Shown here: one piece after another, positions 1-59,750 of the stretch
Numbering within the stretch: position 1 is the first letter of the stretch
How the letters are laid out: each line of letters opens with the position of its first letter
From: an uncultured Dehalococcoidales bacterium
GTDB taxonomy: Bacteria > Chloroflexota > Dehalococcoidia > Dehalococcoidales > UBA2162
Length of the DNA stretch: 59,750 nucleotides
Reading direction: 5' to 3'
Assembly: GCA_964396535.1 (NCBI GenBank)
Contig: CAYNFT010000001.1
Span: forward strand, 1-59,750
The notes under the pieces: generated by a model
What the model saw: only the letters and a program-made list of their open reading frames with translations
Databases searched by the model: none
What the model was told of the DNA's origin: nothing
Translations under genes and position numbers: made by a program

Positions 1-81
1 CCTATTTTGGATTGGTGCCCTGACGTTGTCAAGCTCGCTCAATTTCCGGTAGTGGGTCAATTTAATTCGTATTGTTTCCAT
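1..81 (-). CDS. first 27 codons of an unidentified CDS that leaves the window
   Basis: ATG at 81 (minus) opens METIRIKLTHYRKLSELDNVRAPIQN with no stop before base 1. No recognisable motif. Confidence 0.2.
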   Translation of the reverse strand, partial: METIRIKLTHYRKLSELDNVRAPIQNR

Positions 82-157
82 CTAGGTTTCTTCGGCAGGT
101 AATTGGCAGATTCCATCGGTTTCGGCGCATTATATCTGGTTAAGAGGTCGTTTAGTA

Positions 158-238
158 ACCCATCCCCCTGACCCCCTTCCCTTATAAAGGGAAGGGGGAA
201 ATATTTTAAGAGAGGCTTCGCCTCTCTTTGACTTTCCT
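158..238. repeat. two-hairpin intergenic repeat, copy 1 (orientation F: hairpin A then hairpin B)
   Basis: aacccatcccc, then cccccttccctt/ataa/agggaaggggg, then agagaggc/ttc/gcctctct, then ttgac. Confidence 0.8.
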
Positions 239-280
239 AGCTTTTGGGGCGTTTTGGGCTTTCCTTATTTTCTGGAGTGT

Positions 281-395
281 TTAAGAGGGGCGAAAGCCCC
301 TCTCATAAAGTACTTCCCCTTCCCCTTGATAAGGGGAAGGGGATAAAGGGGATAGGGTTATAAAAATTAAGGGGGTGAGGTTGATAAACAATCTT
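281..395. repeat. two-hairpin intergenic repeat, copy 2 (orientation R, with long tail)
   Basis: agaggggc/gaaa/gcccctct, then ccccttcccctt/gat/aaggggaagggg, then ataaaggggatagggttataaaaattaagggggtgaggttgataaaca. Forms a convergent pair with copy 1. Confidence 0.85.
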
Positions 396-578
396 GGATA
401 AGTTCTTGAAAAAAGCTTACCCCCTACTTGACAAGGGAGGGGTAACAATATAGGATTTTTTTCAGCCAACCTGAAAAAACCCGGCTATTTAATGCAGCCA
501 AAACAGAGTAATCTTGTTTAGCTGAGTTTATTAGAAATATGTTACCTGGAGCGCCAATAGAAGCTAAGGAGGCTAATT

Positions 579-1118
579 ATGGCTGAGCTCAAGAGGACGA
601 AAGAGGAAATCATTAACAAAGCGGAGCAGCTTGGGGTAGAATATGAGGCGAAATACAAGGGCTGCTGCGAGTCAACGTTTCTGGCAATAGTTGATGCTTT
701 AAGATGGGGAGGCCTGGAAATTATCCCGAAGGATATAGAGGAAAAACTTTATCCCGGGATATGCCTCCTAACGGCTGGTGTTTGCATGACCGGAGAGGGT
801 ACCTGTGGTGCTGTATCAGGCAGCGTTATGGCGATTGGCTTTGCCCTGGGAATTCCCAAGGAGACTGATGATGTCGCTGTTGCGAACAGGGCTGGTGTTA
901 AAATTCAGGATACACTTCTGGCCAGGTATTACCAGGAATATGGTTCTATACTCTGCAAGGATGTAATGAGGAAATATTTCGGGAAAGCCTGGGACCTGAC
1001 CAGTGATGAGATGACCCGGGAGTTTCTGAGCATAACGGACGGGTGCACTATCAGGCAGACGGCCAGATGGGCTAGTGAGATTATCCTGGATGAATTCGAA
1101 AAAGGCAATGTAAAGTAG
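579..1118 (+). CDS. C_GCAxxG_C_C family redox-active protein
   Basis: 179 aa. CC pair (YKGCCESTF) and TCGAVSG match the C-GCAxxG-C-C signature. AGGAGG-type SD (aaggagg) 7 nt upstream. Confidence 0.8.
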   Translation: MAELKRTKEEIINKAEQLGVEYEAKYKGCCESTFLAIVDALRWGGLEIIPKDIEEKLYPGICLLTAGVCMTGEGTCGAVSGSVMAIGFALGIPKETDDVAVANRAGVKIQDTLLARYYQEYGSILCKDVMRKYFGKAWDLTSDEMTREFLSITDGCTIRQTARWASEIILDEFEKGNVK

Positions 1119-1297
1119 AAACTGCATGAAATGGAATGGGTTCTTCCGCCATACATATATGGTAGGGAACGGTTTCTGAAACGAGAGCAAAGAGTATTTG
1201 ATAAAGCAGCTAAAGAGGCTCGGAATCCCTGAACAGGTCGGTTTCTTTCAGCTAGATAGTGTATACTATATGAAGACTATAAAGCCTTACAGGAGGT

Positions 1298-3142
1298 ATG
1301 AGCATGGGAGGTTATAAAAACCGCATTCTGCGAGTGGACTTGACAAATCGTACCTTTTCAGAGGAATCACTGAGTGAGGAGCTTATCCATGACTATATTG
1401 GTGGACGCGGCTTCGGAGTCAAGCTCCTGTATGATGAGTTGAAACCGGGGATTGACCCTCTGGGTGAAGAGAATGAGATTATATTCATCGCCGGGCCGTT
1501 AGCGGGAACAAATGCCCAGTCCTTCGGCCGTTATAAGGTTTTCTTCAAGTCACCTCTAACCGGTGGTTACTTTAAGTCCAGCAGCGGGGGACAACTGGGA
1601 GCGGAGCTGAAGTTCTCTGGCTTCGATGCCATTATAGTCAAGGGAATCGCTGATAAGCCAGCCTTCCTCTGGGTTCATGATGGCAAATATGAGTTGAGGG
1701 ATGCCGCTTACCTGTGGGGGCTCGATTGCGATGACACTCATACCCTGATTCGCGAAGAACTGGGAGATTCCAATACCCGGCTCGCCTGCATTGGTCCGGC
1801 TGGTGAGCATGGGGTGAAATATGCCGGCATATTCAGCGACCGTCGCGCCTGCGGCCGGGGTGGTGGTGGCACGGTTATGGGTGCCAAAAATCTCAAAGCT
1901 ATCGCTGTCCGGGGACATCAACGGGTTGATTTATCCGACAAGCAGGCTTTTGCCGCCGCCGTAAGAGAGCAAATAAAAGAGTACAAGGCTAATCCTCAGT
2001 TCGCATCCTTTTCCGAATCAGGAACACAGATTGCTGAGTTTACTAATGTCCTGGGCATGTTCCCTACCAGAAATTTCCAGGAGGGAGTCTTACCGAACTG
2101 GGAGCGGATAGAGGGTGATGAATACACCAAGTTGCGGGTGCGGAAGACAAGGTGCTACAGTTGCATGGTTCATTGTGGTAGCATCACTAAAGTAGGGACA
2201 GGCAAGTATGCTGGAGCGTGGTCTGAAGGACCGGAGTACGAGACTATCTGGGCCTTTAACGGGACGGTGAAATATGCCGATATTGGCCTGACCATTGCCG
2301 CCGATAAGCTGTGCGATGACCTGGGAATAGATACGATTTCCACAGGTAGCTCCATTGGCTTTGCCTATGAGCTCTATGAACGAGGCATCATTACCAAGAA
2401 GGACACCGGTGGCCTTGAGCTTACATTCGGTAATAACAAGCCCGTTATGCAGCTAATCAGACAGATTGCCTACCGGGAAGGCTTGGGTGATTTACTGGCT
2501 GAGGGCACACGTGAGGCAGCCCGCCGTATTGGCAAGGGTGCTGAGCAATATGCAATACAGGTAAAAGGGCTGGAACTGCCTGCCTACGACCCCCGTGGAG
2601 CCAAGGCCCACGGCCTCAACCTGATGACGGCAAATATCGGGGCAGACCACAATACCGGTTATGCCCCTCAAGAGATATTCGGTGCCCCGGTTCCGAGAAA
2701 GGTCGACCGCTTTGCCATCGAAAGTAAAGGCGAGTTAACCAAGTGGAATCAGGACCTAACTGCATTCCTGGAGACAGGTATTTTATGCAGTTTCATGCCA
2801 TCAATGGGCATGCTCAGTGATGAGGTCTACGGCAGGCTTCTCACGGCAGCAACAGGAGTTAAAGACTTCTCAGACACGGCCTTCCTGTGGAAAGTGGGAG
2901 AGAAGATATTCAACCTGGAACGGATGTTTAATGTGAGAGAAGGGTTCAGCAGCAAAGACGATGTTATGCCAAAGCGTCTTACTGAGGAGCCTATGCCTGC
3001 CGGACCATCAGCTGGCCAGGTCTTTGAAGCGGAGCCTCTGCTGGCAGACTACTACCGGGTACGGGGGTGGGATGCCAAGACCGGTATCCCCACCAAAGAG
3101 AAGCTAGAGGAGCTGGGACTGGGCTTCACTACAAATAAATAG
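1298..3142 (+). CDS. aor: aldehyde:ferredoxin oxidoreductase (tungsto/molybdopterin AOR family)
   Basis: 614 aa, full-length AOR-like: N-terminal RILRVDLT, GGRG, the C-x2-C-x3-C-like CYSCMVHCG cluster region, DxxGxD pterin motifs. The SD aggagg favours the second ATG at 1304. Confidence 0.9.
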   Translation: MSMGGYKNRILRVDLTNRTFSEESLSEELIHDYIGGRGFGVKLLYDELKPGIDPLGEENEIIFIAGPLAGTNAQSFGRYKVFFKSPLTGGYFKSSSGGQLGAELKFSGFDAIIVKGIADKPAFLWVHDGKYELRDAAYLWGLDCDDTHTLIREELGDSNTRLACIGPAGEHGVKYAGIFSDRRACGRGGGGTVMGAKNLKAIAVRGHQRVDLSDKQAFAAAVREQIKEYKANPQFASFSESGTQIAEFTNVLGMFPTRNFQEGVLPNWERIEGDEYTKLRVRKTRCYSCMVHCGSITKVGTGKYAGAWSEGPEYETIWAFNGTVKYADIGLTIAADKLCDDLGIDTISTGSSIGFAYELYERGIITKKDTGGLELTFGNNKPVMQLIRQIAYREGLGDLLAEGTREAARRIGKGAEQYAIQVKGLELPAYDPRGAKAHGLNLMTANIGADHNTGYAPQEIFGAPVPRKVDRFAIESKGELTKWNQDLTAFLETGILCSFMPSMGMLSDEVYGRLLTAATGVKDFSDTAFLWKVGEKIFNLERMFNVREGFSSKDDVMPKRLTEEPMPAGPSAGQVFEAEPLLADYYRVRGWDAKTGIPTKEKLEELGLGFTTNK

Positions 3143-3147
3143 TAACA

Positions 3148-3417
3148 ATGAATATTGAGGTACTCTTTTTCGGTCAGCTCAGAGAGCTAACTGCTGTTCG
3201 CCAAAAGATTATTGTTATAAAGGATGGAGTCAAGCTAGCTGATTTAATCGAGCATCTGGGCGAAGAATATGGAGTTGCCTTTCGCCATGAGGTAGACAAT
3301 ATCCATGGTTTACGTATCCTGATAAACGGCCGGGAGTACACCCTGCTGGGTGGCATGGAGGCACCCTTAAAGGAGGGGGATACGGTGGTTTTGCTACCTC
3401 CCATTTTTGGCGGTTGA
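3148..3417 (+). CDS. MoaD/ThiS-family small sulfur-carrier-like protein
   Basis: 89 aa ending in GG (PPIFGG), beta-grasp-like length, 5 nt after the aor stop. Confidence 0.75.
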   Translation: MNIEVLFFGQLRELTAVRQKIIVIKDGVKLADLIEHLGEEYGVAFRHEVDNIHGLRILINGREYTLLGGMEAPLKEGDTVVLLPPIFGG

Positions 3418-3454
3418 GGGTGACAGCCATGAGGAAATAGCATGTGAGGTATAA

Positions 3455-6655
<3,201 letters not shown>

Positions 6656-6659
6656 TGGG

Positions 6660-7112
6660 ATGAGTGCGAACATCTTGCTATATGAGGACACGCCAGAGTA
6701 TGATTTTTGGCTCAAACTCATTTTGGGAGGCTTATTAGCACTCACTTTTATTCTGGGGATTATTTTCATTTCTCAGGATATCGGAGCCGCAATAGCGATG
6801 TTTGGGATAACACTCTTTGATGCTGTCCTGTTCAAAGCAATCTTACCAAGACGATTTCAAATATTTGAAGACCGATTGAAAATACTGCTGGGTGGACCGC
6901 TCGCGATAAACATTCCCTTCTCAAATATTGCAGAAGTAAAACCGGCTTCAGCCAGAAAAATCTTCGTTTACTGGGGTGAGCGTTTTGCCACTTCTACCCG
7001 CCACGTGGTTGAGATTGTACGCAAGCAAGGGCTGAATCTAATTATATCACCGGCTCATGATGACATGTTCTTAGAGCAATTGAATCAAGCCCGGCAAACA
7101 AAACCCGCTTGA
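6660..7112 (+). CDS. membrane protein with bacterial PH-like domain
   Basis: 150 aa. Two hydrophobic helices followed by a beta-rich segment typical of bPH/YdbT-like domains. Assignment is tentative. Confidence 0.5.
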   Translation: MSANILLYEDTPEYDFWLKLILGGLLALTFILGIIFISQDIGAAIAMFGITLFDAVLFKAILPRRFQIFEDRLKILLGGPLAINIPFSNIAEVKPASARKIFVYWGERFATSTRHVVEIVRKQGLNLIISPAHDDMFLEQLNQARQTKPA

Positions 7113-7190
7113 AGTAACGGCAAATATCCTTGATGCAAGCTATTCCTTAGCTTTCGGATGACGTCGTGGCTATTAAATCCTCCAGCCCTG

Positions 7191-8025
7191 TTAGACAGTT
7201 GGTGGTACGGCTGGACTCCGATATCCTCGTAACAGTGCTCTGGGTACCTGTGCTACCAGTTCATCTATTGTCCATGGGTCTCCATCTTTATACAAAGACC
7301 TTATTATTTCTGGTTCTGAGTACATACCGATGTTTGTTCCACCAACGTTAAAAACGGTGCCGCTTATTTTTGACGCTGCTTCGCTGGCCAGGTAAATAAG
7401 AAATGGGGCTATGTAGTCCGGGCTGGGGTTGTCCTCCAGTGTCATGGCGGTTCCCCGTGAATAAACGGTCTGTCTTCGTCATCTACGGCTATACTGTAGG
7501 CTATCAGTTCAAAAGAAGCCCGCGTCCTGGCAAACGGAGAGAAGGCATTACAGGTAATGCCGTACGGATAAAGCTCTATGGCTACAGCCCTGGTCAGGCC
7601 TACAACCCCGGCATTAGCGGCGCAATACTCGGCGTGCCGGATAACATCCCCAAGGAACGCTCTTGATGTGCAGTTTAATATTCGCCTCCACTTCTGCTCC
7701 ATCATTATCGGAGCAGCATGGCGGATACAGTTGAAATGGCTCTTGGGTTTGACGAGAGTAACATGGTCCCACAGCTCCTCTGTCATTTTCCAGATAGGAC
7801 TGAACCCGAAAGTGCCAACAGTATTCACCAGGATGTCAATCTTCCCGAAGCTGTCAACGGCTGTTTGTATCAGCTTACTGGCTACCTCGAAGTTGGATAC
7901 ATCGCCAAAGAATGGTACCGCCTCCCCGCCCGTTTCCCTAATTTTCATGGCTGTGGTTTCGGCATCCCTGAAGCTCCCCCGAAATATGGTACGTGTGAAA
8001 CAAGCCGATGACCTGCTCTCTTCAT
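7191..8025 (-). pseudogene. short-chain dehydrogenase/reductase, disrupted (frameshift plus N-terminal internal loss)
   Basis: ATG 8025 has a strong SD (gagggaggg) and gives MKRAGHRLVSHVPYFGGASG, then a stop. Frame 2 (7442-7948) carries GKIDILVNTVG and the NAFSP region. Frame 3 (7191-7445) carries PDYIAPFLIYLASEAASKISG. About 27 aa after the Gly-rich motif appear to be missing. Confidence 0.7.
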
Positions 8026-8095
8026 TTCACACCCTCCCTCTCAAATGTCGTAACAACATTCTGCCCCGGTAGAGTTCATCTCTACCGTAAATTTG

Positions 8096-8124
8096 TTGAC
8101 ACCCACACAATTAAGCATTATACT
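8096..8124 (+). promoter_or_regulatory. sigma70-like promoter TTGACA-N17-TATACT
   Basis: TTGACA 8096-8101, 17 nt spacer, TATACT 8119-8124, about 110 nt upstream of the lipoprotein start. Confidence 0.45.
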
Positions 8125-8233
8125 CAAATCCTAAAGCGTGGAGTAGCCTGAAACGATACTACTACAGACTTAATCCGGGAGGCTGAGGTAAGAGGGAACA
8201 GGCACGGGAGCGCGAGATCCTGTGGTGAGTATA

Positions 8234-9364
8234 ATGAAACACACAATTTGTTTGCTTTTACTGCTATTGGTAACCCTTACATCCTGTGACGCCGTTGAAA
8301 CTCTCACTGGTCTTGAGATGCCCGAATCCACTTCTTACGACATTGAGGCAGTCATCAAGTCAGGAGGTTATCAGGAAAGAACAGAGATTCAAAATTACCC
8401 GATTAATAACTGCAAGTGCCAGACAGAAACGGTTCTGACCGTCTCACGTCAGCGAACACTGGAGGAAAGCGTAGAACAGGTCTCAAGTCTCGAAGCAACG
8501 GCCAGTTTAATGGCGTTGAGTTTTGCTGAATTCAGCCTGGCTGTCGGTAAGGAATACGGCGTGGGGCATTCGACCAGAATAACCGATAGTGGTAGCCTGG
8601 AAGTAAAGGCAGACCCAGGAACATATCCCGTCTACACCATTGCCTGGAACGAGATTTGGGAAACAGGACATGTTGTGGTGAAACACAAAGGTAAAGAGGA
8701 GAACGTTGGCTATCTCTTCCTGAAGACAGCACGGCCTGAACTTATCAACGTGGATTATTATGACTGCGATGAGGCAGCTACAGGTGAAGTACCGGGGACT
8801 GAATCCAAGATGACCCATTACGAACAAGGCGAGGCAGCCTATTTCAATGGCGACTTTGAGACCGTAATTACAGAAATGTCGCTTGTTATTGAGGCCGTGC
8901 CGGACAAGGTCTCGGCATATATCTATCGAGGGCTGGCTTACCATAATCAAGGTCGGTACATCGAGGCCATCGCCGACTACACCAGGGCGATACAGCTTGC
9001 CCCTGATAATGCTATTGCCTACTATGACCGAGGGGTAGCCTGTTATAAACAGGGCCTCTACGACCAGGCTATTGCCGATAGTACCAAGGCAATAGAACTG
9101 GACCCCGGCTACGCTCATGCCTACCAAAATCGAGGGCTGGCTTACCGTAATCAAGGCCGGTACACTGAAGCTATCGCCGACTACACCAGGGCGATAGAAA
9201 CAGAGCCTGGATATGCAGACTATTATTACAACCGAGCAATAGCCTACAAGATGCTGGGGAATAAAGCCGCGGCAATCGCTGACTTTGAGGAGTATATCAG
9301 TCTGAGTAATGACCCTGAATGGATTGAAAAAGCCAGACAAGAGCTCGTAGAACTCAAAGGGTAG
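8234..9364 (+). CDS. lipoprotein with C-terminal TPR repeats
   Basis: MKHTICLLLLLLVTLTSC lipobox. At least 5 TPR units (AYxxRGLAYxxQGRYxEAIADYTRAIxL). The ORF track starts at 8222; ATG 8234 is preferred. Confidence 0.8.
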   Translation: MKHTICLLLLLLVTLTSCDAVETLTGLEMPESTSYDIEAVIKSGGYQERTEIQNYPINNCKCQTETVLTVSRQRTLEESVEQVSSLEATASLMALSFAEFSLAVGKEYGVGHSTRITDSGSLEVKADPGTYPVYTIAWNEIWETGHVVVKHKGKEENVGYLFLKTARPELINVDYYDCDEAATGEVPGTESKMTHYEQGEAAYFNGDFETVITEMSLVIEAVPDKVSAYIYRGLAYHNQGRYIEAIADYTRAIQLAPDNAIAYYDRGVACYKQGLYDQAIADSTKAIELDPGYAHAYQNRGLAYRNQGRYTEAIADYTRAIETEPGYADYYYNRAIAYKMLGNKAAAIADFEEYISLSNDPEWIEKARQELVELKG

Positions 9365-9397
9365 GACTGGACAGCGGCACTGGTGATTTAATACATT

Positions 9398-9458
9398 GCT
9401 CGGGATATTCGGTGTAAATGATGAGGTTATTAATATTTAGGAGCCACCATCATCGAGC
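9398..9458. repeat. copy R1 of a 60 bp direct duplication (source: inside the LarA-like gene)
   Basis: gctcgggatattcggtgtaaatgatgaggttattaatat(t)taggagc(c)accatcatcgagc. One indel and one substitution relative to 11073-11132. Confidence 0.9.
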
Positions 9459-9889
9459 GTCCTGAACTTCGCCAGCTTGGGGTCGTGGTTTCTGAAATGG
9501 GCAATCCGAATGCGCTTCATTTTGCCGCCCTCCAGGTCGTAGAGCACCCAATTTGTCATAATGCTCACATCGCCCTTCTTCCTCTGCACCCCGCCGGAAG
9601 AAGCCGGAGCATCTTTGAAGGTGTGGAATTCGGTGTAGAGTTCGGCAAATAGCAGATTCCCGCTCTCCATGAAGTCCCTGAGCTCCAGAACCTCTCTTGT
9701 GTGCTTGTGCAGGCTCTTATAAGAAGCGGCGAACTCCTGGGGACCGTGCAGCGTACGGGCTGGCGTTTGCGGGCCGTAGGCATTGTCAAAATACTCCACC
9801 GTAATATCTGGCGTGAAATAGCTCGTGACAGCATCGTACCTCTTGTTGTTGAAGTGCTCAATATATTCCAAATATTGCTCTCTATTCAT
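9437..9889 (-). CDS. SnoaL/NTF2-like fold protein
   Basis: 150 aa. MNREQYLEYIEHFNNKRYDAVTSYF is typical of SnoaL-like proteins. The last 6 codons and the stop lie inside repeat R1. Confidence 0.6.
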   Translation of the reverse strand: MNREQYLEYIEHFNNKRYDAVTSYFTPDITVEYFDNAYGPQTPARTLHGPQEFAASYKSLHKHTREVLELRDFMESGNLLFAELYTEFHTFKDAPASSGGVQRKKGDVSIMTNWVLYDLEGGKMKRIRIAHFRNHDPKLAKFRTLDDGGS

Positions 9890-10072
9890 TGCGCCACCTC
9901 ATTTAATAATTGCCGAAATTTCATCCTTTCCCCCCCACATGTCAAAACTTTCAGCCTTATAGTTTTCTGCTAGGATTATTCTTGGCTAATAGTGGTCGTA
10001 TCAACCTAAGGTATGTATAATTAAGCCACAGAAACTTACTGGAGTAAAAGTTAAAAAGGAGGAGCAAGTTAC

Positions 10073-10312
10073 ATGACAACATTGAAGGAATATAACAGCT
10101 ACGGGGAAGACCTTGAGCGGTTACTGCTGCTGAGGACATCACCATTAGCCGTAAAGATGCTTGAGAAGGAAGGAGATATACCCCAAGAAGCCATCAGACC
10201 AGAAAAGGACGGCGGCTTTCATCTCGCTCAATGTCAGGCCTTCGCTATGTCACGGCGCGAGAGAGCTACTGTCGCCATGCTGAAAGAGGATAACTGGTGT
10301 CCGGCTCCCTGA
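10073..10312 (+). pseudogene. DUF169-family gene remnant (N-terminal ~80 codons, premature TGA)
   Basis: LLLRTSPLAVKMLE...HLAQCQAFAMSRRE...NWCPAP* resembles a DUF169 N-terminus. The family is normally ~250 aa, and no continuing frame is recognisable. Confidence 0.5.
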
Positions 10313-10639
10313 ACGGCCTACGGACTTGTGGAAAGACAACAATGATAATGAGGCCCGACTTTCCTCAGCCGGAATTTTACAAGCAGACATTTAAAAGATG
10401 GGGATTACATCTTGAGGAATGAAAAACTCAACTCTATAAATACCAAAAGCCCTGAACATTCTCAAGGCTTTGTACTATTATATCACACTTTAGTTCTTAT
10501 TGTCAAGAATTCGTGTCTAACCTTTTTCGAACCCCTGCTCCAGGTTAATAATACTTTCAGTTAGTAGCACTACTGTGAGGCTAAATTAACTACTTCTTCA
10601 GGTGTCCGAATATTAATGGGATGTCTCTGAACCCGGCTT

Positions 10640-10831
10640 TTATTCGTTTCCCTTTTCTTTCGCATCTGGAACTTCCTGAATTAATGGGCGTATTGCTTCG
10701 ATAGCATTCCAGCACCTGAAACCGGCGACAATACTGGCAATTAAGATTATTGCAGCCAGGCAGAAATAAAGCCAGGAAGGTGTTGCTACCGGATGTGTTC
10801 CCTAGGGATTTTCTGCCACGATGAGGTCCAT
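10640..10831 (-). pseudogene. small membrane-protein ORF interrupted by an in-frame TAG at codon 10
   Basis: SD gaggtgg 9 nt before ATG 10831. Reads MDLIVAENP*GTHPVATPSWLYFCLAAIILIASIVAGFRCW...KEKGNE. TAG = 10802-10804. Confidence 0.3.
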
Positions 10832-10923
10832 TAATCATTCCACCTCATCTTTGTGTGGCTCGATACAATTGCGGCCTGAATGTTTTATCAAAGAAATTCT
10901 GCGTAGTATTCTAGCATACACAT

Positions 10924-12174
10924 TCAATCAGCGAAATACTGTATATCTGCACTTGGGTATACGGCTACTTTGGTGCCGGCTCCATGCGATTTTTCCAGCG
11001 TCTGTATTACCTGTGTCCAGTCACTCATCAGCAAAACCTTATCCCGGTTAGCAAAACGGTTTAAAATTCTGAGCTCGGGATATTCGGTGTAAATGATGAG
11101 GTTATTAATATTAGGAGCAACCATCATCGAGCCGCCTAAGCTACCACTAATCGTTTTACCGAAACTATCAAAAAGGTAATGCACATCCTGTCCGGAAGGC
11201 GAATTGGCTATGATGACAATGTCCCCACCCTAGCGGTTTACCGCCGGAAGAGCATTAGCCATGGCCATGTTATACTCAGCAGCTTTGTCATAGGCATTGG
11301 CAATAACAATATCGTTATCTCTGGTGCTGGTAGCAACGTAGTGGGATTGAGCTTCCTTTGTCGCCGCTTTGTAGGTCGGTTCCAAAGCACCGGCAAAAAT
11401 GGCTGCCGTCTCTCCCCACAGGTTAACAATGCAGTTTACTACCATATCAAGCCCAGCCATTCTGGCTATTTCCTGAGCATCAGCATTTACCGGGCTGTCA
11501 TCAACAACTCCCGTGAGTGGTAAACCAAGCTTTCTTCGTTCGGCTGTCCAGGTTCTATGAGTTTCGCCGTGATGACCTACCACTGTCTCATAAGAGGCTA
11601 CTCCGGGTATTATTATTTTGCCACCACCGCTCAAGCCGTACAGGGGATGAGGTACGACCTGACCAATGCCAATTTTCAGGTCACAATGCATGACCTCACT
11701 ATTTATGTACGCTTTAGTTCCATAACTGGAGGTTCCAATATATGTGCAATTTAAGAAAGGGCAGTGGTTATAGACAGGAAACCTGGCTATAACATCCTCG
11801 CCCAGCTTTTTCACCATGCTAATCCGGTCCATGGCTTGATGGTTAGCAACCGCCGCAATGAAGCGTATTCTATCGTCGGTGACGCCAGCCTCCGCCAGTT
11901 CTTCCAGAATAAAGGGGACAATTTCATATACCCGCGTACTGCGGGTCAGGTCATCAAATATTATAACTACCTCGTTTTTATCTTTCGCCATCTCTCTCAA
12001 GGGTGGCATACCAGTAGGAGAAGAGATGGCTGCCCTGATTTCACTTGCTTTTATGGCTGGCCTGTTATAGCCAGCTATATTATGCACCGTTACCTGCCAG
12101 CTATCGGGCAGTGGAAATTCGACTTCCTTAGACTCATACCATAAGTATTGCGGTAGTTTAACAATATTCGCCAA
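10924..12174 (-). pseudogene. LarA-like (DUF2088, lactate-racemase family) gene with a single in-frame TAG
   Basis: ORFs 11230-12174 and 10924-11184 are in the same frame: ...ALPAVNR*GGDIVIIANSPSGQDVHYLFD. TAG = 11230-11232. The combined length is ~416 aa, the usual family length. Confidence 0.7.
11073..11132. repeat. copy R2 of the 60 bp direct duplication
   Basis: Lies inside the LarA-like C-terminal part, where it encodes SMMVAPNINNLIIYTEYPEL on the minus strand. Confidence 0.9.
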
Positions 12175-12296
12175 TTCTTTCCTCCAGACGCGAAATTACC
12201 TGAAGTGTACTTCTCCAGGAACACATTCCACAGGTACGTATTGAATATCGGTTCGCCAGCCTTCACTTAAAAATAAAGATGCTTAAGCCAGCTCTG

Positions 12297-12697
12297 TTAT
12301 CTTTTACCGGTAAGTGAGACCGCCATAACCAGATAAGGTTTGTCAATTCTCCTTGTTACTATGGGACAATGCGGCAGGCCTTTAGGAACCACGACCGCTG
12401 TTGGTTCGCTAAATACGTGTTTTTCTTCCTCCCCTCTGGACCTATGGAAAACTCGACTTCCGCCCCCAAATCACTTGGGTCTTCAGGGTCCGAGCCGATA
12501 AAATATATGGCTTCGTCGTAATCATGGACGTGCGGCTTCGTCGACAGACCGGTTATACTGGTCTCGAAGGCAAAGGCATAAATAATGGTGCAGTTGAAGC
12601 CATTTAGCTGTTCCGCACCAACCGACATTAATGCTCCTCTCTTTCCCTTCCTGAAGGGAAGCGTTACAACATTTTCCCCGTATTTTGTTTCCGCCAT
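12297..12697 (-). pseudogene. cupin-fold protein with a 1-nt frameshift in a G run
   Basis: SD aaggagg 8 nt before ATG 12697 (MAETKYGENVV...HVHDYDEAIYFIG). After ...FSIGPE the alternative frame reads GEEEKHVFSEPTAVVVPKGLPHCPIVTRRIDKPYLVMAVSLTGKR*. The 401 nt span is not a multiple of 3. Confidence 0.6.
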
Positions 12698-12793
12698 TTT
12701 TATATCCTCCTTCGTTAACACCATCATAATATAACCTATTTTCAATTGGTAACCTAGCATTGTCAAGCTAGCTTAATCTTTTTCAACAACTTC

Positions 12794-12822
12794 TTGACAA
12801 ATATCCACTTAGCAGCTATACT
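12794..12822 (+). promoter_or_regulatory. sigma70-like promoter TTGACA-N17-TATACT for the trp leader
   Basis: TTGACA 12794-12799, 17 nt spacer, TATACT 12817-12822. Confidence 0.55.
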
Positions 12823-12829
12823 TATGGTA

Positions 12830-13205
12830 ACTTAAAAACTGAATAGGTAAAGGCTGGGAACGAGACTAGTATGCCCCCAGCGAGGCTCAGAGAACCGGGT
12901 AAGGGTCCCCAGAAAAATCTCAGATTTTTCTGGGTATCTAAGGTGTGAGCCGGTGCCAGACGCAGGGGTTGAATGGACTTGGGAGCTGCAAACCGAAAGG
13001 GGTTTTCCCCAGGTAGGCTTTGACGGAAAGGGCACCGTTAGCAGAGCCCAGGGTATCGCTTGAGTATATTTGAGCTGTACCTGAGAGAGATGGTTGCCAA
13101 TTTTAACTTAGTTCCTGAAAGAGGGACAAAGTTTAAAAAGGTAATCAATTAGGGTGGCACCGCGAAGGATAACCCCTCGCCCCTAGGGCGAGGGGTTTTT
13201 GTTTA
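12830..13205 (+). promoter_or_regulatory. T-box leader (tRNA-Trp-responsive) of the trp operon. The 5' boundary is uncertain.
   Basis: T-box sequence AATTAGGGTGGCACCGCG at 13147-13164, overlapped by a terminator. Candidate specifier GAA-UGG-A at 12971-12977. UGGC (13155-13158) would pair with the GCCA end of a G73 tRNA such as bacterial tRNA-Trp. Confidence 0.75.
13173..13205 (+). terminator. intrinsic terminator of the T-box leader
   Basis: cccctcgccc/cta/gggcgagggg followed by tttttgttt. Confidence 0.85.
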
Positions 13206-13224
13206 CCAGATTGGCGGAGGTCAT

Positions 13225-14700
13225 ATGTATTATCCAACATTAGAAGAAGTTAAGAAGCTCAGCAAGGACGGTAATGTAGTACCTGTCTACCGTGAAATTG
13301 TTGCCGACCTGGAGACACCGGTGTCTGCCTTCCTGAAGATTAATAAGGGTGGCTACTCTTTCCTTCTGGAAAGTGTTGAGGGTGGTGAGAGGCTGGCTCG
13401 TTACAGTTTCATCGGCACTGAGCCGTATCGGGTGCTAACCACCAGAGGAGAGGATAATACTGACCCTCTCCCCCTCATTGCTGAGGAACTGAGCAGATAT
13501 AAGATAGTGCCGGTCGGCGAGCTGCCCAAGTTCTGCGGTGGTGCCGTAGGCTATCTCAGCTACGAAACGGTGACCCGCTTCGAGGAGTTGCCCTCTCCAG
13601 ACCGTGACCCGCTGGGCTTGCCCGAATCGCTATTTATGCTCGTGGATACGGTGCTTATCTTTGACCATGTTACCCACAAGATTAAGGTCTTGAGCCATGT
13701 CCACCTTGACGGAAATATAGAGGAAGCCTATCACAAAGCGGTGGATAAGATTGATAGGCTGGTATCTATGTTGAACCAGCCGCTTCAGCCCAGTAAGCAG
13801 ATGAACGGGGCTATCCCGGCAGTGAGTGAAACCAGGCCCTCCTCAAACTTTGCCAGAGAGGATTATGAAGCTGTTGTAACCAGGATAAAGCAGTATATCA
13901 CTGCCGGTGAAGTCATTCAGGTGGTGCCGTCACAGCGTCTGTCCCAGTCTACTAAGGCGGCTCCCTTTGACATCTATAGAGCCCTGCGTACTATCAATCC
14001 CTCCCCCTATATGTTCTACTTTGATTTTACCGACTTCCACATAATCGGGGCTTCTCCTGAGATTCTGGTGAGGGTGGAGGATGGTATAGTAACAACCCGT
14101 CCTCTGGCAGGCACCAGGCCGAGGGGGCAAAATCCGGCTGAAGACGTTATGCTGGAGCAGGAACTCCGAAGTGACGAAAAAGAGAGAGCCGAACACATTA
14201 TGCTGGTTGATTTAGGACGCAACGATATCGGGCGAGTGAGTGAGCCAGGCACGGTTGAAGTCAGTGAACTGATGGGGGTTGAGCGCTACTCCCACGTTAT
14301 GCACCTGGTTACCAATGTGCAGGGTAAGCTGCGGCGTGAGATGAATGCCTTTGATGCCCTGCAAGCCTGCTTTCCCGCCGGCACTGTTTCCGGGGCTCCG
14401 AAAATCCGGGCTATGGAAATAATCGCCGAGGTTGAGCCTGAAAAAAGGGGACCCTATGCTGGAGCCGCCGGCTACTTCTCCTTTTCGGGCAATATGGATA
14501 TGGCTATCGCCATAAGGACTATGGTGGTGACCAGGGGCGTTGCCTATACCCAGGCGGGCGGCGGCATTGTCTATGATAGTGTGCCTGAACGTGAATATGA
14601 GGAGACGATGAATAAGGCCAGAGCTCAACTTAACGCTATCAGCCAGGCTGAGATTTCCGGCTCTTTCGCACAGGGGGAAAATCATGCTGCTGCTGATTGA
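13225..14700 (+). CDS. trpE: anthranilate synthase component I
   Basis: 491 aa with LLESVEGGE and GAAGYFSFSGNMDMAIAIRT motifs. SD ggagg. Confidence 0.96.
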   Translation: MYYPTLEEVKKLSKDGNVVPVYREIVADLETPVSAFLKINKGGYSFLLESVEGGERLARYSFIGTEPYRVLTTRGEDNTDPLPLIAEELSRYKIVPVGELPKFCGGAVGYLSYETVTRFEELPSPDRDPLGLPESLFMLVDTVLIFDHVTHKIKVLSHVHLDGNIEEAYHKAVDKIDRLVSMLNQPLQPSKQMNGAIPAVSETRPSSNFAREDYEAVVTRIKQYITAGEVIQVVPSQRLSQSTKAAPFDIYRALRTINPSPYMFYFDFTDFHIIGASPEILVRVEDGIVTTRPLAGTRPRGQNPAEDVMLEQELRSDEKERAEHIMLVDLGRNDIGRVSEPGTVEVSELMGVERYSHVMHLVTNVQGKLRREMNAFDALQACFPAGTVSGAPKIRAMEIIAEVEPEKRGPYAGAAGYFSFSGNMDMAIAIRTMVVTRGVAYTQAGGGIVYDSVPEREYEETMNKARAQLNAISQAEISGSFAQGENHAAAD

Positions 14701-15256
14701 TAACTACGATAGCTTTACATATAACCTCTTCCAGTACCTGAGTGAACTGGGGGAGGAAGTAGATGTGGTGCGCAATGATAAGACTACCCTTGAGGAAATT
14801 GAGAGGGCGAAACCCCGGCAGATAGTTATCTCCCCCGGCCCGTCAACCCCGTTACATGCCGGTATCTCAAACGATGTTATCAAGCATTTCGGTCCAACCC
14901 TGCCGATACTCGGTGTCTGCCTGGGACATCAGTGTATTGGTTATAGCTATGGTGGTACCATCGGGCAGGCTAAAGAAATAATGCACGGCAAGTCGTCCCT
15001 GATATATCATAATAGCCAGGGAGTGCTGACAGGTTTACCCAACCCCTTCTCCGCCATCCGCTACCACTCGCTGGTGGTAAAGAAAGACGGACTCCCGGAC
15101 TGCTTTGAGGTAACCGCCTGGACAGATGATAATGAAATTATGGGACTGAGACACCGCCAGTACCCGGTCGAGGGCGTCCAGTTTCACCCCGAATCCTTCA
15201 TGACTCAAGTGGGGAAAGATTTGTTAAGGAATTTCTTGAGCTTGAGCGGAAAATAG
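14684..15256 (+). CDS. trpG: anthranilate synthase component II (glutamine amidotransferase)
   Basis: 190 aa. MLLLIDNYDSFTYNL, GVCLGHQ catalytic Cys, HPES. Overlaps trpE by 17 nt. Confidence 0.95.
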   Translation: MLLLIDNYDSFTYNLFQYLSELGEEVDVVRNDKTTLEEIERAKPRQIVISPGPSTPLHAGISNDVIKHFGPTLPILGVCLGHQCIGYSYGGTIGQAKEIMHGKSSLIYHNSQGVLTGLPNPFSAIRYHSLVVKKDGLPDCFEVTAWTDDNEIMGLRHRQYPVEGVQFHPESFMTQVGKDLLRNFLSLSGK

Positions 15257-15306
15257 AGGAGAGGTTAATAAAAACGCCCCTGTATGAATAAATGGGAGGA
15301 AGAAAA

Positions 15307-16320
15307 ATGATTAGAGAAGCTATTTCAACCTTAATATCTGGAAATTCGCTGACGATGGAGGAGGCGGCACAGGTTATGGAGGAGATAATGGGGGGGGGGG
15401 TAACTCCAGCCCAGTTTGGCGCCTTTGTCACCGCTCTCAGGCTCAAGGGAGAAACGGTTGAGGAAATCGCCGGGCTGGCCAGGACGATGAGGGCTAAAAC
15501 CATTCGAGTAATGACTGCCGACCCGGTGATTGATGTTGTCGGTACCGGCGGTGATGGTTCCAACACCTTTAATATCTCGACGGCGGCTGCCTTTGTTGTC
15601 GCTGGCGCTGGTCTCAGGGTAGCCAAGCATGGCAACCGTGCTATGAGCAGCCAGTGCGGCAGTGCCGACGTGCTGGAAGCCCTGGGTGTTAAGATTGAAC
15701 TTACTGCCGAGCAGGTGCAACGGTGCCTGGAGGAAGTGGGGATAGGCTTCATGTTTGCCCCGTCCTTTCATCCGGCGATGAAATACGCGGCTGCTCCTAG
15801 GCGCGAGATTGGTATTCGCACCGTGTTTAACATTCTCGGTCCACTGACCAACCCGGCTGATGCCAGGACTTATCTGCTGGGTGTTGCCGATGGGTCGCTG
15901 GTGGAGAAGCTGGCCCTGGTGCTGCAAAGTCTCGGCTGTCACCATGCCCTGGTAGTCCACGGTGAGGACGGCCTGGATGAAATCACCATTACCGGCAAAA
16001 CTCAGGTCTGTGAACTCAAGGAAGGTAGTACTAACAGCTATGCCGTCAGTCCCGAAGAATTCGGCTTATCCAGAGCCAGTCTGGACAGCCTCAAGGGTGG
16101 CACCGTTGATGAAAATGCAGCCCTGCTACGGTCAATTCTATCCGGTAACCCCGGCCCTCAACGAGACGCTGTGATAATGAATGCGGCGGCGGCTCTGGTC
16201 GCCGGTGATATGGCGCCATCACTTCAGCAAGGGTTGGGTCTGGCTCGAGATGCAATAGATAGTGGTCGAGCCCTGGCAAAACTGGAAAAACTGATTGAGT
16301 TCAGTCAAAGCTTCATTTAA
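15307..16320 (+). CDS. trpD: anthranilate phosphoribosyltransferase
   Basis: GTGGDGSNTFNISTAAAFV and KHGNRA motifs. ATG 15307 is preferred because gggaggaag (15294-15302) is its SD. Contains an 11-G run at 15390-15400. Confidence 0.95.
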   Translation: MIREAISTLISGNSLTMEEAAQVMEEIMGGGVTPAQFGAFVTALRLKGETVEEIAGLARTMRAKTIRVMTADPVIDVVGTGGDGSNTFNISTAAAFVVAGAGLRVAKHGNRAMSSQCGSADVLEALGVKIELTAEQVQRCLEEVGIGFMFAPSFHPAMKYAAAPRREIGIRTVFNILGPLTNPADARTYLLGVADGSLVEKLALVLQSLGCHHALVVHGEDGLDEITITGKTQVCELKEGSTNSYAVSPEEFGLSRASLDSLKGGTVDENAALLRSILSGNPGPQRDAVIMNAAAALVAGDMAPSLQQGLGLARDAIDSGRALAKLEKLIEFSQSFI

Positions 16321-16343
16321 TAAAAATTTAGACCGGGGGTTAA

Positions 16344-17120
16344 ATGATTTTAGACCAGATAGTGGCTGACAAATTACTGGAGATTGAGGTCAGAAAGCGT
16401 GACCTCCCTCTGGATGAGCTGCGAAAAACAGCAATGGAGCAATTGCCATCTCTCGACTTCGTTTTGGCTTTGCGTGGTGAGCGTGTTCAACTCATCGCCG
16501 AGGTTAAAAAAGCGTCGCCCTCAAGGGGTATTATCCGTTCCGATTTCAACCCGGTGGAGATAGCTCTAACCTACGCTGGCAACGGAGCCTCAGCCATATC
16601 AGTACTGACTGATTCAAAATACTTTCAGGGCAGTCTCGATTATCTTAAAAATATTAGGGATGCACTGGGAGATAAAAGGCTGCCCCTGCTGCGAAAGGAT
16701 TTCATCCTTGACCCATACCAGGTCTATGAATCAAGAGCTTATGGTGCCGATGCTCTATTGCTCATTATAGCCATTTTGACACCCGAAAAGGTGAAGGCTC
16801 TAATGGAATTGAGTCATCAACTGGGTATAAGCTGTCTGGTAGAAGTGCAAAACGAAGCCGAGCTTGAAATAGCTCTGAACAGCGGAGCCCGGGTCATCGG
16901 CATCAATAACCGTGACCTGAGCACCTTTGAAGTAGACCTGACCACAACCCAGCGGTTAAGGCTGCTTATCCCGAAGGATAGAATAGTAGTCAGTGAAAGT
17001 GGTATAAAAGACCGTGGCGATATAGAAAAGCTGGGTAACTGGGGCGTTGACGCTGTACTTATCGGCGAATCCCTGATGGCAGCAGACAATATTGCGGTCA
17101 AGATGAAGGAGTTTTTGTGA
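16344..17120 (+). CDS. trpC: indole-3-glycerol-phosphate synthase
   Basis: 258 aa with [25 protein letters not shown]. Confidence 0.95.
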
Positions 17121-17773
17121 CCAAGGTTAAGATTTGCGGTTTATCTGAGGTGGAGCATGCCCTGGCGGCTGGTGAAGCAGGCGCCGATTTCGTGGGAATG
17201 GTCTTCACCACCAGCCGGCGTCAGGTTTCTATAAAACAAGCATCGAAGATAGCGGAAGCTGTCCATAGCTTGAAAAGTCGGCCGGCGGTGGTTGGTGTTT
17301 TTGTTAATTTAACGGCTAAGGAGGTCAATCACATTGCTGACAATTGCCGATTGGACTGGGTGCAGCTCAGCGGCGATGAAACCTGGCAGTATTGCCGGGA
17401 GATTGAGAAGCCAGTCATCAAGGTTATCCATGTTAGTGAAGGTCAGAAAGCTGAAGATATAATCTCTGAAATTGAAAAAGGCTACGAGCTGTCTCTGAGG
17501 CAGGAGTGTATCTGTCTTCTGGACACACAGGCCGTAGATGCTTATGGCGGGACAGGGCAGGCGTTTGAGTGGCAATTAGCCAAGGAGGTATCAAATAGAT
17601 TTCCAGTGATGGTTGCTGGCGGACTTACCCCGGATAACATTGGGCAACTGGTTAAGGAGGTTAAGCCCTGGGGAGTTGATGTCTCTAGCGGAGTAGAGAG
17701 CGATGGACACAAAGATACTGTAAAGATAAAAGATTTTATTGAAGCAGTGCGAAAAGCCAGCGCGGAGGTATAA
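17117..17773 (+). CDS. trpF: phosphoribosylanthranilate isomerase
   Basis: 218 aa with KICGL and GADFVGMVF. 4-nt overlap with trpC. Confidence 0.93.
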
Positions 17774-17775
17774 GT

Positions 17776-18321
17776 ATGAATGTGTTGCCACCAGATCTTG
17801 AAAGGCTAATTGAAGTTATTGTTAAACTCAAAGAACAAATGGGGAAAGAGAAATATCGTCACGACTTACTAAATAACGAGTTACTAACACGCTATGTTCT
17901 TATTGACCCTCTGTTGAGAGCACTCGACTGGGATACGGGAAACCCTAAAGAAGTATGGGTTGAGTACAGAGTAACAGCCAAGAGGAGGAAGAGGGCTGAT
18001 TATGTTCTTTTCAGAGGTAAAGAAGCGGTTGCCTTGATTGAGGCTAAGAAGTTTGGCTGGCGTGGAGGAAAGGAATCCCCAATAATAAGAGCAGCTCGTC
18101 AAGTCTCTGGCTATCAAGTCTCAATGTCAAGCGTGCCTTTGGGAATAGTTACAGATGGGGGAGGATGGTGGGTTTACAAACTTCCTACGACTGGTCATCT
18201 TGAGGATAGACTTCTCATGTTTGATTTTAAGTGGGAATCATCAGAGATAGCCAGAGAGGCTCTGAAACTTGCGTCTACCAGAATTACAAGTTTAGTTAGA
18301 AAGGCGAGGGTAGGGAGGTAA
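17776..18321 (+). CDS. stand-alone HsdR_N-like PD-(D/E)xK nuclease-fold protein inserted in the trp operon
   Basis: 181 aa. [20 protein letters not shown] ... RADYVLF ... VALIEAKK matches the N-terminal domain pattern of type I R subunits (D ... ExK). Starts 2 nt after the trpF stop and ends 5 nt before the trpB start. Confidence 0.7.
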
Positions 18322-18326
18322 AAAAA

Positions 18327-19514
18327 TTGCTACCGGATAACAGAGGGTATTTTGGAGACTACGGGGGGCAGTTTGTCCCGGAGACTTTGATGCCAGTCCT
18401 GGATGAGCTGGCGACAGCATACGAAGGAGCGAAGGCTGATGCCACTTTCTGGGCTGAGTTCGATTCGCTCTCCCGTGACTATTCAGGAAGACCGACGCCC
18501 CTTTACCTGGCAGAGAAGCTGACCCTACACTGTGGTGGTGCTCAGCTTTTTCTCAAGCGGGAGGACCTGGCTCATACCGGAGCCCATAAGATTAACAACG
18601 CTCTGGGGCAGGGTCTTCTTGCCCTGAGAATGGGCAAGCGAAGGATAATCGCTGAGACCGGAGCCGGGCAGCATGGGGTGGCTACCGCTGCCGTATGCGC
18701 CATGCTTGGACTGGAGTGTATTGTTTACATGGGCGAGGTGGACGTAAGACGTCAGTCGCTTAACGTCTTCCGCATGAAGCTGATGGGTGCCGAAGTAAGG
18801 CCGGTGTCCGGGGGCAGCCGAACGCTGAAGGACGCCATCAACGAGGCGATAAGAGACTGGGTGACCAATGCCAGGGATACGTATTACCTTCTCGGCTCAG
18901 TGGTTGGGCCCTATCCCTATCCCCCTATGGTACGAGATTTCCAGTCGGTAATTGGCAAGGAAACTAGGCAGCAAATTCTCGATAAATCGGGCCGCCTACC
19001 CGACTATATAGTTGCCTGCGTCGGTGGTGGCAGCAATGCCATCGGTATCTTCTATCCTTTTATAGATGATAAGGACGTTAAACTTATCGGGGTGGAGGCA
19101 GCCGGGAGGGGGCTTGACACCGGCGAGCATGCCGCTTCACTGGCGGCAGGACGAGTAGGAGTACTCCATGGTGCCAAATCCTACGTTCTTCAGGACGGCG
19201 AGGGGCAGATTAGAGAGACACACAGCGTCTCTGCTGGGCTGGACTATCCGGGTGTCGGTCCTGAGCACAGCTACCTCAAGGACACCGGACGTGCCACCTA
19301 TTTCGCCGTAAGCGATGATGAAGCGCTTGAGGGCTTTCAGCTACTCTGTCATACTGAGGGCATTACCCCAGCCCTTGAACCGTCTCACGCTATATTCTAT
19401 GCTGCCAGGTTGGCAGGTTCCTTAGATAAGGAGAAAATCGTTGTAATCAACCTCTCCGGACGAGGAGATAAAGACATGGATATTGTAGCTGAAGCACTGG
19501 GGGTGAAACCTTGA
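18327..19514 (+). CDS. trpB: tryptophan synthase beta chain
   Basis: 395 aa, TTG start with gggagg [11 protein letters not shown] (PLP lysine), GGGSNAIG. Confidence 0.96.
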
Positions 19515-20299
19515 GCCATATTGATGCTGTCTTCAAACAGCCGGGACACACTGCTTTTATCCCGTATGTTACCGTAGGTTATCCAAGCATTGAGGCTACC
19601 TTGAAGGTGGTTCCTCTTCTTGCCAGCAGCGGTTGCGATATAGTGGAGCTTGGGATACCCTTCTCCGACCCATTGGCCGATGGCGTCACCATACAAAAGG
19701 CGAGTTTTCACGCTTTGCAGAATGGTATTACGCCTAAAATTTGTCTAAAAGTAGCAAAAGAATTGAGCCAAAAGGTTAATATACCGCTGGTGTTTATGAC
19801 CTACTTTAATCCGGTCTTCAGCTATGGTCTTGAAGAATTCTGTAGCGCCTGTGCCAAGTCTGGTATTGGTGGCCTAATCATACCTGACCTGACTCCGGAG
19901 GAAGGCTCAGGGCTGGAAACCATCGCTCTGAAGCAAGGGCTCGACCTCATTTATCTTCTGGCTCCGACCAGTACTGAAGCGCGTGTCAGGCTAGTGGCAG
20001 AGAGGTCCCGGGGATTTATATACCTAGTTTCAGTGACCGGGGTTACCGGCGCCAGGGATAGACTGCCTGCTGACCTGGAGGCATTTGTTGGCAGGGTGAG
20101 GCAAGCGGTCAGTAAGCCGCTTTGTGTTGGCTTCGGGATATCTACTCTAGAGCAGGCAAGCCAGGTAGCCCGCATAGCTGACGGGGTGATAGTGGGCAGC
20201 CGAATAGTTCAGCTTATGGAGGCTGACGAATCAATGGGAAAGGTGGCGGATTTCGCCAAAGAATTAAGGCATGTCCTTAACCAGCCAGGCGGGATTTAG
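19511..20299 (+). CDS. trpA: tryptophan synthase alpha chain
   Basis: 262 aa. [23 protein letters not shown]. 4-nt overlap with trpB. Confidence 0.95.
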
Positions 20300-20380
20300 A
20301 TTTACTAACCGGAAGAGCTTTCACCCGGATTCGATTTCCAACTGACACCAATTCATCACTTCATGCCTGGGTAATAACAG

Positions 20381-20416
20381 AAGGTTGGATATACGTATGT
20401 ACGTATATCCAACCTT
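20381..20416. terminator. perfect 16-bp inverted repeat between convergent trpA and a small Zn-ribbon gene
   Basis: aaggttggatatacgt/atgt/acgtatatccaacctt. There is no clear U tract, so terminator function is inferred from position only. Confidence 0.4.
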
Positions 20417-20447
20417 ACTTAGACCACAGATGTTTATGATATCGGCT

Positions 20448-20588
20448 TTAGCTCTTCCCGATTCTGAACATCTTAGTACCGCATGTTGGACAGGTCCCCT
20501 GAGTAGCCGGCTTGCCATTCTTCATGGTTATAGCCTTGGGGTCCCTCATTTCCTTTTTGGCTCGGCACTTCACACAGTATGCTTCCAT
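20448..20588 (-). CDS. small zinc-ribbon protein (DUF5679-like)
   Basis: Not in the ORF track (46 aa): MEAYCVKCRAKKEMRDPKAITMKNGKPATQGTCPTCGTKMFRIGKS. Two CxxC pairs. SD ggaggtagg 4 nt upstream of ATG 20588. Confidence 0.65.
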   Translation of the reverse strand: MEAYCVKCRAKKEMRDPKAITMKNGKPATQGTCPTCGTKMFRIGKS

Positions 20589-20760
20589 CAGCCTACCTCC
20601 CTTTTTGGTTAGAAAGCATAAACCATTTCATCCTATAATGTCAAGAGCCAGATAAAAATATTGTAGTTTTTTGGGAAGCAAACTTCCCTTGTAATGCCAT
20701 GGTTCTTAAGCTAAAATAGCGGATATGTTGTTACTAATCATATGAACAAGAGCAGGTTAT

Positions 20761-20790
20761 TTGACATTATCGTATTAGTGTGGTTAAAAT
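20761..20790 (+). promoter_or_regulatory. sigma70-like promoter TTGACA-N18-TAAAAT
   Basis: TTGACA 20761-20766, TAAAAT 20785-20790, 38 nt upstream of the CetZ-like start. Confidence 0.4.
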
Positions 20791-20827
20791 GGCATAACAA
20801 CTCATATATCTAGTATCGAGGTGGGAA

Positions 20828-22003
20828 ATGAAATTAGTGGTTATAGGTCTGGGGCAATGTGGCGGCAGGATTGCCGATGAGTTCGCTCGGCTGAATAACA
20901 AAGCACGGAGCAATCGCGGAATTGAAATAGTTACTGGTGCATTCGCTGTTAACACGGATGCTGCTGATTTAAGCGGGCTAACCAGCATAAGGCGCGATTA
21001 CCAGCACAGAATCCTCATTGGAGGTCGGAAGACTGGTGGTCACGGCGTAGGCAAAATAAATGAACTGGGTGCTGAGATAGCCAGAGCAGATGCCGACAAG
21101 GTTATAGATGCCATCAGGACAACCAAGCGGTTCTATGAAACAGATGCTTTCTTACTGATCGCCGGTGCTGCTGGTGGCACCGGCTCGGGAGGCCTACCAG
21201 TAGTGACACAGCATGTTAAGGCGCGCTATGTGGATAAACCTGTGTATGCTGCTGTCGTCCTTCCCTTTGAGCATGAAGAGCAAACAGAGGAAAGGACGAC
21301 ATATAACGCAGCCACCTGCCTTAAGTCTACCTACGCAGTAGCTGATGCTGTATTCCTTATTGATAATCAAAGGTATATTAGAAAAGACTCCTCGCTTAGT
21401 AACAACCTGACCAAAATAAACGCCCTAATAGCTGAGCCATTTTATGGTATACTCTGCGCCGGCGAAGAGAAAAAGCCCAAATACATCGGGGCGAAGTTGC
21501 TCGATGCCGGCGATATTATGCAGACCGTGGTAGGCTGGACAGTACTGGGCTATGGTACATCACAGCTTCCACTGCTCAGGTTCCCCGGTGAACGGACGCG
21601 CGATTTCAGGAAGAAAGGCAGCGAAACTCAAAAGGGCATCATGGCAATGGACGCAGCCATAAGTGAATTATCACTCAACTGCGACCCTGCAGATTCAAGG
21701 AGAGCCTTGTATCTAGTCTCCGCACCCTCCAGGGAAATGAATGTAGACCTGATTAAGGAACTCGGCGACTACCTGAGAAATATAGCGCCACAGGCTATAA
21801 TAAGGAACGGCGATTACCCCAGACAAAGAGGCATGTTAGATGTTAGCGTAATCCTGTCTGAACTAAGCAATGTGGAAAAGGTCAGGAATTACTATACAAC
21901 GTCAACTAGCCTTATTCCTAAGATGAAAAAGAGAGCGGCAGAAACAAAGGTCAAGCTTAAAGAAATTGAAGACACCTCAAAGGATGTTCCGTCGCTATTA
22001 TAA
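20828..22003 (+). CDS. tubulin-superfamily GTPase, CetZ-like
   Basis: 391 aa. MKLVVIGLGQCGGRIADEF (tubulin-like GQCG), GHGVGKINELGAEIA, AGAAGGTGSGGLP (GGTGSG signature), LIDNQRY, RNGDYP near the C-terminus. From memory this is colinear with archaeal CetZ1. Confidence 0.8.
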   Translation: MKLVVIGLGQCGGRIADEFARLNNKARSNRGIEIVTGAFAVNTDAADLSGLTSIRRDYQHRILIGGRKTGGHGVGKINELGAEIARADADKVIDAIRTTKRFYETDAFLLIAGAAGGTGSGGLPVVTQHVKARYVDKPVYAAVVLPFEHEEQTEERTTYNAATCLKSTYAVADAVFLIDNQRYIRKDSSLSNNLTKINALIAEPFYGILCAGEEKKPKYIGAKLLDAGDIMQTVVGWTVLGYGTSQLPLLRFPGERTRDFRKKGSETQKGIMAMDAAISELSLNCDPADSRRALYLVSAPSREMNVDLIKELGDYLRNIAPQAIIRNGDYPRQRGMLDVSVILSELSNVEKVRNYYTTSTSLIPKMKKRAAETKVKLKEIEDTSKDVPSLL

Positions 22004-22025
22004 CGAGATAATCTGAGCTTATTTT

Positions 22026-22088
22026 GCCAGCTTTACCAAGCTAGTAATCAACTTGATATACTAGGGTTATGTAGAGCTGGCTTTTTTT
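22026..22088 (+). terminator. structured terminator after the CetZ-like gene
   Basis: gccagct ... agctggc enclosing ctagta/tactag, followed by ttttttt. Confidence 0.55.
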
Positions 22089-22161
22089 AAAAAGAAAATC
22101 CATCCTTCCTAAAATTCCTTTGGAAATCAGCCAGTTATAGAGTATAATAGAAGCAACGAAA

Positions 22162-23739
22162 ATGGCTTCGCAGGTCTTTTATCGCAAATGGCGTCCCCAA
22201 ACATTGGCTGAGGTAGTCGGCCAGGAACCAGTAACGCAGACGCTACGCAACGCTCTCACTAGCGGTCGTATATCTCACGCCTATCTTTTTTGTGGTCCCC
22301 GGGGAACAGGTAAGACCAGCACCGCACGCATTTTGGCTAAAGCGGTGAACTGTCTGAACAATGGCAACGGTGAACCGTGCAATACCTGCTCCATGTGCCA
22401 GGCAGTAACCGAACTCAGGGCTTTAGATGTTATAGAAATTGACGCCGCCAGTAACACAGGTGTTGATGATATTCGGAGTCTGCGTGAGAAGGTCAATTAT
22501 GCTCCCAACCAGGCGCGTTACAAGGTCTATATCATAGACGAAGTCCATATGCTTAGTAGCAGTGCCTCTAATGCCCTGCTCAAAACCCTGGAGGAACCAC
22601 CTTCACACGTTATCTTTATCCTGGCTACCACTGAAGCCCATAAAATCCTGCCCACCATCATGTCGCGATGCCAGCGCTTCGATTTCCGGCGTCTCTCTCA
22701 GGCGGATGTAATTTCAAAACTAGACCGTATTTGTCAGAGAGAAGGCATTCACACAGAGCCAGCAGCGCTACAGCTTATTGCCAAGAGCGCTACAGGTAGC
22801 CTGCGGGATGCCGAAAACCTGCTGGAACAGCTAACCACTTACTATGGCTCTGAGATTGGTCTCCAGCAGGTTCAGGTTGTCCTGGGTATCACGGGCGACT
22901 GGCGAGCCAAAGAGCTGGTTAAGCACATTATAAATAATGACATTTCTGCTGGGGTGGCAACGATAAACAGCGTTAATAGTGACGGACTGGATTTAAGGCA
23001 GTTTAATCGGGAACTGGTGGAATACCTCAGAGGACTGCTTCTAATAAAGACCGGCTCCGATGATGCTGTAGACATGGTTGCCGAGGACATAGTCGAGCTA
23101 AAGGAGTTAGCAGCTAAGGCTCCCCTCGAGCAGATATTGAGGGCGGTCAGGCTCTTCGGTCAACTTGAGCTTGGTTTTAATAACTACGCCACCTTACCCC
23201 TGGAGCTGGCACTGGTCGACTGCTCCCTCACATCCGAGGGAGAAAAGGGAAGCCCTGAAAAGCAAATCGAGTACGAATCACCTCAGCCCCAAAAAGTGGC
23301 TACCCCACCTCCCGCACCATCCTACTCTGAAAAACCAAAAGCCGAGCCCGCTCCGGCCAGTGTTCCAGCGCCAGAACCAGTAATGGCTGCTGCTACCACC
23401 CCGCCAATAGAATCCGGTAGCGAGGTTGAGCAGTTAAGACTAAACTGGAAGCAGGTTATTGAACGAGCTCCGCAGGATACCAAAAGAACGCCGGCTATCG
23501 CCATTCTTAGAAGTGCCGGCGTTAAACCGATTTCATTTGAAAATGATACTGTAGTCCTGGCCTTCAGGTATCAAAATCACAAGGAATTGATTGAAAAGGT
23601 AGAAAATCATCAGGTAGCTGAAAAAATCCTTAGCAACTTCTTGGGGCATCCCTGTCATGTGAACTGTATTCTGGAAGACAACCACCTGCTGAGGGAAGCA
23701 TTAAAGATAGGTAAACGAATTGACGTGGAGGAAAAATGA
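22162..23739 (+). CDS. dnaX: DNA polymerase III subunit gamma/tau
   Basis: 525 aa. GPRGTGKTS Walker A, Zn module CxxCxxC, SRCQRF, Pro-rich linker. Confidence 0.95.
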   Translation: MASQVFYRKWRPQTLAEVVGQEPVTQTLRNALTSGRISHAYLFCGPRGTGKTSTARILAKAVNCLNNGNGEPCNTCSMCQAVTELRALDVIEIDAASNTGVDDIRSLREKVNYAPNQARYKVYIIDEVHMLSSSASNALLKTLEEPPSHVIFILATTEAHKILPTIMSRCQRFDFRRLSQADVISKLDRICQREGIHTEPAALQLIAKSATGSLRDAENLLEQLTTYYGSEIGLQQVQVVLGITGDWRAKELVKHIINNDISAGVATINSVNSDGLDLRQFNRELVEYLRGLLLIKTGSDDAVDMVAEDIVELKELAAKAPLEQILRAVRLFGQLELGFNNYATLPLELALVDCSLTSEGEKGSPEKQIEYESPQPQKVATPPPAPSYSEKPKAEPAPASVPAPEPVMAAATTPPIESGSEVEQLRLNWKQVIERAPQDTKRTPAIAILRSAGVKPISFENDTVVLAFRYQNHKELIEKVENHQVAEKILSNFLGHPCHVNCILEDNHLLREALKIGKRIDVEEK

Positions 23740-24041
23740 GTTTTGACATGTTGAAGCAGGCTCAGGAACTTAAATCAAAGCTGGATAAGGCTCAAAAAGA
23801 GCTGAGCAAAACTATCATAGAAGCAGATTCGGGTAAAGGCGCCGTTAAGATTACCATTAATGGTCAGCAAAAAATACTCTCAATCAAAATATCGCCAGAG
23901 GTGATTGACCCCCAGAAGCCAGAAAATCTGGAAAAATTGGTTTTAAAGGCGATAAGTGATGCCACCGATAAATCCCAGAAACTCGCTGCCAAACAGCTAA
24001 AGGGGCTAACTGGCGGCCTCAAAATCCCGGGACTCACCTAA
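23736..24041 (+). CDS. ybaB: YbaB/EbfC nucleoid-associated protein
   Basis: 101 aa. MLKQAQELKSKLDKAQKEL...GKGAVKITINGQQKILSIKI. ATGA overlap with dnaX. Confidence 0.9.
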   Translation: MSFDMLKQAQELKSKLDKAQKELSKTIIEADSGKGAVKITINGQQKILSIKISPEVIDPQKPENLEKLVLKAISDATDKSQKLAAKQLKGLTGGLKIPGLT

Positions 24042-24158
24042 GTACCGGGGGGAGCCAGATAGAGGTTTCGCCTTTTCGACAGCCATGTTCCTCTCTCCAT
24101 CGAAGAATAGGCAGTTCAATCGGGAACCTCTGAAAAAGAAAGTTCCTCTAAAGAAAAC

Positions 24159-24232
24159 ACCTCCCTTTCCCCTTGAAGGGGATTAAATTAAAAGGCATAC
24201 AAGAGAAGCAAAGCCCCTATCTAAAAGGATTT
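24159..24232. repeat. two-hairpin repeat, degenerate copy (F)
   Basis: cctccctttcccctt/gaa/gggga ... agagaagcaaagcccctatct. Confidence 0.5.
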
Positions 24233-24249
24233 TTGTATGGGGGGCGTTT

Positions 24250-24325
24250 GAGAGGGGCGAAGCCCCTCTCAAGATTCCCTCCCCCTCTCCTTTTTAAGGA
24301 GAGGGGGATAAAGGGGGAGAGGTTA
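24250..24325. repeat. two-hairpin repeat copy (R)
   Basis: agaggggc/gaa/gcccctct, then ccccctctcctt/ttt/aaggagaggggg, then ataaagggggagaggtta. Confidence 0.85.
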
Positions 24326-24352
24326 GCAAAAATCCCATAAGGAGAGCCACTA

Positions 24353-24964
24353 TTGAATCAGGGTCTCCCACCTACTGCCGAGCCAATAAATAAGCTCATC
24401 CAGGAGCTTAATAAACTGCCAGGCATTGGACCGAAGAGCGCCCAGCGCCTCGCCTATTACTTACTCCGCGCCCCCGAAGAGCATGCCAGACTTTTATCTG
24501 ACGCCATACTATCGGTAAAACAGCAGATTACCCTGTGCTCCTCATGTTTCAATGTTACCGACGTTGACCCCTGCCGTATCTGCCGCAGTGCGGAGCGCGA
24601 CCGAAGCAAGATTTGCATTGTTGAGCAGCCACAGGATATCCTGGCTCTCGAACATACCAGGATTTATAAAGGACTCTACCACGTGCTCCACGGCGCCATT
24701 TCACCTACTGAAGGGGTAGGAACCGAGGATATAAGAATCAGGGAGCTTCTGGAGCGGCTCAGGGATAGCCCGGTAGAGGAGGTAATCCTGGCTACCAATA
24801 CTAATCTTGAAGGGGAACAAACCGCTCTGTATTTGAACCACCTGATTGCACCCTTGGGCATAAAGGTTACCCGCCTCGCCAGAGGACTGCCCTTCGGCAC
24901 CGAACTGGAATACGCCGACGACGTTACCCTCACCAGAGCCCTTGAAGGTAGACAAGAACTTTAG
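24353..24964 (+). CDS. recR: recombination protein RecR
   Basis: 203 aa, TTG start after aaggagag. [13 protein letters not shown] helix-hairpin-helix, CxxC...CxxC zinc finger, Toprim. Confidence 0.95.
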
Positions 24965-24990
24965 ACCGCACCCATATATCAGGGCAAGCT

Positions 24991-25082
24991 TGAAGGGGCG
25001 TAGCCCCTTCAAAAATCATAATTCCCCTTCCCCTTATCAAGGGGAAGGGGATAGGGTTCGTAAAAATTAACAGGGGTGAGGA
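24991..25082. repeat. two-hairpin repeat copy (R, with SD-bearing tail)
   Basis: gaaggggc/gta/gccccttc, then ccccttcccctt/atc/aaggggaagggg, then atagggttcgtaaaaattaacaggggtgagg 8 nt before ATG 25090. Confidence 0.85.
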
Positions 25083-25089
25083 TAAAAAA

Positions 25090-25878
25090 ATGGAAATAAT
25101 CGACCTGAGCGATGAACATGAAAAGCTGTATTTCGTCTGCCTTGAAGACTGGTCTGATGAGATGAAAGAGGCGGGAGACCACAAAGAGGTCTGGTACAAC
25201 AAGATGAAAGACAAAGGGCTCCGAGTGAAACTTGCGCTGGACGACAATGGACAGGTTGGAGGAATGATACAATACACTCCCGTAGAGCACTCATTCGTTG
25301 AGGGAAAAGACTTATACCTGGTAAATTGCATCTGGGTTCACGGCTATAAACAGGGAAGAGGGAACTTTCAGAAACGAGGCATGGGAAAGGCTTTACTCCA
25401 GGCTGCAGAGGATGATGCTAAAGCCTTAGGTGCTAATGGTATAGCGGCATGGGGAATTCCCTTTCCGTTCTGGATGAAGGCATCGTGGTTCAGGAAGCAG
25501 GGATACAAAAAAGTAGACCAACAAGGATTTCTAGGGCAGGTTCTTCTCTGGAAACCTTTCACCAACGATGCAAAACCCCCTAAATGGATTAATCAAAAGA
25601 AAAAGCCTGAGCTCATTCCTGGCAAGGTAACGGTGACCGGCTTCCTGAACGGATGGTGTCCGGCTCAGAGCCTGGCTTTTGAGAGAGCCAGGAGAGCTGC
25701 CGCAAAGTTCGGTAGTGACGTCATATTCCAGCAAATTGACACCTTTGATAGAGACACCTTCCTGGAGTGGGGCATATCAGACGCTCTGTTTATAGATGGT
25801 AAGCCGGTGCGAACGGGCCCCCCTCCCTCCTATGAAAAGATAAGGAATATAATCGCCAAGAAAGCGAAAAAGCTATAG
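25090..25878 (+). CDS. GNAT-type N-acetyltransferase with C-terminal thioredoxin-like extension
   Basis: 262 aa. QGRGNFQKRGMGKALL acetyl-CoA loop. The C-terminal ~100 aa (VTVTGFLNGWCPAQ...) resemble a thioredoxin-like fold, tentatively. Confidence 0.65.
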   Translation: MEIIDLSDEHEKLYFVCLEDWSDEMKEAGDHKEVWYNKMKDKGLRVKLALDDNGQVGGMIQYTPVEHSFVEGKDLYLVNCIWVHGYKQGRGNFQKRGMGKALLQAAEDDAKALGANGIAAWGIPFPFWMKASWFRKQGYKKVDQQGFLGQVLLWKPFTNDAKPPKWINQKKKPELIPGKVTVTGFLNGWCPAQSLAFERARRAAAKFGSDVIFQQIDTFDRDTFLEWGISDALFIDGKPVRTGPPPSYEKIRNIIAKKAKKL

Positions 25879-25940
25879 CCTGCCTTGTTATTTGCCAGAT
25901 TAAGCAGCTAAGATATCCAGGCCACGAAATTATAAGATGA

Positions 25941-25965
25941 ATTCCCCTTCCCCTTGTCAAGGAGG
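25941..25965. repeat. fragment of hairpin A of the repeat family
   Basis: attccccttccccttgtcaaggagg. Its 3' arm has mutated into the SD aaggaggt for ATG 25976. Confidence 0.5.
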
Positions 25966-25975
25966 TCAAAACGGG

Positions 25976-26770
25976 ATGACAAGAAAAAACGAGTGGGAGG
26001 AATTCTTCGACGGACACGCTCCGGTGTATATGGATAACCCCTTTACCAGAAACACCGTACAGGAAGTCGATTTTATTGTCGAGGAGCTAAGACTTCCACC
26101 GGGTAGCCGCATTCTGGATATGGGCTGCGGAACCGGTCGCCATGCTGTCGAGCTTACCCGGCGTGGATATCAGGTCACAGGTGTCGATATTTCCTCCAAG
26201 ATGCTAGCTAAAGCGAAGAGGGCAGCCAGAAAAGCCAATGTTGAGGTTGCATGGATACACGCTGATGCAACGAAGTTCACCTCGGCCATTTTGTTTGATG
26301 CCGCTGTGTGTTTATGTGAGGGAGCCTTTGGTCTACTGGGTGCAGATGATGACCCCTTTGAACACGATTCGAGTATTCTTCGTAATATCAATGCTGCCCT
26401 CAAGCTAGGGGCACGGTTTGTTTTGACAACACTCAATGGTTGTCGCATGATGCGCAAGTATACCCAGGAGGATGTAGAGAATGACCGATTCGACCCTGTC
26501 ATGATGGTTGAAACCGAAGCTATGGAGTATGATACACCTGAAGCCAGAAAGACCGTGTCGCTCAGGGAGCGCGGATATGTGCCATCCGAGCTAATCATGC
26601 TATCCCGACTGGCAGGGTTCGAGGTAGAACATGTCTGGGGTGGAACCGCTGGCAACTGGGGACGACGTCAGATTGAACTTGATGAAATGGAAGTAATGAT
26701 TATCGCCAGGAAGACAACCAATATCACTTCTCAGCAGTCTAAATCCCGCCCTCCACATCGGGAATCTTGA
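25976..26770 (+). CDS. class I SAM-dependent methyltransferase
   Basis: LDMGCGTGRHAVEL motif I. ATG 25976 is preferred (SD aaggaggt 9 nt upstream); the track ORF starts inside a repeat at 25937. Confidence 0.85.
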   Translation: MTRKNEWEEFFDGHAPVYMDNPFTRNTVQEVDFIVEELRLPPGSRILDMGCGTGRHAVELTRRGYQVTGVDISSKMLAKAKRAARKANVEVAWIHADATKFTSAILFDAAVCLCEGAFGLLGADDDPFEHDSSILRNINAALKLGARFVLTTLNGCRMMRKYTQEDVENDRFDPVMMVETEAMEYDTPEARKTVSLRERGYVPSELIMLSRLAGFEVEHVWGGTAGNWGRRQIELDEMEVMIIARKTTNITSQQSKSRPPHRES

Positions 26771-26857
26771 GTACGGAGAGACATCATAGCCAAAAGTAAA
26801 CCACGGTTTTCCAGGCCTGTTGCCTTCTTCTGGCTGCTGCGTCTCAATCGCACCGCT

Positions 26858-27649
26858 ATGGTGGCGATGATTACTGGCTCGGTAGCCTTCGCCGCTGGCG
26901 CCGGGGCGGCAAACTCACTATGGATGACTCTAGCGGGGTGGTTCCTGGCTGTGGGCGGTTTCTCCCTGGACTTCTACGCCGACCGTGACCTGGATGTCGT
27001 GGGTCCCCGGGCGGCGATACGCCACAATCCATTTACCGATGGCTCTCTCTCCCCGCGGACAGGGCTGGCTTTCTCCTGTACTTTCATCATTGCAAGCTTT
27101 GCCATAACAATACTGATTGCTCTCTGGGCACTGATTCCCTGGGGTATCACTCTGGCTACCATTATTGGCCTGGCTCTACACATCTTCGAGCATCCTCTAG
27201 CACGTGCTCTTACCCTGGGGCTGCTGCAGGCTCTGTATGCGCTCATGGGAGCTTCCGCCGGCTACCTGAGTCCGGGGCTGGGTCTTATAGCTGGTACGTT
27301 CTTTTTCGCCATGTTCGGCGGGCGGGGGATGATAGACATCCGTGATTTCTCGCAGGATGAGGTTACTCGTGTGCAGACTCTACCGAAGCGCTACGGAGTA
27401 AAGCGTACCGCACAGTTCACTGCTATCTGCCTGCTCATCTCCTACGCCCTGAGCCTGGCTGCGTATTTCACCGGTGAGTTCAGCACTATCTATTTATACC
27501 TTGATATAGCTTTTATTGCCGTGGGCCTGGTCTGCGCCTGGCTCTTCGCCACCCGCCCCAGCCCTAGGCTTGCCTACCACCTGACCCTCGTCTTTATGAT
27601 GGGTATGGGGTCTGTTATCTGCCTTGCGATAATTCTAGGAAGCTTGTAA
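26858..27649 (+). CDS. UbiA-family prenyltransferase (start uncertain, see findings)
   Basis: Multi-TM protein with the Asp-rich LDFYADRDLD motif. The open frame extends 29 codons upstream (RRDIIAKSKPRFSRPVAFFWLLRLNRTA) with no ATG/GTG/TTG. Confidence 0.75.
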   Translation: MVAMITGSVAFAAGAGAANSLWMTLAGWFLAVGGFSLDFYADRDLDVVGPRAAIRHNPFTDGSLSPRTGLAFSCTFIIASFAITILIALWALIPWGITLATIIGLALHIFEHPLARALTLGLLQALYALMGASAGYLSPGLGLIAGTFFFAMFGGRGMIDIRDFSQDEVTRVQTLPKRYGVKRTAQFTAICLLISYALSLAAYFTGEFSTIYLYLDIAFIAVGLVCAWLFATRPSPRLAYHLTLVFMMGMGSVICLAIILGSL

Positions 27650-27664
27650 ACTCGGGGGGGAAAC

Positions 27665-28465
27665 ATGGCAAGTAGATTTGGTGGTTATGAAGACCAGGAG
27701 TTTGTTGCCGATTTCTATGACCCGGCATATGACCATATTCGTAATACAGATATCGGCTTCTTCATAGACTATTCCAAGGGAGCGAACGGTCGAACACTGG
27801 AATTGGGCTGTGGTACCGGCCGGGTTCTCATACCTACGGCTATAGCAGGCTGTGATATAACCGGCTTGGACCTCTCGCCTTACATGCTGAGGAAATGCCA
27901 GGAAAAACTGGACAAGCAATCAAAGGAAGTTCAAAAACGGGTGAAGCTGGTTCAGAGAAATATGACCGGATTCGATACTGGCGAAACATATTCACTGATT
28001 ACGGTACCATTCAGGGCTTTTCAACACCTTATTTCCGTTGAAGAACAAAGGTCTTGCTTGGAATGTGTCCACCATCAACTTGCTTCAGACGGACTTTTTA
28101 TTCTGGATGTCTTCCATCCATATCCCCCCAGATTGGTTCCCAACCCAGAGTATGCGGATGAAATAGAAGACCTGCCTGAAACGCAGTTACCCGATGGCAG
28201 AAAATTACGTCGTACCAGTAGGGTTGCAGACTTCCACCGGGACCGGCAGTGCAATGATATAGAAATGATATACTACGTTACTCAGCCTGACGGTAGGACA
28301 GAAAGGCTGGTGCAGTCGTTTCCAATGCGGTATTTTTTTAGATATGAGGTGGAAAACCTGCTGAATCTCTGCGAATTCAGGGTTGTTGAGTTATTCGGGG
28401 ATTTCGACAGGTCAGCATTTTCTAACGATTCTCCAGAGATGATATTTGTCGCCGAGAAGAAGTAA
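27665..28465 (+). CDS. class I SAM-dependent methyltransferase
   Basis: 266 aa. LELGCGTGRVLIP motif I, ITVPFRAFQHL. Confidence 0.85.
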   Translation: MASRFGGYEDQEFVADFYDPAYDHIRNTDIGFFIDYSKGANGRTLELGCGTGRVLIPTAIAGCDITGLDLSPYMLRKCQEKLDKQSKEVQKRVKLVQRNMTGFDTGETYSLITVPFRAFQHLISVEEQRSCLECVHHQLASDGLFILDVFHPYPPRLVPNPEYADEIEDLPETQLPDGRKLRRTSRVADFHRDRQCNDIEMIYYVTQPDGRTERLVQSFPMRYFFRYEVENLLNLCEFRVVELFGDFDRSAFSNDSPEMIFVAEKK

Positions 28466-28470
28466 TTAGA

Positions 28471-29238
28471 ATGTCCAAGCCAAGAAATTATCAGACAGAA
28501 GCCATCATTATCAAGAAGACCAGACTGGGGGAGGCGGATAGCATCCTCACCTTCTATACCCCGCACCTGGGCAAAATCCAGGGCTTCGCCAAGAGCCTCA
28601 GAAAACCCAAAAGCAAGCTCGCCGGACATCTGGAGCTTCTCACCCACAGCCTTGTGTCGCTGGCTCGCGGTCGGAACCTTGATACCATAACCGGCAGCCA
28701 GACAATAAGCAGCTTCCTCTCGCTAAAAAGTGACCTGGAGCTTACCTCTTATGCTCTTTATGTCACCGAGCTGGTCAACCAGTTTACCGCTGACCATATT
28801 GAAAATTATCCTTTGTTTCAATTAGTTCTGGAGACACTGGGGCACCTATGTCAGGCTGGTGATAATGAACTGGTTTTACGCTATTTCGAACTTCACCTCC
28901 TCAACGAGGTTGGCTACCGCCCTCAGCTTCAGCAGTGTGTCTCCTGCCGGGCAGCGCTGGAACCTGCTCCCAACTCATTCTGCTCCTCTGCTGGTGGTAT
29001 GCTTTGTCCTGATTGCAGCCGGAGCCAGCTCTTGACCTATTCCCTCTCGGTTAATGCTCAAAAAGTGCTGCGATTATTGCAGAGTAGCGACTATAGCACT
29101 GTCAGCCGTCTAAAGATAAACCAGCCGTTATCACGTGAGTTAGAAGGGGTGATGAGAGATTACCTTAAATACCTTCTCGAACGAGAGGTAAAGTCAGCCG
29201 CCTGGCTGGATACTTTAAAGGGTGAGGCTGGTAGATAG
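28471..29238 (+). CDS. recO: DNA repair protein RecO
   Basis: 255 aa. N-terminal OB (EAIIIKKTRLGEADSILTFYT), C-terminal CxxC...CxxC. Confidence 0.9.
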   Translation: MSKPRNYQTEAIIIKKTRLGEADSILTFYTPHLGKIQGFAKSLRKPKSKLAGHLELLTHSLVSLARGRNLDTITGSQTISSFLSLKSDLELTSYALYVTELVNQFTADHIENYPLFQLVLETLGHLCQAGDNELVLRYFELHLLNEVGYRPQLQQCVSCRAALEPAPNSFCSSAGGMLCPDCSRSQLLTYSLSVNAQKVLRLLQSSDYSTVSRLKINQPLSRELEGVMRDYLKYLLEREVKSAAWLDTLKGEAGR

Positions 29239-29444
29239 TCTTAACAGGGGGAAACTTCACATATCGCAAAACTCTCGTATTTTTGCACTACAGTGCGTCT
29301 GGCAATAGCTGTAGAGGGCAAGCTGGGCTTGTTTCTCAAATGGTAAAGAGAAGTTCTATAGTTTGGTGCAGGGCGGTGCCGTCTTGACTACCCAGCCCAA
29401 GTAGCCTACCATAAGGTATCCATATCAACCGAGGAGGAGCAGCG

Positions 29445-29669
29445 ATGAGAAATACTGCTTTGATGAATGGTCTACTTATTGGTTTCGGAGTGGGATTCAT
29501 TGCAGCCAGTCTGGCACTTTACCGCGTGGTCAGTGATTACATGCCCCAATATGCCACGGCATGGTATTTTCACGGGATAGCTATAGTTGGGGGAGTTGGT
29601 CTGGCTATAGGGATTGTGTTCGAAGTTTGGGAGAGAATCAAGAATAAAAAACAGCGCGAAGCGGAGTAA
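29445..29669 (+). CDS. small two-helix membrane protein
   Basis: 74 aa, SD gaggagg, two hydrophobic segments. Confidence 0.55.
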   Translation: MRNTALMNGLLIGFGVGFIAASLALYRVVSDYMPQYATAWYFHGIAIVGGVGLAIGIVFEVWERIKNKKQREAE

Positions 29670-29680
29670 GCAGGATAGAC

Positions 29681-31165
29681 ATGACATCCAGACTAGAACG
29701 AATAGCTCAACAGCGACTGGAGAAGCTTGAGCGGATTCGTGCCCGCGGCATTGCCCCCTACCCCAACCGCTATCCGAGAACTCATACCGCACAGCAGGCA
29801 ATCGAACAGCTGCAAAAAATAGAGGCAAAGGAAACAACTGAAAATACCGTCAGTATTGCTGGGCGGATTATGGCTAACCGCTCTATGGGCAAGAGCACTT
29901 TCATGGACATCCGCGATGGCTCAGGGAAGATTCAGCTATTATTCCAGAATATAGACCAACTTGGTGAGGACAAGCTCCGACTCTTGAAGGACCTGGATAT
30001 CGGCGATATTATCGGAGTCGAGGGCAATCTATTGCGGACAAAAACTGGCGAACCGACTGTTAGGGCTACAAATTTTACCCTGCTGGCTAAATCGCTCCGA
30101 CCTTTGCCAGAAAAGTGGCACGGGCTTAGCGATGTAGATACAAGGTATCGGCAGCGCTACCTTGACCTCATCAGTAACCCTGAGACCAAAGAGACCTTTC
30201 AGGTGCGCAGTCAGGTTATTTCCGCTATACGGCAATTCCTCAATCAACGCGGATTCTTAGAGGTGGAAACGCCGGTGTTGCAGCCCTCAGCCGGTGGTGC
30301 TTTGGCCCGTCCCTTTATCACTCACCACCACGCCCTTGACCAGGATTTCTACCTCCGCATTGCCACCGAGCTCCACCTCAAACGACTGATTACAGGTGGC
30401 TTTGACAGGGTTTACGAGATAGGCCGTATCTTCCGTAACGAAGGCATAGATACCAAACACAACCCTGAGTTTACTCTGCTGGAAAGTTATGAAGCCTACG
30501 CCGACTACAACGATGTCATGAAAATGGTAGAGGAGATGGTATCAGAAGTCAGTCAACAGGTTCTGGGTACTAACGAGGTCCAGTTTGCTGAGCACCTCAT
30601 AAACTTAAAACCGCCCTGGCGACGAATCAGTTTGCGAGACGCGGTTGCAGAATATAGTGGTATTGACTTCGTTAAATACCCTACTGCCAGTGGATTGCGA
30701 GAAAAGATGCGCTCGATGAATATTGAGGTCGACCCGGAGAAAAACTGGGCGAAGCTGGTTGACGAGCTTCTCTCTACCTCCGTTGTGCCCAGGCTAATCC
30801 AGCCTACTTTTATCTTTGACTACCCTGTTTCCATGTCACCGCTAGCCAAGAATAAGCAGGGAGAAGAACGGGTGGCAGAGCGTTTTCAAGCCTTTGCCGG
30901 CGGCGGTATAGAGCTTGCCAACGCCTACACCGAACTTAATGACCCTGCCGAGCAGAGGGAACGCTTCACCGAGCAACTGAAAGAACGCCAGGCAGAAGAC
31001 GAGGAGAGATGGACTATCGATGAAGACTTCCTGCTGGCGCTGGAGTATGGCATGCCGCCTACCGGCGGGCTGGGTGTCGGCATCGACCGCCTGGTCATGC
31101 TGCTCACCAACCAGCAATCAATCCGCGAGGTAATCCTCTTCCCCCAACTAAGGGAAAAGCCTTAA
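29681..31165 (+). CDS. lysS: lysine--tRNA ligase (class II)
   Basis: 494 aa. OB anticodon-binding domain, FRNEG motif 2, GGLGVGIDRL motif 3. Confidence 0.96.
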   Translation: MTSRLERIAQQRLEKLERIRARGIAPYPNRYPRTHTAQQAIEQLQKIEAKETTENTVSIAGRIMANRSMGKSTFMDIRDGSGKIQLLFQNIDQLGEDKLRLLKDLDIGDIIGVEGNLLRTKTGEPTVRATNFTLLAKSLRPLPEKWHGLSDVDTRYRQRYLDLISNPETKETFQVRSQVISAIRQFLNQRGFLEVETPVLQPSAGGALARPFITHHHALDQDFYLRIATELHLKRLITGGFDRVYEIGRIFRNEGIDTKHNPEFTLLESYEAYADYNDVMKMVEEMVSEVSQQVLGTNEVQFAEHLINLKPPWRRISLRDAVAEYSGIDFVKYPTASGLREKMRSMNIEVDPEKNWAKLVDELLSTSVVPRLIQPTFIFDYPVSMSPLAKNKQGEERVAERFQAFAGGGIELANAYTELNDPAEQRERFTEQLKERQAEDEERWTIDEDFLLALEYGMPPTGGLGVGIDRLVMLLTNQQSIREVILFPQLREKP

Positions 31166-31176
31166 GGAGGAAGCGA

Positions 31177-31938
31177 ATGACTCCTGATAAACCTAAAGAG
31201 TTGTACTTTAGTGACGTAGTCAGAAAAGGGACGATAGTCCGAAGCCTAGAGAACTTTGACTGCCAAGTGAAAAAATACTACCTAGCATTAGATAATCAAA
31301 ACATTCAAGTTTTTGATCAATTAATACAACTCTATTCCGAACTCATGCTTGCCACAGTAGAAGATTTACCCGGTTTTGTATCTAAGTTTGACAAAGGAAG
31401 TCAAGTACAGTACGTACTTAGTACATCAGCAAGTGGTGCTTTTAGGAGTCTCAGGGTAGCTCACAAACTGCTTTTAGATGGCTACTTTGTTGAGATGCAC
31501 GCTGCTTTAAGAATGGTTGAACAGTGGATAGAATGTGCTGTCATCGTAGAAGGTAATCCACAAGCGGCTTCAAGAATTTTGGAAAAAGGTATCTCAAATG
31601 ATGACCTGCGAAAAGCGTTGAATTACTCTAAGGAATTAAAGCATCTCTACAAAGGTATGCAAAAAACTTTCAAAGAGCTCTCACAAAGAGCTCATCCTAC
31701 AAAGATTGCCTTTGGCCTAATTAGAAAAAAAGAGGCAAAGGGACAAGTTTTTATCAGTGGTGTGGTGTCTGAAGAAATATTTCACAAAGATGCACTCGCA
31801 TTAGATAACATGGTTAAAAATGCTATAAATATTTATTCACGGCATTTCCGAAAAGTTCCGTCGAGTTGGCAAGATAAGTTTAGAGACGCAAATAATGCTT
31901 TGTCGATAGATACAGCTACATTTGATAAGACAGAATGA
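31177..31938 (+). CDS. hypothetical all-alpha protein, paralogue of 51734-52399 (HEPN/Abi-like, tentative)
   Basis: 253 aa, visibly AT-richer than lysS. SD aaggagg 11 nt after the lysS stop. The LLLDGYFVEMHAALRMVEQWIECAVIVEGNPQ block aligns with LTLDGLAQEAGALLRPLIECIELLRYFYDNPQ of the other copy. Confidence 0.6.
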   Translation: MTPDKPKELYFSDVVRKGTIVRSLENFDCQVKKYYLALDNQNIQVFDQLIQLYSELMLATVEDLPGFVSKFDKGSQVQYVLSTSASGAFRSLRVAHKLLLDGYFVEMHAALRMVEQWIECAVIVEGNPQAASRILEKGISNDDLRKALNYSKELKHLYKGMQKTFKELSQRAHPTKIAFGLIRKKEAKGQVFISGVVSEEIFHKDALALDNMVKNAINIYSRHFRKVPSSWQDKFRDANNALSIDTATFDKTE

Positions 31939-31994
31939 AAATCCGTATACATCGCTACATACTTTATACCTAAAATAAACGTTAAAGGGAGCTG

Positions 31995-32224
31995 AAGAGG
32001 GGCGGAGCCCCTTCAAAAACCATAGTTCCCCTTCCCTTTAAAAAGGGCTTTGCCCTAAAAGAACCATACCGCATGTCACCCTGAGCGTAGCGAAGGGTCT
32101 GGGGGTGGTGGGAACTGTATGTTTACTAATAACCCCACCCATAGATTCTTCGTCACTTCGTTCCTCAGAATGACATTTGAGGTAGGATTCTTAAAAAGGG
32201 GAAGGGGACAAAGGGGATAGGGTT
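31995..32224. repeat. two-hairpin repeat copy (R) whose hairpin A is split by a ~165 bp nested element
   Basis: gaagaggggc/gga/gccccttc, then 5' arm ccccttcccttt (32028-32040) ... 3' arm aaaggggaagggg (32205-32217), then acaaaggggatagggtta. Confidence 0.75.
32074..32175. repeat. nested inverted-repeat element of a second family (GTCACCCTGAGCG.AGCGAAGGGTC type)
   Basis: tgtcaccctgagcgtagcgaagggtctgggggtggtggg versus the reverse complement of ccccacccatagattcttcgtcacttcgttcctcagaatgaca. Confidence 0.6.
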
Positions 32225-32266
32225 ATTATATAATTTAATATATTAATCCTAAACAGGAGAGAATCT

Positions 32267-33514
32267 ATGCTTGACCTGAAATTTATCCGCGAAAACATAG
32301 ACCTGGTGCGGGAGGCAGTTAAAAAACGTCAGGATACAGCCCCGCTGGATGAAATCCTGGAGCTTGACTCGGAGCGCCGCCAGAAGATAATCGAACTGGA
32401 AGACTTAAGGCACGAGCGAAGAGAGGCCGCCCGGGCAAGAAAAAAGGATAAAGAATCTGCTGAAGAGGGGCGTGACCTGCGTACCATGATAAGGGGGTTG
32501 GAAGATGAGGTGAGGGGTCTGGATGCCACGCTGGAGGACCTGCTGCAACAGGTGCCTAATATTCCCCACCCCTTGGTTCCCACAGGCAAGAATGATAGTG
32601 ACAATGTCGTGGTGCGGTCGTGGGGAGATATACCGAGTTTTGATTTCCAGCCAGCCCCACACTGGGAACTGGGCGAGTCCCTGGGTATCATCGATTTTGA
32701 CAGGGGAGTAAAGATATCAGGCAGCCGTTTCTATGTGCTCAAGGGGCTGGGTGCACGCTTGCAGCGAGCCCTTATCGCCTTTATGCTCGACCTCCACACC
32801 AGCGAGCACGGTTACCTGGAGGTATACCCGCCTTTTATGGTTAAGAGGGAAACCATGGTAGGCTCCGGCAACCTGCCCAAATTTGCCGATAATCTATACC
32901 ACGATGAAGAAGATGACTTGTGGTTCGTGCCCACTGCTGAGGTGCCGGTCACCAACCTACACCGTGATGAAATCATCCTGCCGGGCATTTTACCCATATA
33001 TTACGTTGCCTATACTGCCTGCTTCCGCCGGGAAAAGATGTCGGCAGGGAAGGAGACCCGGGGCCTTAAACGGGGACATCAGTTTGACAAAGTGGAGATG
33101 TACAAGTTTGCCGAGCCGGAGACCTCATACGATGAGCTGGAGAAGATGGTCACCAATGCCGAAGATGTCTGCCAGAAACTCGGGCTTCCCTACCGGGTAA
33201 CGCAGCTTTGCACTGCCGAACTTGGCTTCGCTTCTGCCAAGTCCTACGACATTGAAATGTGGGCTCCGGGCGTTGAGGAGTGGCTGGAGGTAAGCTCCTG
33301 CTCAAACTGCACTGATTTCCAGGCCCGGCGAGCCAATATCCGCTACCGCCCCACCCCCGATGCCAGACCACAGTTCGTTCACACCCTCAACGGCTCAGGA
33401 CTGGCTTTGCCCAGGGTTATGATTGCCATAATGGAGAACTACCAGCAAGCCGACGGCAGCATCCGGGTCCCCGAAGTGCTGCAGGACTTTGTCGGGGCGA
33501 AGGTAATCAGATAA
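32267..33514 (+). CDS. serS: serine--tRNA ligase
   Basis: 415 aa. N-terminal coiled coil, FRREKMSAGKETRGLKRGHQF motif 2, GSGLALPR motif 3. Confidence 0.96.
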   Translation: MLDLKFIRENIDLVREAVKKRQDTAPLDEILELDSERRQKIIELEDLRHERREAARARKKDKESAEEGRDLRTMIRGLEDEVRGLDATLEDLLQQVPNIPHPLVPTGKNDSDNVVVRSWGDIPSFDFQPAPHWELGESLGIIDFDRGVKISGSRFYVLKGLGARLQRALIAFMLDLHTSEHGYLEVYPPFMVKRETMVGSGNLPKFADNLYHDEEDDLWFVPTAEVPVTNLHRDEIILPGILPIYYVAYTACFRREKMSAGKETRGLKRGHQFDKVEMYKFAEPETSYDELEKMVTNAEDVCQKLGLPYRVTQLCTAELGFASAKSYDIEMWAPGVEEWLEVSSCSNCTDFQARRANIRYRPTPDARPQFVHTLNGSGLALPRVMIAIMENYQQADGSIRVPEVLQDFVGAKVIR

Positions 33515-33649
33515 AAAGCAGCCTCAAACCTCGCTGACCGAGCGTTGCGCCAGAAACACTCCTGAAAGCTGAAAAACCATCGGTTTACCAGATTACTTGT
33601 TAAAACTGGTGAGATAATGTATATTATCCCAAACCCGGGAGGTGAGCTT

Positions 33650-33934
33650 ATGGCAAGCAAGATGTCTGAGGAGGAAATCTACGAAGAAGCCAGGAAGAGA
33701 GTTAAGGAGAAGAAGGACTTTTACGTCCACCTAGCTGTCTACATCTGCGTGAACGCATTCCTTATCGTTATCTAGGCAGTTCTGGCTGGTGGCGGATTCC
33801 CCTGGTTTATCTTCCCGTTAGGCGGCTGGGGCATTGGCCTCGTAGTCCACTTTCTTGAAGCCTTTGTCTTTAAAGGACAATCGAAGGCAGCAGTAGAAAA
33901 AGAGGCAGAGAAAATCAGACGAGAGCAAGAATAG
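33650..33934 (+). pseudogene. 2TM-domain membrane protein with in-frame TAG at codon 42
   Basis: SD ggaggtg. MASKMSEEEIYEEARKRVKEKKDFYVHLAVYICVNAFLIVI*AVLAGGGFPWFIFPLGGWGIGLVVHFLEAFVF... TAG = 33773-33775. Neither half appears in the ORF track. Confidence 0.55.
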
Positions 33935-34018
33935 CGAAATCGGCCGTAGTTTTGCCTTCAACTTACAACTATCTATAAAACTTCAAGCTACCTCAAACTT
34001 CACAGAGTTGGCAACTCT

Positions 34019-34354
34019 CTAATCGTTTCTGATCGGCAGCGGAACGAGCTTTCTCTTCGGTGTTCCTGTGAGTAGTGATTTCCCCACACGGACAATCCAT
34101 TTCCAGTGCAGAACCACGTGCAGAACAACCAGAGCCACTAAAGCTACAGCTACCCAGTCATGGATACCAATCCAGGTGTGTTTCGTCAGACCCCAGTAGG
34201 TGAGCTCGCCTATTCCACCCCCGCTACCCCAGCCACGGCCGCCACCTCCTCCGCTGGGAAAGCCAAACCACAAAACGAAACCCGTTACCGCTTCCACCAG
34301 ACCCAGCAGGGCTATAACTACAGCCAGAATCCAGTACTTTACGGCCTTTGTCAT
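34019..34354 (-). CDS. DUF4405-like membrane protein with Gly-rich loop
   Basis: ATG 34354 preceded by gaaggaga. MTKAVKYWILAVV..., GGGGGRGWGSGGG loop, HDWVAVALVALVVLHVVLHW. Confidence 0.55.
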   Translation of the reverse strand: MTKAVKYWILAVVIALLGLVEAVTGFVLWFGFPSGGGGGRGWGSGGGIGELTYWGLTKHTWIGIHDWVAVALVALVVLHVVLHWKWIVRVGKSLLTGTPKRKLVPLPIRND

Positions 34355-34523
34355 GTCAAAATCTCCTTCACAAACAACTATATAGGTTACAACCGAACAA
34401 CCTATATAATATAACGATGGTGAAATCAAAAAGTTACTTCTTTAAGGTTTTTCATCGGGATGTTTGTCCACTCATGAGTACTCGTGGATGATACCTTTTA
34501 GCTTTGTAATACCAAGGAAATAA

Positions 34524-34570
34524 GACTAATATGGAGCCCCCGGAATAAATCGGAGGGCTACATATTAGTC
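34524..34570 (-). terminator. long hairpin just after the collagen-like gene
   Basis: gactaatatggagccc / agggctacatattagtc (one mismatch), T-rich on the minus strand afterwards. Confidence 0.5.
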
Positions 34571-34579
34571 ACCTCTTAT

Positions 34580-35338
34580 TTATAGCTTGGTGACACTATC
34601 GCTGAAATAATTGGCCACCCAGATGTTGGCTCCGTCAAAGCAGATACCTCGGGGACTGTCGCCCACGGAGTAGGTGCCGATGAAGTCGCCGTTGCTGGCC
34701 CTTAGCTTGGTGACATCATCGCTATTAGAATTGGCCACCCAGATGTTGGCTCCGTCAAAGCAGATACCCCAAGGAGCGTCGCCCACGGAGTAGGTGCCAA
34801 CAGAAGAACCGTCGCTAGCGTCTAGTTTGGTTACAGTATTGTCCCATAAATTAGTAACCCAGATGTTGGCTCCGTCAAAGCAGATACCCCAAGGAGCGTC
34901 GCCCACGGAGTAGGTGCCAACAGAAGAACCGTCGCTAGCGTCTAGTTTGGTTACAGTATTGTCCCATAAATTAGTAACCCAGATGTTGGCTCCGTCAAAA
35001 CAGATACTTTGGGGATCGAAACCAGCGGTGAATGTGTTGCTGGCTTCACTTGCTTCGTACCAGCGCAACGTAGCAATCTGGAGGGGATTCAAGGATGCTC
35101 CTGGTGGTCCCTCAATTCCTTGTGGACCTTGGATACCCTGCTCTCCTTGAGGTCCCCGTTCTCCTCGAGGACCTACTGGTCCTTCGTGTCCTTGGATACC
35201 CTGTTCCCCTTGAAGACCTTGAGGTCCTGTAGGACCTGCTATTCCCTGCTCACCTGTACATCCAATAACCGATGATGCAAGTAGAGCAACGAGAATAATG
35301 ATTGCGGATAGCTTACCTAAATGATTCATATTACCCAT
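34580..35338 (-). CDS. lipoprotein with collagen-like G-x-y triple-helix segment and NHL/beta-propeller-like 40-aa repeats
   Basis: Signal peptide plus VIGC lipobox. About 18 G-x-y triplets ([19 protein letters not shown]...). Five [10 protein letters not shown](T/A)N...TKL blades. Confidence 0.8.
34741..34980. repeat. perfect 2 x 120 bp tandem duplication inside the propeller repeats
   Basis: 34741-34860 is identical base for base to 34861-34980. Confidence 0.95.
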
Positions 35339-35400
35339 CCTTTCATATAGCTATCTATACGTATTATACTCCACTAGTAAATACTTGAAATAGCTATACA

Positions 35401-35437
35401 AAAAGAGATAAAGAAAAGGGGAGCTAAATAGCTCCCC
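35401..35437 (-). terminator. intrinsic terminator downstream of the P-type ATPase
   Basis: ggggagct/aaat/agctcccc. The minus strand continues ttttctttatctctttt. Confidence 0.7.
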
Positions 35438-35562
35438 AATAAGTATTAAACTAGATAGGATTCTAGCTCCATTGTACGAACATAGGAATGACTTCATGGA
35501 AGCATGTTCCCCCGGCAACAAGACCCAGACGTCATGGGGGAACTACCGTAACCAGCCTCCCC

Positions 35563-38244
35563 TCACAAGCGACGACGAACCAGTTTGTCAAGCTCCACTA
35601 CCATCACCACAGAAAGGGCTATCATGGTCAGCCTGCTCCATGTCTGCAAAGTCAGAGGTTCGACTCCGAGCAAGAACTGCGTCGGTGCGAAATACATTGC
35701 CCCAAGATGGATGAGGAAAGAGAGTACTGTACCGATGAGAAGAAACCGGTTGGAAAGCGGGCTTCTGCTAAACAGTGACTGCTCTTCGGAGCGGCAGTTA
35801 AACACATGAAATAGCTGGAACATTACCAGAGTAGTGAGAGCAGCTACTCGAGCGTATTCCAGGGTAGCACCACCATTTCGCTCCCAGATGAACATTCCCA
35901 GCGTTCCGGCAGCCATGACCAACCCTACTGCCAGCCCACGCTGTATGAGAGCACGAGACAGAATTCCCTCCGCCGGGTCGCGGGGCGGTTTTTGGAATTG
36001 TGCCACTTCTCCCGGTTCAAAAGCCAGAGCCACATCTTCGACTCCGTTTGTGACCAGATTGAGCCATAAAATCTGGGCGGGCAGAAGTGGTAGCGGGAGC
36101 CGCATAGCCAGACTTACCAGAATGGTAACAATCTCACCGATACCTGATGAAATCAGGAAAAACGTAGCCTTGCGAATGTTTGAGAAGGATGTTCGTCCCT
36201 CTTCCACCGCAGCATATATAGTGGCGAAGTTGTCATCCGTCAGCACCATCTCGCTGGCTTCCTTGGCAACGTCAGTGCCTGCCTGACCCATTGCCGCCCC
36301 AATGTGGGCGGCTTTCAAGGCTGGAGCATCATTTACTCCATCCCCGGTGACGGCAACAATGTGTCCCAGCCGGCGTAGAGTATTCACCAGTCTCAGCTTC
36401 TGGGACGGACTTACCCTGGCGTAAACGGAGACACTCTGGACAATCTTATCCAGTTCTTCGTCGGATAACGCTTCCAGTTCAACACCAGTGCAAACCTCAG
36501 GGACTCCCTTGCTTATACCAACCTTCTGGGCGATGGCTGCTGCTGTGGTGGGATTGTCCCCGGTAACCATCATTACTCTAATACCTGCCCGGTGGCAGGC
36601 GGCCACGGCCTCCATAGCCTCTTCACGCGGCGGATCTATCATACCCTGGAGACCAAGGAAAGTAAGCCCTTTTGGTTCTCCTTTAAGCACAGCCTCAGCC
36701 ACTTCTTCGCCTTTGCCCATCGCCATGGCCAGCACTCGAAGACCCTCGCGTGCCAGATTATCAGCCTCCTGCAGTACCTCATCACCATTCAATTCCTGTA
36801 GTCCCTTTGAATCAATTACCTTATCACTCATCGTTACCAGTCTTTCTGCCGCCCCTTTGAGAAATACCAGCTTCTCTCCATCATGTCTGTGCACAGTTGC
36901 CGAGAATCGCTCCTTGGGGTCAAAAGGCACCTCATCTACTACGGGGTAGTCCTTGAGGAGTTCCTCCCTCCAGAGTCCTGCCATGGCACCGCTTACCAGC
37001 AGGGCTGCTTCCGTTGGGTCGCCTTCTGAGATAAGGTTATCACCCTCACGGTGCAAAGATGCCTGGTTTGCCAGAACTCCCGCCAGCAGAGTGAGATACA
37101 GAGGTGTACCTTCCATCGGCTGCACATCCTGGCTATTCTGCCCGTTTTCTTGATTACGAGACAGACCTTCCTTGCTGATAGAAAAACCTGTATCTGCCGT
37201 CCATACGGACTGCACCGTCATCCGATTTTGGGTCAGGGTGCCCGTCTTGTCCGACAGGATGACGGTACAGCTACCCAGCGTCTCCACAGCGGGCAAGCGA
37301 CGCAGAATAGCCTTGCGTTTGGCCATACGCCTTACACCCACTGCCAGCGCAACGCTCATCACTACAGGCAGCCCTTCGGGAATGGCAGATACAGCAAGGC
37401 TCACGGTGGTAAGGAACATCTCTTTCAGGGGCTCACCAATGCCAATTCCTATGCCAAAGACAATGGCGGCGGCTCCAACAACGGCCAGGCTAATCCAGCG
37501 GCCAAACCTCTTCATGCGTGTCTGAAGAGGGGTTTCTGCTCTTCTCGTACCAATTATACCCTCAGCAATCGCTCCCATTTCGGTTCGGTGACCGGTCGCC
37601 ACGACAACCCCCGCACCTCTACCTGAAGTGACAGCGGTGCCCATAAAGGCAAGGTTTTCCTGGTCGGCAAGCGCGATAACACTGCCTTCGGGGTATGGTT
37701 CGAAGATTTTCATTGAGGGAATAGACTCGCCCGTAAGCATAGATTCGTCTATCTGGAGACGGGTGGACTCAATGAGTCTTATGTCTGCGGGTACGACGTC
37801 TCCTTCGTCCAGCAATACAATGTCTCCGGGAACGAGATTAATGCTATCTATCTCTGTTTCCTGCCCGTTACGTCGGACATTTGCTCTTGGTTCGCCCAGG
37901 CGTATAAGGGCATTAATAGCATTCTCAGCTCTATTCTCCTGAGTGAAGCCAATTACAGTGTTAAAGACAATAATAGCCCCTATTACGATAGCATCAGTCC
38001 AGTGCTGGATAGCCAGTGTAATCGCCATAGCTGCCAGTAGAATGTATATCAGGGGGCTGGTAATCTGATTCAGGAGAATCTTCCAGGTGCTGACCTCTCC
38101 ACCACTCTCTATCCGGTTAGGTCCGTATTGCTTGAGACGGTCCTCTACCTGCTTGTCGGAGAGACCATCCTGGCTTGTTTCCAGTTCTGATAGAGCACTC
38201 TCGGGCGAAACAACGTACCAGAGTTTGCGATTTTCTTTGCCCAT
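35563..38244 (-). CDS. cation-transporting P-type ATPase (P2/Ca2+-Mg2+-like)
   Basis: 893 aa with TGES, DKTGTLT, TGDN, GDGVNDAPAL and 10 TM segments. Confidence 0.93.
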   Translation of the reverse strand: MGKENRKLWYVVSPESALSELETSQDGLSDKQVEDRLKQYGPNRIESGGEVSTWKILLNQITSPLIYILLAAMAITLAIQHWTDAIVIGAIIVFNTVIGFTQENRAENAINALIRLGEPRANVRRNGQETEIDSINLVPGDIVLLDEGDVVPADIRLIESTRLQIDESMLTGESIPSMKIFEPYPEGSVIALADQENLAFMGTAVTSGRGAGVVVATGHRTEMGAIAEGIIGTRRAETPLQTRMKRFGRWISLAVVGAAAIVFGIGIGIGEPLKEMFLTTVSLAVSAIPEGLPVVMSVALAVGVRRMAKRKAILRRLPAVETLGSCTVILSDKTGTLTQNRMTVQSVWTADTGFSISKEGLSRNQENGQNSQDVQPMEGTPLYLTLLAGVLANQASLHREGDNLISEGDPTEAALLVSGAMAGLWREELLKDYPVVDEVPFDPKERFSATVHRHDGEKLVFLKGAAERLVTMSDKVIDSKGLQELNGDEVLQEADNLAREGLRVLAMAMGKGEEVAEAVLKGEPKGLTFLGLQGMIDPPREEAMEAVAACHRAGIRVMMVTGDNPTTAAAIAQKVGISKGVPEVCTGVELEALSDEELDKIVQSVSVYARVSPSQKLRLVNTLRRLGHIVAVTGDGVNDAPALKAAHIGAAMGQAGTDVAKEASEMVLTDDNFATIYAAVEEGRTSFSNIRKATFFLISSGIGEIVTILVSLAMRLPLPLLPAQILWLNLVTNGVEDVALAFEPGEVAQFQKPPRDPAEGILSRALIQRGLAVGLVMAAGTLGMFIWERNGGATLEYARVAALTTLVMFQLFHVFNCRSEEQSLFSRSPLSNRFLLIGTVLSFLIHLGAMYFAPTQFLLGVEPLTLQTWSRLTMIALSVVMVVELDKLVRRRL

Positions 38245-38306
38245 AACCCTTCTATGATATTAGAAGTCATGGTTAATGTCCATCTGGATACAAGGAGATT
38301 GTTTAT

Positions 38307-38370
38307 CAACCCCACACCGCTAATTTTTATAACCCTATCCCCCTAACCCTCTTCCCTTAATGGCGTATTA
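38307..38370. repeat. half copy of the repeat family (tail plus 5' arm of hairpin A)
   Basis: caaccccacaccgctaatttttataaccctatcccc matches the reverse complement of the copy-2 tail. Confidence 0.6.
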
Positions 38371-38502
38371 CTATGGTGAAATAGCTTTGAGGACCTCCGT
38401 GTTTAGCTTAGCGGCGGTGTCTGGCTTAATGAATTGATGTTTATTGCGTAGGCTTAATAAAAGTTATCCGACTAAACAAGGTTAAAAGGGAGGTTTTTAA
38501 TT

Positions 38503-38715
38503 ATGGCTAAAGAGAAACCTAATCCAGTCTCAAGGCAAGAATCCCTTAAGGATGCCGATTTAAAGGTGGTGAGCCCGCTCGGCGAGGTGACTATTGAGGA
38601 GGGAACCATGGCGCCTCGCCTTGATACTCTGGAGGGCAAGACGATTTGTTTGACTGGAGTTGCTATTGACAAATTTGTAAAAAGGAGTATACTCAAGGTC
38701 AAGTATGTGACATAA
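38503..38715 (+). pseudogene. N-terminal fragment of a UGSC-family (seleno)protein gene
   Basis: SD aagggagg. ...VVSPLGEVTIEEGTMAPRLDTLEGKTICL follows the family N-terminus as I remember it. Similarity ends near 38655 and the frame stops at 38715. Confidence 0.5.
38666..38693 (+). promoter_or_regulatory. sigma70-like promoter TTGACA-N16-TATACT at the left edge of the insert
   Basis: TTGACA 38666-38671, TATACT 38688-38693. Confidence 0.4.
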
Positions 38716-39144
38716 GTGAAGAAATAGCTTAAAGCCAGAGAGAGAAGGTTTTGTGCAAAGAAGGGCATCAGGATCGCTAGTTTTTAGCGGTAGCTGGTGC
38801 CCTCTTTAAGTTTGATAGGGACAATTTACCAGCAATAACCAGGTATATCTTGGGAAGGATTAGTGGGAAAATAGGCAACGAAAGAAGAACTAAAGAGCTG
38901 GCTCTGCCGGGGGAAACCAGGGTGCTGAGTATAGGCAGCTCATATCAGCTTAAATAGTATCCATACCCCTCCCGTGACTGGAGCCCTGGAGGTAATCGGG
39001 CTTGGCAGCAGGGCCAGCCAAGGAGGTGATGCCTTTGAAGTAATGTAAATGAACTAGTCAAAGACCAAAGTGTACTGGATGATAACGTTGAGAAAAGGCT
39101 GATTAGTATTGATTTTTTACAAAAAGAGAGGAGGTGAAAAGAGA

Positions 39145-40893
39145 ATGAAAAAGAAAGTCATCTGGATGCTGGTGAGCTGTTTGATGGTGTTATCCCTGGT
39201 GATAGCATCCTGTGGTCCGGCGGAAGAAGAGGGGGAAGTAGAGGGGGAAGTAGAGGAAGAAACAGAATTGCTGCCAGAAGCACCGAAGTATGGCGGCATA
39301 TTCACCGCAGCGCAGACCAGTGATACCAGCAACTGGGACGCCGGCACCGGTTTTGACCTGCTGGGCTTCCAGATTTCGATCACGAACGAGCCACTTATGG
39401 CCGGGGACTGGGCAAAGGGACCAGCGGGCACCGGTGAGACCGATTGGCTGTTCGGCTCAGTTGGATATGCAGACATGTCCACTGGTCAGTTGGCAGAGAG
39501 CTACGAGATCCCCGACAATGAGACCCTTATCTTCCATATACGGAAGGGGGTCAAGTGGTGGGACAAGCCGCCGGCCAACGGCCGCGAGCTCACTGCCGAT
39601 GATGTTGTCTGGAATATCCAGACGCAATGGGCTCTTGACACTGGTAACTTCAAGGCTTTTTTCCCGCCGGAAGAGCGGCTGATATCAGTGGAGGCGCTCG
39701 ATAGATATACCGTCAAACTCACGGTTCCGCTGAACACACAGGGGGTCCATTTCTGGGAGGATGGCCAGCGCTGTTACATAATGCTGCCTGAGTTATACCC
39801 AAACCAGAAAGAATGGGAGAATGCCCTGGGTACGGGAGCCTTCATGGTCACGGACTACACTCCTGGCAGTGGGATAGAAATGGAAAGGAATCCCAACTAC
39901 TGGCAGACTGACCCGAGCGGCCCGGGCGAAGGAAATCAATTACCTTATCTTGATGGCCTCAAGTTTCTCATCATACCAGACCTGTCCATGCGGCTGGCGT
40001 CCTTCCGTACGGGAAAGCTCGATATGCTTAGTGTTACCTTGGAGCAATGGGAAGACTTGCAGAGGACTATGAATTACGAGTTCGAGTATATTCACACCTA
40101 CAGCAGCGTCGCCCTGCCGACCGGCAGACAGGACAAAGGCCTGCCTTTCAATGACGTCAGGGTAAGGCAGGCGATGAATCTGGCTGTTGACAAGGTAACC
40201 ATACTGAATGATTACTATAAAGGACAAGGTGAACTTTTGGGCTGGCCGTACTATAACACCCCCGCTTTCTCGGACCTGTATATTCCGCTGGAGGAACTAC
40301 CGCCGAACGTGCAGGAACTGGTCAGAGGCGGAAACCCAGAAAAGGCGAGACAGCTTTTGACTGAGGCAGGGTATCCTAACGGTTTCAAGACAAACATTTA
40401 CTCAAATTCACCCCAAGCTACAGACATCCTATCCATCCTTAAAGCAGATCTATCCAAAGTCGGTATCGACATGGAGATCAGGCAGGTCGAAGGATCGGTG
40501 TACCGCAGCATGGACCGGGGCCGGACGTGGGAGGAGATGTGGTACAAAGGGGCCAAGCAGAATTTCCTGCCCCACTACATGTTCGAGCTTCGTCCCGAAT
40601 CCAACGATTGCGCCTCGTTCTTCGAAAGCTCGAAAGTCAGGGCTGTTTTAGAGACCATCAACAAGTATCTGGCAGTGGATGATCAGGCATGGCGAAGCGC
40701 TCTCAAGGACATCACACCGTACATGCTCGAACAATCCATTGGTATATGGATGCCGGTGGCGTACGGTTATAGCTGCTGGCAGCCATGGCTGAAGAACTAC
40801 TATGGTGCCACTCGTTTGGGCGCTTACCTTCCTTATCATCATACCTATTACAACTGGATCGACGTTGACCTGAAGAAGTCTATGGGATACTAG
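39145..40893 (+). CDS. ABC transporter substrate-binding lipoprotein (family 5, peptide/nickel type), orphan
   Basis: SD gaggaggtg. MKKKVIWMLVSCLMVLSLVIASCG lipobox, acidic linker, ~550 aa SBP_bac_5-like body. No permease or ATPase gene nearby. Confidence 0.85.
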   Translation: MKKKVIWMLVSCLMVLSLVIASCGPAEEEGEVEGEVEEETELLPEAPKYGGIFTAAQTSDTSNWDAGTGFDLLGFQISITNEPLMAGDWAKGPAGTGETDWLFGSVGYADMSTGQLAESYEIPDNETLIFHIRKGVKWWDKPPANGRELTADDVVWNIQTQWALDTGNFKAFFPPEERLISVEALDRYTVKLTVPLNTQGVHFWEDGQRCYIMLPELYPNQKEWENALGTGAFMVTDYTPGSGIEMERNPNYWQTDPSGPGEGNQLPYLDGLKFLIIPDLSMRLASFRTGKLDMLSVTLEQWEDLQRTMNYEFEYIHTYSSVALPTGRQDKGLPFNDVRVRQAMNLAVDKVTILNDYYKGQGELLGWPYYNTPAFSDLYIPLEELPPNVQELVRGGNPEKARQLLTEAGYPNGFKTNIYSNSPQATDILSILKADLSKVGIDMEIRQVEGSVYRSMDRGRTWEEMWYKGAKQNFLPHYMFELRPESNDCASFFESSKVRAVLETINKYLAVDDQAWRSALKDITPYMLEQSIGIWMPVAYGYSCWQPWLKNYYGATRLGAYLPYHHTYYNWIDVDLKKSMGY

Positions 40894-40954
40894 GTCGGGC
40901 ATCGTAGAGACAGTCGAATGGGTGTGAAATAAGTCTTGTTGTTAATAAAAGTAG

Positions 40955-41746
40955 CCGAATGATAGGGTTGACTCGAGAAATTTGAAGCTGCCGGAGGTGA
41001 TTCCGTATACTGAGATGCCCAGGTCTTTCAAGGCACCGGCCCCTGGGACTACAAGCCCAGAACAAATGGCTCTGGTAGCTGCATTAAAGGAAAAGGGTTG
41101 CGATGCAGTAATAAGCGGGAATGGTGACTGAGGAGAGTGCACCCCGCAGGCGACGGGGACGGTTATAATAGCTGAGCAGCTCGGGATTCCCGGTGTAGTA
41201 GTTACTGCGCCGGGTTTTGCGGAACAGGCCCGGCTTACAGGTTACAATAATGCAGTGCCATCCTTGCAAGTTGCCGTGTATCCCGGTGCATTTGATACCC
41301 ATGCGGACGCTGAATTAGCCGAGAATACCACAACAGCCGTTTTTTCTCAGATTGTTGAGTCACTGACTAAACCAATAGAGGTTGCGGAAAAACGTGCTAA
41401 GGTCACGGGGGCTAGAGCTATTGTATTCACAGGTACTTTCGATGAAGTGAACAGGTACTTCTCGGACATGAAGTGGAGTGACGGGCTGCCTATCATTCCG
41501 CCTACTGTAGAAAGGGTTGTGGAATTTCTGAAATATACAGAATACTCCCCCGGTGAGGAAATAGCCGTACTCCCAGTAGCAAATCTGAGAGCAACCCCCT
41601 GGAATATTGCTGTCAATGGGGTGATGGCCGGGTGCCGCCCAGAGTTCATGCCACTACTGATCGCATACGTAAAAGCTATAGGTGATACAGTGAAGGGTCC
41701 AGGGATGTTTTTTGGCAGCACCCCCTTTAAGTTTTTGATTTATTAA
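40955..41746 (+). pseudogene. C-terminal part of the UGSC-family (seleno)protein (in-frame TGA) continuing into a DGLPIIPPT-motif domain, 3'-truncated by a repeat copy
   Basis: Single frame: ...ALVAALKEKGCDAVISGNGD-TGA-GECTPQATGTVIIAEQLGIPGVVVTAPGF...VYPGAFDTH... TGA = 41129-41131. The last residues (STPFKFLIY*) are encoded by the repeat tail. Confidence 0.55.
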
Positions 41747-41824
41747 CCCTATCCCCTTTATCCCCTTATTAAGGGGAAGGGGAAGTATTGAATAAGAGGG
41801 ACGAAGTCCCTCTTCAACTCCCCT
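41720..41824. repeat. two-hairpin repeat copy (F, with tail)
   Basis: ccccctttaagtttttgatttattaaccctatcccc, then tccccttattaaggggaagggg, then agagggac/gaa/gtccctct. Confidence 0.8.
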
Positions 41825-41826
41825 CT

Positions 41827-42264
41827 TCACTTTCGCATGTAGACATAGTCCCTGCGAAATCCATTTGCTATTCTGAAGATTAGAAAGTAACCGAGTTGGT
41901 GAGGACGATTAGACACCTGGTCTAAAATCAGATGTACCAAAAAGCTAATAGTGAGCCAGATAGCAAGCGGGATAGTAAAGAAAAAGACACAAATCAACCA
42001 TATAGGGATTAGAAGCTCATAGGAGTGAAGGAATATAAATGTCTTTCTAATTTCCTTCCTCGTGTTCGAACTAGACTGTCCCGCTTTTATTTGCTGACGT
42101 TGGCGCCTTTCCTTATAGAGATAGTAAGCATAGTCAAATATATGGTCGACATCCATCAAAAAGCCAATACTCAGGGTAGAAATTGCTATCGGAGGAGAAC
42201 CAGTGACAGCATAGTTTATCCCTGCTATGCCAGCTGATATCACGAGGTGATTTGAAGGTCTCAA
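41827..42264 (-). CDS. membrane-bound metal-dependent hydrolase (YdjM/DUF457-like)
   Basis: TTG 42264 chosen so the CDS does not run through the tRNA. NHLVISAG, MDVDHIFD, FLHSYE and HLILDQ resemble DUF457 His/Asp motifs. AT-rich. Confidence 0.5.
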   Translation of the reverse strand: MRPSNHLVISAGIAGINYAVTGSPPIAISTLSIGFLMDVDHIFDYAYYLYKERRQRQQIKAGQSSSNTRKEIRKTFIFLHSYELLIPIWLICVFFFTIPLAIWLTISFLVHLILDQVSNRPHQLGYFLIFRIANGFRRDYVYMRK

Positions 42265-42299
42265 ATTACTAACCTGCCTTAGGCATTCCACAAATTCAC

Positions 42300-42374
42300 T
42301 GGAGGCGACGACCGGATTCGAACCGGTGATAGAGGTTTTGCAGACCCCCGCCTTAACCACTTGGCTACGTCGCC
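42300..42374 (-). tRNA. tRNA-Cys (GCA)
   Basis: GGCGACG-TA-GCCAAGTGGTTAAGGC-G-GGGGT-CTGCAAA-ACCTC-TATC-ACCGG-TTCGAAT-CCGGT-CGTCGCC-T-CCA. All stems pair. U73 discriminator, encoded CCA. Confidence 0.93.
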
Positions 42375-42448
42375 TCTTGAGAAGCTATCAAGATTATTAA
42401 TTCTTTTTGATATTTATTATAATGTGGCAATTACGCTGATGCAAGTTA

Positions 42449-42520
42449 GGGGGAGGGGGGTGTAAATCCCTCTTACAAGAATCTTTTCTCTTTCCCCCTG
42501 TTAAAAGGGGTTAATTGTTC
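42449..42520. repeat. degenerate repeat copy (R)
   Basis: agggggaggggggtgtaaatccctct ... ctctttccccctgttaaaagggg. Confidence 0.4.
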
Positions 42521-42524
42521 TACA

Positions 42525-43145
42525 TTGCCAGCAGAGCTGGTATGCAATAATATTATGAGTGATATGATTAAGCATAGTAGACAGGCTGAAGCGAATAAAG
42601 AGGGAAGATGGAGAGGGAAACTTATCCCCATATTAACCCTGCTCCTGGTCATAGCAATCACCGTCGTCCTTTTCTTATACCGGGACAAAGTAGCTGATTT
42701 AGGTAGCTATGGTTATTTGGGAGCCTTCCTTATTAGTCTGACTTGCAGCGCAACTATTGTTCTGCCTATGCCTGGTATGCTGCTAATCTTCGCTTTGGGA
42801 GCCGCTTTCAACCCGGTTCTTGTGGGGTTAGTTGCTGCTTTTGGAGGTACTATAGGGGAGATTACAGGCTACGTGCTCGGCTACAGCGGGCGCAGGATTC
42901 TTCCCAGCGATAATATATATACTAAGGCGGAGAAGTGGCTTAGAGAATGGGGAACTATGGCTGTTTTCATTTTTGCCCTAATTCCTCCCCTTCCCATTGA
43001 TATAGTTGGTATAGCTGCTGGTACCCTGCGCTTTCCTTTATGGAAGTTCTTACTGGCCTGCTTATTTGGCAAGGCACTACTATATACAGGCATGGCATTT
43101 GCTGGTGCTTGGGGTTGGGAAGTCGTGCTGCGGTATTTTGGGTAG
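42525..43145 (+). CDS. DedA/TVP38 (VTT-domain) family membrane protein
   Basis: YGYLGAFLISLTCSATIVLPMPG...GEITGYVLGYSGRR core. The start is uncertain (TTG 42525 or ATG 42555). Confidence 0.7.
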   Translation: MPAELVCNNIMSDMIKHSRQAEANKEGRWRGKLIPILTLLLVIAITVVLFLYRDKVADLGSYGYLGAFLISLTCSATIVLPMPGMLLIFALGAAFNPVLVGLVAAFGGTIGEITGYVLGYSGRRILPSDNIYTKAEKWLREWGTMAVFIFALIPPLPIDIVGIAAGTLRFPLWKFLLACLFGKALLYTGMAFAGAWGWEVVLRYFG

Positions 43146-43218
43146 CTAAAATGTGCCTATCTTTTTTACTCTGCCAACGTTATAATATAGTGAAGCCAGG
43201 AAGATAAACGGGAGACTG

Positions 43219-44343
43219 TTGATGAAAAAGATTAAGGTGATAACAGGGATTTTGCTGGTGGTCGCTCTGCTGGGAACTGTTTCCTGCGGCGCAGCTAAGG
43301 AAGCTGAGGAAGAGTATGCTGAAGGAGGCAAAGCTACAGCACCGGAGATAGATTGGGAGATAGGAGAAGAAGAAGTGGTGGTAGGAGAGTCTTCGACCAG
43401 GGATACTCTTGGGCTGGATTCAGACGAGCAGTGGGCTACCGAGCGGATGATAGTCCGCACTGGGAGCATGGTGGTGGTAGTAGAGAATGTTCCTGTTGCT
43501 ATAGACCAGATTACCTGGATGGCGGGAAGCTTTGATGGATACGTTGTCTCTTCAAGGGTATGGAAGGAAGGAGAGAGACTGGTTGGCACTATTGCCATTC
43601 GTGTGCTTGCTGAGCATTTTGATGATGCCATGAGGGCGCTGCGTGACCTGGCAGTTGATGTAACCTCTGAGAGTGCCTCAAGCAGGGATGTGACTGAGGA
43701 GTATGTTGACCTCAGCGCCAAGCTGGAGAACCTTGAAGCAACCGAAAAACAGTTGCTGGTTATCATGGAGAAGGCGGAAACTGTGGAGGACATACTTGAT
43801 GTTCAGCGTGAGCTCTCAAGAGTAAGAGGTGAAATCGAGCAGACGAAGGCTCGCATGCAATACCTGGAACAAACCTCTGCTACCTCACTCATTGAGGTGC
43901 ATCTGGAGCAGTCCAAGCTTGATATCGAATTCACTGCTGACAAGAGAAGGGGGCTAAAGGAAGGCGAGAAGATACAGTTTACTGTCCGCCAAGTTACGGG
44001 CGGTTTTGCTCCTTATAGCTACGAGTGGGACTTCGGGGACGGAGACATCAGCACAGATGAGGCTCCAACCCACGCCTATAAGGCTGATGGAAGCTACACC
44101 GTCTCCCTCACGGTAACCGATGACCGGGGTAACACGGAAACTGAAACCAGAACTGAATATATCACCGTAATCCCCGGCTGGAGCGCTGGCAGCATCGCCA
44201 GCAGTGCCTGGAATGGCCTGGTCACCTTTGGCCATGTGCTGGGTAATGTATTCATCTGGATTGGTATTCTCAGCCCTATCTGGATAGTTGTTGGTGGCGT
44301 AATCTACTGGTGGCGTTGCCGCCGGAGGAAACAAGCTCAGTAG
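43219..44343 (+). CDS. DUF4349-like lipoprotein with PKD domain and C-terminal TM anchor
   Basis: LLGTVSCG lipobox. DVTEEYVDLSAKLENLEATEKQLL coiled-coil core typical of DUF4349. WDFGDGDISTDEAPTHAYKADGSYTVSLTVTDDRGN is a PKD motif. Confidence 0.75.
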   Translation: MMKKIKVITGILLVVALLGTVSCGAAKEAEEEYAEGGKATAPEIDWEIGEEEVVVGESSTRDTLGLDSDEQWATERMIVRTGSMVVVVENVPVAIDQITWMAGSFDGYVVSSRVWKEGERLVGTIAIRVLAEHFDDAMRALRDLAVDVTSESASSRDVTEEYVDLSAKLENLEATEKQLLVIMEKAETVEDILDVQRELSRVRGEIEQTKARMQYLEQTSATSLIEVHLEQSKLDIEFTADKRRGLKEGEKIQFTVRQVTGGFAPYSYEWDFGDGDISTDEAPTHAYKADGSYTVSLTVTDDRGNTETETRTEYITVIPGWSAGSIASSAWNGLVTFGHVLGNVFIWIGILSPIWIVVGGVIYWWRCRRRKQAQ

Positions 44344-44483
44344 CTTAACCACAGTAGAATCTGCATATGACAAAGCAATAGGTCAGTGAAAAGGTATCTA
44401 TTGCTCACTGTATCCTTTTCGCTGGCGATTCACAGCCAAGCCCAGAAGAAAGATTGTCAATTCACCTGGTATAAGGGGCCTGA

Positions 44484-44678
44484 CTATTCGTATTCGCTGC
44501 GAGAAAGAACAGCAGCAATACAGGCCAGAAGCAAGACAATACCCAGCGTCAGCCAGAATATCGGGGTAAACGCTGCGGGAAGCTCAGCGAGTAATGCTAC
44601 TGCTTCTGTGGCCGTGATAATACCCATCACTGCGCACAGACTGCCAAGGACACCCAAGACCCAAGCCGCTATCGTCAT
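44484..44678 (-). CDS. small two-helix membrane protein
   Basis: 64 aa. SD aaggaggg 9 nt upstream of ATG 44678. Preferred over the overlapping plus-strand ORF 44386-44718. Confidence 0.55.
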   Translation of the reverse strand: MTIAAWVLGVLGSLCAVMGIITATEAVALLAELPAAFTPIFWLTLGIVLLLACIAAVLSRSEYE

Positions 44679-44768
44679 GATAGACTGCCCTCCTTTGTTA
44701 AGTTTGACTTTATTTTAATCATAAACTGCTATATAATCAATGCGCATTCAAGGGAATTATATAAAGCT

Positions 44769-45248
44769 ATGGGTAGCTTAGAGCAGGATATAGGCGATTT
44801 GCTTCGTCAGAAGGGACTGACTCTGGGGGTAGTTGAGTCGGCTACCGGAGGGCTAATTTCTCACCGCATAACCAACGCCCCAGGTAGCTCAGACTACTAC
44901 AAGGGGTCGGTTACTGCCTACAGCAATGAAGCCAAGATTAAGGTGGTTGGGGTGAAAGAGGAGACCATCAACAAACATGGTGCTGTGAGTCCCCAGGTGG
45001 TTGAGGAGATGGCACAGGGTGGTAAAAAAGTATTAGTTGTAGATGTTTGTTTGGCTGATACCGGTATTGCTGGACCTGGAGGAGCTACCCCGGGGAAGCC
45101 GGTGGGACTATTCTATATAGGATTATCACACCGGGCCAGAACCTATAGCCAGAAACGCATTTTTGGGCGTGAACGGGAGCAAAACAAGCAAGATGCTGCT
45201 GAGGCAGCTTTGGGCATGCTAAAAGAATACCTGGTGCGCTTGAAGTAG
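44769..45248 (+). CDS. CinA-family protein (nicotinamide-nucleotide amidohydrolase domain)
   Basis: 159 aa. ESATGGLISHRITNAPGSSDYYKGSVTAYSNEAK. Confidence 0.88.
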   Translation: MGSLEQDIGDLLRQKGLTLGVVESATGGLISHRITNAPGSSDYYKGSVTAYSNEAKIKVVGVKEETINKHGAVSPQVVEEMAQGGKKVLVVDVCLADTGIAGPGGATPGKPVGLFYIGLSHRARTYSQKRIFGREREQNKQDAAEAALGMLKEYLVRLK

Positions 45249-45384
45249 GTTTTATATATCAGGTGCTGTTTTAAAAGTACTCATTCCGCTAGATAATCAT
45301 TTACTGTCTTGTAACCCAGCCAACAAAGAATTAGTATATCAGTATCAAAGTTTTTGAAATTTGCGTAATAGGAGGGCTGCGCTC

Positions 45385-45828
45385 ATGGATTTTATGGAAG
45401 GATGTCCAACCTGCGAGAATTGGGGTCAAGAGCGTCCAAATAAAATTATAGAAAATGAACTGGCCAGAGCATCATTTTCCGACTCATTTAGAGAAGGGCA
45501 CTGTATAGTTACCGTAAAAAGACACATGATATCCCCATCTTCATTGACGGCAGACGAACATGTTGCAGTTTTTGACCTGATTACCAAAGTATCAAAAGCT
45601 CTGGAGAAGAAGTACAACGCCAGAAAGACGTACCTGTTGGTGATTGGTGATAGCGATAAGTTCCAGCACCTTCATTTCCATTTAATACCAAAACACAGAA
45701 ACCTACCTTCAATGGGAGTTTACTGTTTCCAGAAGATGTTCGAGGTTGAACCCAATAGAACGACTCCTGACTCTGAGAAAAAAGCAATAGCAGCTGAACT
45801 TAAGGGGATGATAGAAAATATTTCGTGA
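45385..45828 (+). CDS. HIT-family hydrolase
   Basis: SD aggaggg 8 nt before ATG 45385. CPTC near the N-terminus and the HLHFHLIP histidine triad. Confidence 0.8.
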   Translation: MDFMEGCPTCENWGQERPNKIIENELARASFSDSFREGHCIVTVKRHMISPSSLTADEHVAVFDLITKVSKALEKKYNARKTYLLVIGDSDKFQHLHFHLIPKHRNLPSMGVYCFQKMFEVEPNRTTPDSEKKAIAAELKGMIENIS

Positions 45829-45885
45829 TAAATTGACTTTGTTATAAGGCATCTTCGTTACCAAGCATTAAAGTAGGGGGAGTTC

Positions 45886-45972
45886 AAGAGGGGGCAAAGC
45901 CCCCTCTTGCAAAAACCTTCCCCCTCTCCTTTGAAGGAGAGGGGGAAACAGGGGGTGAGGTAGATAAGGGAC
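45886..45972. repeat. two-hairpin repeat copy (R, tail gives SD for next gene)
   Basis: agagggggc/aaa/gccccctct, then ccccctctcctt/tg/aaggagaggggg, then aaacagggggtgaggtagataaggga. Confidence 0.85.
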
Positions 45973-46377
45973 TTGCAGGAAAAACAGGTTGTTACCTGCT
46001 TCCTTGAATCTGCCGGCGAGGTACTTCTCCTGCGCCGCAGTGAGCAGGTTGGTAGCTATCAGGGAAGATGGGCAGGCGTTAGTGGCTATATTGAGACAAC
46101 TCCCGATGAGCAGGCCCTGGTGGAGATAGCCGAGGAAACCAGTCTGAGCGGGCAGGACATTAAACTGATAAGAAAGGGCAAACCTTTACCGGTTGAGGAT
46201 GAAAAACTGGGCACCAGGTGGGTGGTTCACCCTTTTCTTTTCCATATCAGAGACCGGAATAAGGTCAAGATTGACTGGGAGCACAAAGAGACACGCTGGA
46301 TAAACCCCAGGGATATAGATAACTACCAGACTGTGCCTATGCTCAAGGAAACACTGGCCCGGGTGTATGAGAGCTAG
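45973..46377 (+). CDS. NUDIX hydrolase
   Basis: 134 aa, TTG start. Nudix box GVSGYIETTPDEQALVEIAEETSL. Confidence 0.8.
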   Translation: MQEKQVVTCFLESAGEVLLLRRSEQVGSYQGRWAGVSGYIETTPDEQALVEIAEETSLSGQDIKLIRKGKPLPVEDEKLGTRWVVHPFLFHIRDRNKVKIDWEHKETRWINPRDIDNYQTVPMLKETLARVYES

Positions 46378-47309
46378 TCCTTTTCAAGCAGGGTCGCTTT
46401 CCATATGGCTAATAACTTTTTTGCTGTAAGCAGCCCGTTTTCGGTAACTACTGCGGTAATTAATTCCAGTGGAGTAATATCAAAGTAGGGGTTTTTAATC
46501 CTGACCTCTGGTGGCAATCTCCCCGGTTCTACTACCTCGGACGGCTCTTTCTCCTCCAGGTCAACCTCATCACTCTTCAGCCTGGAATCAAACTTGAGAG
46601 TCTCACACAATACATAAAAGGGAATCTTTACTCTTTCAGTGGCTAAGGCTAGTTGATAGGTGCCTATTCCATTAACCACCGCGCCGTCAGCACAAACCCT
46701 GTCAGCACCGACCATCACCTTATTTACCGTTGAGATGTAGAGCCCTACAGCCGTATCATCAATAAAGGTAAGTGGTATCCCATGGTCTCCAAGCTCTCGG
46801 ACGGTCCTCTCACCGCTGCGACCCGGTCCCGAACGCGTAGCAATCACTTCAATATCCTTGTGTTGTATAAAAGCTTCCTTTAGCGCTGCCACTACTGTTG
46901 AACTATAGCTGTGGGTCATTATTCTGTCACCATCAGCAATCAGCCGGGAGCTGTATTTGGCAATCTGAGCTATAGCCTCAAGTGAATCAGCGACTAATTC
47001 ATCTGCCTTGGAAATCGTTAGCTGCCTGATTGAATCTAAATCCCTTCTCCTGACTTTTGCAGTTACTGTCTTGAGCAGACGGTTGACGATATTACATACA
47101 GGTGCCATAGCCGGACGGGCTGATATTAACCTCTGCCTAATCTCTTTCTGCTCAAGTAAAAATTCTTTAGTGCTGTGTGCCTGACTGCGCTCGGCAGCAA
47201 TCTTTACCGCTTTTACTGCCTGCCTTGCCAGCTCACTGGCACCATCAGTCTTGTTATTCTTGATTTCATCTATCAGACCGGCGATTTCAGCACTGATGTC
47301 CATCGGCAT
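46374..47309 (-). CDS. eIF-2B alpha/beta/delta-like family protein (ribose-1,5-bisphosphate / methylthioribose-1-P isomerase-like)
   Basis: 311 aa. GASELARQA N-terminal helix bundle, VMVGADRV...NGIGTYQLA Rossmann-like C-domain. Confidence 0.75.
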   Translation of the reverse strand: MPMDISAEIAGLIDEIKNNKTDGASELARQAVKAVKIAAERSQAHSTKEFLLEQKEIRQRLISARPAMAPVCNIVNRLLKTVTAKVRRRDLDSIRQLTISKADELVADSLEAIAQIAKYSSRLIADGDRIMTHSYSSTVVAALKEAFIQHKDIEVIATRSGPGRSGERTVRELGDHGIPLTFIDDTAVGLYISTVNKVMVGADRVCADGAVVNGIGTYQLALATERVKIPFYVLCETLKFDSRLKSDEVDLEEKEPSEVVEPGRLPPEVRIKNPYFDITPLELITAVVTENGLLTAKKLLAIWKATLLEKD

Positions 47310-47320
47310 TATCCCACCCT

Positions 47321-47857
47321 TTAGTCAGCTAGGACGACAAAATCTTCTAATTTTTGATACGCCAAACTGAATTCTTTATCCCAATGCTCCATAGTTAGTT
47401 TTTCCTTCTCCTCCTGTGACATTATACAAAATTTAAAAATCAGAAATTCTAAAAATTCCCTTGTTTCCTTATTGCTAATCTGAGAAACTAAAGGCAATCG
47501 TTTCGTCACCGTTTCAATCATATCTGCTTCTTCAGATTGAAATATAACTTCTTTTAACTTTTCCATTGATGCTTGGTCGGGTAACAACCGGTCTAGAGAA
47601 TTAGGCCCCTGTTTACTTGCAAATTCCCACATTGAGCGCATTACCAGCTTGGTTTGAATTTCTGTCAAGGCTTCTCTTATAGGTGAAACTATTTTCTCCC
47701 TATTTTCCCTTCTAGCATCTCTAATTTCACGTTCCCTTTCTAGCTTTTGTCTTTCGGTCTCTCTTTTGCCTTGTAAAAAATCTCTAAGGAAATAGCCTCC
47801 ATAAATTACTATCCCAGTAGCTAGTATGGTAGCAACTGTGTTCCATATACCTTCCAT
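47321..47857 (-). CDS. hypothetical N-terminally anchored coiled-coil protein
   Basis: 178 aa. One TM (VATILATGIVIYGGYF) then a charged helix (ERQKLEREREIRDARRENREK). AT-rich. 11 nt upstream of the eIF-2B-like gene. Confidence 0.5.
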   Translation of the reverse strand: MEGIWNTVATILATGIVIYGGYFLRDFLQGKRETERQKLEREREIRDARRENREKIVSPIREALTEIQTKLVMRSMWEFASKQGPNSLDRLLPDQASMEKLKEVIFQSEEADMIETVTKRLPLVSQISNKETREFLEFLIFKFCIMSQEEKEKLTMEHWDKEFSLAYQKLEDFVVLAD

Positions 47858-47925
47858 TTTCGACCTCCCCTTTAGCGGCTTAATAAGAGTATACTACTAA
47901 TTCATTTACATAATAAAGAGTGTCT

Positions 47926-47996
47926 AAAAGGGGCGAAACCCCTCTCTTACAATTCACTTCCCTCTCTCCTTTGAAGGAGAGAGGGACAAAGGTGAG
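47926..47996. repeat. two-hairpin repeat copy (R), first of a tandem pair
   Basis: aaggggc/gaaa/cccctct, then ccctctctcctt/tg/aaggagagaggg. Confidence 0.8.
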
Positions 47997-47998
47997 TT

Positions 47999-48105
47999 AA
48001 AGAGAGGCGAAGCCTCTCTTATATAAACTATTTCCCCCTCCCTTTTTAAGGGAGGGGGATACAGGGGGAGGGTTACTATAAAGGTTTAAAGAGTGTAAGG
48101 TAGAT
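47999..48105. repeat. two-hairpin repeat copy (R, with tail), second of the tandem pair
   Basis: agagaggc/gaa/gcctctct, then ccccctccctt/ttt/aagggaggggg, then atacagggggagggttactataaaggtttaaagagtgtaaggtagattg. Confidence 0.8.
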
Positions 48106-48193
48106 TGAATTTAATAAGTCTATCTGGTAATTTTATAGTCACACCCACCCTCGGAAATACTTCTCCTTATAGATAGCGACAGATTTAGCTTTA

Positions 48194-48222
48194 TTGCCAC
48201 TATTGACTATCAGTGGTATACT
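48194..48222 (+). promoter_or_regulatory. sigma70-like promoter TTGCCA-N17-TATACT upstream of rph
   Basis: TTGCCA 48194-48199, TATACT 48217-48222. Confidence 0.4.
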
Positions 48223-48259
48223 CTGGCATATATCTTAAAAGCTGGAGGGGGGAATTTTG

Positions 48260-48991
48260 ATGAAGAGAGCTGATGGTCGTGCCTGGGACGAACTGAGGCC
48301 GGTGCGAATAATACCCGGATACCAGAGCTTTGCCGAAGGCTCGGCACTAATTGAGATGGGAAAGACTCATGTCTTGTGCTCAGTTAGTGTGGAGGAACGA
48401 GTGCCGAACTTCCTTAGAGAGGCAGGCGGCGGCTGGATTACGGCTGAATACTCTATGCTGCCCCGTGCTACTGTCACTCGTACTACCCGCGATTCATCAC
48501 TGGGCAGGGTTACTGGCAGGAATCAGGAAATACAGCGCCTCATCGGGCGCTCGCTGAGGGGGGCAGCCGAACTCAATGCTTTGGGGGGGAGAACCTTCAT
48601 TGTAGATTGTGATGTGCTTCAGGCGGATGGTGGCACCAGAACCGCGGCCATTACCGGTAGCTATGTAGCCCTGTATCTGGCAATGCAGACCCTGGCAAAT
48701 ATGGGAATATTATCGTCCATACCTCTAAAGAGTGCTGTAGCTGCTACCAGTGTCGGCATTGTACACAACAACAGGCTTTTAGACCTGTGCTATGACGAAG
48801 ACTCCAGCGCCGGGGTTGATTTCAATGTCGTGATGACCAGCCAGGGTGAGTTTGTGGAGGTTCAGGGTACGGCTGAAGGGAAGCCCTACAGCAAGGAGAC
48901 TATCGATTTCCTTCTTGCCCTGGCGGAAAAGGGTATCAGGGAACTGTTTCAAGCCCAGCAGGCAGCCCTGGAAGATGTAGGGGTAAGATAG
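48260..48991 (+). CDS. rph: ribonuclease PH
   Basis: [15 protein letters not shown]..., [50 protein letters not shown]. Confidence 0.95.
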
Positions 48992-49030
48992 AGATTTATT
49001 ATCTACCTCACTCCATTAGGTTCTTATTTG

Positions 49031-49128
49031 GTAACCCCATCCCCTGTATCCCCTTCCCCTTGATAAGGAGAAGGGGATAGGGTTTCATAAATCTTAAGTG
49101 GGTGAGGCTTCGCCCCCTCAAACTTCCC
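49031..49128. repeat. two-hairpin repeat copy (F, rearranged)
   Basis: gtaaccccatcccctgtatccccttcccctt/gat/aaggagaaggggatagggtt ... gtgggtgaggcttcgccccctc. Confidence 0.75.
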
Positions 49129-49150
49129 TTGATAAACCAGAAACGAATCT

Positions 49151-50431
49151 TTAAGGTCTTACCTGCCCGCTGCCAAAGATAATCCATTTATAGGTGGTCA
49201 GTTCCTTTAATCCTATTGGACCGCGGGCATGCATCTTCTGGGTGCTGATAGCTACCTCTGCTCCCAGGCCGAATTGACCTCCATCGGTGAAGCGGGTGCT
49301 GGCATTAACATAGACACAGGCAGCATCCACTTCATTGAGGAAGCGCATAGCGGCACCATAATCCTCAGTAACAATGGCTTCGTCTGCCCCCGAACCATAG
49401 CGCTCAATGTGCTCCAGAGCCTCGTCCAGAGAATCCACCACCCTGACCGCCGCCACCAGTGCCAGAAACTCCTTGCCCCAATCCTCCTCTGTAGACGCTA
49501 CTAGCCTTAAAGAAGAGTCTGCTTTAAGAATGGACAGGGCTCGTTCATCGCAGCGCATCTCTACTCCAGCCTTTGCCCACTCAGTCGCTACCAGCGGCAG
49601 GTAGCTCTGGGCGATATCGGCGTGAACCAGCAGGGTATCCAGGGCGTTGCACACTGAAGGTCGCTGCACCTTGGCATTGAAGGCTATAGCCACTGCCTTG
49701 GCCAAATCGGCGCTCTTGTCAACATAGGTATGGCAAACGCCAATGCCACCGCTGATGACCGCCATAGCAGCATTCTCGTTAACAAAATTTATTAGCTCGG
49801 CCCCGCCCCGGGGGACAATCAGGTCGATATTGTCGTTCATCTTGAGCAGGTGATTGATGAGTGCTCGGTCGGTATTCTCAACAAACTGCACCACCCCCTC
49901 GGGCATCCCGGCTCTGGTAGCCGCTTCCTGGACTACACCGGCTAAAGCGCCGTTGGAGTGAACCGCCTCCTTACCACCCCTGAGGATAATGGCATTGCCT
50001 GATTTCAGGCAGAGCACCGAGATGTCTATAGTAACGTTGGGTCGGCTCTCATAGATAGTAGCGATTACCCCGAAAGGAACCCGCTTTCTACCTATCAGCA
50101 AGCCATTGGGCAGGGTGCGCATATCAAACACCTCGCCCACAGGGTCAGGGAGTGCTGCCACTGCCAGCACATCATGGGCTATACCCTCAAGGCGGCTGGG
50201 AGAGAGTGTCAATCGTTCAAGCATAGCCTCGTTCATCCCTGATGCCTTAGCTTCGCTGCAATCAATTTCATTGGTAGCCAGTATTTTATCCTTCCTGGCT
50301 AACAGGTCATCAGAGATATTAGCTAAAGCCTTGTTCTTTATCTCGGTAGAGAGATAGGCCAGCCGACGAGAAGCCGCCTTGGCTGCCTTTCCCTTTGCCT
50401 GTAGTTCTTCAATTGCTGATGTCATATTCAT
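49151..50431 (-). CDS. proA: glutamate-5-semialdehyde dehydrogenase (gamma-glutamyl phosphate reductase)
   Basis: 426 aa. ESRPNVT, VCNALDTLLVH catalytic Cys, ASTRFTDG. Confidence 0.95.
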   Translation of the reverse strand: MNMTSAIEELQAKGKAAKAASRRLAYLSTEIKNKALANISDDLLARKDKILATNEIDCSEAKASGMNEAMLERLTLSPSRLEGIAHDVLAVAALPDPVGEVFDMRTLPNGLLIGRKRVPFGVIATIYESRPNVTIDISVLCLKSGNAIILRGGKEAVHSNGALAGVVQEAATRAGMPEGVVQFVENTDRALINHLLKMNDNIDLIVPRGGAELINFVNENAAMAVISGGIGVCHTYVDKSADLAKAVAIAFNAKVQRPSVCNALDTLLVHADIAQSYLPLVATEWAKAGVEMRCDERALSILKADSSLRLVASTEEDWGKEFLALVAAVRVVDSLDEALEHIERYGSGADEAIVTEDYGAAMRFLNEVDAACVYVNASTRFTDGGQFGLGAEVAISTQKMHARGPIGLKELTTYKWIIFGSGQVRP

Positions 50432-50457
50432 ACTCCTGATTATGCATTATATACTGT

Positions 50458-50554
50458 AACCCCACCCCCTGTATCCCCTTCCCTTTGATAAGGGGAAGGG
50501 GAAGAATTTTTCTTAAGAGGGGCGAAGCCCCTCTTTGACTCTCCTATTTTATAT
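50458..50554. repeat. two-hairpin repeat copy (F)
   Basis: aaccccaccccctgtatccccttcccttt/gat/aaggggaagggg, then agaggggc/gaa/gcccctct, then ttgactctcc. Confidence 0.9.
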
Positions 50555-50566
50555 ATCTCTTCTTCT

Positions 50567-51565
50567 TTATCTATTCAAGCATCCTTTCGTATCTCTGGGC
50601 AAGCCCTCTGTTTCAAACTGGATACCGGGGAAGGAGTCCCTGAGCCTTTTTGAAGTAACCTCTATAGCATCATAGTTAATATCTATCCCTATCCAGCGTC
50701 GATTCAGCTTATGGGCGGCAACAAGGGCGGTGCCGCAGCCACAGAAGGGGTCAAGCACAATATCCCCTTCGTTGGAACTGGCTTTAACAATGCGCTCAAG
50801 CAAAGTGAGAGGCTTCTGGGTGGGATAGCCAAGGCGCTCCTTGTAGGGACCGTGAAGCGGGTCAATATCAGCCCACCAATCTTCTGGAACCTTGCCTTCA
50901 TATTTGAGGTAGTATTTCTTACCATATTTCAGCCAGTACCTGTTACCCTTATCGTCGGTGAAATATGTCCTGTTTGTTCTATCTACCAGAATATCCTCAT
51001 AGTTAAAAATCCACCTGTTACTTTTCGTATAGAAAAAGATGGTGTCGTGCTTCCGGGCAAAGTATTTTTTTGACCTCCCACCACCCTTATAGGACCAGGC
51101 AATCTCGTTGCGGAAGTTCTTGGCTCCGAATATGCGGTCAAGAACAAGTTTTAAATAATGGCTGGTAGAGGGGTCACAATGAAGATACAGAGAGCCGGTA
51201 TCCTTGAGCGTACGGTGCATCTCAAGCAACCTTGGGGTCATCATGACTAAATACGCTGCTACAGGGGTAGTGCCAATGCCTTCTACCATTCCGCCAATAA
51301 GTTTCCCAACTTCCAACGGTGCCTTTAGCAGGATTTCCTGGAGAGTGTCCTCTGCCGTCCTGTCCCAGGTCCAGGTATCAGAGAAAGCTTTTACTCTTGC
51401 CCCGGGCCGCTTACCATTATTTTCTTTATAGAGAAGGTTATAATCCCGGTTACTGCCGAAAGGCGGGTCAAGGTATATCAGGCCAATGGAGCTATCAGGG
51501 ATATATTTACGCAAGATTTCCAGATTGTCGCCGAAATAGAGGACGTTAGTTTTTAGTTCTGCCAT
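50567..51565 (-). CDS. DNA (N6-adenine or N4-cytosine) methyltransferase, beta-class motif order
   Basis: LIYLDPPFGS (motif IV) precedes DPFCGCGTALVAA (motif I). ATG 51565 (MAELKTNVLYF) is preferred, with SD ggtgaggt supplied by the adjacent repeat tail. Confidence 0.85.
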   Translation of the reverse strand: MAELKTNVLYFGDNLEILRKYIPDSSIGLIYLDPPFGSNRDYNLLYKENNGKRPGARVKAFSDTWTWDRTAEDTLQEILLKAPLEVGKLIGGMVEGIGTTPVAAYLVMMTPRLLEMHRTLKDTGSLYLHCDPSTSHYLKLVLDRIFGAKNFRNEIAWSYKGGGRSKKYFARKHDTIFFYTKSNRWIFNYEDILVDRTNRTYFTDDKGNRYWLKYGKKYYLKYEGKVPEDWWADIDPLHGPYKERLGYPTQKPLTLLERIVKASSNEGDIVLDPFCGCGTALVAAHKLNRRWIGIDINYDAIEVTSKRLRDSFPGIQFETEGLPRDTKGCLNR

Positions 51566-51569
51566 CTCT

Positions 51570-51676
51570 ACCTCACCCACTTTATTTTATACAACCCCAT
51601 CCCCTATATCCCATTCCCCTTAGCAAGGGGAAGGGGAATTTCATGTGAGAGGGGCTTCGCCCCTCTCTGACTCCCT
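51570..51676. repeat. two-hairpin repeat copy (F, with tail)
   Basis: cctcacccactttattttatacaaccccatcccc, then ttcccctt/agc/aaggggaa, then agaggggc/ttc/gcccctct, then ctgactccc. Confidence 0.9.
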
Positions 51677-51733
51677 TTAACTTATATAGAATCTTTGGGA
51701 ACAGGAGTACGTTACCTTAATGTAACGCAAAAG

Positions 51734-52399
51734 TCACTCCTTGGGTATTTCTTTAAAAATGGCTAGGCCACTTTCTCTAAGCTTACTTAGACGGTCTTCA
51801 AGTGAATCGGATAAAAGGGCACAGTAATCCAAGCAATTAGCTGACTCAAATAGCAGACTGACTAGAACGGCAAATAAGATAGATATATTCCTTCGAAGTG
51901 CCTTTTCATTGAAAGGCTGAAAAACTCTCCAATCTCCTGACTCGAAATCAATCATATGAGACATAGATTCAGGTGCAAAAGAGATATGGGAAGCATGTTT
52001 GTTTAAATAATTGCGCAATTTCTTAGATTCCCCGTGAATAAGCTTGGCTATCTCTCCTGCTGATGGCAATCTCTCTTCCAGTGCTTCATCTACTCTTTGG
52101 GGATTATCATAAAAGTACCTCAGAAGCTCAATACATTCAATTAAAGGGCGTAAGAGAGCCCCGGCTTCTTGTGCAAGGCCATCCAATGTCAGGCTAAATA
52201 TACCTTGAGCAAGGCACCTACCTTTAAGCAAAGTAAGTCCGACCACTCTGGAGAAAGTCGAAGCCTTTCCAGGGGAATTGAACATACCAAGCATTTCATC
52301 TAGTAGTGAAAAAGTTTGATAAATAGTATTGGCTTCTATCTGTAATTCAGATTCAATAGCACTCATAGCGTTCGTTCTGGTGTTCCAAATTTCATGCAT
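51734..52399 (-). CDS. hypothetical all-alpha protein, paralogue of 31177-31938 (HEPN/Abi-like, tentative)
   Basis: 221 aa. SD gtgaggaa. Contains RNYLNKH (R-x5-H). AT-rich. Confidence 0.6.
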   Translation of the reverse strand: MHEIWNTRTNAMSAIESELQIEANTIYQTFSLLDEMLGMFNSPGKASTFSRVVGLTLLKGRCLAQGIFSLTLDGLAQEAGALLRPLIECIELLRYFYDNPQRVDEALEERLPSAGEIAKLIHGESKKLRNYLNKHASHISFAPESMSHMIDFESGDWRVFQPFNEKALRRNISILFAVLVSLLFESANCLDYCALLSDSLEDRLSKLRESGLAIFKEIPKE

Positions 52400-52545
52400 C
52401 GCAATTCCTCACTCTACCACACTCCTCTGAACCAGTTCATCTATTTCAGTCGTTATCATAACGGTCTCCTGAAAGACTATGAATATCTTCTTGTATTGCT
52501 GGATTTCATCGCTCTCTTACTTTTCCTCCTCACCACTAACAGGTG

Positions 52546-52626
52546 TTTAAGAGGAGCGAAACTCCTCTTTTATTTATACTTCCCCCTTCCCTTATCAAGG
52601 GAAGGGGGTCAGGGGGATAGGTTGCC
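52546..52626. repeat. two-hairpin repeat copy (R)
   Basis: agaggag/cgaaa/ctcctct, then cccccttccctt/atc/aagggaaggggg, then tcagggggataggttgcc. Abuts the proB stop codon. Confidence 0.9.
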
Positions 52627-53778
52627 TTAAAGCATAACTAGGTTGTTTCGGTGCACGACCTCGGAGCCGTAGTCATAGCCGAGCGTGGCGGCAATTTTAT
52701 TTGAGTGCACCCCTTTAATAGCCGCAATATCAACCGAGCTATAGTTGGTTATGCCGCAGCCGAGCCGGGTCCCCTCGGGGTCGTAGAGATTAACGATGTC
52801 GCCGCGCTGAAACTTACCCTCAATCTGCGTAATGCCGGCTGCCAGCAGGCTTCGTTTCTGCTTTTTTAAAGCCAGAGCTGCCCCGGAATCTACCACCAGC
52901 TTTCCCTTTGTGGAAAGCCCGCTCAGCATCCAGCGCTTGCGACTCTCCAGCTTGCTGACCATTGGCAGGAAGCGGGTACCGACTGTTTCACCTGCTGCCA
53001 GTCTCAAAATAATATCCGGTTCCCTGCCGTCGGCTATGATTACCGTTACCCCTGAAGCGGTAGCCAGTTTGGCAGCCTCTACCTTGGTAGCCATACCACC
53101 GGTGCCAAGAGTGCCCGGCGTATCTGTCACCAGACTTTCAATCTTTGAATCAATCCTGTCCACTTGCGGAATGAGACGTGCATCAGGATTGCGGTATGGG
53201 TCAGCAGTATATAGCCCGGCAATATCACTGAGAATTAACAGCAGGTCAGCATCAACCAGGTTAGCCACCATGGCGGAAAGATTATCGTTATCGCCAAATT
53301 TAGCTTCCTGAATCTCATCCACCGCTACCACATCGTTTTCATTAACGATACATACCACCCTTAGCTCAACTAAAGCGAGCAGTGTATTGCGGGCATTGAG
53401 ATAACCAGCCCGGTCAGCAAGGTCTGCCCTGGTCAGCAGTGCCTGAGCTACAGTAATATTATGTCGAGCAAAGAGCTGGTCGTAGACATTCATCAGTCGA
53501 CCTTGCCCCACTGAAGCCAGCACCTGCTTAAAAGGAATATCTCTACGCTCCCTGGCTAACCCCAGTTTATACCTGCCGGCAGCTATAGCTCCGGAAGAGA
53601 CGATGAGTAGCTCCAGACCCTGCTTGTGTAACTGTGCCACCTGGGCTACCAACCCTGACATTATTTCCTGGTTAAGGTGGTCACCACCGCCAGTAAGAAG
53701 GCTGGTGCCAAGCTTAACCACTAAGCGGTGATAGGGCAAAGTCTTTGAACTGGTTTTCTCACTTTTGTTCTTGGCCAT
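52627..53778 (-). CDS. proB: glutamate 5-kinase with PUA domain
   Basis: 383 aa. [28 protein letters not shown]-terminal PUA ([11 protein letters not shown]). Confidence 0.95.
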
Positions 53779-53929
53779 CTAAATTTTAACCAACTGAATT
53801 TGCCCTATTATAGCAAGCTGAAGCAGGCTGGACAAATATAGAGGTTGTTACGAAACTCTTGTACAGACGGAATCAAAGGTTCAACAATTCATAATTGCAC
53901 ATTCTGGCTGATTGTTAACTAAGGGAGAG

Positions 53930-53953
53930 TTCGAATCCACTCAGGTGGGCCGA
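53930..53953 (+). other. tRNA 3'-half-like scrap (possible old att remnant)
   Basis: TTCGAATCCACT-CAGGTGG-G-CCg looks like T-loop, 3' T-stem, 3' acceptor strand and discriminator. The 5' partner sequence does not pair. Confidence 0.25.
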
Positions 53954-54069
53954 TTAGGGGAATTGAGGTCCTGCACGTATTCCCGCACTACCTCCGGGTC
54001 AGTAAGTTCGATAGTTCGGTATCTTAGTGTCTCTTCTGCCTCCGCCTTGGCCTGCTGAAGTTGTTCCAT
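53941..54069 (-). pseudogene. 42-codon remnant resembling the coiled-coil tail of a serine recombinase
   Basis: MEQLQQAKAEAEETLRYRTIELTDPEVVREYVQDLNSPNRPT. Weak pattern-level similarity only. Confidence 0.2.
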
Positions 54070-54099
54070 CTCTTCACCAATATTTTTTTACTTCCAATG

Positions 54100-54395
54100 G
54101 ACTGTGCTAGTACCGTGTCCCAAGCGTCGGTATCACCGACCACGTAACATTTTCCAAGGTCTAGAGCTAAATCCTTGCGTGCTGCAAACACCAGACCCGG
54201 CTTGGGTTTTCTGCATGTGCAGTCATCCTCTTCTCTATGTGGTCAGCAGTATACTGCATCTATCCTGGCTCCGCCGTCTTCCACTTCATGCTGGATGGCG
54301 GCTACCCTTTCTTGGAAATATTGGTAGCCGAAGTCCCCCCTAGCGATATGGCTTTGATTTGTGATTATTATTGCAAGAAGGTAGCGCGGCATGGG
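54100..54395 (-). pseudogene. HAD-IIIA phosphatase (GmhB/histidinol-phosphatase-like) fragment lacking the N-terminal DxD motif
   Basis: YLLAIIITNQSHIARGDFGYQYF...IDAVYCCPHREEDDCTCRKPKPGLVF...CYVVGDTDAWD. Confidence 0.55.
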
Positions 54396-54522
54396 CGTGG
54401 TCGCAGGTCAGTCGTTGCTGGTTAGAGCCGTCGGCATCCATCACGTGTATCTCAAAGTCCCCGTCACGGTCAGACTCGAACGCAATCCTGCTGGGAGGAG
54501 CTACTTCCTCTTCTTCTTCCAC
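54340..54522 (-). pseudogene. single PD40/TolB-type beta-propeller blade fragment
   Basis: RIAFESDRDGDFEIHVMDADGSNQQRLT, after which the frame decays into the HAD fragment in another frame. Confidence 0.45.
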
Positions 54523-54632
54523 AGGCGGAAAGACTGAGTATTAGTACCGTGACAAGAGAGAGGAGTAAGCATTTCCTGAACATCTTTGCGGCATATCTGG
54601 ATTAATATAGAAATGCTCTGGTTCATGGCGCG

Positions 54633-56618
54633 TTATATGAGATGTATCTGGCGTGACCTTCGCGTGACGATGTACAGGACGAGCAAGCCCATAACCAGAA
54701 CTGTACCTACACTAAAGTCCAGTAGAAACCAGTTAAATCCTGGTTCCCCCGGTGTTACAGTCATCCTGGCTACGTTGAAGCGTCCGGTCAGACCAGCTAC
54801 CTTAACCTGATGACTGCCTACGGCCAGGTTAGATAGTTCAAAGGTTAATATTTCACTACTACCTGCGGCGAGGGTAACTTCTTCTATCGCCCGCACTATT
54901 CCATCGATTATCAGGTGCAATTCAAAACTTCCAGCAGTAGCACCCTCGTTAGTCATTGTAAGGTTAATGGTAACCGTCTCTCCTAGATAAGCTTTTTGAG
55001 GATTTATTATAAGATTACTTATCTCAAACTTTGCTGGCAATGGGGATGGGGGAGGTGCCACCTCAACGGCAACGACGAATAATGATGCATGGCTGATTAG
55101 CGCCTTTGCCTTGCCAATCTCGACCGGGGAGTCGGGGGGTGGTTGCAACCGTACCAGGTCCTGCTCATCGGTATAGTTTGCCACGAATGGCAGGAAGGTA
55201 TTCTCAGGTAAATCTTCCGGGTCATACCTGATAGCGAGCCTGGCGGGGGGATAAAAGTCTAAGCCAGTAGACTCCATATCAAGATTGTAAGCTGTAAGTT
55301 TATAAACGGGGCTGAGGACAATGATACCATCAGGAACAACTATCGATTCATCAGTTATGCTCAATTCAATCAGACTCAGTATTGCTCCACCGAAACCAGT
55401 AACTCTGGTTCCACTATCAATATCAATAATGAAATTTTTATTGCGGTCAGTTAACGTCAGCGCTTCAGTCAGAATTCCGTCGGCTCCGATTTCTACGCTG
55501 GATTCCTGGTCCAGCATATTTATTTCCAGTATATTAGTGGTAGTAGGACTTTCCTCCTCTTCTTCGGTAGGCGGAGGACCTTCTTCAACAGGTTCTGTAT
55601 ATGGCGGGGCAAGTATAGTGTATTTGCTGAAGTGGCTGACTTGTGCTGAGATAGTTTTATTCACTCTGTTAACAGTACAACCGTCGAGTGGAATCCACTC
55701 ACCGGCAGCTGTATCCCATAGCGCGATAACCAGAGTGCTTTCATCGGTTCCCTGAGGTATGTCAGCAGGGTTATAAGCTAGGGTAATGGTTATTGGTCGG
55801 TCAAAGGTAGCCCCGTCCGGACCTGCTTCATAGTTAAGACCGACTATGGTATTATCATCCGGCGGAGGTGGTGGCTCTCTGTCTTTCACCAAAATCCATA
55901 TTTCAGTAAGAGGCTGGTCTTCTTTGGTCTTGCCAACGGTTCCTTCACTAATAACAACCTGTCCTTTGCTGCCCACAGATTTAGTAGTGACCTTTTCAGT
56001 GAATATGCCTTCCCCGGTGACAACCCCTGAAACGTCAGTAATATTGCACTCCCGGAGCAGGTATTTTATGGTAAAAGCTATATCATCTCCCTGAATTTCG
56101 TTGCCCGCCTGAGCAGGCAGCTCCCATTCCAATCGCAGGTTGACAGTATTACCGACCTTAAGAGGTATTATCTCTATATATTCTCGCCCGGTAGCACTCT
56201 GCGGAAGGCTATTAATTATTGTCGGCAGATTTATATTGGTACTCAGGTCGTCTGCTATGAGATTAAGCAGCAAGTAGTCAGCAAACTCGCCCGGTTCTGT
56301 GGTGTCACCCGTCTCAGATTCAGGATTAACGCCTTCATTACTGACAATATCGCTTATCCAGATAGTAACGAAACCATCCTTGCTTCCGATATTATGCAGT
56401 TCAACTGTCCTGGAACCGTTATTTGCAGGCTGGATATTGGTTATATTCCAGGGCGTAGCTCCTTCACCACCCAGCTCAAGGTCCACCGGGTTGGTATCAG
56501 CCTTAGCTACGGATGGGAAAAAACCAAGCAGAGTTAGCCCTGTAATCATGGATATAGCTATTCTAACTGTATTCTTGAGAGATATCTTCACAGCGTTGTT
56601 CTTAACCGTTATTTCCAT
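54633..56618 (-). CDS. cell-surface protein: TasA/camelysin-like N-domain, central region, CARDB domain, C-terminal TM anchor
   Basis: 661 aa. Signal peptide ending AKA. WNITNIQPANNGSRTVELHNIGSKDGFVTIWISD. The GETVTINLTMTNEGATAGSFELHLIIDG module is CARDB-like. Hydrophobic tail. Confidence 0.75.
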   Translation of the reverse strand: MEITVKNNAVKISLKNTVRIAISMITGLTLLGFFPSVAKADTNPVDLELGGEGATPWNITNIQPANNGSRTVELHNIGSKDGFVTIWISDIVSNEGVNPESETGDTTEPGEFADYLLLNLIADDLSTNINLPTIINSLPQSATGREYIEIIPLKVGNTVNLRLEWELPAQAGNEIQGDDIAFTIKYLLRECNITDVSGVVTGEGIFTEKVTTKSVGSKGQVVISEGTVGKTKEDQPLTEIWILVKDREPPPPPDDNTIVGLNYEAGPDGATFDRPITITLAYNPADIPQGTDESTLVIALWDTAAGEWIPLDGCTVNRVNKTISAQVSHFSKYTILAPPYTEPVEEGPPPTEEEEESPTTTNILEINMLDQESSVEIGADGILTEALTLTDRNKNFIIDIDSGTRVTGFGGAILSLIELSITDESIVVPDGIIVLSPVYKLTAYNLDMESTGLDFYPPARLAIRYDPEDLPENTFLPFVANYTDEQDLVRLQPPPDSPVEIGKAKALISHASLFVVAVEVAPPPSPLPAKFEISNLIINPQKAYLGETVTINLTMTNEGATAGSFELHLIIDGIVRAIEEVTLAAGSSEILTFELSNLAVGSHQVKVAGLTGRFNVARMTVTPGEPGFNWFLLDFSVGTVLVMGLLVLYIVTRRSRQIHLI

Positions 56619-56992
56619 CTATCACGAAGTGCCTTCTGGACCTTCTCTTCTATTGTTTCCTCTAACGTTCCCTTAGCTACTACTTTAAGTGTCTTTTTTT
56701 GTTCCTGCTCCAGTCTTGATATTTCTCCCTGGTAGAAACGCTGGTATAGTTGTTTCTCCTGTCTCCATCCTGCCAGCCAGACCAGGGCTAACCCAATAGC
56801 AGCAACCGATGCCACGACCACAAGTCCTGCCTTTGTATACGTAGCTAAAATTATGACAAGGATAAGAATAGCGAACAAGAATACAGCAATATTCAAGTCC
56901 CACCTTGCATTTCTGGCCCTATCTCTTGCTATATGTGCAGCCGTTTGCTCTATTTCCGGGCTTATTTGCTGGGTAGCTTCATTTTCACTCAT
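56609..56992 (-). CDS. two-TM membrane protein with C-terminal coiled coil
   Basis: 127 aa. 10-nt overlap with the downstream surface-protein gene. Confidence 0.6.
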   Translation of the reverse strand: MSENEATQQISPEIEQTAAHIARDRARNARWDLNIAVFLFAILILVIILATYTKAGLVVVASVAAIGLALVWLAGWRQEKQLYQRFYQGEISRLEQEQKKTLKVVAKGTLEETIEEKVQKALRDRWK

Positions 56993-57012
56993 CAGTTAAC
57001 TCCCCTTTGCTT

Positions 57013-59750
57013 TCATTCCTCGTCACCTACTCCGCTCACGTCTGGCTCTGGCGCGCTATATTCACGATAGTAGTAGGTTACTACCCAGTCTTGAATACTG
57101 GGGATGTCTGTACTATAAGTACTGGACAGGTTAGCTCGGAGCCTTATCTGGTCATAGTCCGTGAGCACTGATGATATATCCACTGGAGAGGTATTAAAGC
57201 CGGCAGAGTTGCCCGGCAGCTCACCATCAGGGATGAGACTCCAGACTGAGCCGGTGTAGTATTCCAATTGATATATAATATCTGAATTGGTTTGTTCGGT
57301 GTCATTCCAGGAAAGCTGGATACCCACAGCAAAACGGGTAGCAGTATCTATAGGTATGGTCGTTGACCTGAGTGTACCTGAAGCCGAGACTGCTTTGTCG
57401 AACTCGACATATGTCTTGAACCAGAGGTCATGGTCGGTCATTGTCCAGTCGGTTCCACCGTTAGAGGAGTAGGAACGGTCACCATTCGCGTAGACATCAA
57501 CACTCTGATAGGCCACATTATAGTAGTTGGAGGCATCCCCACCGGTGGTCTTAACCACTATAGTATATCGTGTGCCACTGGTAATAGAAGCTGGCGTGGA
57601 GAAGAAGAACACGTAGTCCTTGGCTGAGGTGCCGATGTCACTTCTGCTGGCAGATGCATAAATTGTTCCCGTGGGCTGGTATTTCCCTGTGGCCGAGGTA
57701 ATGTAGGTTGTGAAGTACAAATCTGCGGAGCTATCGGGCATCCAGCTACCACCGCTATCGGAGGAAGCGCATTCTTTACCCAGTCCATAAGCATCGGAAT
57801 TCTGATAGCCCACTCCGTAGCAGTTGCTGGCATCACCGCCGCTGGTGTAGACAACAATGGCGTAGTTAGTCTCAGCGGTGATGCTATATGGCGAGCTGAA
57901 GACGAAGTCATATTCGCCGGCGGTGGTAATATCGCTTCTGGAGGTGCTGGCATACACCGTGCTGCCCGGGGTATCACCTACCTGCACTGTTATATACGTT
58001 CTGAAGTAAAGGTCGGTAAAGCTGCTTCCTATCCAGTCTGTTCCACTATTGATTGAAGAGCACTCCCTGCCGTTAGCGTAGGCATCGGAGTCCTGGTAGC
58101 TGACTCCATAATAATTGCTGGCATCGCCGCCGCTGGTGTAGATAACGATGGCGTACTTGGTGCCGGCGGTTACGGTATAGGGTGCAGAGTAGGTGAAGTC
58201 ATATTCGCCGGCGGTGGTAATATCGCTCCTTGAGGAGGTGGCATACACCGTGCTGCCCGGAACGTAGGCATTTATCGTCACATGGGTCTGAAAATAAAAG
58301 TCGTAGGTATCATATCCGGTCCAGGAGTTGCTGTAATCGCCAGAGTGGCATGCCCTGCCAATGGCATAGTCATTGGAGTTCTGAAGAAAAACAGGGTAAT
58401 TATTGCCTGCATCGCCGCCATCCGTCTTTATCACAATGGCGTATTTAACTCCGGAGGTAACTGAAGGCGGGGAACTGAAGGTAAAATCGTATGTGCTGAA
58501 CGAGGTGCCAATATCAAGGGAGTTTTTACTGGTGGTAGCATAGATAGTGGTGCCAGGTAAGTCGTCTACAGTGCAGTTCCGTATCTGCACGTCTATAGTA
58601 CCAAGAGGGTTTCCCATCTTTGTTCTGAAGTAAAGGTCAGTAGAGCTACTCCCTGTCCAATCTGCTCCGCCGTTTGTAGAAGAGCACTCCCTGCCGTTAG
58701 CGTAGGCATCGGAGTCCTGGTAGCTGACTCCATAATAATTGCTGGCATCGCCGCCGCTGGTATAGATAACGATGGAGTATTTGGTGCCGGAGGTTACGGC
58801 ATAGGGAGTAGAGTAGGTGAACTCATATTCGCCGGCGGTGGTGATATCGCTTCTGGAGGTGCTGGCATACACTGTGCTGCCCGGAATGTCTCCTGACGGT
58901 ACCGTTACGTATGTTCTGAAGAAAAGGTCAGTAGAGTTGCTCTCTGTCCAATCTGCTCCGCCGTTTGTAGAAGAGCACTCCCTGCCGTTAGCGTAGGCAT
59001 CGGAGTCCTGGTAGCTGACTCCATAATAATTGCTGGCATCGCCGCCGCTGGTATAGATAACGATGGAGTATTTGGTGCCGGAGGTTACGGCATAGGGAGT
59101 AGAGTAGGTGAACTCATATTCGCCGGCGGTGGTGATATCGCTTCTGGAGGTGCTGGCATACACTGTGCTGCCTGGAACGTATCCCGCCGGTACCGTTACG
59201 TATGTTCTGAAGTAGAGGTCGGTAGAGCTGCTCCCTGTCCAGTCTGCTCCGCCGTTTGTAGAAGAGCACTCCATGTTGTTAGCGTAGGCATCGGAGTCCT
59301 GGTAGCTGACTCCATAATAATTGCTGCCATCACCGCCGCTGGTATAGATAACGATGGAGTATTTGGTGCCGGAGGTTACAGAGTAGGGCGAAGGGTAGGT
59401 GAACTCATATTCTCCGGCGGTGGTGATATCGCTTCTGGAGGCGGTTGAATACACTGTGCTGCCCGGAGCATAGGCGCTTGTGGCAACATAGGTCTGAAAA
59501 TAGATATCCAAAGCGGGATATCCTACCCAGTCTGTTCCGGCGTTTGCGGACGCAGAAGCCCTGCCGTTTGCATATACATCAGAACCCTGGTAGTAAAGTG
59601 GGTAGTTATTGGAAGCATTACCACTGGCAGTGTAGATAACGATAGCGTACTTAACTCCAGAAGTAACACTGGCCGGTGAACTGAAGATGAAATCATATTG
59701 CCCCACAGCACCGATGTCACCGGGGTCCTTGCTGGCCGAAGCATAGACAG
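57013..59750 (-). CDS. giant tandem-repeat surface protein (N-terminus outside the window)
   Basis: The frame is open to the window edge. At least 9 modules of ~97 aa (PGSTVYASTSRSDITTAGEYEFTYSTPYAVTSGTKYSIVIYTSGGDASNYYGVSYQDSDAYANGRECSSTNGGADWT..DLYFRTYVTV) plus a distinct ~125-aa C-terminal domain. Confidence 0.85.
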   Translation of the reverse strand, partial: VYASASKDPGDIGAVGQYDFIFSSPASVTSGVKYAIVIYTASGNASNNYPLYYQGSDVYANGRASASANAGTDWVGYPALDIYFQTYVATSAYAPGSTVYSTASRSDITTAGEYEFTYPSPYSVTSGTKYSIVIYTSGGDGSNYYGVSYQDSDAYANNMECSSTNGGADWTGSSSTDLYFRTYVTVPAGYVPGSTVYASTSRSDITTAGEYEFTYSTPYAVTSGTKYSIVIYTSGGDASNYYGVSYQDSDAYANGRECSSTNGGADWTESNSTDLFFRTYVTVPSGDIPGSTVYASTSRSDITTAGEYEFTYSTPYAVTSGTKYSIVIYTSGGDASNYYGVSYQDSDAYANGRECSSTNGGADWTGSSSTDLYFRTKMGNPLGTIDVQIRNCTVDDLPGTTIYATTSKNSLDIGTSFSTYDFTFSSPPSVTSGVKYAIVIKTDGGDAGNNYPVFLQNSNDYAIGRACHSGDYSNSWTGYDTYDFYFQTHVTINAYVPGSTVYATSSRSDITTAGEYDFTYSAPYTVTAGTKYAIVIYTSGGDASNYYGVSYQDSDAYANGRECSSINSGTDWIGSSFTDLYFRTYITVQVGDTPGSTVYASTSRSDITTAGEYDFVFSSPYSITAETNYAIVVYTSGGDASNCYGVGYQNSDAYGLGKECASSDSGGSWMPDSSADLYFTTYITSATGKYQPTGTIYASASRSDIGTSAKDYVFFFSTPASITSGTRYTIVVKTTGGDASNYYNVAYQSVDVYANGDRSYSSNGGTDWTMTDHDLWFKTYVEFDKAVSASGTLRSTTIPIDTATRFAVGIQLSWNDTEQTNSDIIYQLEYYTGSVWSLIPDGELPGNSAGFNTSPVDISSVLTDYDQIRLRANLSSTYSTDIPSIQDWVVTYYYREYSAPEPDVSGVGDEE
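58621..59493. repeat. three near-identical 291 bp tandem units inside the giant gene
   Basis: tgttctgaag recurs at 58621, 58912 and 59203. Long stretches are identical between units. Confidence 0.9.

Follow-up and report, generated by a model that had tools for sequence, protein, structure and literature searches.

The window, the whole 59,750-nt stretch of DNA analyzed here, holds one family of intergenic repeats, an 85–125-bp element with 17 copies (13 clear, 4 fragmentary) in 14 intergenic gaps, or about one per 3.6 kb. These are probably Dehalococcoidales-specific short non-coding DNA repeats, each with two potential intrastrand triplex modules, in which a folded single-stranded DNA form is selected. 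An earlier sequence-only reading had described one dense family of two-hairpin intergenic repeats, and a profile HMM trained on copies from other genomes and then run on the window supports this with 17 non-overlapping matches. HMM and motif search together place the repeat at essentially the coordinates first proposed; 13 of the 17 copies are clear, and 24159–24232, 25941–25965 and 42449–42520 are weak or degenerate. The architecture and every hairpin variant quoted earlier are present in the sequence, and the 5′ motif AACCCYATCCCC (at most one mismatch) occurs 11 times in the window against 0.73 expected, a count reached in 0 of 100 shuffles. Copies lie in either orientation, and the earlier reading was right about the convergent pair at 158/281, about the tandem at 47926/47999 and about the placement of copies within otherwise compact gene pairs. 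Indeed, the gap between ybaB (23736–24041) and recR (24353–24964, both by Pfam) spans ~310 nt here and ~40 nt, with no element, in the related locus L053.

On the G-rich strand, a full element runs from third strand B (AGGGGAG) over a linker of 3–5 nt into hairpin B, whose arms AGAGGGGC and GCCCCTCT enclose a loop. An A-rich spacer separates this hairpin from hairpin A (arms TCCCCTTCCCCTT and AAGGGGAAGGGGA, again around a loop), which a 3-nt linker joins to third strand A (AGGGGATGGGGTT), followed by the terminus GATAAACAATCT. The two hairpins differ in size, with 8 bp and 13 bp. The reference copy, a full one with tail (272–395, minus; HMM match 272–360, score 83), has its C-rich consensus on the minus strand and its G-rich strand on the plus. 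Along the plus strand lie third strand B, GGAGTG (274–279); the purine arm (284–291), loop (292–295) and pyrimidine arm (296–303) of hairpin B; the spacer (304–314); the pyrimidine arm (315–327), loop (328–330) and purine arm (331–343) of hairpin A; the linker (344–346); third strand A, AGGGGATAGGGTT (347–359); and a tail (360–394) with GGGGGTGAGGTT at 371–382 and the terminus at 383–394. The DNA fold of this copy has z = −6.3, and its third-strand segments are unpaired in the Watson–Crick fold. Four same-strand G-tracts also permit a G-quadruplex.

Stem changes are compensatory in both hairpins, as the earlier reading had claimed. In an alignment of 126 distinct copies, to which no structure was fitted, 93.1% of cells in the two stems are paired, and 136 cells carry double-sided changes, compared with 34.2 ± 4.6 in shuffles (0 of 500 reach 136; descent is not factored in). 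Shifting the stem partner by 1–3 columns leaves at most 55 such cells. Pair 26–38 reads CG in 116 copies, TA in 31 and CA in 3, and pair 63–73 reads GC in 119 and AT in 36.

The flanks, by contrast, had been read as constant, with AACCCYATCCCC at the 5′ end and ACTCCCC behind TTGAC, and here the earlier reading falls short. Both flanks co-vary with the stems as mirror repeats; the conserved unit is three-stranded rather than a plain hairpin. The 5′ motif repeats the hairpin A pyrimidine arm in mirror order across the 3-nt linker and changes along with that arm in at least five subfamilies; the mirror relation of the 3′ motif to hairpin B is looser. In G-rich-strand reading, each third strand mirrors its own hairpin's purine arm, with G facing G-C pairs and A or T facing A-T pairs. 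For third strand A, HMM columns 9/23/41 read TTA in 106 copies and CCG in 37, columns 6/26/38 read CCG in 114 and TTA in 30, and columns 10/22/42 read CCG in 144 and ATA in 5. Haplotypes with the 3-nt linker include TCCCCTTCCCCT|TCCCCTACCCCA, TCCCCCTCTCCT|TCCCCCACTCCA, TCCCTCTCCCCT|TCCCACTCCCCA, CCCCCTTCCCTT|CCCCCTACCCAA and TCCCCCTCCCTT|TCCCCCTCCCAA. The observed assignment of third strands to arms is the unique best among 720 permutations, and the mirror register scores 53/60 versus 35/60 for the direct register. For third strand B, columns 85/73/63 read CCG in 88 copies, TTA in 35 and TCG in 12, with a single C-T. This evidence comes from some five haplotype classes of hairpin A and three or four of hairpin B. 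The fit has exceptions: the third strand A seen most often, CCCTATCCCC (59 copies), carries one mismatch or bulge; in the AGGGAGGC subfamily third strand B is, in the alignment reading, out of step with the stem save in one copy, at L034; and the putative hairpin B triplex is just 6–7 triplets long.

The window alone holds five motifs of 12–13 triplets, perfect or with one mismatch, in four haplotypes, and 20 shuffles gave none. The reference copy has a 13-triplet class II motif at 315–359 with one mismatch. Its convergent partner in the gap preceding the gene at 579, a full copy of the arm-CCCCCTTCCCTT subfamily (156–238, plus; HMM score 53.7), has a perfect 12-triplet motif at 157–198 in minus-strand reading. 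Perfect motifs also occur in the full copy of the ybaB–recR gap (24241–24325, minus; score 52.8; 13 triplets at 24280–24324), where hairpin A arm CCCCCTCTCCTT goes with the matching third strand AACCTCTCCCCC, and in the upstream tandem member (47989–48105, minus; match 47989–48076, score 55.4; 12 triplets at 48033–48074), of the arm-CCCCCTCCCTT subfamily with a decayed tail. The full copy immediately past the stop codon of proB (52538–52626, minus; match 52538–52621, score 49.6) has a 12-triplet motif at 52582–52623 with one mismatch, and its hairpin B, AGAGGAGC/GCTCCTCT, is followed by third strand CACCT.

The geometry of the G-rich strand is that of a predicted purine-motif intrastrand DNA triplex (G.G-C, A/T.A-T), with one class I and one class II module. 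When this strand is single, each hairpin would take the neighboring purine segment into its major groove, antiparallel to the purine arm, to give one triplex of each class. Selection would preserve the folded single-stranded DNA, in which form the element may be recognized, copied or recombined, so that only copies with all three strands matched would persist.

The same G-rich segments could instead form a G-quadruplex, or the C-rich strand an i-motif, in competition with hairpin A. The purine arm and third strand A of the main subfamily do spell G4-N2-G4-N5-G4-N2-G4, and every subfamily keeps at least four G-tracts. However, the outer tracts of the GGAGAGGGGG...GGGGGTGAGG subfamily have merely 2 and 1 G, the mirror-placed interruptions present in all five classes are left unexplained, as is the third strand of hairpin B, and NMR imino spectra of an E. 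coli relative argued against a quadruplex (PMC4666352). We consider this alternative very unlikely.

The class II module is already known from E. coli and cyanobacteria as the BoxC/PIT/"TM" motif (Holder 2015). In its E. coli form, CCCTCNCCC-N3-6-GGGNGAGGG-N3-GGGNGAGGG, it folds into an intrastrand triplex in vitro, as CD and NMR show; in vivo DMS footprinting of the E. coli relatives did not support a stable triplex (PMC4666352). One Dehalococcoidales subfamily nearly equals TM_ECO, and the E. coli TM pattern has an exact match at one Dehalococcoidales locus and four more with longer loops. The earlier reading could not place the repeat in any named family; its hairpin-A module in fact belongs to this described class. 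Because the class II module is already known and the flank motifs and stems co-vary in the mirror pattern of a three-stranded DNA fold, the Dehalococcoidales repeat is, on sequence grounds, a very dense BoxC/"triplex motif" relative, set apart from BoxC/TM repeats by its two modules and its density, and not a wholly new kind of element.

Selection on a folded DNA or RNA had been proposed; the folded structure stands, and the choice can be narrowed towards DNA. Stem mispairs are G:T in 44 cases and A:C in 51, so strand-specific wobble is absent, and the third strands have the letters of the purine motif, a triplex type that "cannot form in RNA" (PMC4666352). Loops occur both ways round with no relation to gene direction (hairpin A, GAT 29 and ATC 20; hairpin B, TTC 64 and GAA 19).

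A transcribed cis-acting module, with conserved RNA structure, hairpins that terminate or stabilize transcripts and a G-rich end that serves as ribosome-binding site, would nevertheless account for the orientation of the copies. In co-directional gaps, the G-rich strand is sense in 63 cases and the C-rich strand in 24 (p = 3.5e-5; 38 versus 9 by per-locus majority). G-rich sense copies end a median of 30 nt upstream of the next start, and the G-rich motif sits at Shine–Dalgarno distance in roughly one usable case in four; third strand A lies within 12 nt of the start in 16 of 95 downstream ORFs, and other starts directly follow the tail GGGGGTGAGG. Three such placements of GGTGAGG in the window had been read correctly, at distances of 8, 12 and 5 nt. 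In the copy between recR and a GNAT gene (24982–25082, minus; HMM match 24982–25056, score 54.9), third strand A is partly deleted and the tail GGGGTGAGG precedes ATG 25090. In a full copy whose third strand is ACCTCACCCCC and whose arm is CCCCCTCTCCTT (45876–45972, minus; match 45876–45961, score 41.8), the G-rich end GGGTGAGG precedes TTG 45973, and in a full copy with tail (51570–51679, plus; match 51592–51679, score 75.4), GGGTGAGG on the minus strand precedes ATG 51565. In the triplex reading such placement would be a side effect: the purine third strand or tail sits at the Shine–Dalgarno position here and in other genomes, and it may act as a ribosome-binding signal.

C-rich sense copies lie a median of 20 nt from the upstream stop codon, with the next start 152 nt away. 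In this orientation, hairpin A and the T-rich spacer would resemble an intrinsic terminator; three window copies were flagged as terminator-like, and a run of four or more T stands in the spacer of 62 of 162 copies. Such likeness could, again as a side effect in the triplex reading, explain why C-rich sense copies are under-represented between co-directional genes; the proB copy is the sole one in the window. RNA can adopt intrastrand triplexes of the pyrimidine motif (PMC4666352), but the C-rich third strand has A at 3 of 13 letters, unlike that motif, and eight to ten adjacent C+.G-C triplets would require acid pH. Mirror covariation would have no role in a plain RNA hairpin, G:U-compatible mispairs are in excess on neither strand, the loop flips ignore gene direction, and about a quarter of copies sit in divergent gaps (36, versus 20 in convergent ones). 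An Rfam search gave no matching family, and neither promoter nor terminator activity was found for the E. coli PIT elements (PMC4666352). An RNA element is therefore improbable as the selected unit.

Beyond the window, 55 further assemblies carry the family, almost all of them Dehalococcoidales MAGs among the matches listed. The window and related loci (773 kb, 56 assemblies including the window's own) yield 264 non-overlapping HMM matches, and a genome scan found at least 113 stretches, nearly all in Dehalococcoidales or Dehalococcoidia MAGs. Some orthologous gaps in relatives are empty, the same orthologous position carries another subfamily in 5 of 10 pairs, and near-identity that extends through the spacer is four times as frequent among copies of one assembly as among those of different assemblies (1.6% versus 0.38%). 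Taken together, these sequence comparisons show turnover. Mean loop and spacer similarity is no higher within genomes (0.415) than between them (0.424), so most copies are old. In the triplex reading, copying would be rare yet continuing, with old copies replaced or lost.

Mobility raises a further alternative, a REP/REPIN-type system, in which the hairpins are recognition sites of a single-copy Y1 (RAYT/IS200-like) transposase encoded elsewhere and the mirror motifs are its guide or cleavage-site sequences, with no triplex. The family is a high-copy intergenic palindromic repeat inherited across the order, and its copies stand alone, in inverted pairs or in tandem; most are old and a few recent, as described for REPINs. 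Terminal inverted repeats were not found, and the orthologous-gap comparisons yielded no definable target-site duplication, both as such an element would have it; nor did they yield a sharp insertion boundary. IS200/IS605 elements use a fixed target sequence, which the conserved A/T-rich stretch GATTGTTTAT beside the 5′ end resembles; it is partly present at some unoccupied sites. However, neither a RAYT or IS200-like gene nor any other mobilizing gene is among the 30 window ORFs and 6 ORFs of related loci tested (with ~8 kb examined per locus, a single-copy transposase gene is easily missed), and among 750 ORFs of related loci, copies do not recurrently flank any one gene family. The consensus lacks a GTAG or CGTC head at the stem base, its two unlike hairpins (8 and 13 bp) differ from a single 20- to 40-nt palindrome, and IS608-type guides are 4 nt, far short of a 12- to 13-position mirror match. 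We regard this alternative as unlikely.

The remaining window copies range from intact to fragmentary. A full copy (50456–50546, plus; HMM score 82.2) lies in the gap between proA (49151–50431, minus; proB, also minus, spans 52627–53778; both by Pfam) and a DNA methylase gene. A copy with tail (41720–41825, plus; match 41743–41825, score 66.3) has a shortened hairpin A and hairpin B AGAGGGAC/GTCCCTCT. Degenerate copies lie in the ybaB–recR gap (24141–24232; weak matches with E = 4e-4 and 8e-3, one at 24141–24182) and beside the tRNA gene at 42303–42374 (42452–42510, score 17.6), and a fragment consists of hairpin A only (25931–25965; match 25931–25964, score 22.5). A 5′ half (38307–38370, plus) with tail, third strand A and a decayed arm adjoins the start of a P-type ATPase gene (35563–38244, minus); it was found by motif search (38331–38342) and not by the profile HMM at E ≤ 0.01. 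The downstream tandem member (47915–47994, minus; score 37.2) lacks its own third strand A, whose place is filled by the 3′ motif of the 47989–48105 copy. Upstream of serS, a split copy (31983–32226, minus; matches 31983–32047 and 32190–32226) carries a 144-bp insertion (32048–32191) inside hairpin A, flanked by the 9-bp duplication TAAAAAGGG (32039–32047 and 32192–32200); the copy at this position is uninterrupted in L024 and L034. Finally, a composite copy between convergent genes (48993–49150, plus; match 49031–49130, score 64.1) is two-ended, with a single hairpin A, a third strand on both sides and the terminus motif inverted at both ends; in L033 and L104 its gap is empty and ~45–50 nt long.

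A profile HMM trained exclusively on copies from other genomes has 17 non-overlapping matches in the window, a density of ~1 per 3.6 kb. The repeat does not depend on that profile for its recognition: direct-repeat detection without prior knowledge grouped the window copies into families, and the two hairpins are the short inverted repeats found in these copies. The 5′ motif AACCCYATCCCC, with at most one mismatch, occurs 11 times compared with 0.73 expected, a count that shuffles never reached. Copies occupy 14 of the ~52 intergenic gaps, and the 24- to 53-kb interval holds all except the first pair. The sequence-only reading had counted 17 copies, and on inspection of the sequence the architecture that it described, or a recognizable part of it, is present at every one of its coordinates. 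Thirteen copies are clear; those at 24159–24232, 25941–25965, and 42449–42520 are weak, and the "half" copy at 38307–38370 is seen only via its 5′ motif. Copies are spread very unevenly along the genome, with 15 window copies within 24–53 kb and none between 1118 and 23736, a stretch of 22 kb with ~20 genes, despite several gaps of 300–1300 nt.

Watson–Crick pairing is maintained in 91–99% of copies at 12 pairs of hairpin A and 8 pairs of hairpin B (162 full-length copies aligned on the profile), and the variable pairs change on both sides: CG 116 and TA 31 at pair 26–38, TA 109 and CG 37 at pair 23–41, and GC 119 and AT 36 at pair 63–73. A MAFFT alignment of 126 distinct copies, which was not fitted to the structure, still has 93.1% of its cells paired. 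We measured covariation by counts with shuffle and slide controls. Two-sided changes occupy 136 cells, compared with 34.2 ± 4.6 when the partners were shuffled (0 of 500 shuffles reached 136) and at most 55 when the partners were slid by 1–3 columns. Thus, the earlier claim that the stem arms change together is correct. The perfectly paired stems of hairpin B include AGAGGGGC (63), AGAGAGGC (26), GAAGGGGC (16), and GAGGGGGC (11), followed by AGGGAGGC (8), AAAGGGGC (5), and AGAGGGAC (3).

The same reading treated the sequences flanking the hairpins as a fixed frame. This view fails, since the 5′ and 3′ motifs change with the hairpin arms, as mirror repeats. The 12–13 nt before hairpin A, hereafter third strand A, are the mirror (reversed, not complemented) of its pyrimidine arm, with a 3-nt linker between them, and third strand A differs whenever the arm differs. 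When arm and third strand are each written from the linker outwards, and C is scored opposite C and T or A opposite T, agreement is 12/12 for arm TCCCCTTCCCCT with third strand TCCCCTACCCCA, TCCCCCTCTCCT with TCCCCCACTCCA, TCCCTCTCCCCT with TCCCACTCCCCA, CCCCCTTCCCTT with CCCCCTACCCAA, and TCCCCCTCCCTT with TCCCCCTCCCAA. In profile columns, ordered as third strand, pyrimidine arm, and purine arm, the triplets at 9/23/41 are TTA (106) and CCG (37), those at 6/26/38 are CCG (114) and TTA (30), and those at 10/22/42 are CCG (144) and ATA (5).

Raw association is inflated by subfamily descent, and we therefore ran the test on haplotype classes. Third strands can be assigned to the six arm classes in 720 ways, of which the one observed outscores every other, and the mirror register scores 53/60 compared with 35/60 for the direct-repeat register. 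The commonest haplotypes among 137 copies agree at 9–10 of 10 positions, or at 11–12 of 12 in the 12-position scoring. The search pattern did not create this result, because the subfamilies other than the main one entered as neighbors in the retrieved loci. The window alone holds five sites with 12–13 triplets, 3-nt loops, and 0–1 mismatch, representing four haplotypes, and no site of 12–13 triplets arose in 20 shuffles of the window. The 3′ motif that follows hairpin B (third strand B) shows the same mirror behavior in a looser form. Its variable position tracks the stem, columns 85/73/63 being CCG in 88 copies, TTA in 35, and TCG in 12, with one C-T; in the alignment of copies, CTTCCCC instead of CTCCCC stands after GCCCCTTC stems. 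Third strand B is mostly unadjusted in the AGGGAGGC subfamily. Since the hairpin-A and hairpin-B variants combine in several ways, the two modules are at least partly independent. The Dehalococcoidales family contains at least five covarying subfamilies.

We know of no replication error that makes mirror repeats, and a dimeric protein would favor inverted repeats. To our knowledge, the sole structure that requires a purine/pyrimidine mirror repeat is a triple helix. The order on the G-rich strand is pyrimidine arm, loop, purine arm, 3-nt linker, and purine third strand. The third strand is antiparallel to the purine arm and places G opposite G–C and A or T opposite A–T, which are the rules of the purine (reverse-Hoogsteen) motif (PMC4666352). 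In the terms of that paper, the intrastrand triplex of hairpin A and third strand A would be of class II, and that of hairpin B and third strand B of class I. A pattern test on the sequence finds the class II purine motif as defined by a stem of 6–15 nt, loops of 1–6 nt, at most one mismatch, and a third block antiparallel-matched to the purine arm. The pyrimidine motif on the C-rich strand does not fit, because 3 of the 13 third-strand letters there are A and a long run of protonated C would be required. Watson–Crick folding of either DNA strand yields the two hairpins (z = −4.3 to −6.3). Nearest-neighbor folding, which is Watson–Crick only, leaves the third-strand segments unpaired, and their conservation therefore needs another explanation. 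The sequence-only reading was right that selection acts on a structure; what it took for plain hairpins would be three-stranded.

The evidence leans towards DNA rather than RNA as the selected form. Mispairs among the 162 copies include both G:T (44) and A:C (51), whereas an RNA read from one strand would tolerate only one of the two types. The loops occur in either orientation (GAT 29 and ATC 20 in hairpin A; TTC 64 and GAA 19 in hairpin B), and no relation to gene direction was found for the GAA/TTC loops of hairpin B, for which numbers are small. This suggests inversion of the loops, or indifference to their orientation, at the DNA level. About a quarter of the copies are located in divergent gaps. 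The purine motif has been stated not to form in RNA (PMC4666352). A search of the whole window against Rfam at gathering thresholds passed only a tRNA, and a permissive search of 47800–52700 gave only chance hairpin matches far below threshold.

A core module of this kind is already known. BoxC of Escherichia coli, renamed PIT and then TM_ECO, has the form CCCTCNCCC-N3-6-GGGNGAGGG-N3-GGGNGAGGG and is a class II purine motif (PMC4666352; Holder et al. 2015, Nucleic Acids Res 43:10126). Motifs of the BoxC/PIT/TM class were already known in the 1990s, and PMC4666352 cites earlier PIT work by Hoyne, Maher et al. (2000). TM_ECO is intergenic, with 23 copies in K-12 (4.6-Mb genome) and up to 143 in Enterobacter, the richest genome reported. 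It forms an intrastrand triplex in vitro, and footprinting in vivo detected no stable triplex. Neither promoter or terminator activity, nor an associated transposase, nor a function was found for it, and it is enriched at loci rearranged between strains. [quoted passage not shown]

The likeness to BoxC/TM is extensive. Both are class II purine motifs with the same three-block order on the G-rich strand, a 3-nt linker, and the same letters, with G opposite G–C and A or T opposite A–T. Both are intergenic and multi-copy, often form inverted pairs, have no transposase nearby, and are associated with variable gene neighborhoods; here, overlap of >40 nt with a long ORF is confined to 13 of 190 copies. 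One subfamily, CCCTCTCCCCTT..AAGGGGAGAGGG..AGGGTGAGGGGTT, has nearly the E. coli stems GGGGAGAGGG / GGGTGAGGGG. The TM_ECO pattern itself matches exactly at one of the ~8-kb loci from other assemblies (L065) and, if the A–T stem extensions are counted as loop, at four more (L034, L077, L090, and L113); the window has no match to it, and the stems of the main subfamilies are different. As far as a pattern can tell, these matches show the same kind of motif. The sequence-only reading had been unable to place the repeat in any named REP/BIME/MITE family, and its core module can now be assigned to the BoxC/PIT/TM class.

Several features set the Dehalococcoidales family apart. Its stems comprise 12–13 triplets compared with 9 in E. 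coli, and its class II module is invariably linked to a second, different hairpin that brings a class I third strand. The unit is 90–130 bp long, with a T/A-rich spacer and a conserved terminus, GATAAACAATCT, on the G-rich strand. About 30% of copies (50/165) also carry an orphan third strand, GGGGGTGAGGTT, which is Shine–Dalgarno-like and corresponds to the "tail" of the earlier description. The density in the window is approximately tenfold or more above that of the richest genomes reported. Orientation to genes is biased here, whereas no bias has been reported for E. coli, and the host belongs to the Chloroflexota. Finally, the E. coli copies are nearly identical, which makes comparative evidence impossible there, whereas this family has diversified and its covariation is thereby exposed. 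Holder et al. (2015) and the available supplements mention no Dehalococcoides, no Chloroflexi, and no covariation (PMC4666352). Literature searches with the motif strings, or for Dehalococcoidia together with REP/MITE/REPIN, triplex, G-quadruplex, or H-DNA, found no description of this family. Overall, the core module is of a known kind, and the two-module, very dense, diversified family is apparently undescribed in the searched literature.

Changes in all three strands together, in several subfamilies, are the type of evidence that established RNA secondary structures. If upheld, the triplex reading would make it directly testable whether intrastrand DNA triplexes exist and matter in bacteria, and the main value of the family lies in its natural compensatory variants for a DNA triplex, which are ready-made controls. 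Formation of the triplex, a single-stranded DNA stage, and effects of the repeat on expression are what we infer from these patterns. A broader proposal, which we consider rather unlikely and offer tentatively, is that the three-way covariation reflects selection for a three-stranded fold of single-stranded DNA in cells. In that case, the family would provide the first comparative (evolutionary) evidence for a purine-motif intrastrand triplex as a functional unit. The two-module element would then spread via a single-stranded DNA stage with a protein that recognizes the triplex, would represent a new class of mobile or recombinogenic DNA defined by its structure, and would have BoxC as a decayed, one-module relative.

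It is useful to contrast the repeat with other known systems. Like H-DNA mirror repeats, it has a mirror repeat in a purine/pyrimidine tract and obeys the same base-triplet rules. However, its mirror repeat is coupled to an inverted repeat, which places all three strands on one DNA strand, and its fold would need single-stranded DNA instead of being extruded from a supercoiled duplex. With the REP/BIME/REPIN elements and their RAYT in Enterobacteria and Pseudomonas, it shares the character of short, G+C-rich extragenic palindromes present in hundreds of copies as singles, inverted pairs, and clusters, long persistence within a lineage, and a role as target of other insertion elements. It differs from them in having two unlike hairpins and mirror-repeat flanks and in being frequent in divergent promoter gaps. 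A REP/REPIN is an imperfect palindrome of 20–40 nt with GTAG or CGTC at its base; that head is absent from the 162-copy consensus, whose conserved ends are AACCCYATCCCC and ACTCCCC, and no RAYT (Y1 transposase) flanked by repeats was found in the window or the 8-kb loci.

An insertion of this sort is present in the window. A 144-bp element, different from the repeat family, lies at 32048–32191 inside hairpin A of the copy upstream of serS. It is flanked by a 9-bp direct duplication, TAAAAAGGG (32039–32047 and 32192–32200), and has an internal inverted pair, GTCACCCTGAGCG... / ...CCTCAGAATGAC. Another copy, in locus L103, carries a related insert (90% over 40 nt) at the same place of its hairpin A, and in L072 a foreign sequence follows AAGGG. 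By analogy with certain insertion sequences that target REP elements, the 144-bp element seems to target the hairpin-A loop.

The pneumococcal BOX, ERIC/IRU, Neisseria Correia, and mycobacterial MIRU elements resemble the repeat in being ~100 bp long, modular, and located inside operons, and effects on the expression of neighboring genes are a plausible further likeness. Supply et al. reportedly described in 1997 that MIRU copies border directly on stop and start codons and may include a ribosome-binding site; copies of the repeat likewise adjoin such codons and can carry a candidate site. Unlike these elements and MITEs, the repeat has no terminal inverted repeats, target-site duplication, or sequence similarity to them, and its defining feature is the three-way mirror covariation. 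Its two ends, AGATTGTTTATC... and ...ACTCCCCTT, lack the inverted symmetry that those of a MITE would have. Target-site duplications, which the sequence-only reading had thought worth seeking, were absent from three comparisons of filled with empty sites, where the flanks are only 70–88% identical.

Orthologous gaps in relatives include both filled and empty sites. Between ybaB and recR, L053 reads TGA-CTTT-AGGAGAG...TTG, whereas the window holds two copies there in a gap of ~310 nt and L078 a single copy in ~240 nt. L033 and L104 have a gap of 45–50 nt following the RNase PH gene; the corresponding gap of the window is 160 nt long and contains a composite copy. Further pairs of this kind exist. 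The copy upstream of serS is common to the window, L024, and L034. Of ten positions at which two species both have a copy, five carry different subfamilies. At these five, replacement or independent arrival is the more likely explanation, because change in place would need at least six coordinated substitutions. Loops and spacers of copies at orthologous positions show no greater similarity than those of random pairs (0.36 vs. 0.40), in a test that is weak at ~79% flank identity. Near-identical copies, spacer included, occur at different loci within one genome in DAOUFA, CAZCLE, and JAUVZA. Such copies are four times commoner within than between assemblies, although average similarity does not differ. 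We conclude that the family is old and largely static, with occasional copying still going on.

A transposase, which the earlier reading had proposed looking for, is absent from the 36 ORFs searched in the window and related loci. Among 750 ORFs, no gene family is recurrently flanked by copies, the candidates being housekeeping genes. A search for an autonomous parent, with the halves 0.5–4 kb apart, returned only the 144-bp nested insertion, and in the window and loci no copy is split around a gene or has terminal inverted repeats or a target duplication. The "empty" site in L035 looks like a deletion remnant, and the flanks are too diverged for insertion boundaries. A conserved GATTGTTTAT adjoins the 5′ end of the repeat and is partly present at some unoccupied sites; it may belong either to the target or to the element. 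At ~3490–3575 of L056, a degenerate piece resembling hairpin B, beside a full copy, is flanked by a 20-nt direct repeat, TGAAGTAGTAAGAAGGGGAG, which may be the footprint of a local duplication or insertion event.

The placement of copies relative to genes is not random in orientation. Among 143 copies with neighbors on both sides, 87 lie in co-directional, 36 in divergent (about a quarter), and 20 in convergent gaps. Co-directional gaps hold the G-rich sense 63 times and the C-rich sense 24 times (p = 3.5e-5), or 38 vs. 9 by per-locus majority. In the C-rich sense, the copy lies a median of 20 nt after the stop codon and the next start is 152 nt away; for copies in the G-rich sense, the median distance from their end to the next start is 30 nt. 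Runs of four or more T follow hairpin A in the spacer of 62 of 162 copies, and in the C-rich sense hairpin A with a T-rich spacer resembles an intrinsic terminator, as judged by its sequence. The orientation bias may exist because this terminator-like sense would be harmful inside operons.

The sequence-only reading had also proposed that the element supplies Shine–Dalgarno sequences to downstream genes. The position is real, and use by ribosomes is something we infer from it. For copies in the G-rich sense, third strand A is no more than 12 nt from the downstream ORF start in 16 of 95 cases, with no other purine run, and other ORFs start directly after the tail, including the three cases in the window singled out by that reading. 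The element of L056 directly adjoins AA-ATG, and the relative L109 carries a AAGAGGAA of its own at that place. Gene callers should take these candidate ribosome-binding sites into account. Between proB and proA in the window (region 50567–52399), a DNA methylase gene and an unknown 221-aa ORF are each bounded by a copy, and L104 is without the 221-aa ORF and without one copy. These differences fit the link of the E. coli motif with variable gene neighborhoods, and the repeat marks sites of gene-order change. The methylase homolog in L033 has an additional restriction-endonuclease-like domain.

Species-representative genomes queried with the 5′ motif and the first bases of hairpin A gave at least 113 stretches among the matches listed, nearly all from MAGs labeled Dehalococcoidales, Dehalococcoidia, or Chloroflexota. 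The search beyond the window that the earlier reading had called for thereby yielded 264 copies in 56 assemblies, including the window (773 kb of window and loci). Matches in Prevotellaceae and Bdellovibrionales are chance, and the element is absent there. True copies also occur in four loci labeled Deltaproteobacteria (L003, L004, L008, and L078). Since L004, L008, and L078 are syntenic with Dehalococcoidia loci or the window at 70–79% nucleotide identity, we take their labels as errors; L003 has no such synteny. The Deltaproteobacteria labels of repeat-carrying MAGs are probably wrong. Gene order is common to the window and six loci at 70–78% nucleotide identity, and this synteny with Dehalococcoidia MAGs, together with the distribution of the repeat, points to an uncultured anaerobic member of Dehalococcoidales as the host. 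A cyanobacterial origin, an idea that came from the G/C-rich palindromes, was rejected, as the HIP1 site is absent from the window and an aldehyde:ferredoxin oxidoreductase is encoded there. The repeat makes up a few per cent of these genomes. Many contig ends carry it, with several matches <100 nt from an end, and it probably fragments Dehalococcoidales MAG assemblies. Genuine copies are also present on six IMG/VR contigs classed as viral (L114–L119), and one of these, L118, has at least four within 2.2 kb.

Other repeats in the window belong to different categories. Approximately eight tandem units of 288–297 bp, 71–98% identical, span 57527–59653 inside an ORF on the minus strand that runs to the window end (57013–59706), and probably encode a protein domain in repeated form. 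An ORF at 34580–35338 (minus) that matches models of collagen-triple-helix and NHL repeats contains four tandem units of 120 bp (34583–35036). The inverted repeat at 20381–20416, AAGGTTGGATATACGTA / TACGTATATCCAACCTT, has perfect 17-bp arms around a 2-nt centre; it is situated in a gap of 530 nt that precedes the gene at 20828 and is unrelated to the repeat family. Finally, an exact 40-bp direct repeat at 9398–9437 and 11073–11112, 1675 bp apart, brackets a SnoaL-like ORF and 1.3 kb without a long ORF; the next 30 bases are also alike (9437–9468 and 11111–11142, 84%).

Follow-up and report, generated by a model that had tools for sequence, protein, structure and literature searches.

The best described relatives of the protein reported here are the archaeal CetZ proteins, for which structures have been solved from Haloferax volcanii (CetZ1 and CetZ2; 4b46 and 4b45) and Methanosaeta thermophila (3zid). 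CetZ1, the closest characterised relative, is described as contributing to rod shape and motility (PMC11621097), and the specialist literature still introduces CetZ as archaea-specific. Canonical CetZ has been delimited as a clade bounded by its deepest accepted group, the Thermococcales (Brown & Duggin, 2023). CetZ-like sequences in Chloroflexota-Dehalococcoidia have been mentioned in one sentence by Santana-Molina et al (2023; PMC9871819), who obtained hits of about 1e-10 to them with an HMM of the CetZ C-terminus and called them sparse and paraphyletic, saying nothing further about them.

The gene described here, from an uncultured Dehalococcoidales bacterium, encodes a member of that same protein group. 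Its product shares with archaeal CetZ the Tubulin plus CetZ_C architecture, colinearity over about 360 residues, the T1 Gln, the T4 GGTGSG, GHGVG, DN and R-x-GDYP blocks, and a long C-terminal helix with a short hydrophobic tip. Hosts without peptidoglycan and several paralogs per genome beside a true FtsZ are likewise common to both families. The differences are nevertheless considerable: the host is bacterial, whereas that of canonical CetZ is archaeal; the predicted T7 catalytic residue is Asp instead of Glu; a four-residue insertion follows the LPFE strand; the variable loop at about aa 246-262 is shorter; the tail is a basic-acidic KD[IV]PSLL in place of the acidic E-L-E-P-L-F of archaeal CetZ; and the neighbourhood is a different one (gap, dnaX and two helical proteins).

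The gene and its local signals

The window, the whole stretch of 59,750 nucleotides that was analysed (positions 1 to 59,750 of contig CAYNFT010000001.1), carries the gene on the forward strand as an ATG-initiated reading frame of 391 aa. Its features are as follows.

20761..20790, + strand: sigma-70-type promoter-like site, TTGACA-18 nt-TAAAAT, agreeing with the consensus at 11 of 12 positions
20818..20824, + strand: Shine-Dalgarno-like GAGGTGG, 3 nt 5' of the ATG, read from the sequence
20828..22003, + strand: coding sequence of the CetZ-like tubulin-superfamily GTPase, dnaX-side "A" paralog (open reading frame, Pfam, PDB, AF2/Foldseek)
20834..21376, + strand: N-terminal GTP-binding domain, aa 3-183 (PF00091, 113.5 bits)
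21389..21895, + strand: C-terminal (activation) domain of CetZ type, aa 188-356 (PF21011 CetZ_C, 51.8 bits)
21875..21979, + strand: long C-terminal helix (linker), aa 350-384 (DSSP on the AF2 model, pLDDT about 81-87)
21980..22000, + strand: C-terminal peptide K-D-V-P-S-L-L (tail conservation among homologs)
22026..22088, + strand: intrinsic-terminator-like extended hairpin plus U7 (RNA fold of 22004-22100)

The flanking genes are bacterial on both sides, as the first-pass annotation had stated, with trpB and trpA upstream and dnaX, ybaB and recR downstream. That annotation had also given the gene a promoter and a terminator of its own, and both hold up at the strength of their evidence. The promoter-like site has the top score within 20250-22250 and is predicted from its consensus match only. 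The hairpin of the terminator-like element spans 22026-22081 and is followed by U7; the fold of 22004-22100 reaches -27.8 kcal/mol (z -4.1), and none of 200 shuffles was as stable. A simple scan overlooked the element because its loop is long.

Relationship to CetZ, FtsZ and tubulin

The gene product is a tubulin/FtsZ superfamily protein of CetZ-like type. The match to Pfam Tubulin (PF00091) places the protein in the superfamily, and that to CetZ_C (PF21011), with 51.8 bits against a cut-off of 21.6, identifies its C-terminal domain as CetZ-type; both matches are far above chance. Every motif quoted in the first-pass annotation is present in the 391-aa protein, which carries GLGQCGGRIADEF (aa 7-19), GHGVGKINELGAEIA, AGAAGGTGSGGLP, FLIDNQRY and IRNGDYP. 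The colinearity with Haloferax CetZ1, which that annotation had claimed, is borne out by the HMMER alignment of query residues 1-359 to residues 1-362 of 4b46 (E 5e-44). Among PDB sequences, CetZ1 (5e-44), CetZ2 (9e-29) and Methanosaeta CetZ (1.5e-12) rank ahead of the best FtsZ (4e-10), and tubulins and TubZ follow at about 1e-4 (AtubA 7e-5, BtubB 2e-4, RepX 5e-4). An AlphaFold comparison, also proposed earlier, gave an AF2 model with pLDDT 88.9 and pTM 0.87, for which the solved CetZ structures 4b46, 4b45 and 3zid occupy Foldseek ranks 1-4 (4b46: TM 0.93, rmsd 2.0) and all FtsZ structures rank below them at TM of about 0.83; the model leans towards the CetZ fold because its input alignment included archaeal CetZ.

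The claim that the protein is CetZ-like and not FtsZ-like thus rests on CetZ_C, on the PDB rankings by sequence and fold and on the tree, in which FtsZ is split off at 100/100. A divergent FtsZ was rejected on the same tree split, on the NCBIfam ftsZ model (TIGR00065), which scores 65.2 bits against an equivalog cut-off of 295.2, and on the presence of a separate ftsA-ftsZ pair: a search for a canonical ftsZ elsewhere in the genome, suggested by the first-pass annotation, found one of 377 aa with GGGTGTG, adjoining ftsA on contig C42. Bacterial FtsZ and the CetZ-like protein have in common the superfamily, the GTPase fold, the T7 Asp and a D-[IV]-P-x-[FL]-L-type peptide at the C terminus. They differ in T1 (GQCGG here, GGGG in FtsZ) and in T4 (Ser here, Thr in FtsZ), and no FtsZ_C domain is reported for the CetZ-like protein. 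At 42 CetZ-versus-FtsZ diagnostic columns, recomputed from our own alignment, the protein shows the CetZ, FtsZ and other states at 18, 8 and 16 positions, and the Thermococci representative at 21, 0 and 21. Hydrothermarchaeales proteins are in the CetZ state at 34-37 columns, with the genome's own FtsZ at 1 CetZ and 32 FtsZ.

Two motifs of the protein, GQCG in the T1 loop and GGTGSG in the T4 loop, are tubulin-like, as the first-pass annotation had noted. The protein has no Pfam match to Tubulin_C, which separates it from tubulin and BtubAB, and tubulin, BtubA/B, Asgard tubulins and TubZ/RepX yield weak PDB matches to part of the GTPase domain only. A plasmid TubZ was rejected as well, RepX reaching only 5e-4: in place of the plasmid or phage location with partition partners that marks TubZ/PhuZ, the gene has a chromosomal housekeeping context that is conserved across the order.

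Carrier genomes, wall loss and proposed function

A survey of related genomes, another step proposed earlier, found a CetZ-like gene in 28 of 401 Chloroflexota genomes, all 28 of them in the class Dehalococcoidia; it is present in 15 of the 16 sampled genomes of the same order and in none of 355 outside the class. Among 14 control genomes the CetZ_C profile matched only in Haloferax. The bacterial clade spans Dehalococcoidales and SAR202, and its deep-branching subfamily of 418-aa proteins bears SAR202 or Dehalococcoidia labels, the taxonomy of the deep branches being inferred from gene context and a second homolog search. A scan of named genomes with a nine-sequence archaeal alignment recovered archaeal loci only and thus yielded no bacterial names. 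In contrast to the sparse and paraphyletic sequences of the earlier mention (PMC9871819), the family as sampled here is monophyletic (100/100), multi-copy, syntenic, transcribed in a cultured relative and confined to genomes without wall genes.

Carrier genomes usually hold two to three CetZ-like paralogs, and the present genome has a second one. The block in relatives reads gap, cetZL(B), two orphan helical genes, cetZL(A), dnaX. The gene in the window is the A copy on the dnaX side, its product being 72% identical to the dnaX-adjacent copy of a relative (G168). It had been described as monocistronic, and so it appears in this genome; it only looks stand-alone here because the block is split, gap-cetZL-CC-CC lying on contig C70 and the A copy on contig C1, and in relatives it forms the end of a block with a paralog and the two helical proteins. 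Neither these two helical proteins nor the downstream ORF of the SAR202 type matched a Pfam family.

Transcription is seen for the ortholog of a cultured relative. Assembled contigs of that relative, not of the present organism, cover it in three pure-culture RNA-Seq runs with 0 mismatches; the depth there is about as high as over the adjacent gap gene, or higher. One metatranscriptome contig spans the ortholog alone. Additional "FtsZ" transcripts, DET0589 and DET0636, are also on record for Dehalococcoides mccartyi (PMC5102406). None of the RNA runs searched for this organism's own gene contain it.

All sampled carriers lack MurG, SEDS, PBP transpeptidase and MreB. Within the class, SEDS, true MreB, MurG and PBP transpeptidase occur only in five basal genomes, none of which has a CetZ-like gene. 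The pattern agrees with a published account that places loss of the dcw cluster in the Dehalococcoidales-SAR202 ancestor (PMC10608941). The association of wall loss with the CetZ-like gene has a one-sided Fisher p of about 0.006 over 46 related genomes, kinship ignored. A requirement for the gene in all wall-less Dehalococcoidia was rejected, as 13 wall-less genomes of the class have none, also by CetZ_C profile search; the protein is therefore not a general requirement for life without peptidoglycan.

Judged by its T1 (GQCGG), T3 (GGHGVG) and T4 (GGTGSG) loops, the GTP-binding site is intact, and G7, G9, Q10, G12, G73, G75 and G116-G121 are invariant in a 39-sequence alignment with archaeal CetZ. 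The T7 loop LDAGD carries D226 and D229. Counted on the alignments, D229 falls at E218 of Haloferax CetZ1, its catalytic Glu, and at the Asp of FtsZ; 96% of the bacterial clade likewise have Asp there. R326, D329 and P331 of the RNGDYP block are invariant or nearly so in the 39-sequence alignment.

The most likely function would be that of a GTP-dependent, membrane-associated filament in the shape or division of a wall-less cell. Polymerisation would be GTP-dependent and head-to-tail, each subunit supplying the T7 loop that completes its neighbour's GTPase site, and the KD[IV]PSLL peptide at the end of the long helix would recruit the filament to a membrane partner. FtsA is the only recognisable anchor of the FtsZ type in these genomes; SepF was rejected as an anchor, being absent from all 11 genomes tested. 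At the membrane, the filament would contribute to shaping a cell devoid of the peptidoglycan/MreB system or to its division, and paralog B may act together with it, as may the two helical proteins. We regard this function, combined with an archaeal origin of the family, as reasonably probable.

A narrower role in cytokinesis and not in shape seems unlikely to us, although several observations speak for it. The filaments would then join an FtsA-anchored Z ring through their FtsZ-like C-terminal peptide, for constriction without septal peptidoglycan synthesis, by analogy with FtsZ2 of wall-less archaea. The KDVPSLL tail matches the peptide DVPSFL of the genome's own FtsZ at five of six positions, the tested carriers keep ftsA-ftsZ while SepF is absent, and the lack of SEDS, PBP and MurG in all carriers would suit such a role. 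In published D. mccartyi networks, DET0589 and DET0636 are linked to transcripts of growth and division (PMC5102406), and archaea without pseudomurein reportedly need two FtsZ proteins, as quoted in PMC9856176. However, neither ftsA nor ftsZ ever adjoins the CetZ-like gene, which is conserved next to gap, dnaX and the genes of the two helical proteins; the 13 wall-less genomes of the class do without it; and CetZ1 is described as acting in rod shape and motility (PMC11621097).

A further point against this role is that the tail motif also occurs in archaeal CetZ and may be ancestral. An x-[IVL]-P-x-L tail is found in 119 of 120 close homologs, 90 ending in KDIPSLL and 9 in KDVPSLL, and all bacterial and archaeal CetZ of alignment A3 share the last Leu (L390). 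Archaeal CetZ proteins end in E[LI][ED][PS]LF and one Bathyarchaeia relative in KDIPPLL. Because such tips are shared, the C-terminal motif is not specific to bacteria, and a bacterial novelty copied from FtsZ was rejected; the likeness to the FtsZ peptide may simply be ancestral.

Origin and significance of the bacterial family

One point against the filament reading with an archaeal source of the family is the sampling of the tree, which includes neither tubulins nor TubZ, nor any named CetZ of Thermococcales or Methanosarcinales. The bacterial CetZ-like clade is monophyletic (51 rows, 100/100) and lies outside the canonical archaeal CetZ clade (95/85), which includes the Thermococci representative (P0200), in an unresolved three-way split. 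It is a sister lineage beside, not inside, canonical archaeal CetZ; the protein branches outside the Thermococcales-bounded clade, and membership in the canonical CetZ family, as implied by the first-pass annotation, is not borne out.

The annotation had further suggested a transfer from archaea to bacteria. As a transfer into this genome the idea fails: this is an old gene that Dehalococcoidales and SAR202 have inherited vertically, and its gap-cetZL-dnaX synteny is conserved. As a direction it is plausible from the distribution but not statistically established. Related proteins in archaea carry the labels Halobacteria, Methanomicrobia, Archaeoglobi, Hydrothermarchaeota, Thermococci, Nitrososphaerales and Bathyarchaeia, and the deeper branches of the best tree are non-canonical archaeal proteins. 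The position of the bacterial clade amid archaeal lineages was rejected as proof of direction, because the AU test (p 0.32) also allows all archaeal sequences to form a single clade. One Dehalococcoidia genome carries a second, clearly archaeal-type CetZ, so that gene flow from archaea to bacteria does happen. An archaeal origin is the most parsimonious reading, although the tree does not establish it statistically, and the family most likely came to an ancestor of those Dehalococcoidia that lack dcw; the archaeal donor would have branched close to the base of the canonical CetZ radiation as sampled, or outside it.

We consider it improbable that the family was not acquired from archaea, either because a paralog older than the split of the domains survived only in Dehalococcoidia and some archaea or because the transfer ran from bacteria to archaea. 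Such a history would accommodate the long stem of the bacterial clade (0.87) and its position within no sampled archaeal order, the reciprocal monophyly that the AU test allows, and the FtsZ-state residues kept at 8 of the 42 diagnostic columns, the T7 Asp included. It sits poorly with a bacterial range restricted to a single derived part of a single class (none of the 355 Chloroflexota genomes outside the class has the gene), with basal wall-bearing lineages of the class that lack the gene, and with the seven archaeal labels, the archaeal deeper branches and the archaeal-type second CetZ described above. Chimeric or contaminant archaeal DNA has next to no probability and is refuted, in keeping with the first-pass view of a genuinely bacterial contig: although the metagenome-assembled genome is in 152 contigs and the DNA was found in salt-marsh metagenome runs, bacterial genes flank the gene on the same contig, orthologs with the same neighbours lie in single-contig genomes of the order, thousands of homologs at 83-91% identity are labelled Chloroflexota or Dehalococcoidales, and identity to any archaeal CetZ is only about 30-33%.

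The CetZ-like observation itself is thus confirmed and its interpretation partly supported. More tentatively, the A and B paralogs and the two helical proteins might form a dedicated multi-tubulin cytoskeleton of the dcw-less Dehalococcoidia, an archaeal module gained around the loss of peptidoglycan and MreB, docked to the membrane via FtsA and acting in shape, constriction or both. The shape concerned would be that of a flattened coccus, and the docking would proceed through a C-terminal peptide of the FtsZ kind. If true, this would mean that archaeal-style morphogenesis operates in a bacterium.

As CetZ-like sequences of this group are already published in one sentence (PMC9871819) and annotated in databases, the value of the locus lies in its uncharacterised biology, not in gene discovery. 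It belongs to a conserved, expressed, multi-copy CetZ sister family in bacteria that independently lost their wall, and the carriers include cultured Dehalococcoides-type organisms used in bioremediation. The family provides a further case in the inter-domain history of the tubulin superfamily, and it offers a natural test of CetZ-type filaments as a general answer to shaping or dividing a cell that is bounded only by a membrane and an S-layer.

The gene product and its genomic setting

The gene that the first-pass annotation took for a CetZ/tubulin-like GTPase contains in its 391-residue translation all of the motifs quoted there, and a promoter-like site and a terminator-like hairpin lie where they had been proposed. 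A simple terminator scan missed the downstream hairpin because its loop is long; it appeared on RNA folding. The surrounding genes are bacterial, as had been claimed, with trpB and trpA upstream and dnaX, ybaB and recR downstream. A perfect palindrome with 16-bp arms (AAGGTTGGATATACGTACATACGTATATCCAACCTT) lies at 20381-20416 between trpA and the CetZ-like gene, and was flagged by the scan as terminator-like on the minus strand.

Features of the CetZ-like gene and its relatives in the host genome
20761-20790, +: promoter-like site, TTGACA-18-TAAAAT, 11/12 consensus positions
GAGGTGG, +: ribosome-binding motif; the ATG begins three bases past it
20828-22003, +: CDS of the CetZ-like GTPase, ORF with ATG start
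22026-22081, +: terminator-like extended hairpin, then U7 (RNA fold, -27.8 kcal/mol, z -4.1)
Contig C42, L001:886-2019: canonical ftsZ, 377 aa, with GGGTGTG and peptide DVPSFLRR; adjoins ftsA
Contig C70, region C70:5107-9956 (part in L003): another CetZ-like gene, paralogous to the window gene (product 390 aa, 72% identity), after gap and followed by two helical ORFs

The window is the entire contig C1 of a 2.1 Mb genome (152 contigs, 91% complete), and DNA runs containing its sequence are salt-marsh metagenomes. The genome holds three tubulin-superfamily genes, namely a canonical ftsZ elsewhere (C42), the window gene (C1) and its paralog (C70). Close homologs of the window protein share 83-91% identity, are all 391-392 aa long and carry the labels Chloroflexota or Dehalococcoidales.

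Pfam assigned the protein to Tubulin (113.5 bits) and CetZ_C (51.8 bits, cut-off 21.6), and the NCBIfam ftsZ equivalog reached 65 bits versus the 295 required. The three solved CetZ structures headed a PDB sequence search (4b46, 5e-44, aligned over residues 1-359; 4b45, 9e-29; 3zid, 1.5e-12), followed by FtsZ entries at 4e-10 or worse and by tubulins, BtubAB and RepX/TubZ at about 1e-4. An AlphaFold2 model was confident (pLDDT 88.9, pTM 0.87), and Foldseek put 4b46 at the top (target-normalised TM 0.93, rmsd 2.0 Å) and 4b45 and 3zid next, with every FtsZ chain lower (TM about 0.83); this ranking is supportive and not independent, because the 39-row input alignment included archaeal CetZ. The nucleotide loops are invariant across the alignment of the protein with archaeal CetZ, D229 occupies the conserved acidic position of the T7 loop, where Haloferax CetZ1 has E218, and the R-x-GDYP block and final Leu are common to both. 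Taken together, these comparisons show that the gene is predicted to encode an intact tubulin-superfamily GTPase of the CetZ type.

Phylogenetic position and origin

The tree (LG+C20+F+G4, 1000 ultrafast bootstraps) comprised 111 sequences. Dehalococcoidia genomes contributed 29 proteins, and 38 sequences stood for clusters at 50% identity. Another 30 were named CetZ-type proteins of archaea, among them the two PDB sequences and all non-FtsZ tubulin-family genes from seven named archaeal genomes; the remaining 14 were FtsZ (13 archaeal FtsZ1/FtsZ2 and the host's own). FtsZ separated from all else (100/100), and the bacterial CetZ-like proteins grouped in a single 51-row clade (100/100) with a long stem (0.87). 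The canonical archaeal CetZ clade (95/85) contained Halobacteria CetZ1/CetZ2, Methanomicrobia, Archaeoglobi, Syntrophoarchaeum/ANME-1, Hydrothermarchaeales and one representative each of Thermococci and Nitrososphaerales. Together with a small Bathyarchaeia/'Chloroflexota' pair, these two clades make a three-way split without a resolved order (93/89), and divergent archaeal proteins branch deeper. Thus, the assignment to the CetZ type rather than FtsZ stands, but membership of canonical CetZ does not: since the bacterial clade lies outside the canonical one, the tree places it as a sister lineage and not as a nested group, which suits the published label 'CetZ-like'. At 42 recomputed columns separating core CetZ from FtsZ, the protein shows the CetZ state at 18, the FtsZ state at 8 and neither at 16, compared with 21/0/21 for the Thermococci representative, 34-37 CetZ states for Hydrothermarchaeales and 1/32 for the host FtsZ.

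The first-pass annotation had also suggested an archaea-to-bacteria transfer. The topology does not establish it, as an AU test did not reject a tree with all archaeal sequences in a single clade (p 0.32), and the direction is therefore argued from distribution, which favours it: among bacteria the family is confined to a derived portion of a single class, as against many archaeal lineages.

Two further genes touch on this subject. A class-level relative encodes a 352-aa CetZ of canonical archaeal type (L149:9495-10553, equal to G204:C5:24494-25552; CetZ_C 123.6 bits) that scores 262 bits against Haloferax CetZ1 and 145 against the window protein, and clusters in the tree with sequences labelled Nitrososphaerales. 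The contig that carries it is genuinely Dehalococcoidia (PanB 64%, FabD 53% and M20 59% identity to host proteins; GC 0.487). The class appears to have acquired a CetZ gene a second time, independently. P0182 (NCBI MFC1919407.1), a tubulin-family protein of 378 aa with the label 'Chloroflexota bacterium', pairs with Bathyarchaeia P0197 (100/99). The pair belongs neither to the bacterial clade nor to canonical CetZ, and P0182 may represent a third archaeal-type tubulin lineage in Chloroflexota or a mis-binned contig.

Gene block, distribution and wall loss

Several genomes of the same order carry a CetZ-like gene between gap and dnaX. One relative (G168) has gap and cetZL(B), then a convergent pair of ORFs for helical, charged proteins, then cetZL(A) and dnaX, and a second genome (G236) has the same five-gene block without dnaX. 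On C70 of the host, gap and cetZL are followed by helical ORFs of 163 and 649 aa (about 64% E/K/R/Q/A/L), which are convergent, highly charged and homologous to those of G168 and G236 (33-38% identity); a Pfam search of the helical proteins matched no family. Of the two G168 copies, the window protein is closer to A, on the dnaX side (72% identity), than to B, on the gap side (64%). The gene had been called monocistronic, which describes its appearance in the window, but because of the block, the C70 homologs and these identities its lone position is best read, from gene order, as a local rearrangement of a conserved block.

A survey of related genomes by six-frame protein search found CetZ-like matches in 28 of 401 Chloroflexota genomes, all Dehalococcoidia: 15 of 16 in the same order, 12 of 29 others of the class and none of 355 outside it, typically with 2-3 copies per genome. 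A CetZ_C profile search of the negative genomes yielded no further CetZ-like genes, and among 14 named control genomes it matched Haloferax volcanii only. A subfamily of 418 aa that branches deeply is labelled SAR202 and Dehalococcoidia. Genes of this SAR202-type subfamily precede a conserved 327-aa ORF without a Pfam family; at two loci (L036:7001-9305, L037:7001-9305) they lie amid resolvases, IS605/TnpB genes, DDE transposases and a reverse transcriptase of a group II intron.

SEDS, true MreB, MurG and PBP transpeptidase occur in the same five genomes of the class only, all without a CetZ-like gene, and all 28 carriers lack the four markers. This agrees with the published conclusion that the ancestor shared by Dehalococcoidales and SAR202 lost the dcw cluster, which basal lineages have kept (PMC10608941). 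The association with wall loss is suggestive (Fisher one-sided p about 0.006, by our own arithmetic and with shared ancestry ignored). Thirteen Dehalococcoidia genomes (G268, G045, G114, G159, G195, G260, G284, G300, G324, G332, G356, G380 and G396) have neither peptidoglycan/MreB genes nor any CetZ-like gene.

Santana-Molina et al. (PMC9871819) already list sequences of Chloroflexota-Dehalococcoidia as CetZ-like and note that an HMM of the CetZ C-terminus matches them, and databases annotate homologs as 'tubulin/FtsZ family protein' (NCBI) or, for some, 'tubulin-like protein CetZ' (JGI); the kind is therefore known, though uncharacterised. In CetZ-focused papers the family is still called archaea-specific and bacteria go unmentioned (PMC11621097, PMC9856176), and literature searches pairing CetZ or 'tubulin-like' with Chloroflexi, Chloroflexota or Dehalococcoid- turned up no study devoted to the subject. 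The monophyly, near-universality in the order, wall-loss link, split block and second archaeal-type copy appear not to be in print.

Transcription, C-terminal tail and possible function

None of the RNA runs searched contains the window gene. L010, which is a single-contig genome from the order, has an ortholog of which 96-98% of sampled words occur in pure-culture transcriptomes, and contigs from three runs cover it entirely with 0 mismatches at a depth of about 1500-2300 (adjacent gap gene, 700-1360); one 1335-nt contig of a groundwater metatranscriptome covers this ortholog alone. Contig depth being a poor measure of expression, these contigs show that the gene is transcribed but not how strongly. 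In a network study of D. mccartyi, ftsZ DET0343 is accompanied by two additional 'FtsZ' transcripts, DET0589 and DET0636 (PMC5102406), which we infer to be the CetZ-like paralogs.

The tail x-[IVL]-P-x-L is present in 119 of 120 close homologs (90 end in KDIPSLL, 9 in KDVPSLL) and in 39 of the 51 rows of the bacterial clade. It is probably ancestral, judging by the similar tips of archaeal CetZ (E-[LI]-[ED]-[PS]-L-F, homologous to it), archaeal FtsZ ([DE]-I-D-[FY]-[LVI]) and a Bathyarchaeia relative (KDIPPLL). It also resembles the peptide DVPSFL of the host FtsZ. There, DVPSFLRR is not terminal, and about 25 more residues (PLFSHRRQVATPSMKLDTIPSHSTSH) include a second D-x-I-P-S motif. SepF was absent from 11 of 11 genomes tested, so that no recognisable anchor of this type is left except FtsA; hypothetically, the tail might bind FtsA.

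By analogy with FtsZ, tubulin and CetZ, the protein would polymerise head-to-tail with GTP, and D229 of the T7 loop would activate hydrolysis in the neighbouring subunit. The C-terminal peptide may recruit it to the membrane or to partners, and it could act, possibly alongside paralog B and the pair of helical proteins, in shaping and/or constricting cells that have neither peptidoglycan nor MreB. Our analysis shows a conserved GTPase of the CetZ type; a relative transcribes it, and among the sampled genomes it is restricted to wall-less Dehalococcoidia. The 13 wall-less genomes without the gene mean that it is not obligatory for such cells: some relatives that lack a wall do without its function, whatever that may be.

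Follow-up and report, generated by a model that had tools for sequence, protein, structure and literature searches.

Orphan beta-class N6-adenine methylases are leftovers of decayed restriction-modification systems, and YhdJ of Escherichia coli is a solitary relative of this kind. Open reading frames (ORFs) linked to restriction systems are also known: PrrC, an anticodon nuclease, is encoded within Type Ic loci, and Campylobacter has rlo genes in its Type I loci. Here, we analyzed a stretch of 59,750 nt (the 59.75-kb window) from an uncultured Dehalococcoidales bacterium, in which a DNA methyltransferase gene and a gene for a 221-aa protein lie between proB and proA. A first-pass annotation had suggested that the two genes could form a single defense or addiction cassette with a HEPN-like component, framed by repeats. 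In our reading, to which we give a probability of about 0.7, the slot instead contains what is left of two restriction-modification systems that are unrelated to each other and have both been disarmed.

Layout of the locus

The features are listed below in the order of transcription of the proB and proA genes. The E values of the repeats come from an nhmmer profile made from copies A to D, and these four copies therefore score best by construction.

52627-53778, minus strand: proB (glutamate 5-kinase, 383 aa; Pfam AA_kinase 9e-42 and PUA 8e-19)
52537-52638, plus strand: repeat copy A (nhmmer 3.6e-25), overlapping the last proB codons and abutting the Type IIG stump
52409-52513, minus strand: decayed 3' stump of a Type IIG gene (34 codons and TGA), with 9 nt between its end and the start codon (ATG) of the 221-aa gene
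51734-52399, minus strand: gene of the all-alpha protein of 221 aa, which is probably distantly related to DUF5677 and whose family is linked to restriction systems
51579-51680, minus strand: repeat copy B (nhmmer 1.2e-28), lying between the 221-aa gene and the methyltransferase and pointing in the direction of transcription
50567-51565, minus strand: beta-class N6-adenine-type DNA methyltransferase, 332 aa, N6_N4_Mtase (PF01555)
50442-50545, minus strand: repeat copy C (nhmmer 1.2e-29), directly upstream of proA
49151-50431, minus strand: proA (glutamate-5-semialdehyde dehydrogenase, 426 aa; Pfam Aldedh 4e-20)
49017-49134, minus strand: repeat copy D (nhmmer 1.3e-29), in the spacer where proA and the RNase PH gene converge

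Much of the first-pass description of the locus was reproduced. An ORF check placed proB, the 221-aa ORF, the methyltransferase, and proA where they had been annotated, all on the minus strand, with 2.2 kb between proB and proA. Each of the two genes in between has a Shine-Dalgarno sequence of its own, and nhmmer found one two-hairpin repeat of about 100 nt at each junction and a fourth after proA. Promoter and terminator consensus scans gave counts not above those in shuffles.

Since every junction has a repeat and repeats are classic misassembly sites, the arrangement might have been an assembly artefact, that is, a chimeric metagenome join at the repeat copies. However, a second contig (L088, 2,665 nt) spans the end of proB, the 221-aa gene, the methyltransferase, and the start of proA in the identical order; over 2,574 nt, it has a single mismatch to the window. 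The methyltransferase was also found in the same slot in relatives. Because this independent contig shows the same order, a chimera is extremely improbable. L088 represents the same strain as the window and was not counted as a recurrence of the gene pair elsewhere.

The spacer between proB and proA is a variable slot

Orthologs of proB (64-83% identity) were found in 65 related Dehalococcoidales loci and orthologs of proA (72-83% identity) in 80 species. The two genes had been presumed to be normally adjacent in bacteria, which does not hold in this clade: the proB-proA gap had a median of 433 nt and a range of 7-3,531 nt in 65 related species, and only 4 of these had a gap of ≤50 nt. The cargo in relatives included the methyltransferase, an 88-aa family, and DUF3800 proteins, as well as glutamate-dehydrogenase-like, acetyltransferase-like, channel-like, and efflux-like proteins, where the dehydrogenase, acetyltransferase, channel, and efflux labels were judged by eye from sequence, with no HMM. 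Across the whole of this uncultured Dehalococcoidales clade, the spacer is thus a slot of variable content, with proB as its upstream and proA as its downstream border. No homolog of the 88-aa family was found in the window, and no synteny with relatives was detected upstream of proB.

When the proBA loci of relatives were compared, the two genes of the putative cassette behaved differently. Homologs of the methyltransferase occupied the slot in 13 of the 80 related species, and the 221-aa gene was absent from all 13 and from the related proA loci as a whole (0/80). Gene order without repeats in relatives had been named in advance as a sign of ancestral synteny rather than insertion; it was seen for the methyltransferase, in the repeat-free slot of locus L012, but not for the 221-aa gene.

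A probable long-term resident methyltransferase without the Mrr-like domain of most homologs

The assignment to the beta-class amino-methyltransferases was confirmed. The protein has the PF01555 domain (N6_N4_Mtase, 5e-46; 157.8 bits, where the cut-off is 26.7), and motif IV (LDPPFGSN) lies N-terminal to motif I (DPFCGCGT). It also matched PADLOC MTase_II (1e-64), and its closest solved relatives were MboIIA (2.7e-23) and RsrI. The best NCBIfam model was PRK11524, at 132.8 bits and under its cut-off of 292; we take this model, given as 'adenine-specific DNA-methyltransferase' in the NCBIfam output, to be that of E. coli YhdJ. The ATG at 51565 is preceded, at a distance of 6 nt, by GAGG; the mechanical ORF extends further, to a GTG at 51580.

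The methyltransferase is native-like in composition (GC 0.47, GC3 0.53, with a window mean of 0.526 ± 0.064). The identity of its conserved parts tracks that of proA with a pairwise Spearman coefficient of 0.70, although the pairs are non-independent and exchange of the slot by homologous recombination among close relatives is also compatible with this value. Among 12 slot loci, nine recognition-region types were distinguished; the catalytic parts are conserved, and the central region is swapped between species. From these sequence features, the methyltransferase appears to be an old, long-term resident of the slot, whose recognition region would have been exchanged between species.

Slot homologs in relatives are usually 475-541 aa long. 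In an alignment of the window protein and 11 homologs, 9 of the 12 had a C-terminal Mrr_cat / NA-iREase1 domain, and the methyltransferases of the window, L012, and L015 ended at the domain linker. In the window, this end lies 21 nt ahead of repeat C, and no remnant of the Mrr-like domain was found past the linker. The observation that no recognizable restriction endonuclease is present was also borne out: Pfam found no nuclease domain in the ORFs of 49.1-53.8 kb, and the window has no adjacent or fused cognate endonuclease that would complete a Type II system. Thus, because the Mrr-like domain (PD-(D/E)xK fold) was lost, probably by deletion, the window methyltransferase is now an orphan methylase. 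Most likely, judging from its DPPF motif, it still methylates adenine at a target set by its recognition region.

The 221-aa protein is a probable distant DUF5677 relative and not a HEPN RNase

Both genes had been described as visibly AT-richer. This is true of the 221-aa gene (GC 0.40, GC3 0.338; the large ORFs of the window have a GC3 of 0.526 ± 0.064), which is compositionally foreign, and only weakly so of the methyltransferase. The 221-aa family comprises 134 homologs and about 285 clusters at 50% identity. In an exhaustive profile search, all matches were single-domain proteins of about 220 aa, with no domain fusions. The protein itself scored 24.6 bits against Pfam DUF5677 (PF18928), where the gathering cut-off is 27.1, and 33 of 44 family members gave weak DUF5677 matches (best 4.5e-7); the alignment covers profile positions 4-85 of 166, that is, the first half only. 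By these matches, the 221-aa protein is classed as a distant DUF5677 relative, not a curated member.

The proposed kinship with HEPN/AbiV-type proteins was not upheld. The RNYLNKH string on which it was partly based is present at residues 129-135, but R-x5-H is not a conserved motif: R129 is invariant over 44 homologs, whereas H, R, Y, N, V, and other residues occur at position 135, and position 130 is variable as well. The invariant histidine of the family is H138, which gives R-x8-H with R129; the invariant charged residues are K59, E78, R84, E91, R129, and H138. For any of the 44 members, no HEPN/AbiV family was matched in Pfam at E ≤ 0.1, and neither NCBIfam nor PHROGs gave such a match for the 221-aa protein. 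An AF2 model with ten helices (pLDDT 92.9) had no Foldseek match against PDB and BFVD at E ≤ 0.001, the top matches being GPCR-like helical bundles with TM-scores of 0.3-0.36, and the family profile returned only noise from PDB sequences (E ≥ 0.3). The protein thus has neither a conserved R-x4-6-H, nor a HEPN-clan profile match, nor a match to the HEPN four-helix-bundle fold in PDB or BFVD, and HEPN/AbiV identity was rejected on motif conservation, HMM scans, and fold searches.

Two other candidate relatives were examined by profile comparison and found to be unrelated to the family: a 220-aa Pseudomonas neighbor, considered as a possible paralog, and a protein of 253 aa with an R-x4-H string, encoded in the L057 slot. 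The 221-aa protein had no tblastn match in plasmid and phage collections.

The 221-aa family is linked to restriction enzymes

A link of the 221-aa family to methyltransferases elsewhere, on which the cassette proposal partly depended, was found, and the partners are methyltransferase-bearing restriction enzymes: Type IIG in eight distinct loci and Type III mod/res in three. In seven of the Type IIG loci, the enzyme is followed by a homolog 58-71% identical to the window protein, at a spacing of 5-12 nt or overlapping; in the eighth, a 132-aa ORF separates the two. The Type IIG partners are about 1,030 aa long, with full-length PADLOC REase_MTase_IIG matches of about 1,000 bits. A second clade (44-46% identical) lies directly upstream of Type III mod and res, with the family gene 67-72 nt upstream of a beta-class Mod. 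In the clade associated with Type IIG enzymes, the family appears to be translationally coupled to them. In the best-ranked titles and abstracts of a literature search, nothing relevant to accessory genes downstream of Type IIG enzymes appeared.

The gene might alternatively be a stand-alone defense or abortive-infection-type gene that is independent of methylases and hitchhikes in defense islands. Many family members have no adjoining restriction gene and occur amid varied defense-island neighbors, including KAP NTPase, DUF4238, DUF3800, HSDR_N_2, integrases, a serine recombinase, a relaxase island, AbiEii, and GmrSD. The gene also seems to be still constrained here after the loss of the Type IIG enzyme, and DUF5677 domains are reported in one preprint to be enriched beside serine recombinases that mark defense islands (PMC12632615). 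However, the one DUF5677 ORF assayed in E. faecalis was outside the five active candidates of that study (PMC12632615), and the 221-aa protein has no PADLOC match at E ≤ 1. In addition, the close spacing to Type IIG enzymes recurs in three or more distinct flanking contexts, and the clade found with Type IIG enzymes is not the one found with Type III enzymes; both points favor operon partnership over loose co-residence. A stand-alone role is therefore unlikely. As a restriction-linked gene, the 221-aa gene most likely encodes an accessory, either a regulator or a back-up effector, and not a HEPN RNase.

A Type IIG stump precedes the 221-aa gene

Upstream of the 221-aa gene, no full-length Type IIG polypeptide (REase-MTase-TRD) is encoded, only the 34-codon stump. 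Its translation, SDEIQQYKKIFIVFQETVMITTEIDELVQRSVVE*, gave a gap-free alignment with the C-terminal 34 residues of the seven Type IIG enzymes that precede homologs of the 221-aa gene, with 11-13 of 34 residues identical. The tblastn E value was about 1e-5 in a local search, and the BLOSUM62 score (z = 7.2) was reached by 0 of 200,000 shuffles; with so short a stretch, this significance depends on the fixed register and the shuffle test. An in-frame stop lies directly upstream of the stump. Because a Type IIG stump precedes it, the 221-aa gene would come from another operon, and we regard it as a probable separate and recent import.

The stump and the 221-aa gene differ in conservation. The stump is 32-38% identical to the intact Type IIG C-termini, which are 71-88% identical among themselves, and the 221-aa protein is 58-71% identical to relatives that average 69% mutually. 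Being as conserved as its relatives in intact operons, the 221-aa gene probably retains a function of its own. According to this scenario, it would have arrived within a Type IIG restriction-modification operon, in which it stood downstream of the enzyme gene; the enzyme of about 1,030 aa would later have been deleted to its last 34 codons, which then decayed, and the 221-aa gene would have outlived its partner. Both the methyltransferase and the 221-aa gene are presumably active at present.

These results bear directly on the proposal that the methyltransferase and the 221-aa protein form one defense or addiction module, inserted as a unit, in which methylation keeps a HEPN-like toxin in check. 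The two genes are adjacent and co-directional with a Shine-Dalgarno sequence each; the 221-aa family is tied to methyltransferase-bearing enzymes, in the Type III loci at a short distance from a beta-class Mod; and the six invariant charged residues would fit an active site. However, 13 related species have the methyltransferase in this slot without the partner, this methyltransferase family is not a neighbor in any of about 60 loci with genes of the 221-aa family, and the pair thus recurred neither there (0/~60) nor in the related proA loci (0/80). The GC3 of the two genes differs (0.34 and 0.53), the methyltransferase co-diverges with proA, the stump indicates that the 221-aa gene has another operon origin, and the HEPN component is contradicted by the variable H135 and by the lack of HEPN/AbiV matches in Pfam, PADLOC, NCBIfam, and PHROGs and of any fold match. 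A single module is thus very unlikely, and two independent leftovers are preferred.

Two leftovers may nevertheless have become connected. The gene order in the window is that of the Type III loci, with the family gene followed by a beta-class methyltransferase, so a secondary functional link between the two genes is possible. More broadly, the DUF5677-related family could be an unrecognized dedicated partner of methyltransferase-bearing restriction enzymes that was perhaps re-wired here to the orphan methylase. We consider this unlikely; if true, the protein could be a regulator or back-up effector that monitors the restriction enzyme, and a minimal methylase-linked system would then exist in the window.

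The repeats are a clade-wide element

The repeat unit of about 100 nt consists of two different hairpins followed by a G-tract tail (GGGGAAGGGGATACAGGGGATGGGG). Copy A, on the proB side, is inverted relative to copies B to D, and copies A and B, which flank the 221-aa gene, are thus mutually inverted. The 59.75-kb window has 13 full copies, of which 11 lie in called intergenic spacers and two (151-236 and 272-366) lie outside them at the left edge of the window, according to an ORF-based partition. Among spacers of ≥60 nt, 10 of 32 (31%) are occupied; at this rate, the chance that four of four spacers would be occupied is about 0.01, which represents a modest local enrichment.

The repeat was found in related proA loci of 48 of 80 species, and it flanks unrelated genes across the window and in relatives. 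Compensatory changes were seen in 9 of 15 pairs in the two stems, and 50 of 58 copies between co-directional genes were oriented with transcription. No Rfam family matched the repeat, and a literature search returned no paper joining repetitive extragenic palindromic (REP) elements and Dehalococcoidia. With many dispersed intergenic copies and two conserved hairpins, the repeat is an intergenic element that is spread across the clade and has REP-like features.

The suggestion that the repeats mark an insertion is not supported, for this reason and also because 23 of 78 relatives have a copy that ends ≤60 nt from the start of proA, in one orientation and irrespective of the cargo. No repeat was found in other loci bearing the 221-aa family, and its absence from the loci of the closest homologs argues against repeats traveling with the gene. 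Copies do lie near or against both deletion scars in the window, which suggests by position that recombination at repeats may have done the trimming in both cases. L012 and L015 also have short methylases, yet neither has a repeat after the methylase.

What appeared to be a defense cassette in an essential operon thus becomes a readable history, in which a conserved core-gene slot takes up, diversifies, and then disarms restriction-modification genes. The orphan methylase left behind could now serve as an epigenetic regulator. For defense-system research, the lead is a family of about 285 clusters with a confident, unmatched all-alpha fold, tied to Type IIG and Type III enzymes. The orientation-biased two-hairpin repeat, with a fixed site upstream of proA, raises a separate question of RNA or DNA structure in uncultured Dehalococcoidales.

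Comparison with known systems

As in integration hot spots between core genes, varied cargo is found here between two conserved core genes. The window methyltransferase shares the N6_N4_Mtase domain, DPPF before FxGxG, and the lack of an adjacent nuclease with solitary beta-class N6-adenine methylases of the M.MboIIA/M.RsrI fold family. Unlike known solitary methylases, its ancestral partner was a fused C-terminal Mrr-like domain and not a separate endonuclease gene, and its family keeps one chromosomal slot while the recognition region is swapped between species.

The repeat resembles REP/BIME repeats in being short, GC-rich, hairpin-forming, multicopy, and intergenic, with compensatory stems and a transcription-biased orientation; it differs in its unit of about 100 nt with two different hairpins and a G-tract tail.

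Like HEPN/AbiV RNases, the 221-aa protein is all-alpha, has about 200 aa, occurs in defense-island contexts, and contains one R-x5-H string, but its family has no conserved R-x5-H and no HMM or Foldseek match to a solved HEPN. The family matches DUF5677 weakly yet repeatedly, but forms a compact group of its own. A parallel in gene arrangement exists with PrrC and the rlo genes: in both cases, a small gene without a restriction function of its own sits within, or is attached to, restriction-modification operons of different types and can persist when the partner is lost. In contrast to PrrC and RloC, the 221-aa family lacks an ATPase domain and a conserved HEPN motif, resembles neither of them by HMM or fold, and is partnered with Type IIG and Type III enzymes rather than placed in Type I loci as PrrC and rlo are.

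Organization of the proB-proA locus

Four genes lie on the minus strand of the window in the order proB, a 221-amino-acid (aa) open reading frame (ORF), a DNA methyltransferase (methylase), and proA.

52627-53778, minus strand: proB (Pfam AA_kinase and PUA)
51734-52399, minus strand: 221-aa ORF (Pfam, DUF5677 below threshold only)
50567-51565, minus strand: DNA methyltransferase (Pfam N6_N4_Mtase, 5e-46)
49151-50431, minus strand: proA (Pfam Aldedh)

The methylase starts at an ATG, and GAGG lies 6 nt before it (the mechanical ORF reaches a GTG at 51580); its motif order, DPPF before FCGCGT, is that of the beta class. One copy of a two-hairpin repeat of ~100 nt occupies each spacer of the locus (4/4), the copy beside proB (52537-52638) being inverted relative to the other three. 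The separation of proB and proA by these two genes, with one repeat per spacer, had been described in the first-pass annotation and was confirmed by ORF, Pfam, and repeat evidence. A further assembly contig, L088, shows this arrangement too and differs at one position in 2,574 nt. Therefore, the locus is not a chimera, and an assembly artifact is a far-fetched explanation of the arrangement. The last 90 nt of this contig (L088 2575-2662, window 50018-50105, inside proA) hold 19 mismatches, with one differing base before that; this cluster may mark the edge of recombination between strains or, within the population, an effect of the contig end.

The proB-proA slot is variable across the clade

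A proA scan of species-representative genomes yielded 80 Dehalococcoidales loci, 72-83% identical. Where proB was on the contig (65/80 loci), the median distance between the two genes was 433 nt (range, 7-3,531 nt); the gap was ≤50 nt in only 4 of the 65 loci and >700 nt in 24. RNase PH was convergent after proA almost everywhere. The spacer, or slot, is thus variable, and its cargo is heterogeneous, comprising the methylase family, an 88-aa family, a DUF3800 protein, and other proteins. Because the gaps are wide and cargo-filled, separated proB and proA are the normal state in this clade, and the earlier premise that the two are usually adjacent does not apply here.

The DUF3800 protein was Pfam-confirmed, unlike the 88-aa family (12 copies in 10 loci, no Pfam match) and the types judged by eye, which were glutamate-dehydrogenase-like (3 loci), acetyltransferase-like, mechanosensitive-channel-like, and MATE-efflux-like proteins. 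The glutamate-dehydrogenase-like protein (by eye, 426-434 aa) was found in the slots of L028 (4105-5409), L052 (4458-5738), and L067 (4682-5962). Such a passenger would be metabolically related, through the supply of glutamate, unlike the restriction-type cargo of other slots. Members of the 88-aa family (87-104 aa; motif WWGE...YIIELEDGRKG.C) directly follow proB in these 10 species and in many cases immediately precede the methylase (L040 4151-4417, L055 3645-3911, L059 3953-4267, L052 2484-2747, L030 2505-2777, L067 4275-4547, L027, L071, and two copies each in L036 and L054); no homologue was found in the window.

The methylase is resident in the slot and has lost a domain

Methylase homologues 51-78% identical were found between proB and proA at 11 loci, plus two contig-edge fragments. 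In their conserved parts, identity rises and falls with that of proA (Spearman 0.70), and the GC3 of the window copy, 0.53, is native (window mean, 0.526 ± 0.064). When 12 sequences were aligned, the N-terminal and catalytic regions were conserved and nine different central recognition regions were seen. Nine of the 12 (475-541 aa) carry a C-terminal domain (NA-iREase1, 1.9e-10; Mrr_cat, 1.2e-5; GIDG...VQVK signature), and those of the window (332 aa), L012, and L015 end at the linker. Mrr-fused slot methylases in relatives occur at L040 (4468-5901), L030, L043, L052, L055, L058, L059, L028, and L022. The L012 methylase is 78% identical to that of the window and has the same recognition region; no repeat was found anywhere in the L012 slot or after the L015 methylase. 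The window methylase stops 21 nt before the repeat preceding proA, and no remnant of the Mrr-like domain was found in the window. The methylase is therefore a long-standing resident of the slot, and the window copy is without the Mrr-like domain of most slot homologues. In general, the slot methylase resembles a single-chain enzyme that carries a nuclease-fold domain and diversifies while staying at one chromosomal site. The window copy is predicted to be an active orphan adenine methylase.

The 221-aa gene is a separate import

The first-pass annotation had joined the two genes in a single inserted methylase and HEPN-like cassette, for which the same order in repeat-free relatives would indicate ancestral synteny. 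That order was found for the methylase, L012 being repeat-free, but not for the 221-aa gene, which was absent from the related proA loci (0/80) and whose GC3, 0.34, falls short of the window mean by about 3 SD.

The AF2 model of the 221-aa protein is of high confidence (pLDDT 92.9, pTM 0.89) and has ten helices. It gave no Foldseek match in PDB or BFVD at E ≤ 0.001, and no PDB sequence relative was found. The family's invariant residues are K59, E78, G80, A81, R84, E91, P112, G115, R129, and H138; the R-x5-H string, which together with helix patterns had suggested a HEPN/AbiV-type protein, is not conserved. No HEPN, AbiV, or other defense HMM matched, and the DUF5677 match reached 24.6 bits versus a cutoff of 27.1. 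HEPN membership was thus rejected, and the single-cassette HEPN model is quite improbable. In an Enterococcus faecalis test, a DUF5677 ORF adjoining a serine recombinase was not among the active candidates (preprint, PMC12632615).

A database search returned 134 homologues, and 285 clusters (50% identity) came from an exhaustive profile search, every hit being a single-domain protein of ~220 aa; none was found in plasmid and phage collections. In the closest clade (54-72% identical), the gene lies 5-12 nt after, or overlaps, that of a 1,025-1,059-aa enzyme at 7 distinct loci (L004/L090, L005, L089, L094, L095, L143-145, and L146); at L001/L092, a 132-aa ORF intervenes. These enzymes are full-length PADLOC REase_MTase_IIG matches (~1,000 bits) with N6_Mtase and Type_ISP_C domains. 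Since the flanking genes vary among these loci, the Type IIG enzyme and the 221-aa-family gene move as a unit. A second clade (44-46% identical) lies 67-72 nt upstream of a Type III mod gene (N6_N4_Mtase and TypeIII_RM_meth), followed by res (ResIII), at L098, L101, and L103. At Type III mod/res loci, a conserved 314-321-aa protein without a Pfam match precedes the family gene (L098 610-1554, L103 3953-4915, L104 935-1897) and may be a further component of this module. Distant members lie in mixed mobile/defense islands beside KAP NTPase, DUF4238, HSDR_N_2, a serine recombinase with MmeI, or a relaxase, and some, e.g., in Pseudomonas, are without any restriction neighbor. That the 221-aa gene is a hitch-hiking stand-alone defense gene is unlikely.

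Within the 137 nt between the proB-side repeat and the 221-aa gene, a frame (52409-52513, minus strand) ends in TGA 9 nt before the ATG, which is the junction geometry of intact Type IIG operons. Its translation, SDEIQQYKKIFIVFQETVMITTEIDELVQRSVVE followed by the stop, aligns gap-free to the last 34 residues of 7/7 Type IIG partners, and 11-13 positions are identical. At fixed register, the BLOSUM62 score exceeds shuffles by 7.2 SD and was reached by 0/200,000 of them. An in-frame stop lies immediately upstream. This stump is 32-38% identical to intact C termini, versus 71-88% among themselves, and identity between the 221-aa protein and its relatives is 58-71%, the mean among these relatives being 69%. 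With the stump diverged and the 221-aa protein family-typical, the enzyme gene was deleted and the stump decayed. Thus, the 221-aa gene is of foreign origin; its normal partner is a Type IIG enzyme, whose stump lies ahead of it here, and it was acquired recently, separately from the methylase, out of a Type IIG operon.

The two-hairpin repeats belong to the host lineage

A search profile built from the four locus copies located 13 full copies across the window (59.75 kb). Of these, 11 are within called intergenic spacers and occupy 10 of the 32 spacers of ≥60 nt, and the other two are at the window's left edge. The repeat was found in the proA loci of 48/80 related species and in none of ~60 loci carrying relatives of the 221-aa gene. 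Being clade-wide and absent from the latter loci, the repeats belong to the host lineage rather than the imported gene, and the proposal that they mark the borders of an insertion was abandoned.

In 23/78 species, a copy ends ≤60 nt from the proA start codon in constant orientation, irrespective of upstream content (window 50442-50545; equivalent site in L009, L011, L013, L018, L025, L033, L035, L040, L048, and others). This fixed position, although proA is only 72-83% identical between species, suggests function or repeated homogenization. Both stems are maintained, with compensatory changes in 9/15 pairs. Between co-directional genes, 50/58 copies point with transcription, 23 of the 50 being the positionally conserved proA copy and hence not independent. 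No Rfam family matched. The 3' half reads GGGGAAGGGGATACAGGGGATGGGG (e.g., window 50442-50480, minus strand), with four G4 tracts and loops of 2, 5, and 2 nt, by sequence a textbook G-quadruplex motif. The first two tracts double as the 3' arm of hairpin 2, and this hairpin and the predicted G-quadruplex could compete. The G-tract strand falls in the transcript for the same 50/58 copies.

Two further regions of the window were noted. A 178-aa ORF (47321-47857, minus strand; GC 0.367, GC3 0.318), flanked by an IF-2B-family gene and two repeat copies, begins with a hydrophobic, putative membrane-spanning stretch and had no family match beyond weak noise (PADLOC Csm6, E 0.0016); this ORF, too, was probably inserted from a foreign source. 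Upstream of proB, 53779-54632 comprises 854 nt without an ORF of ≥90 aa and had no similarity to the corresponding sequence in 43 relatives. A 55-aa ORF within it (54024-54191) is probably a gene fragment because its match to the HAD Hydrolase_like profile is confined to the middle part (positions 12-50 of 75).

Implications

After loss of the enzyme, the 221-aa gene appears to have been kept under family-typical constraint, and its product probably still works, most likely as a restriction-linked accessory, either a regulator or a back-up effector. That it is a dedicated restriction partner rewired to the orphan methylase is a more speculative and rather unlikely reading. Repeat copies lie against or close to both deletion scars and may have helped cause the deletions. 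There is precedent both for orphan methylases arising from the decay of restriction systems and for hot spots between core genes. To these, the locus adds a clean molecular fossil.
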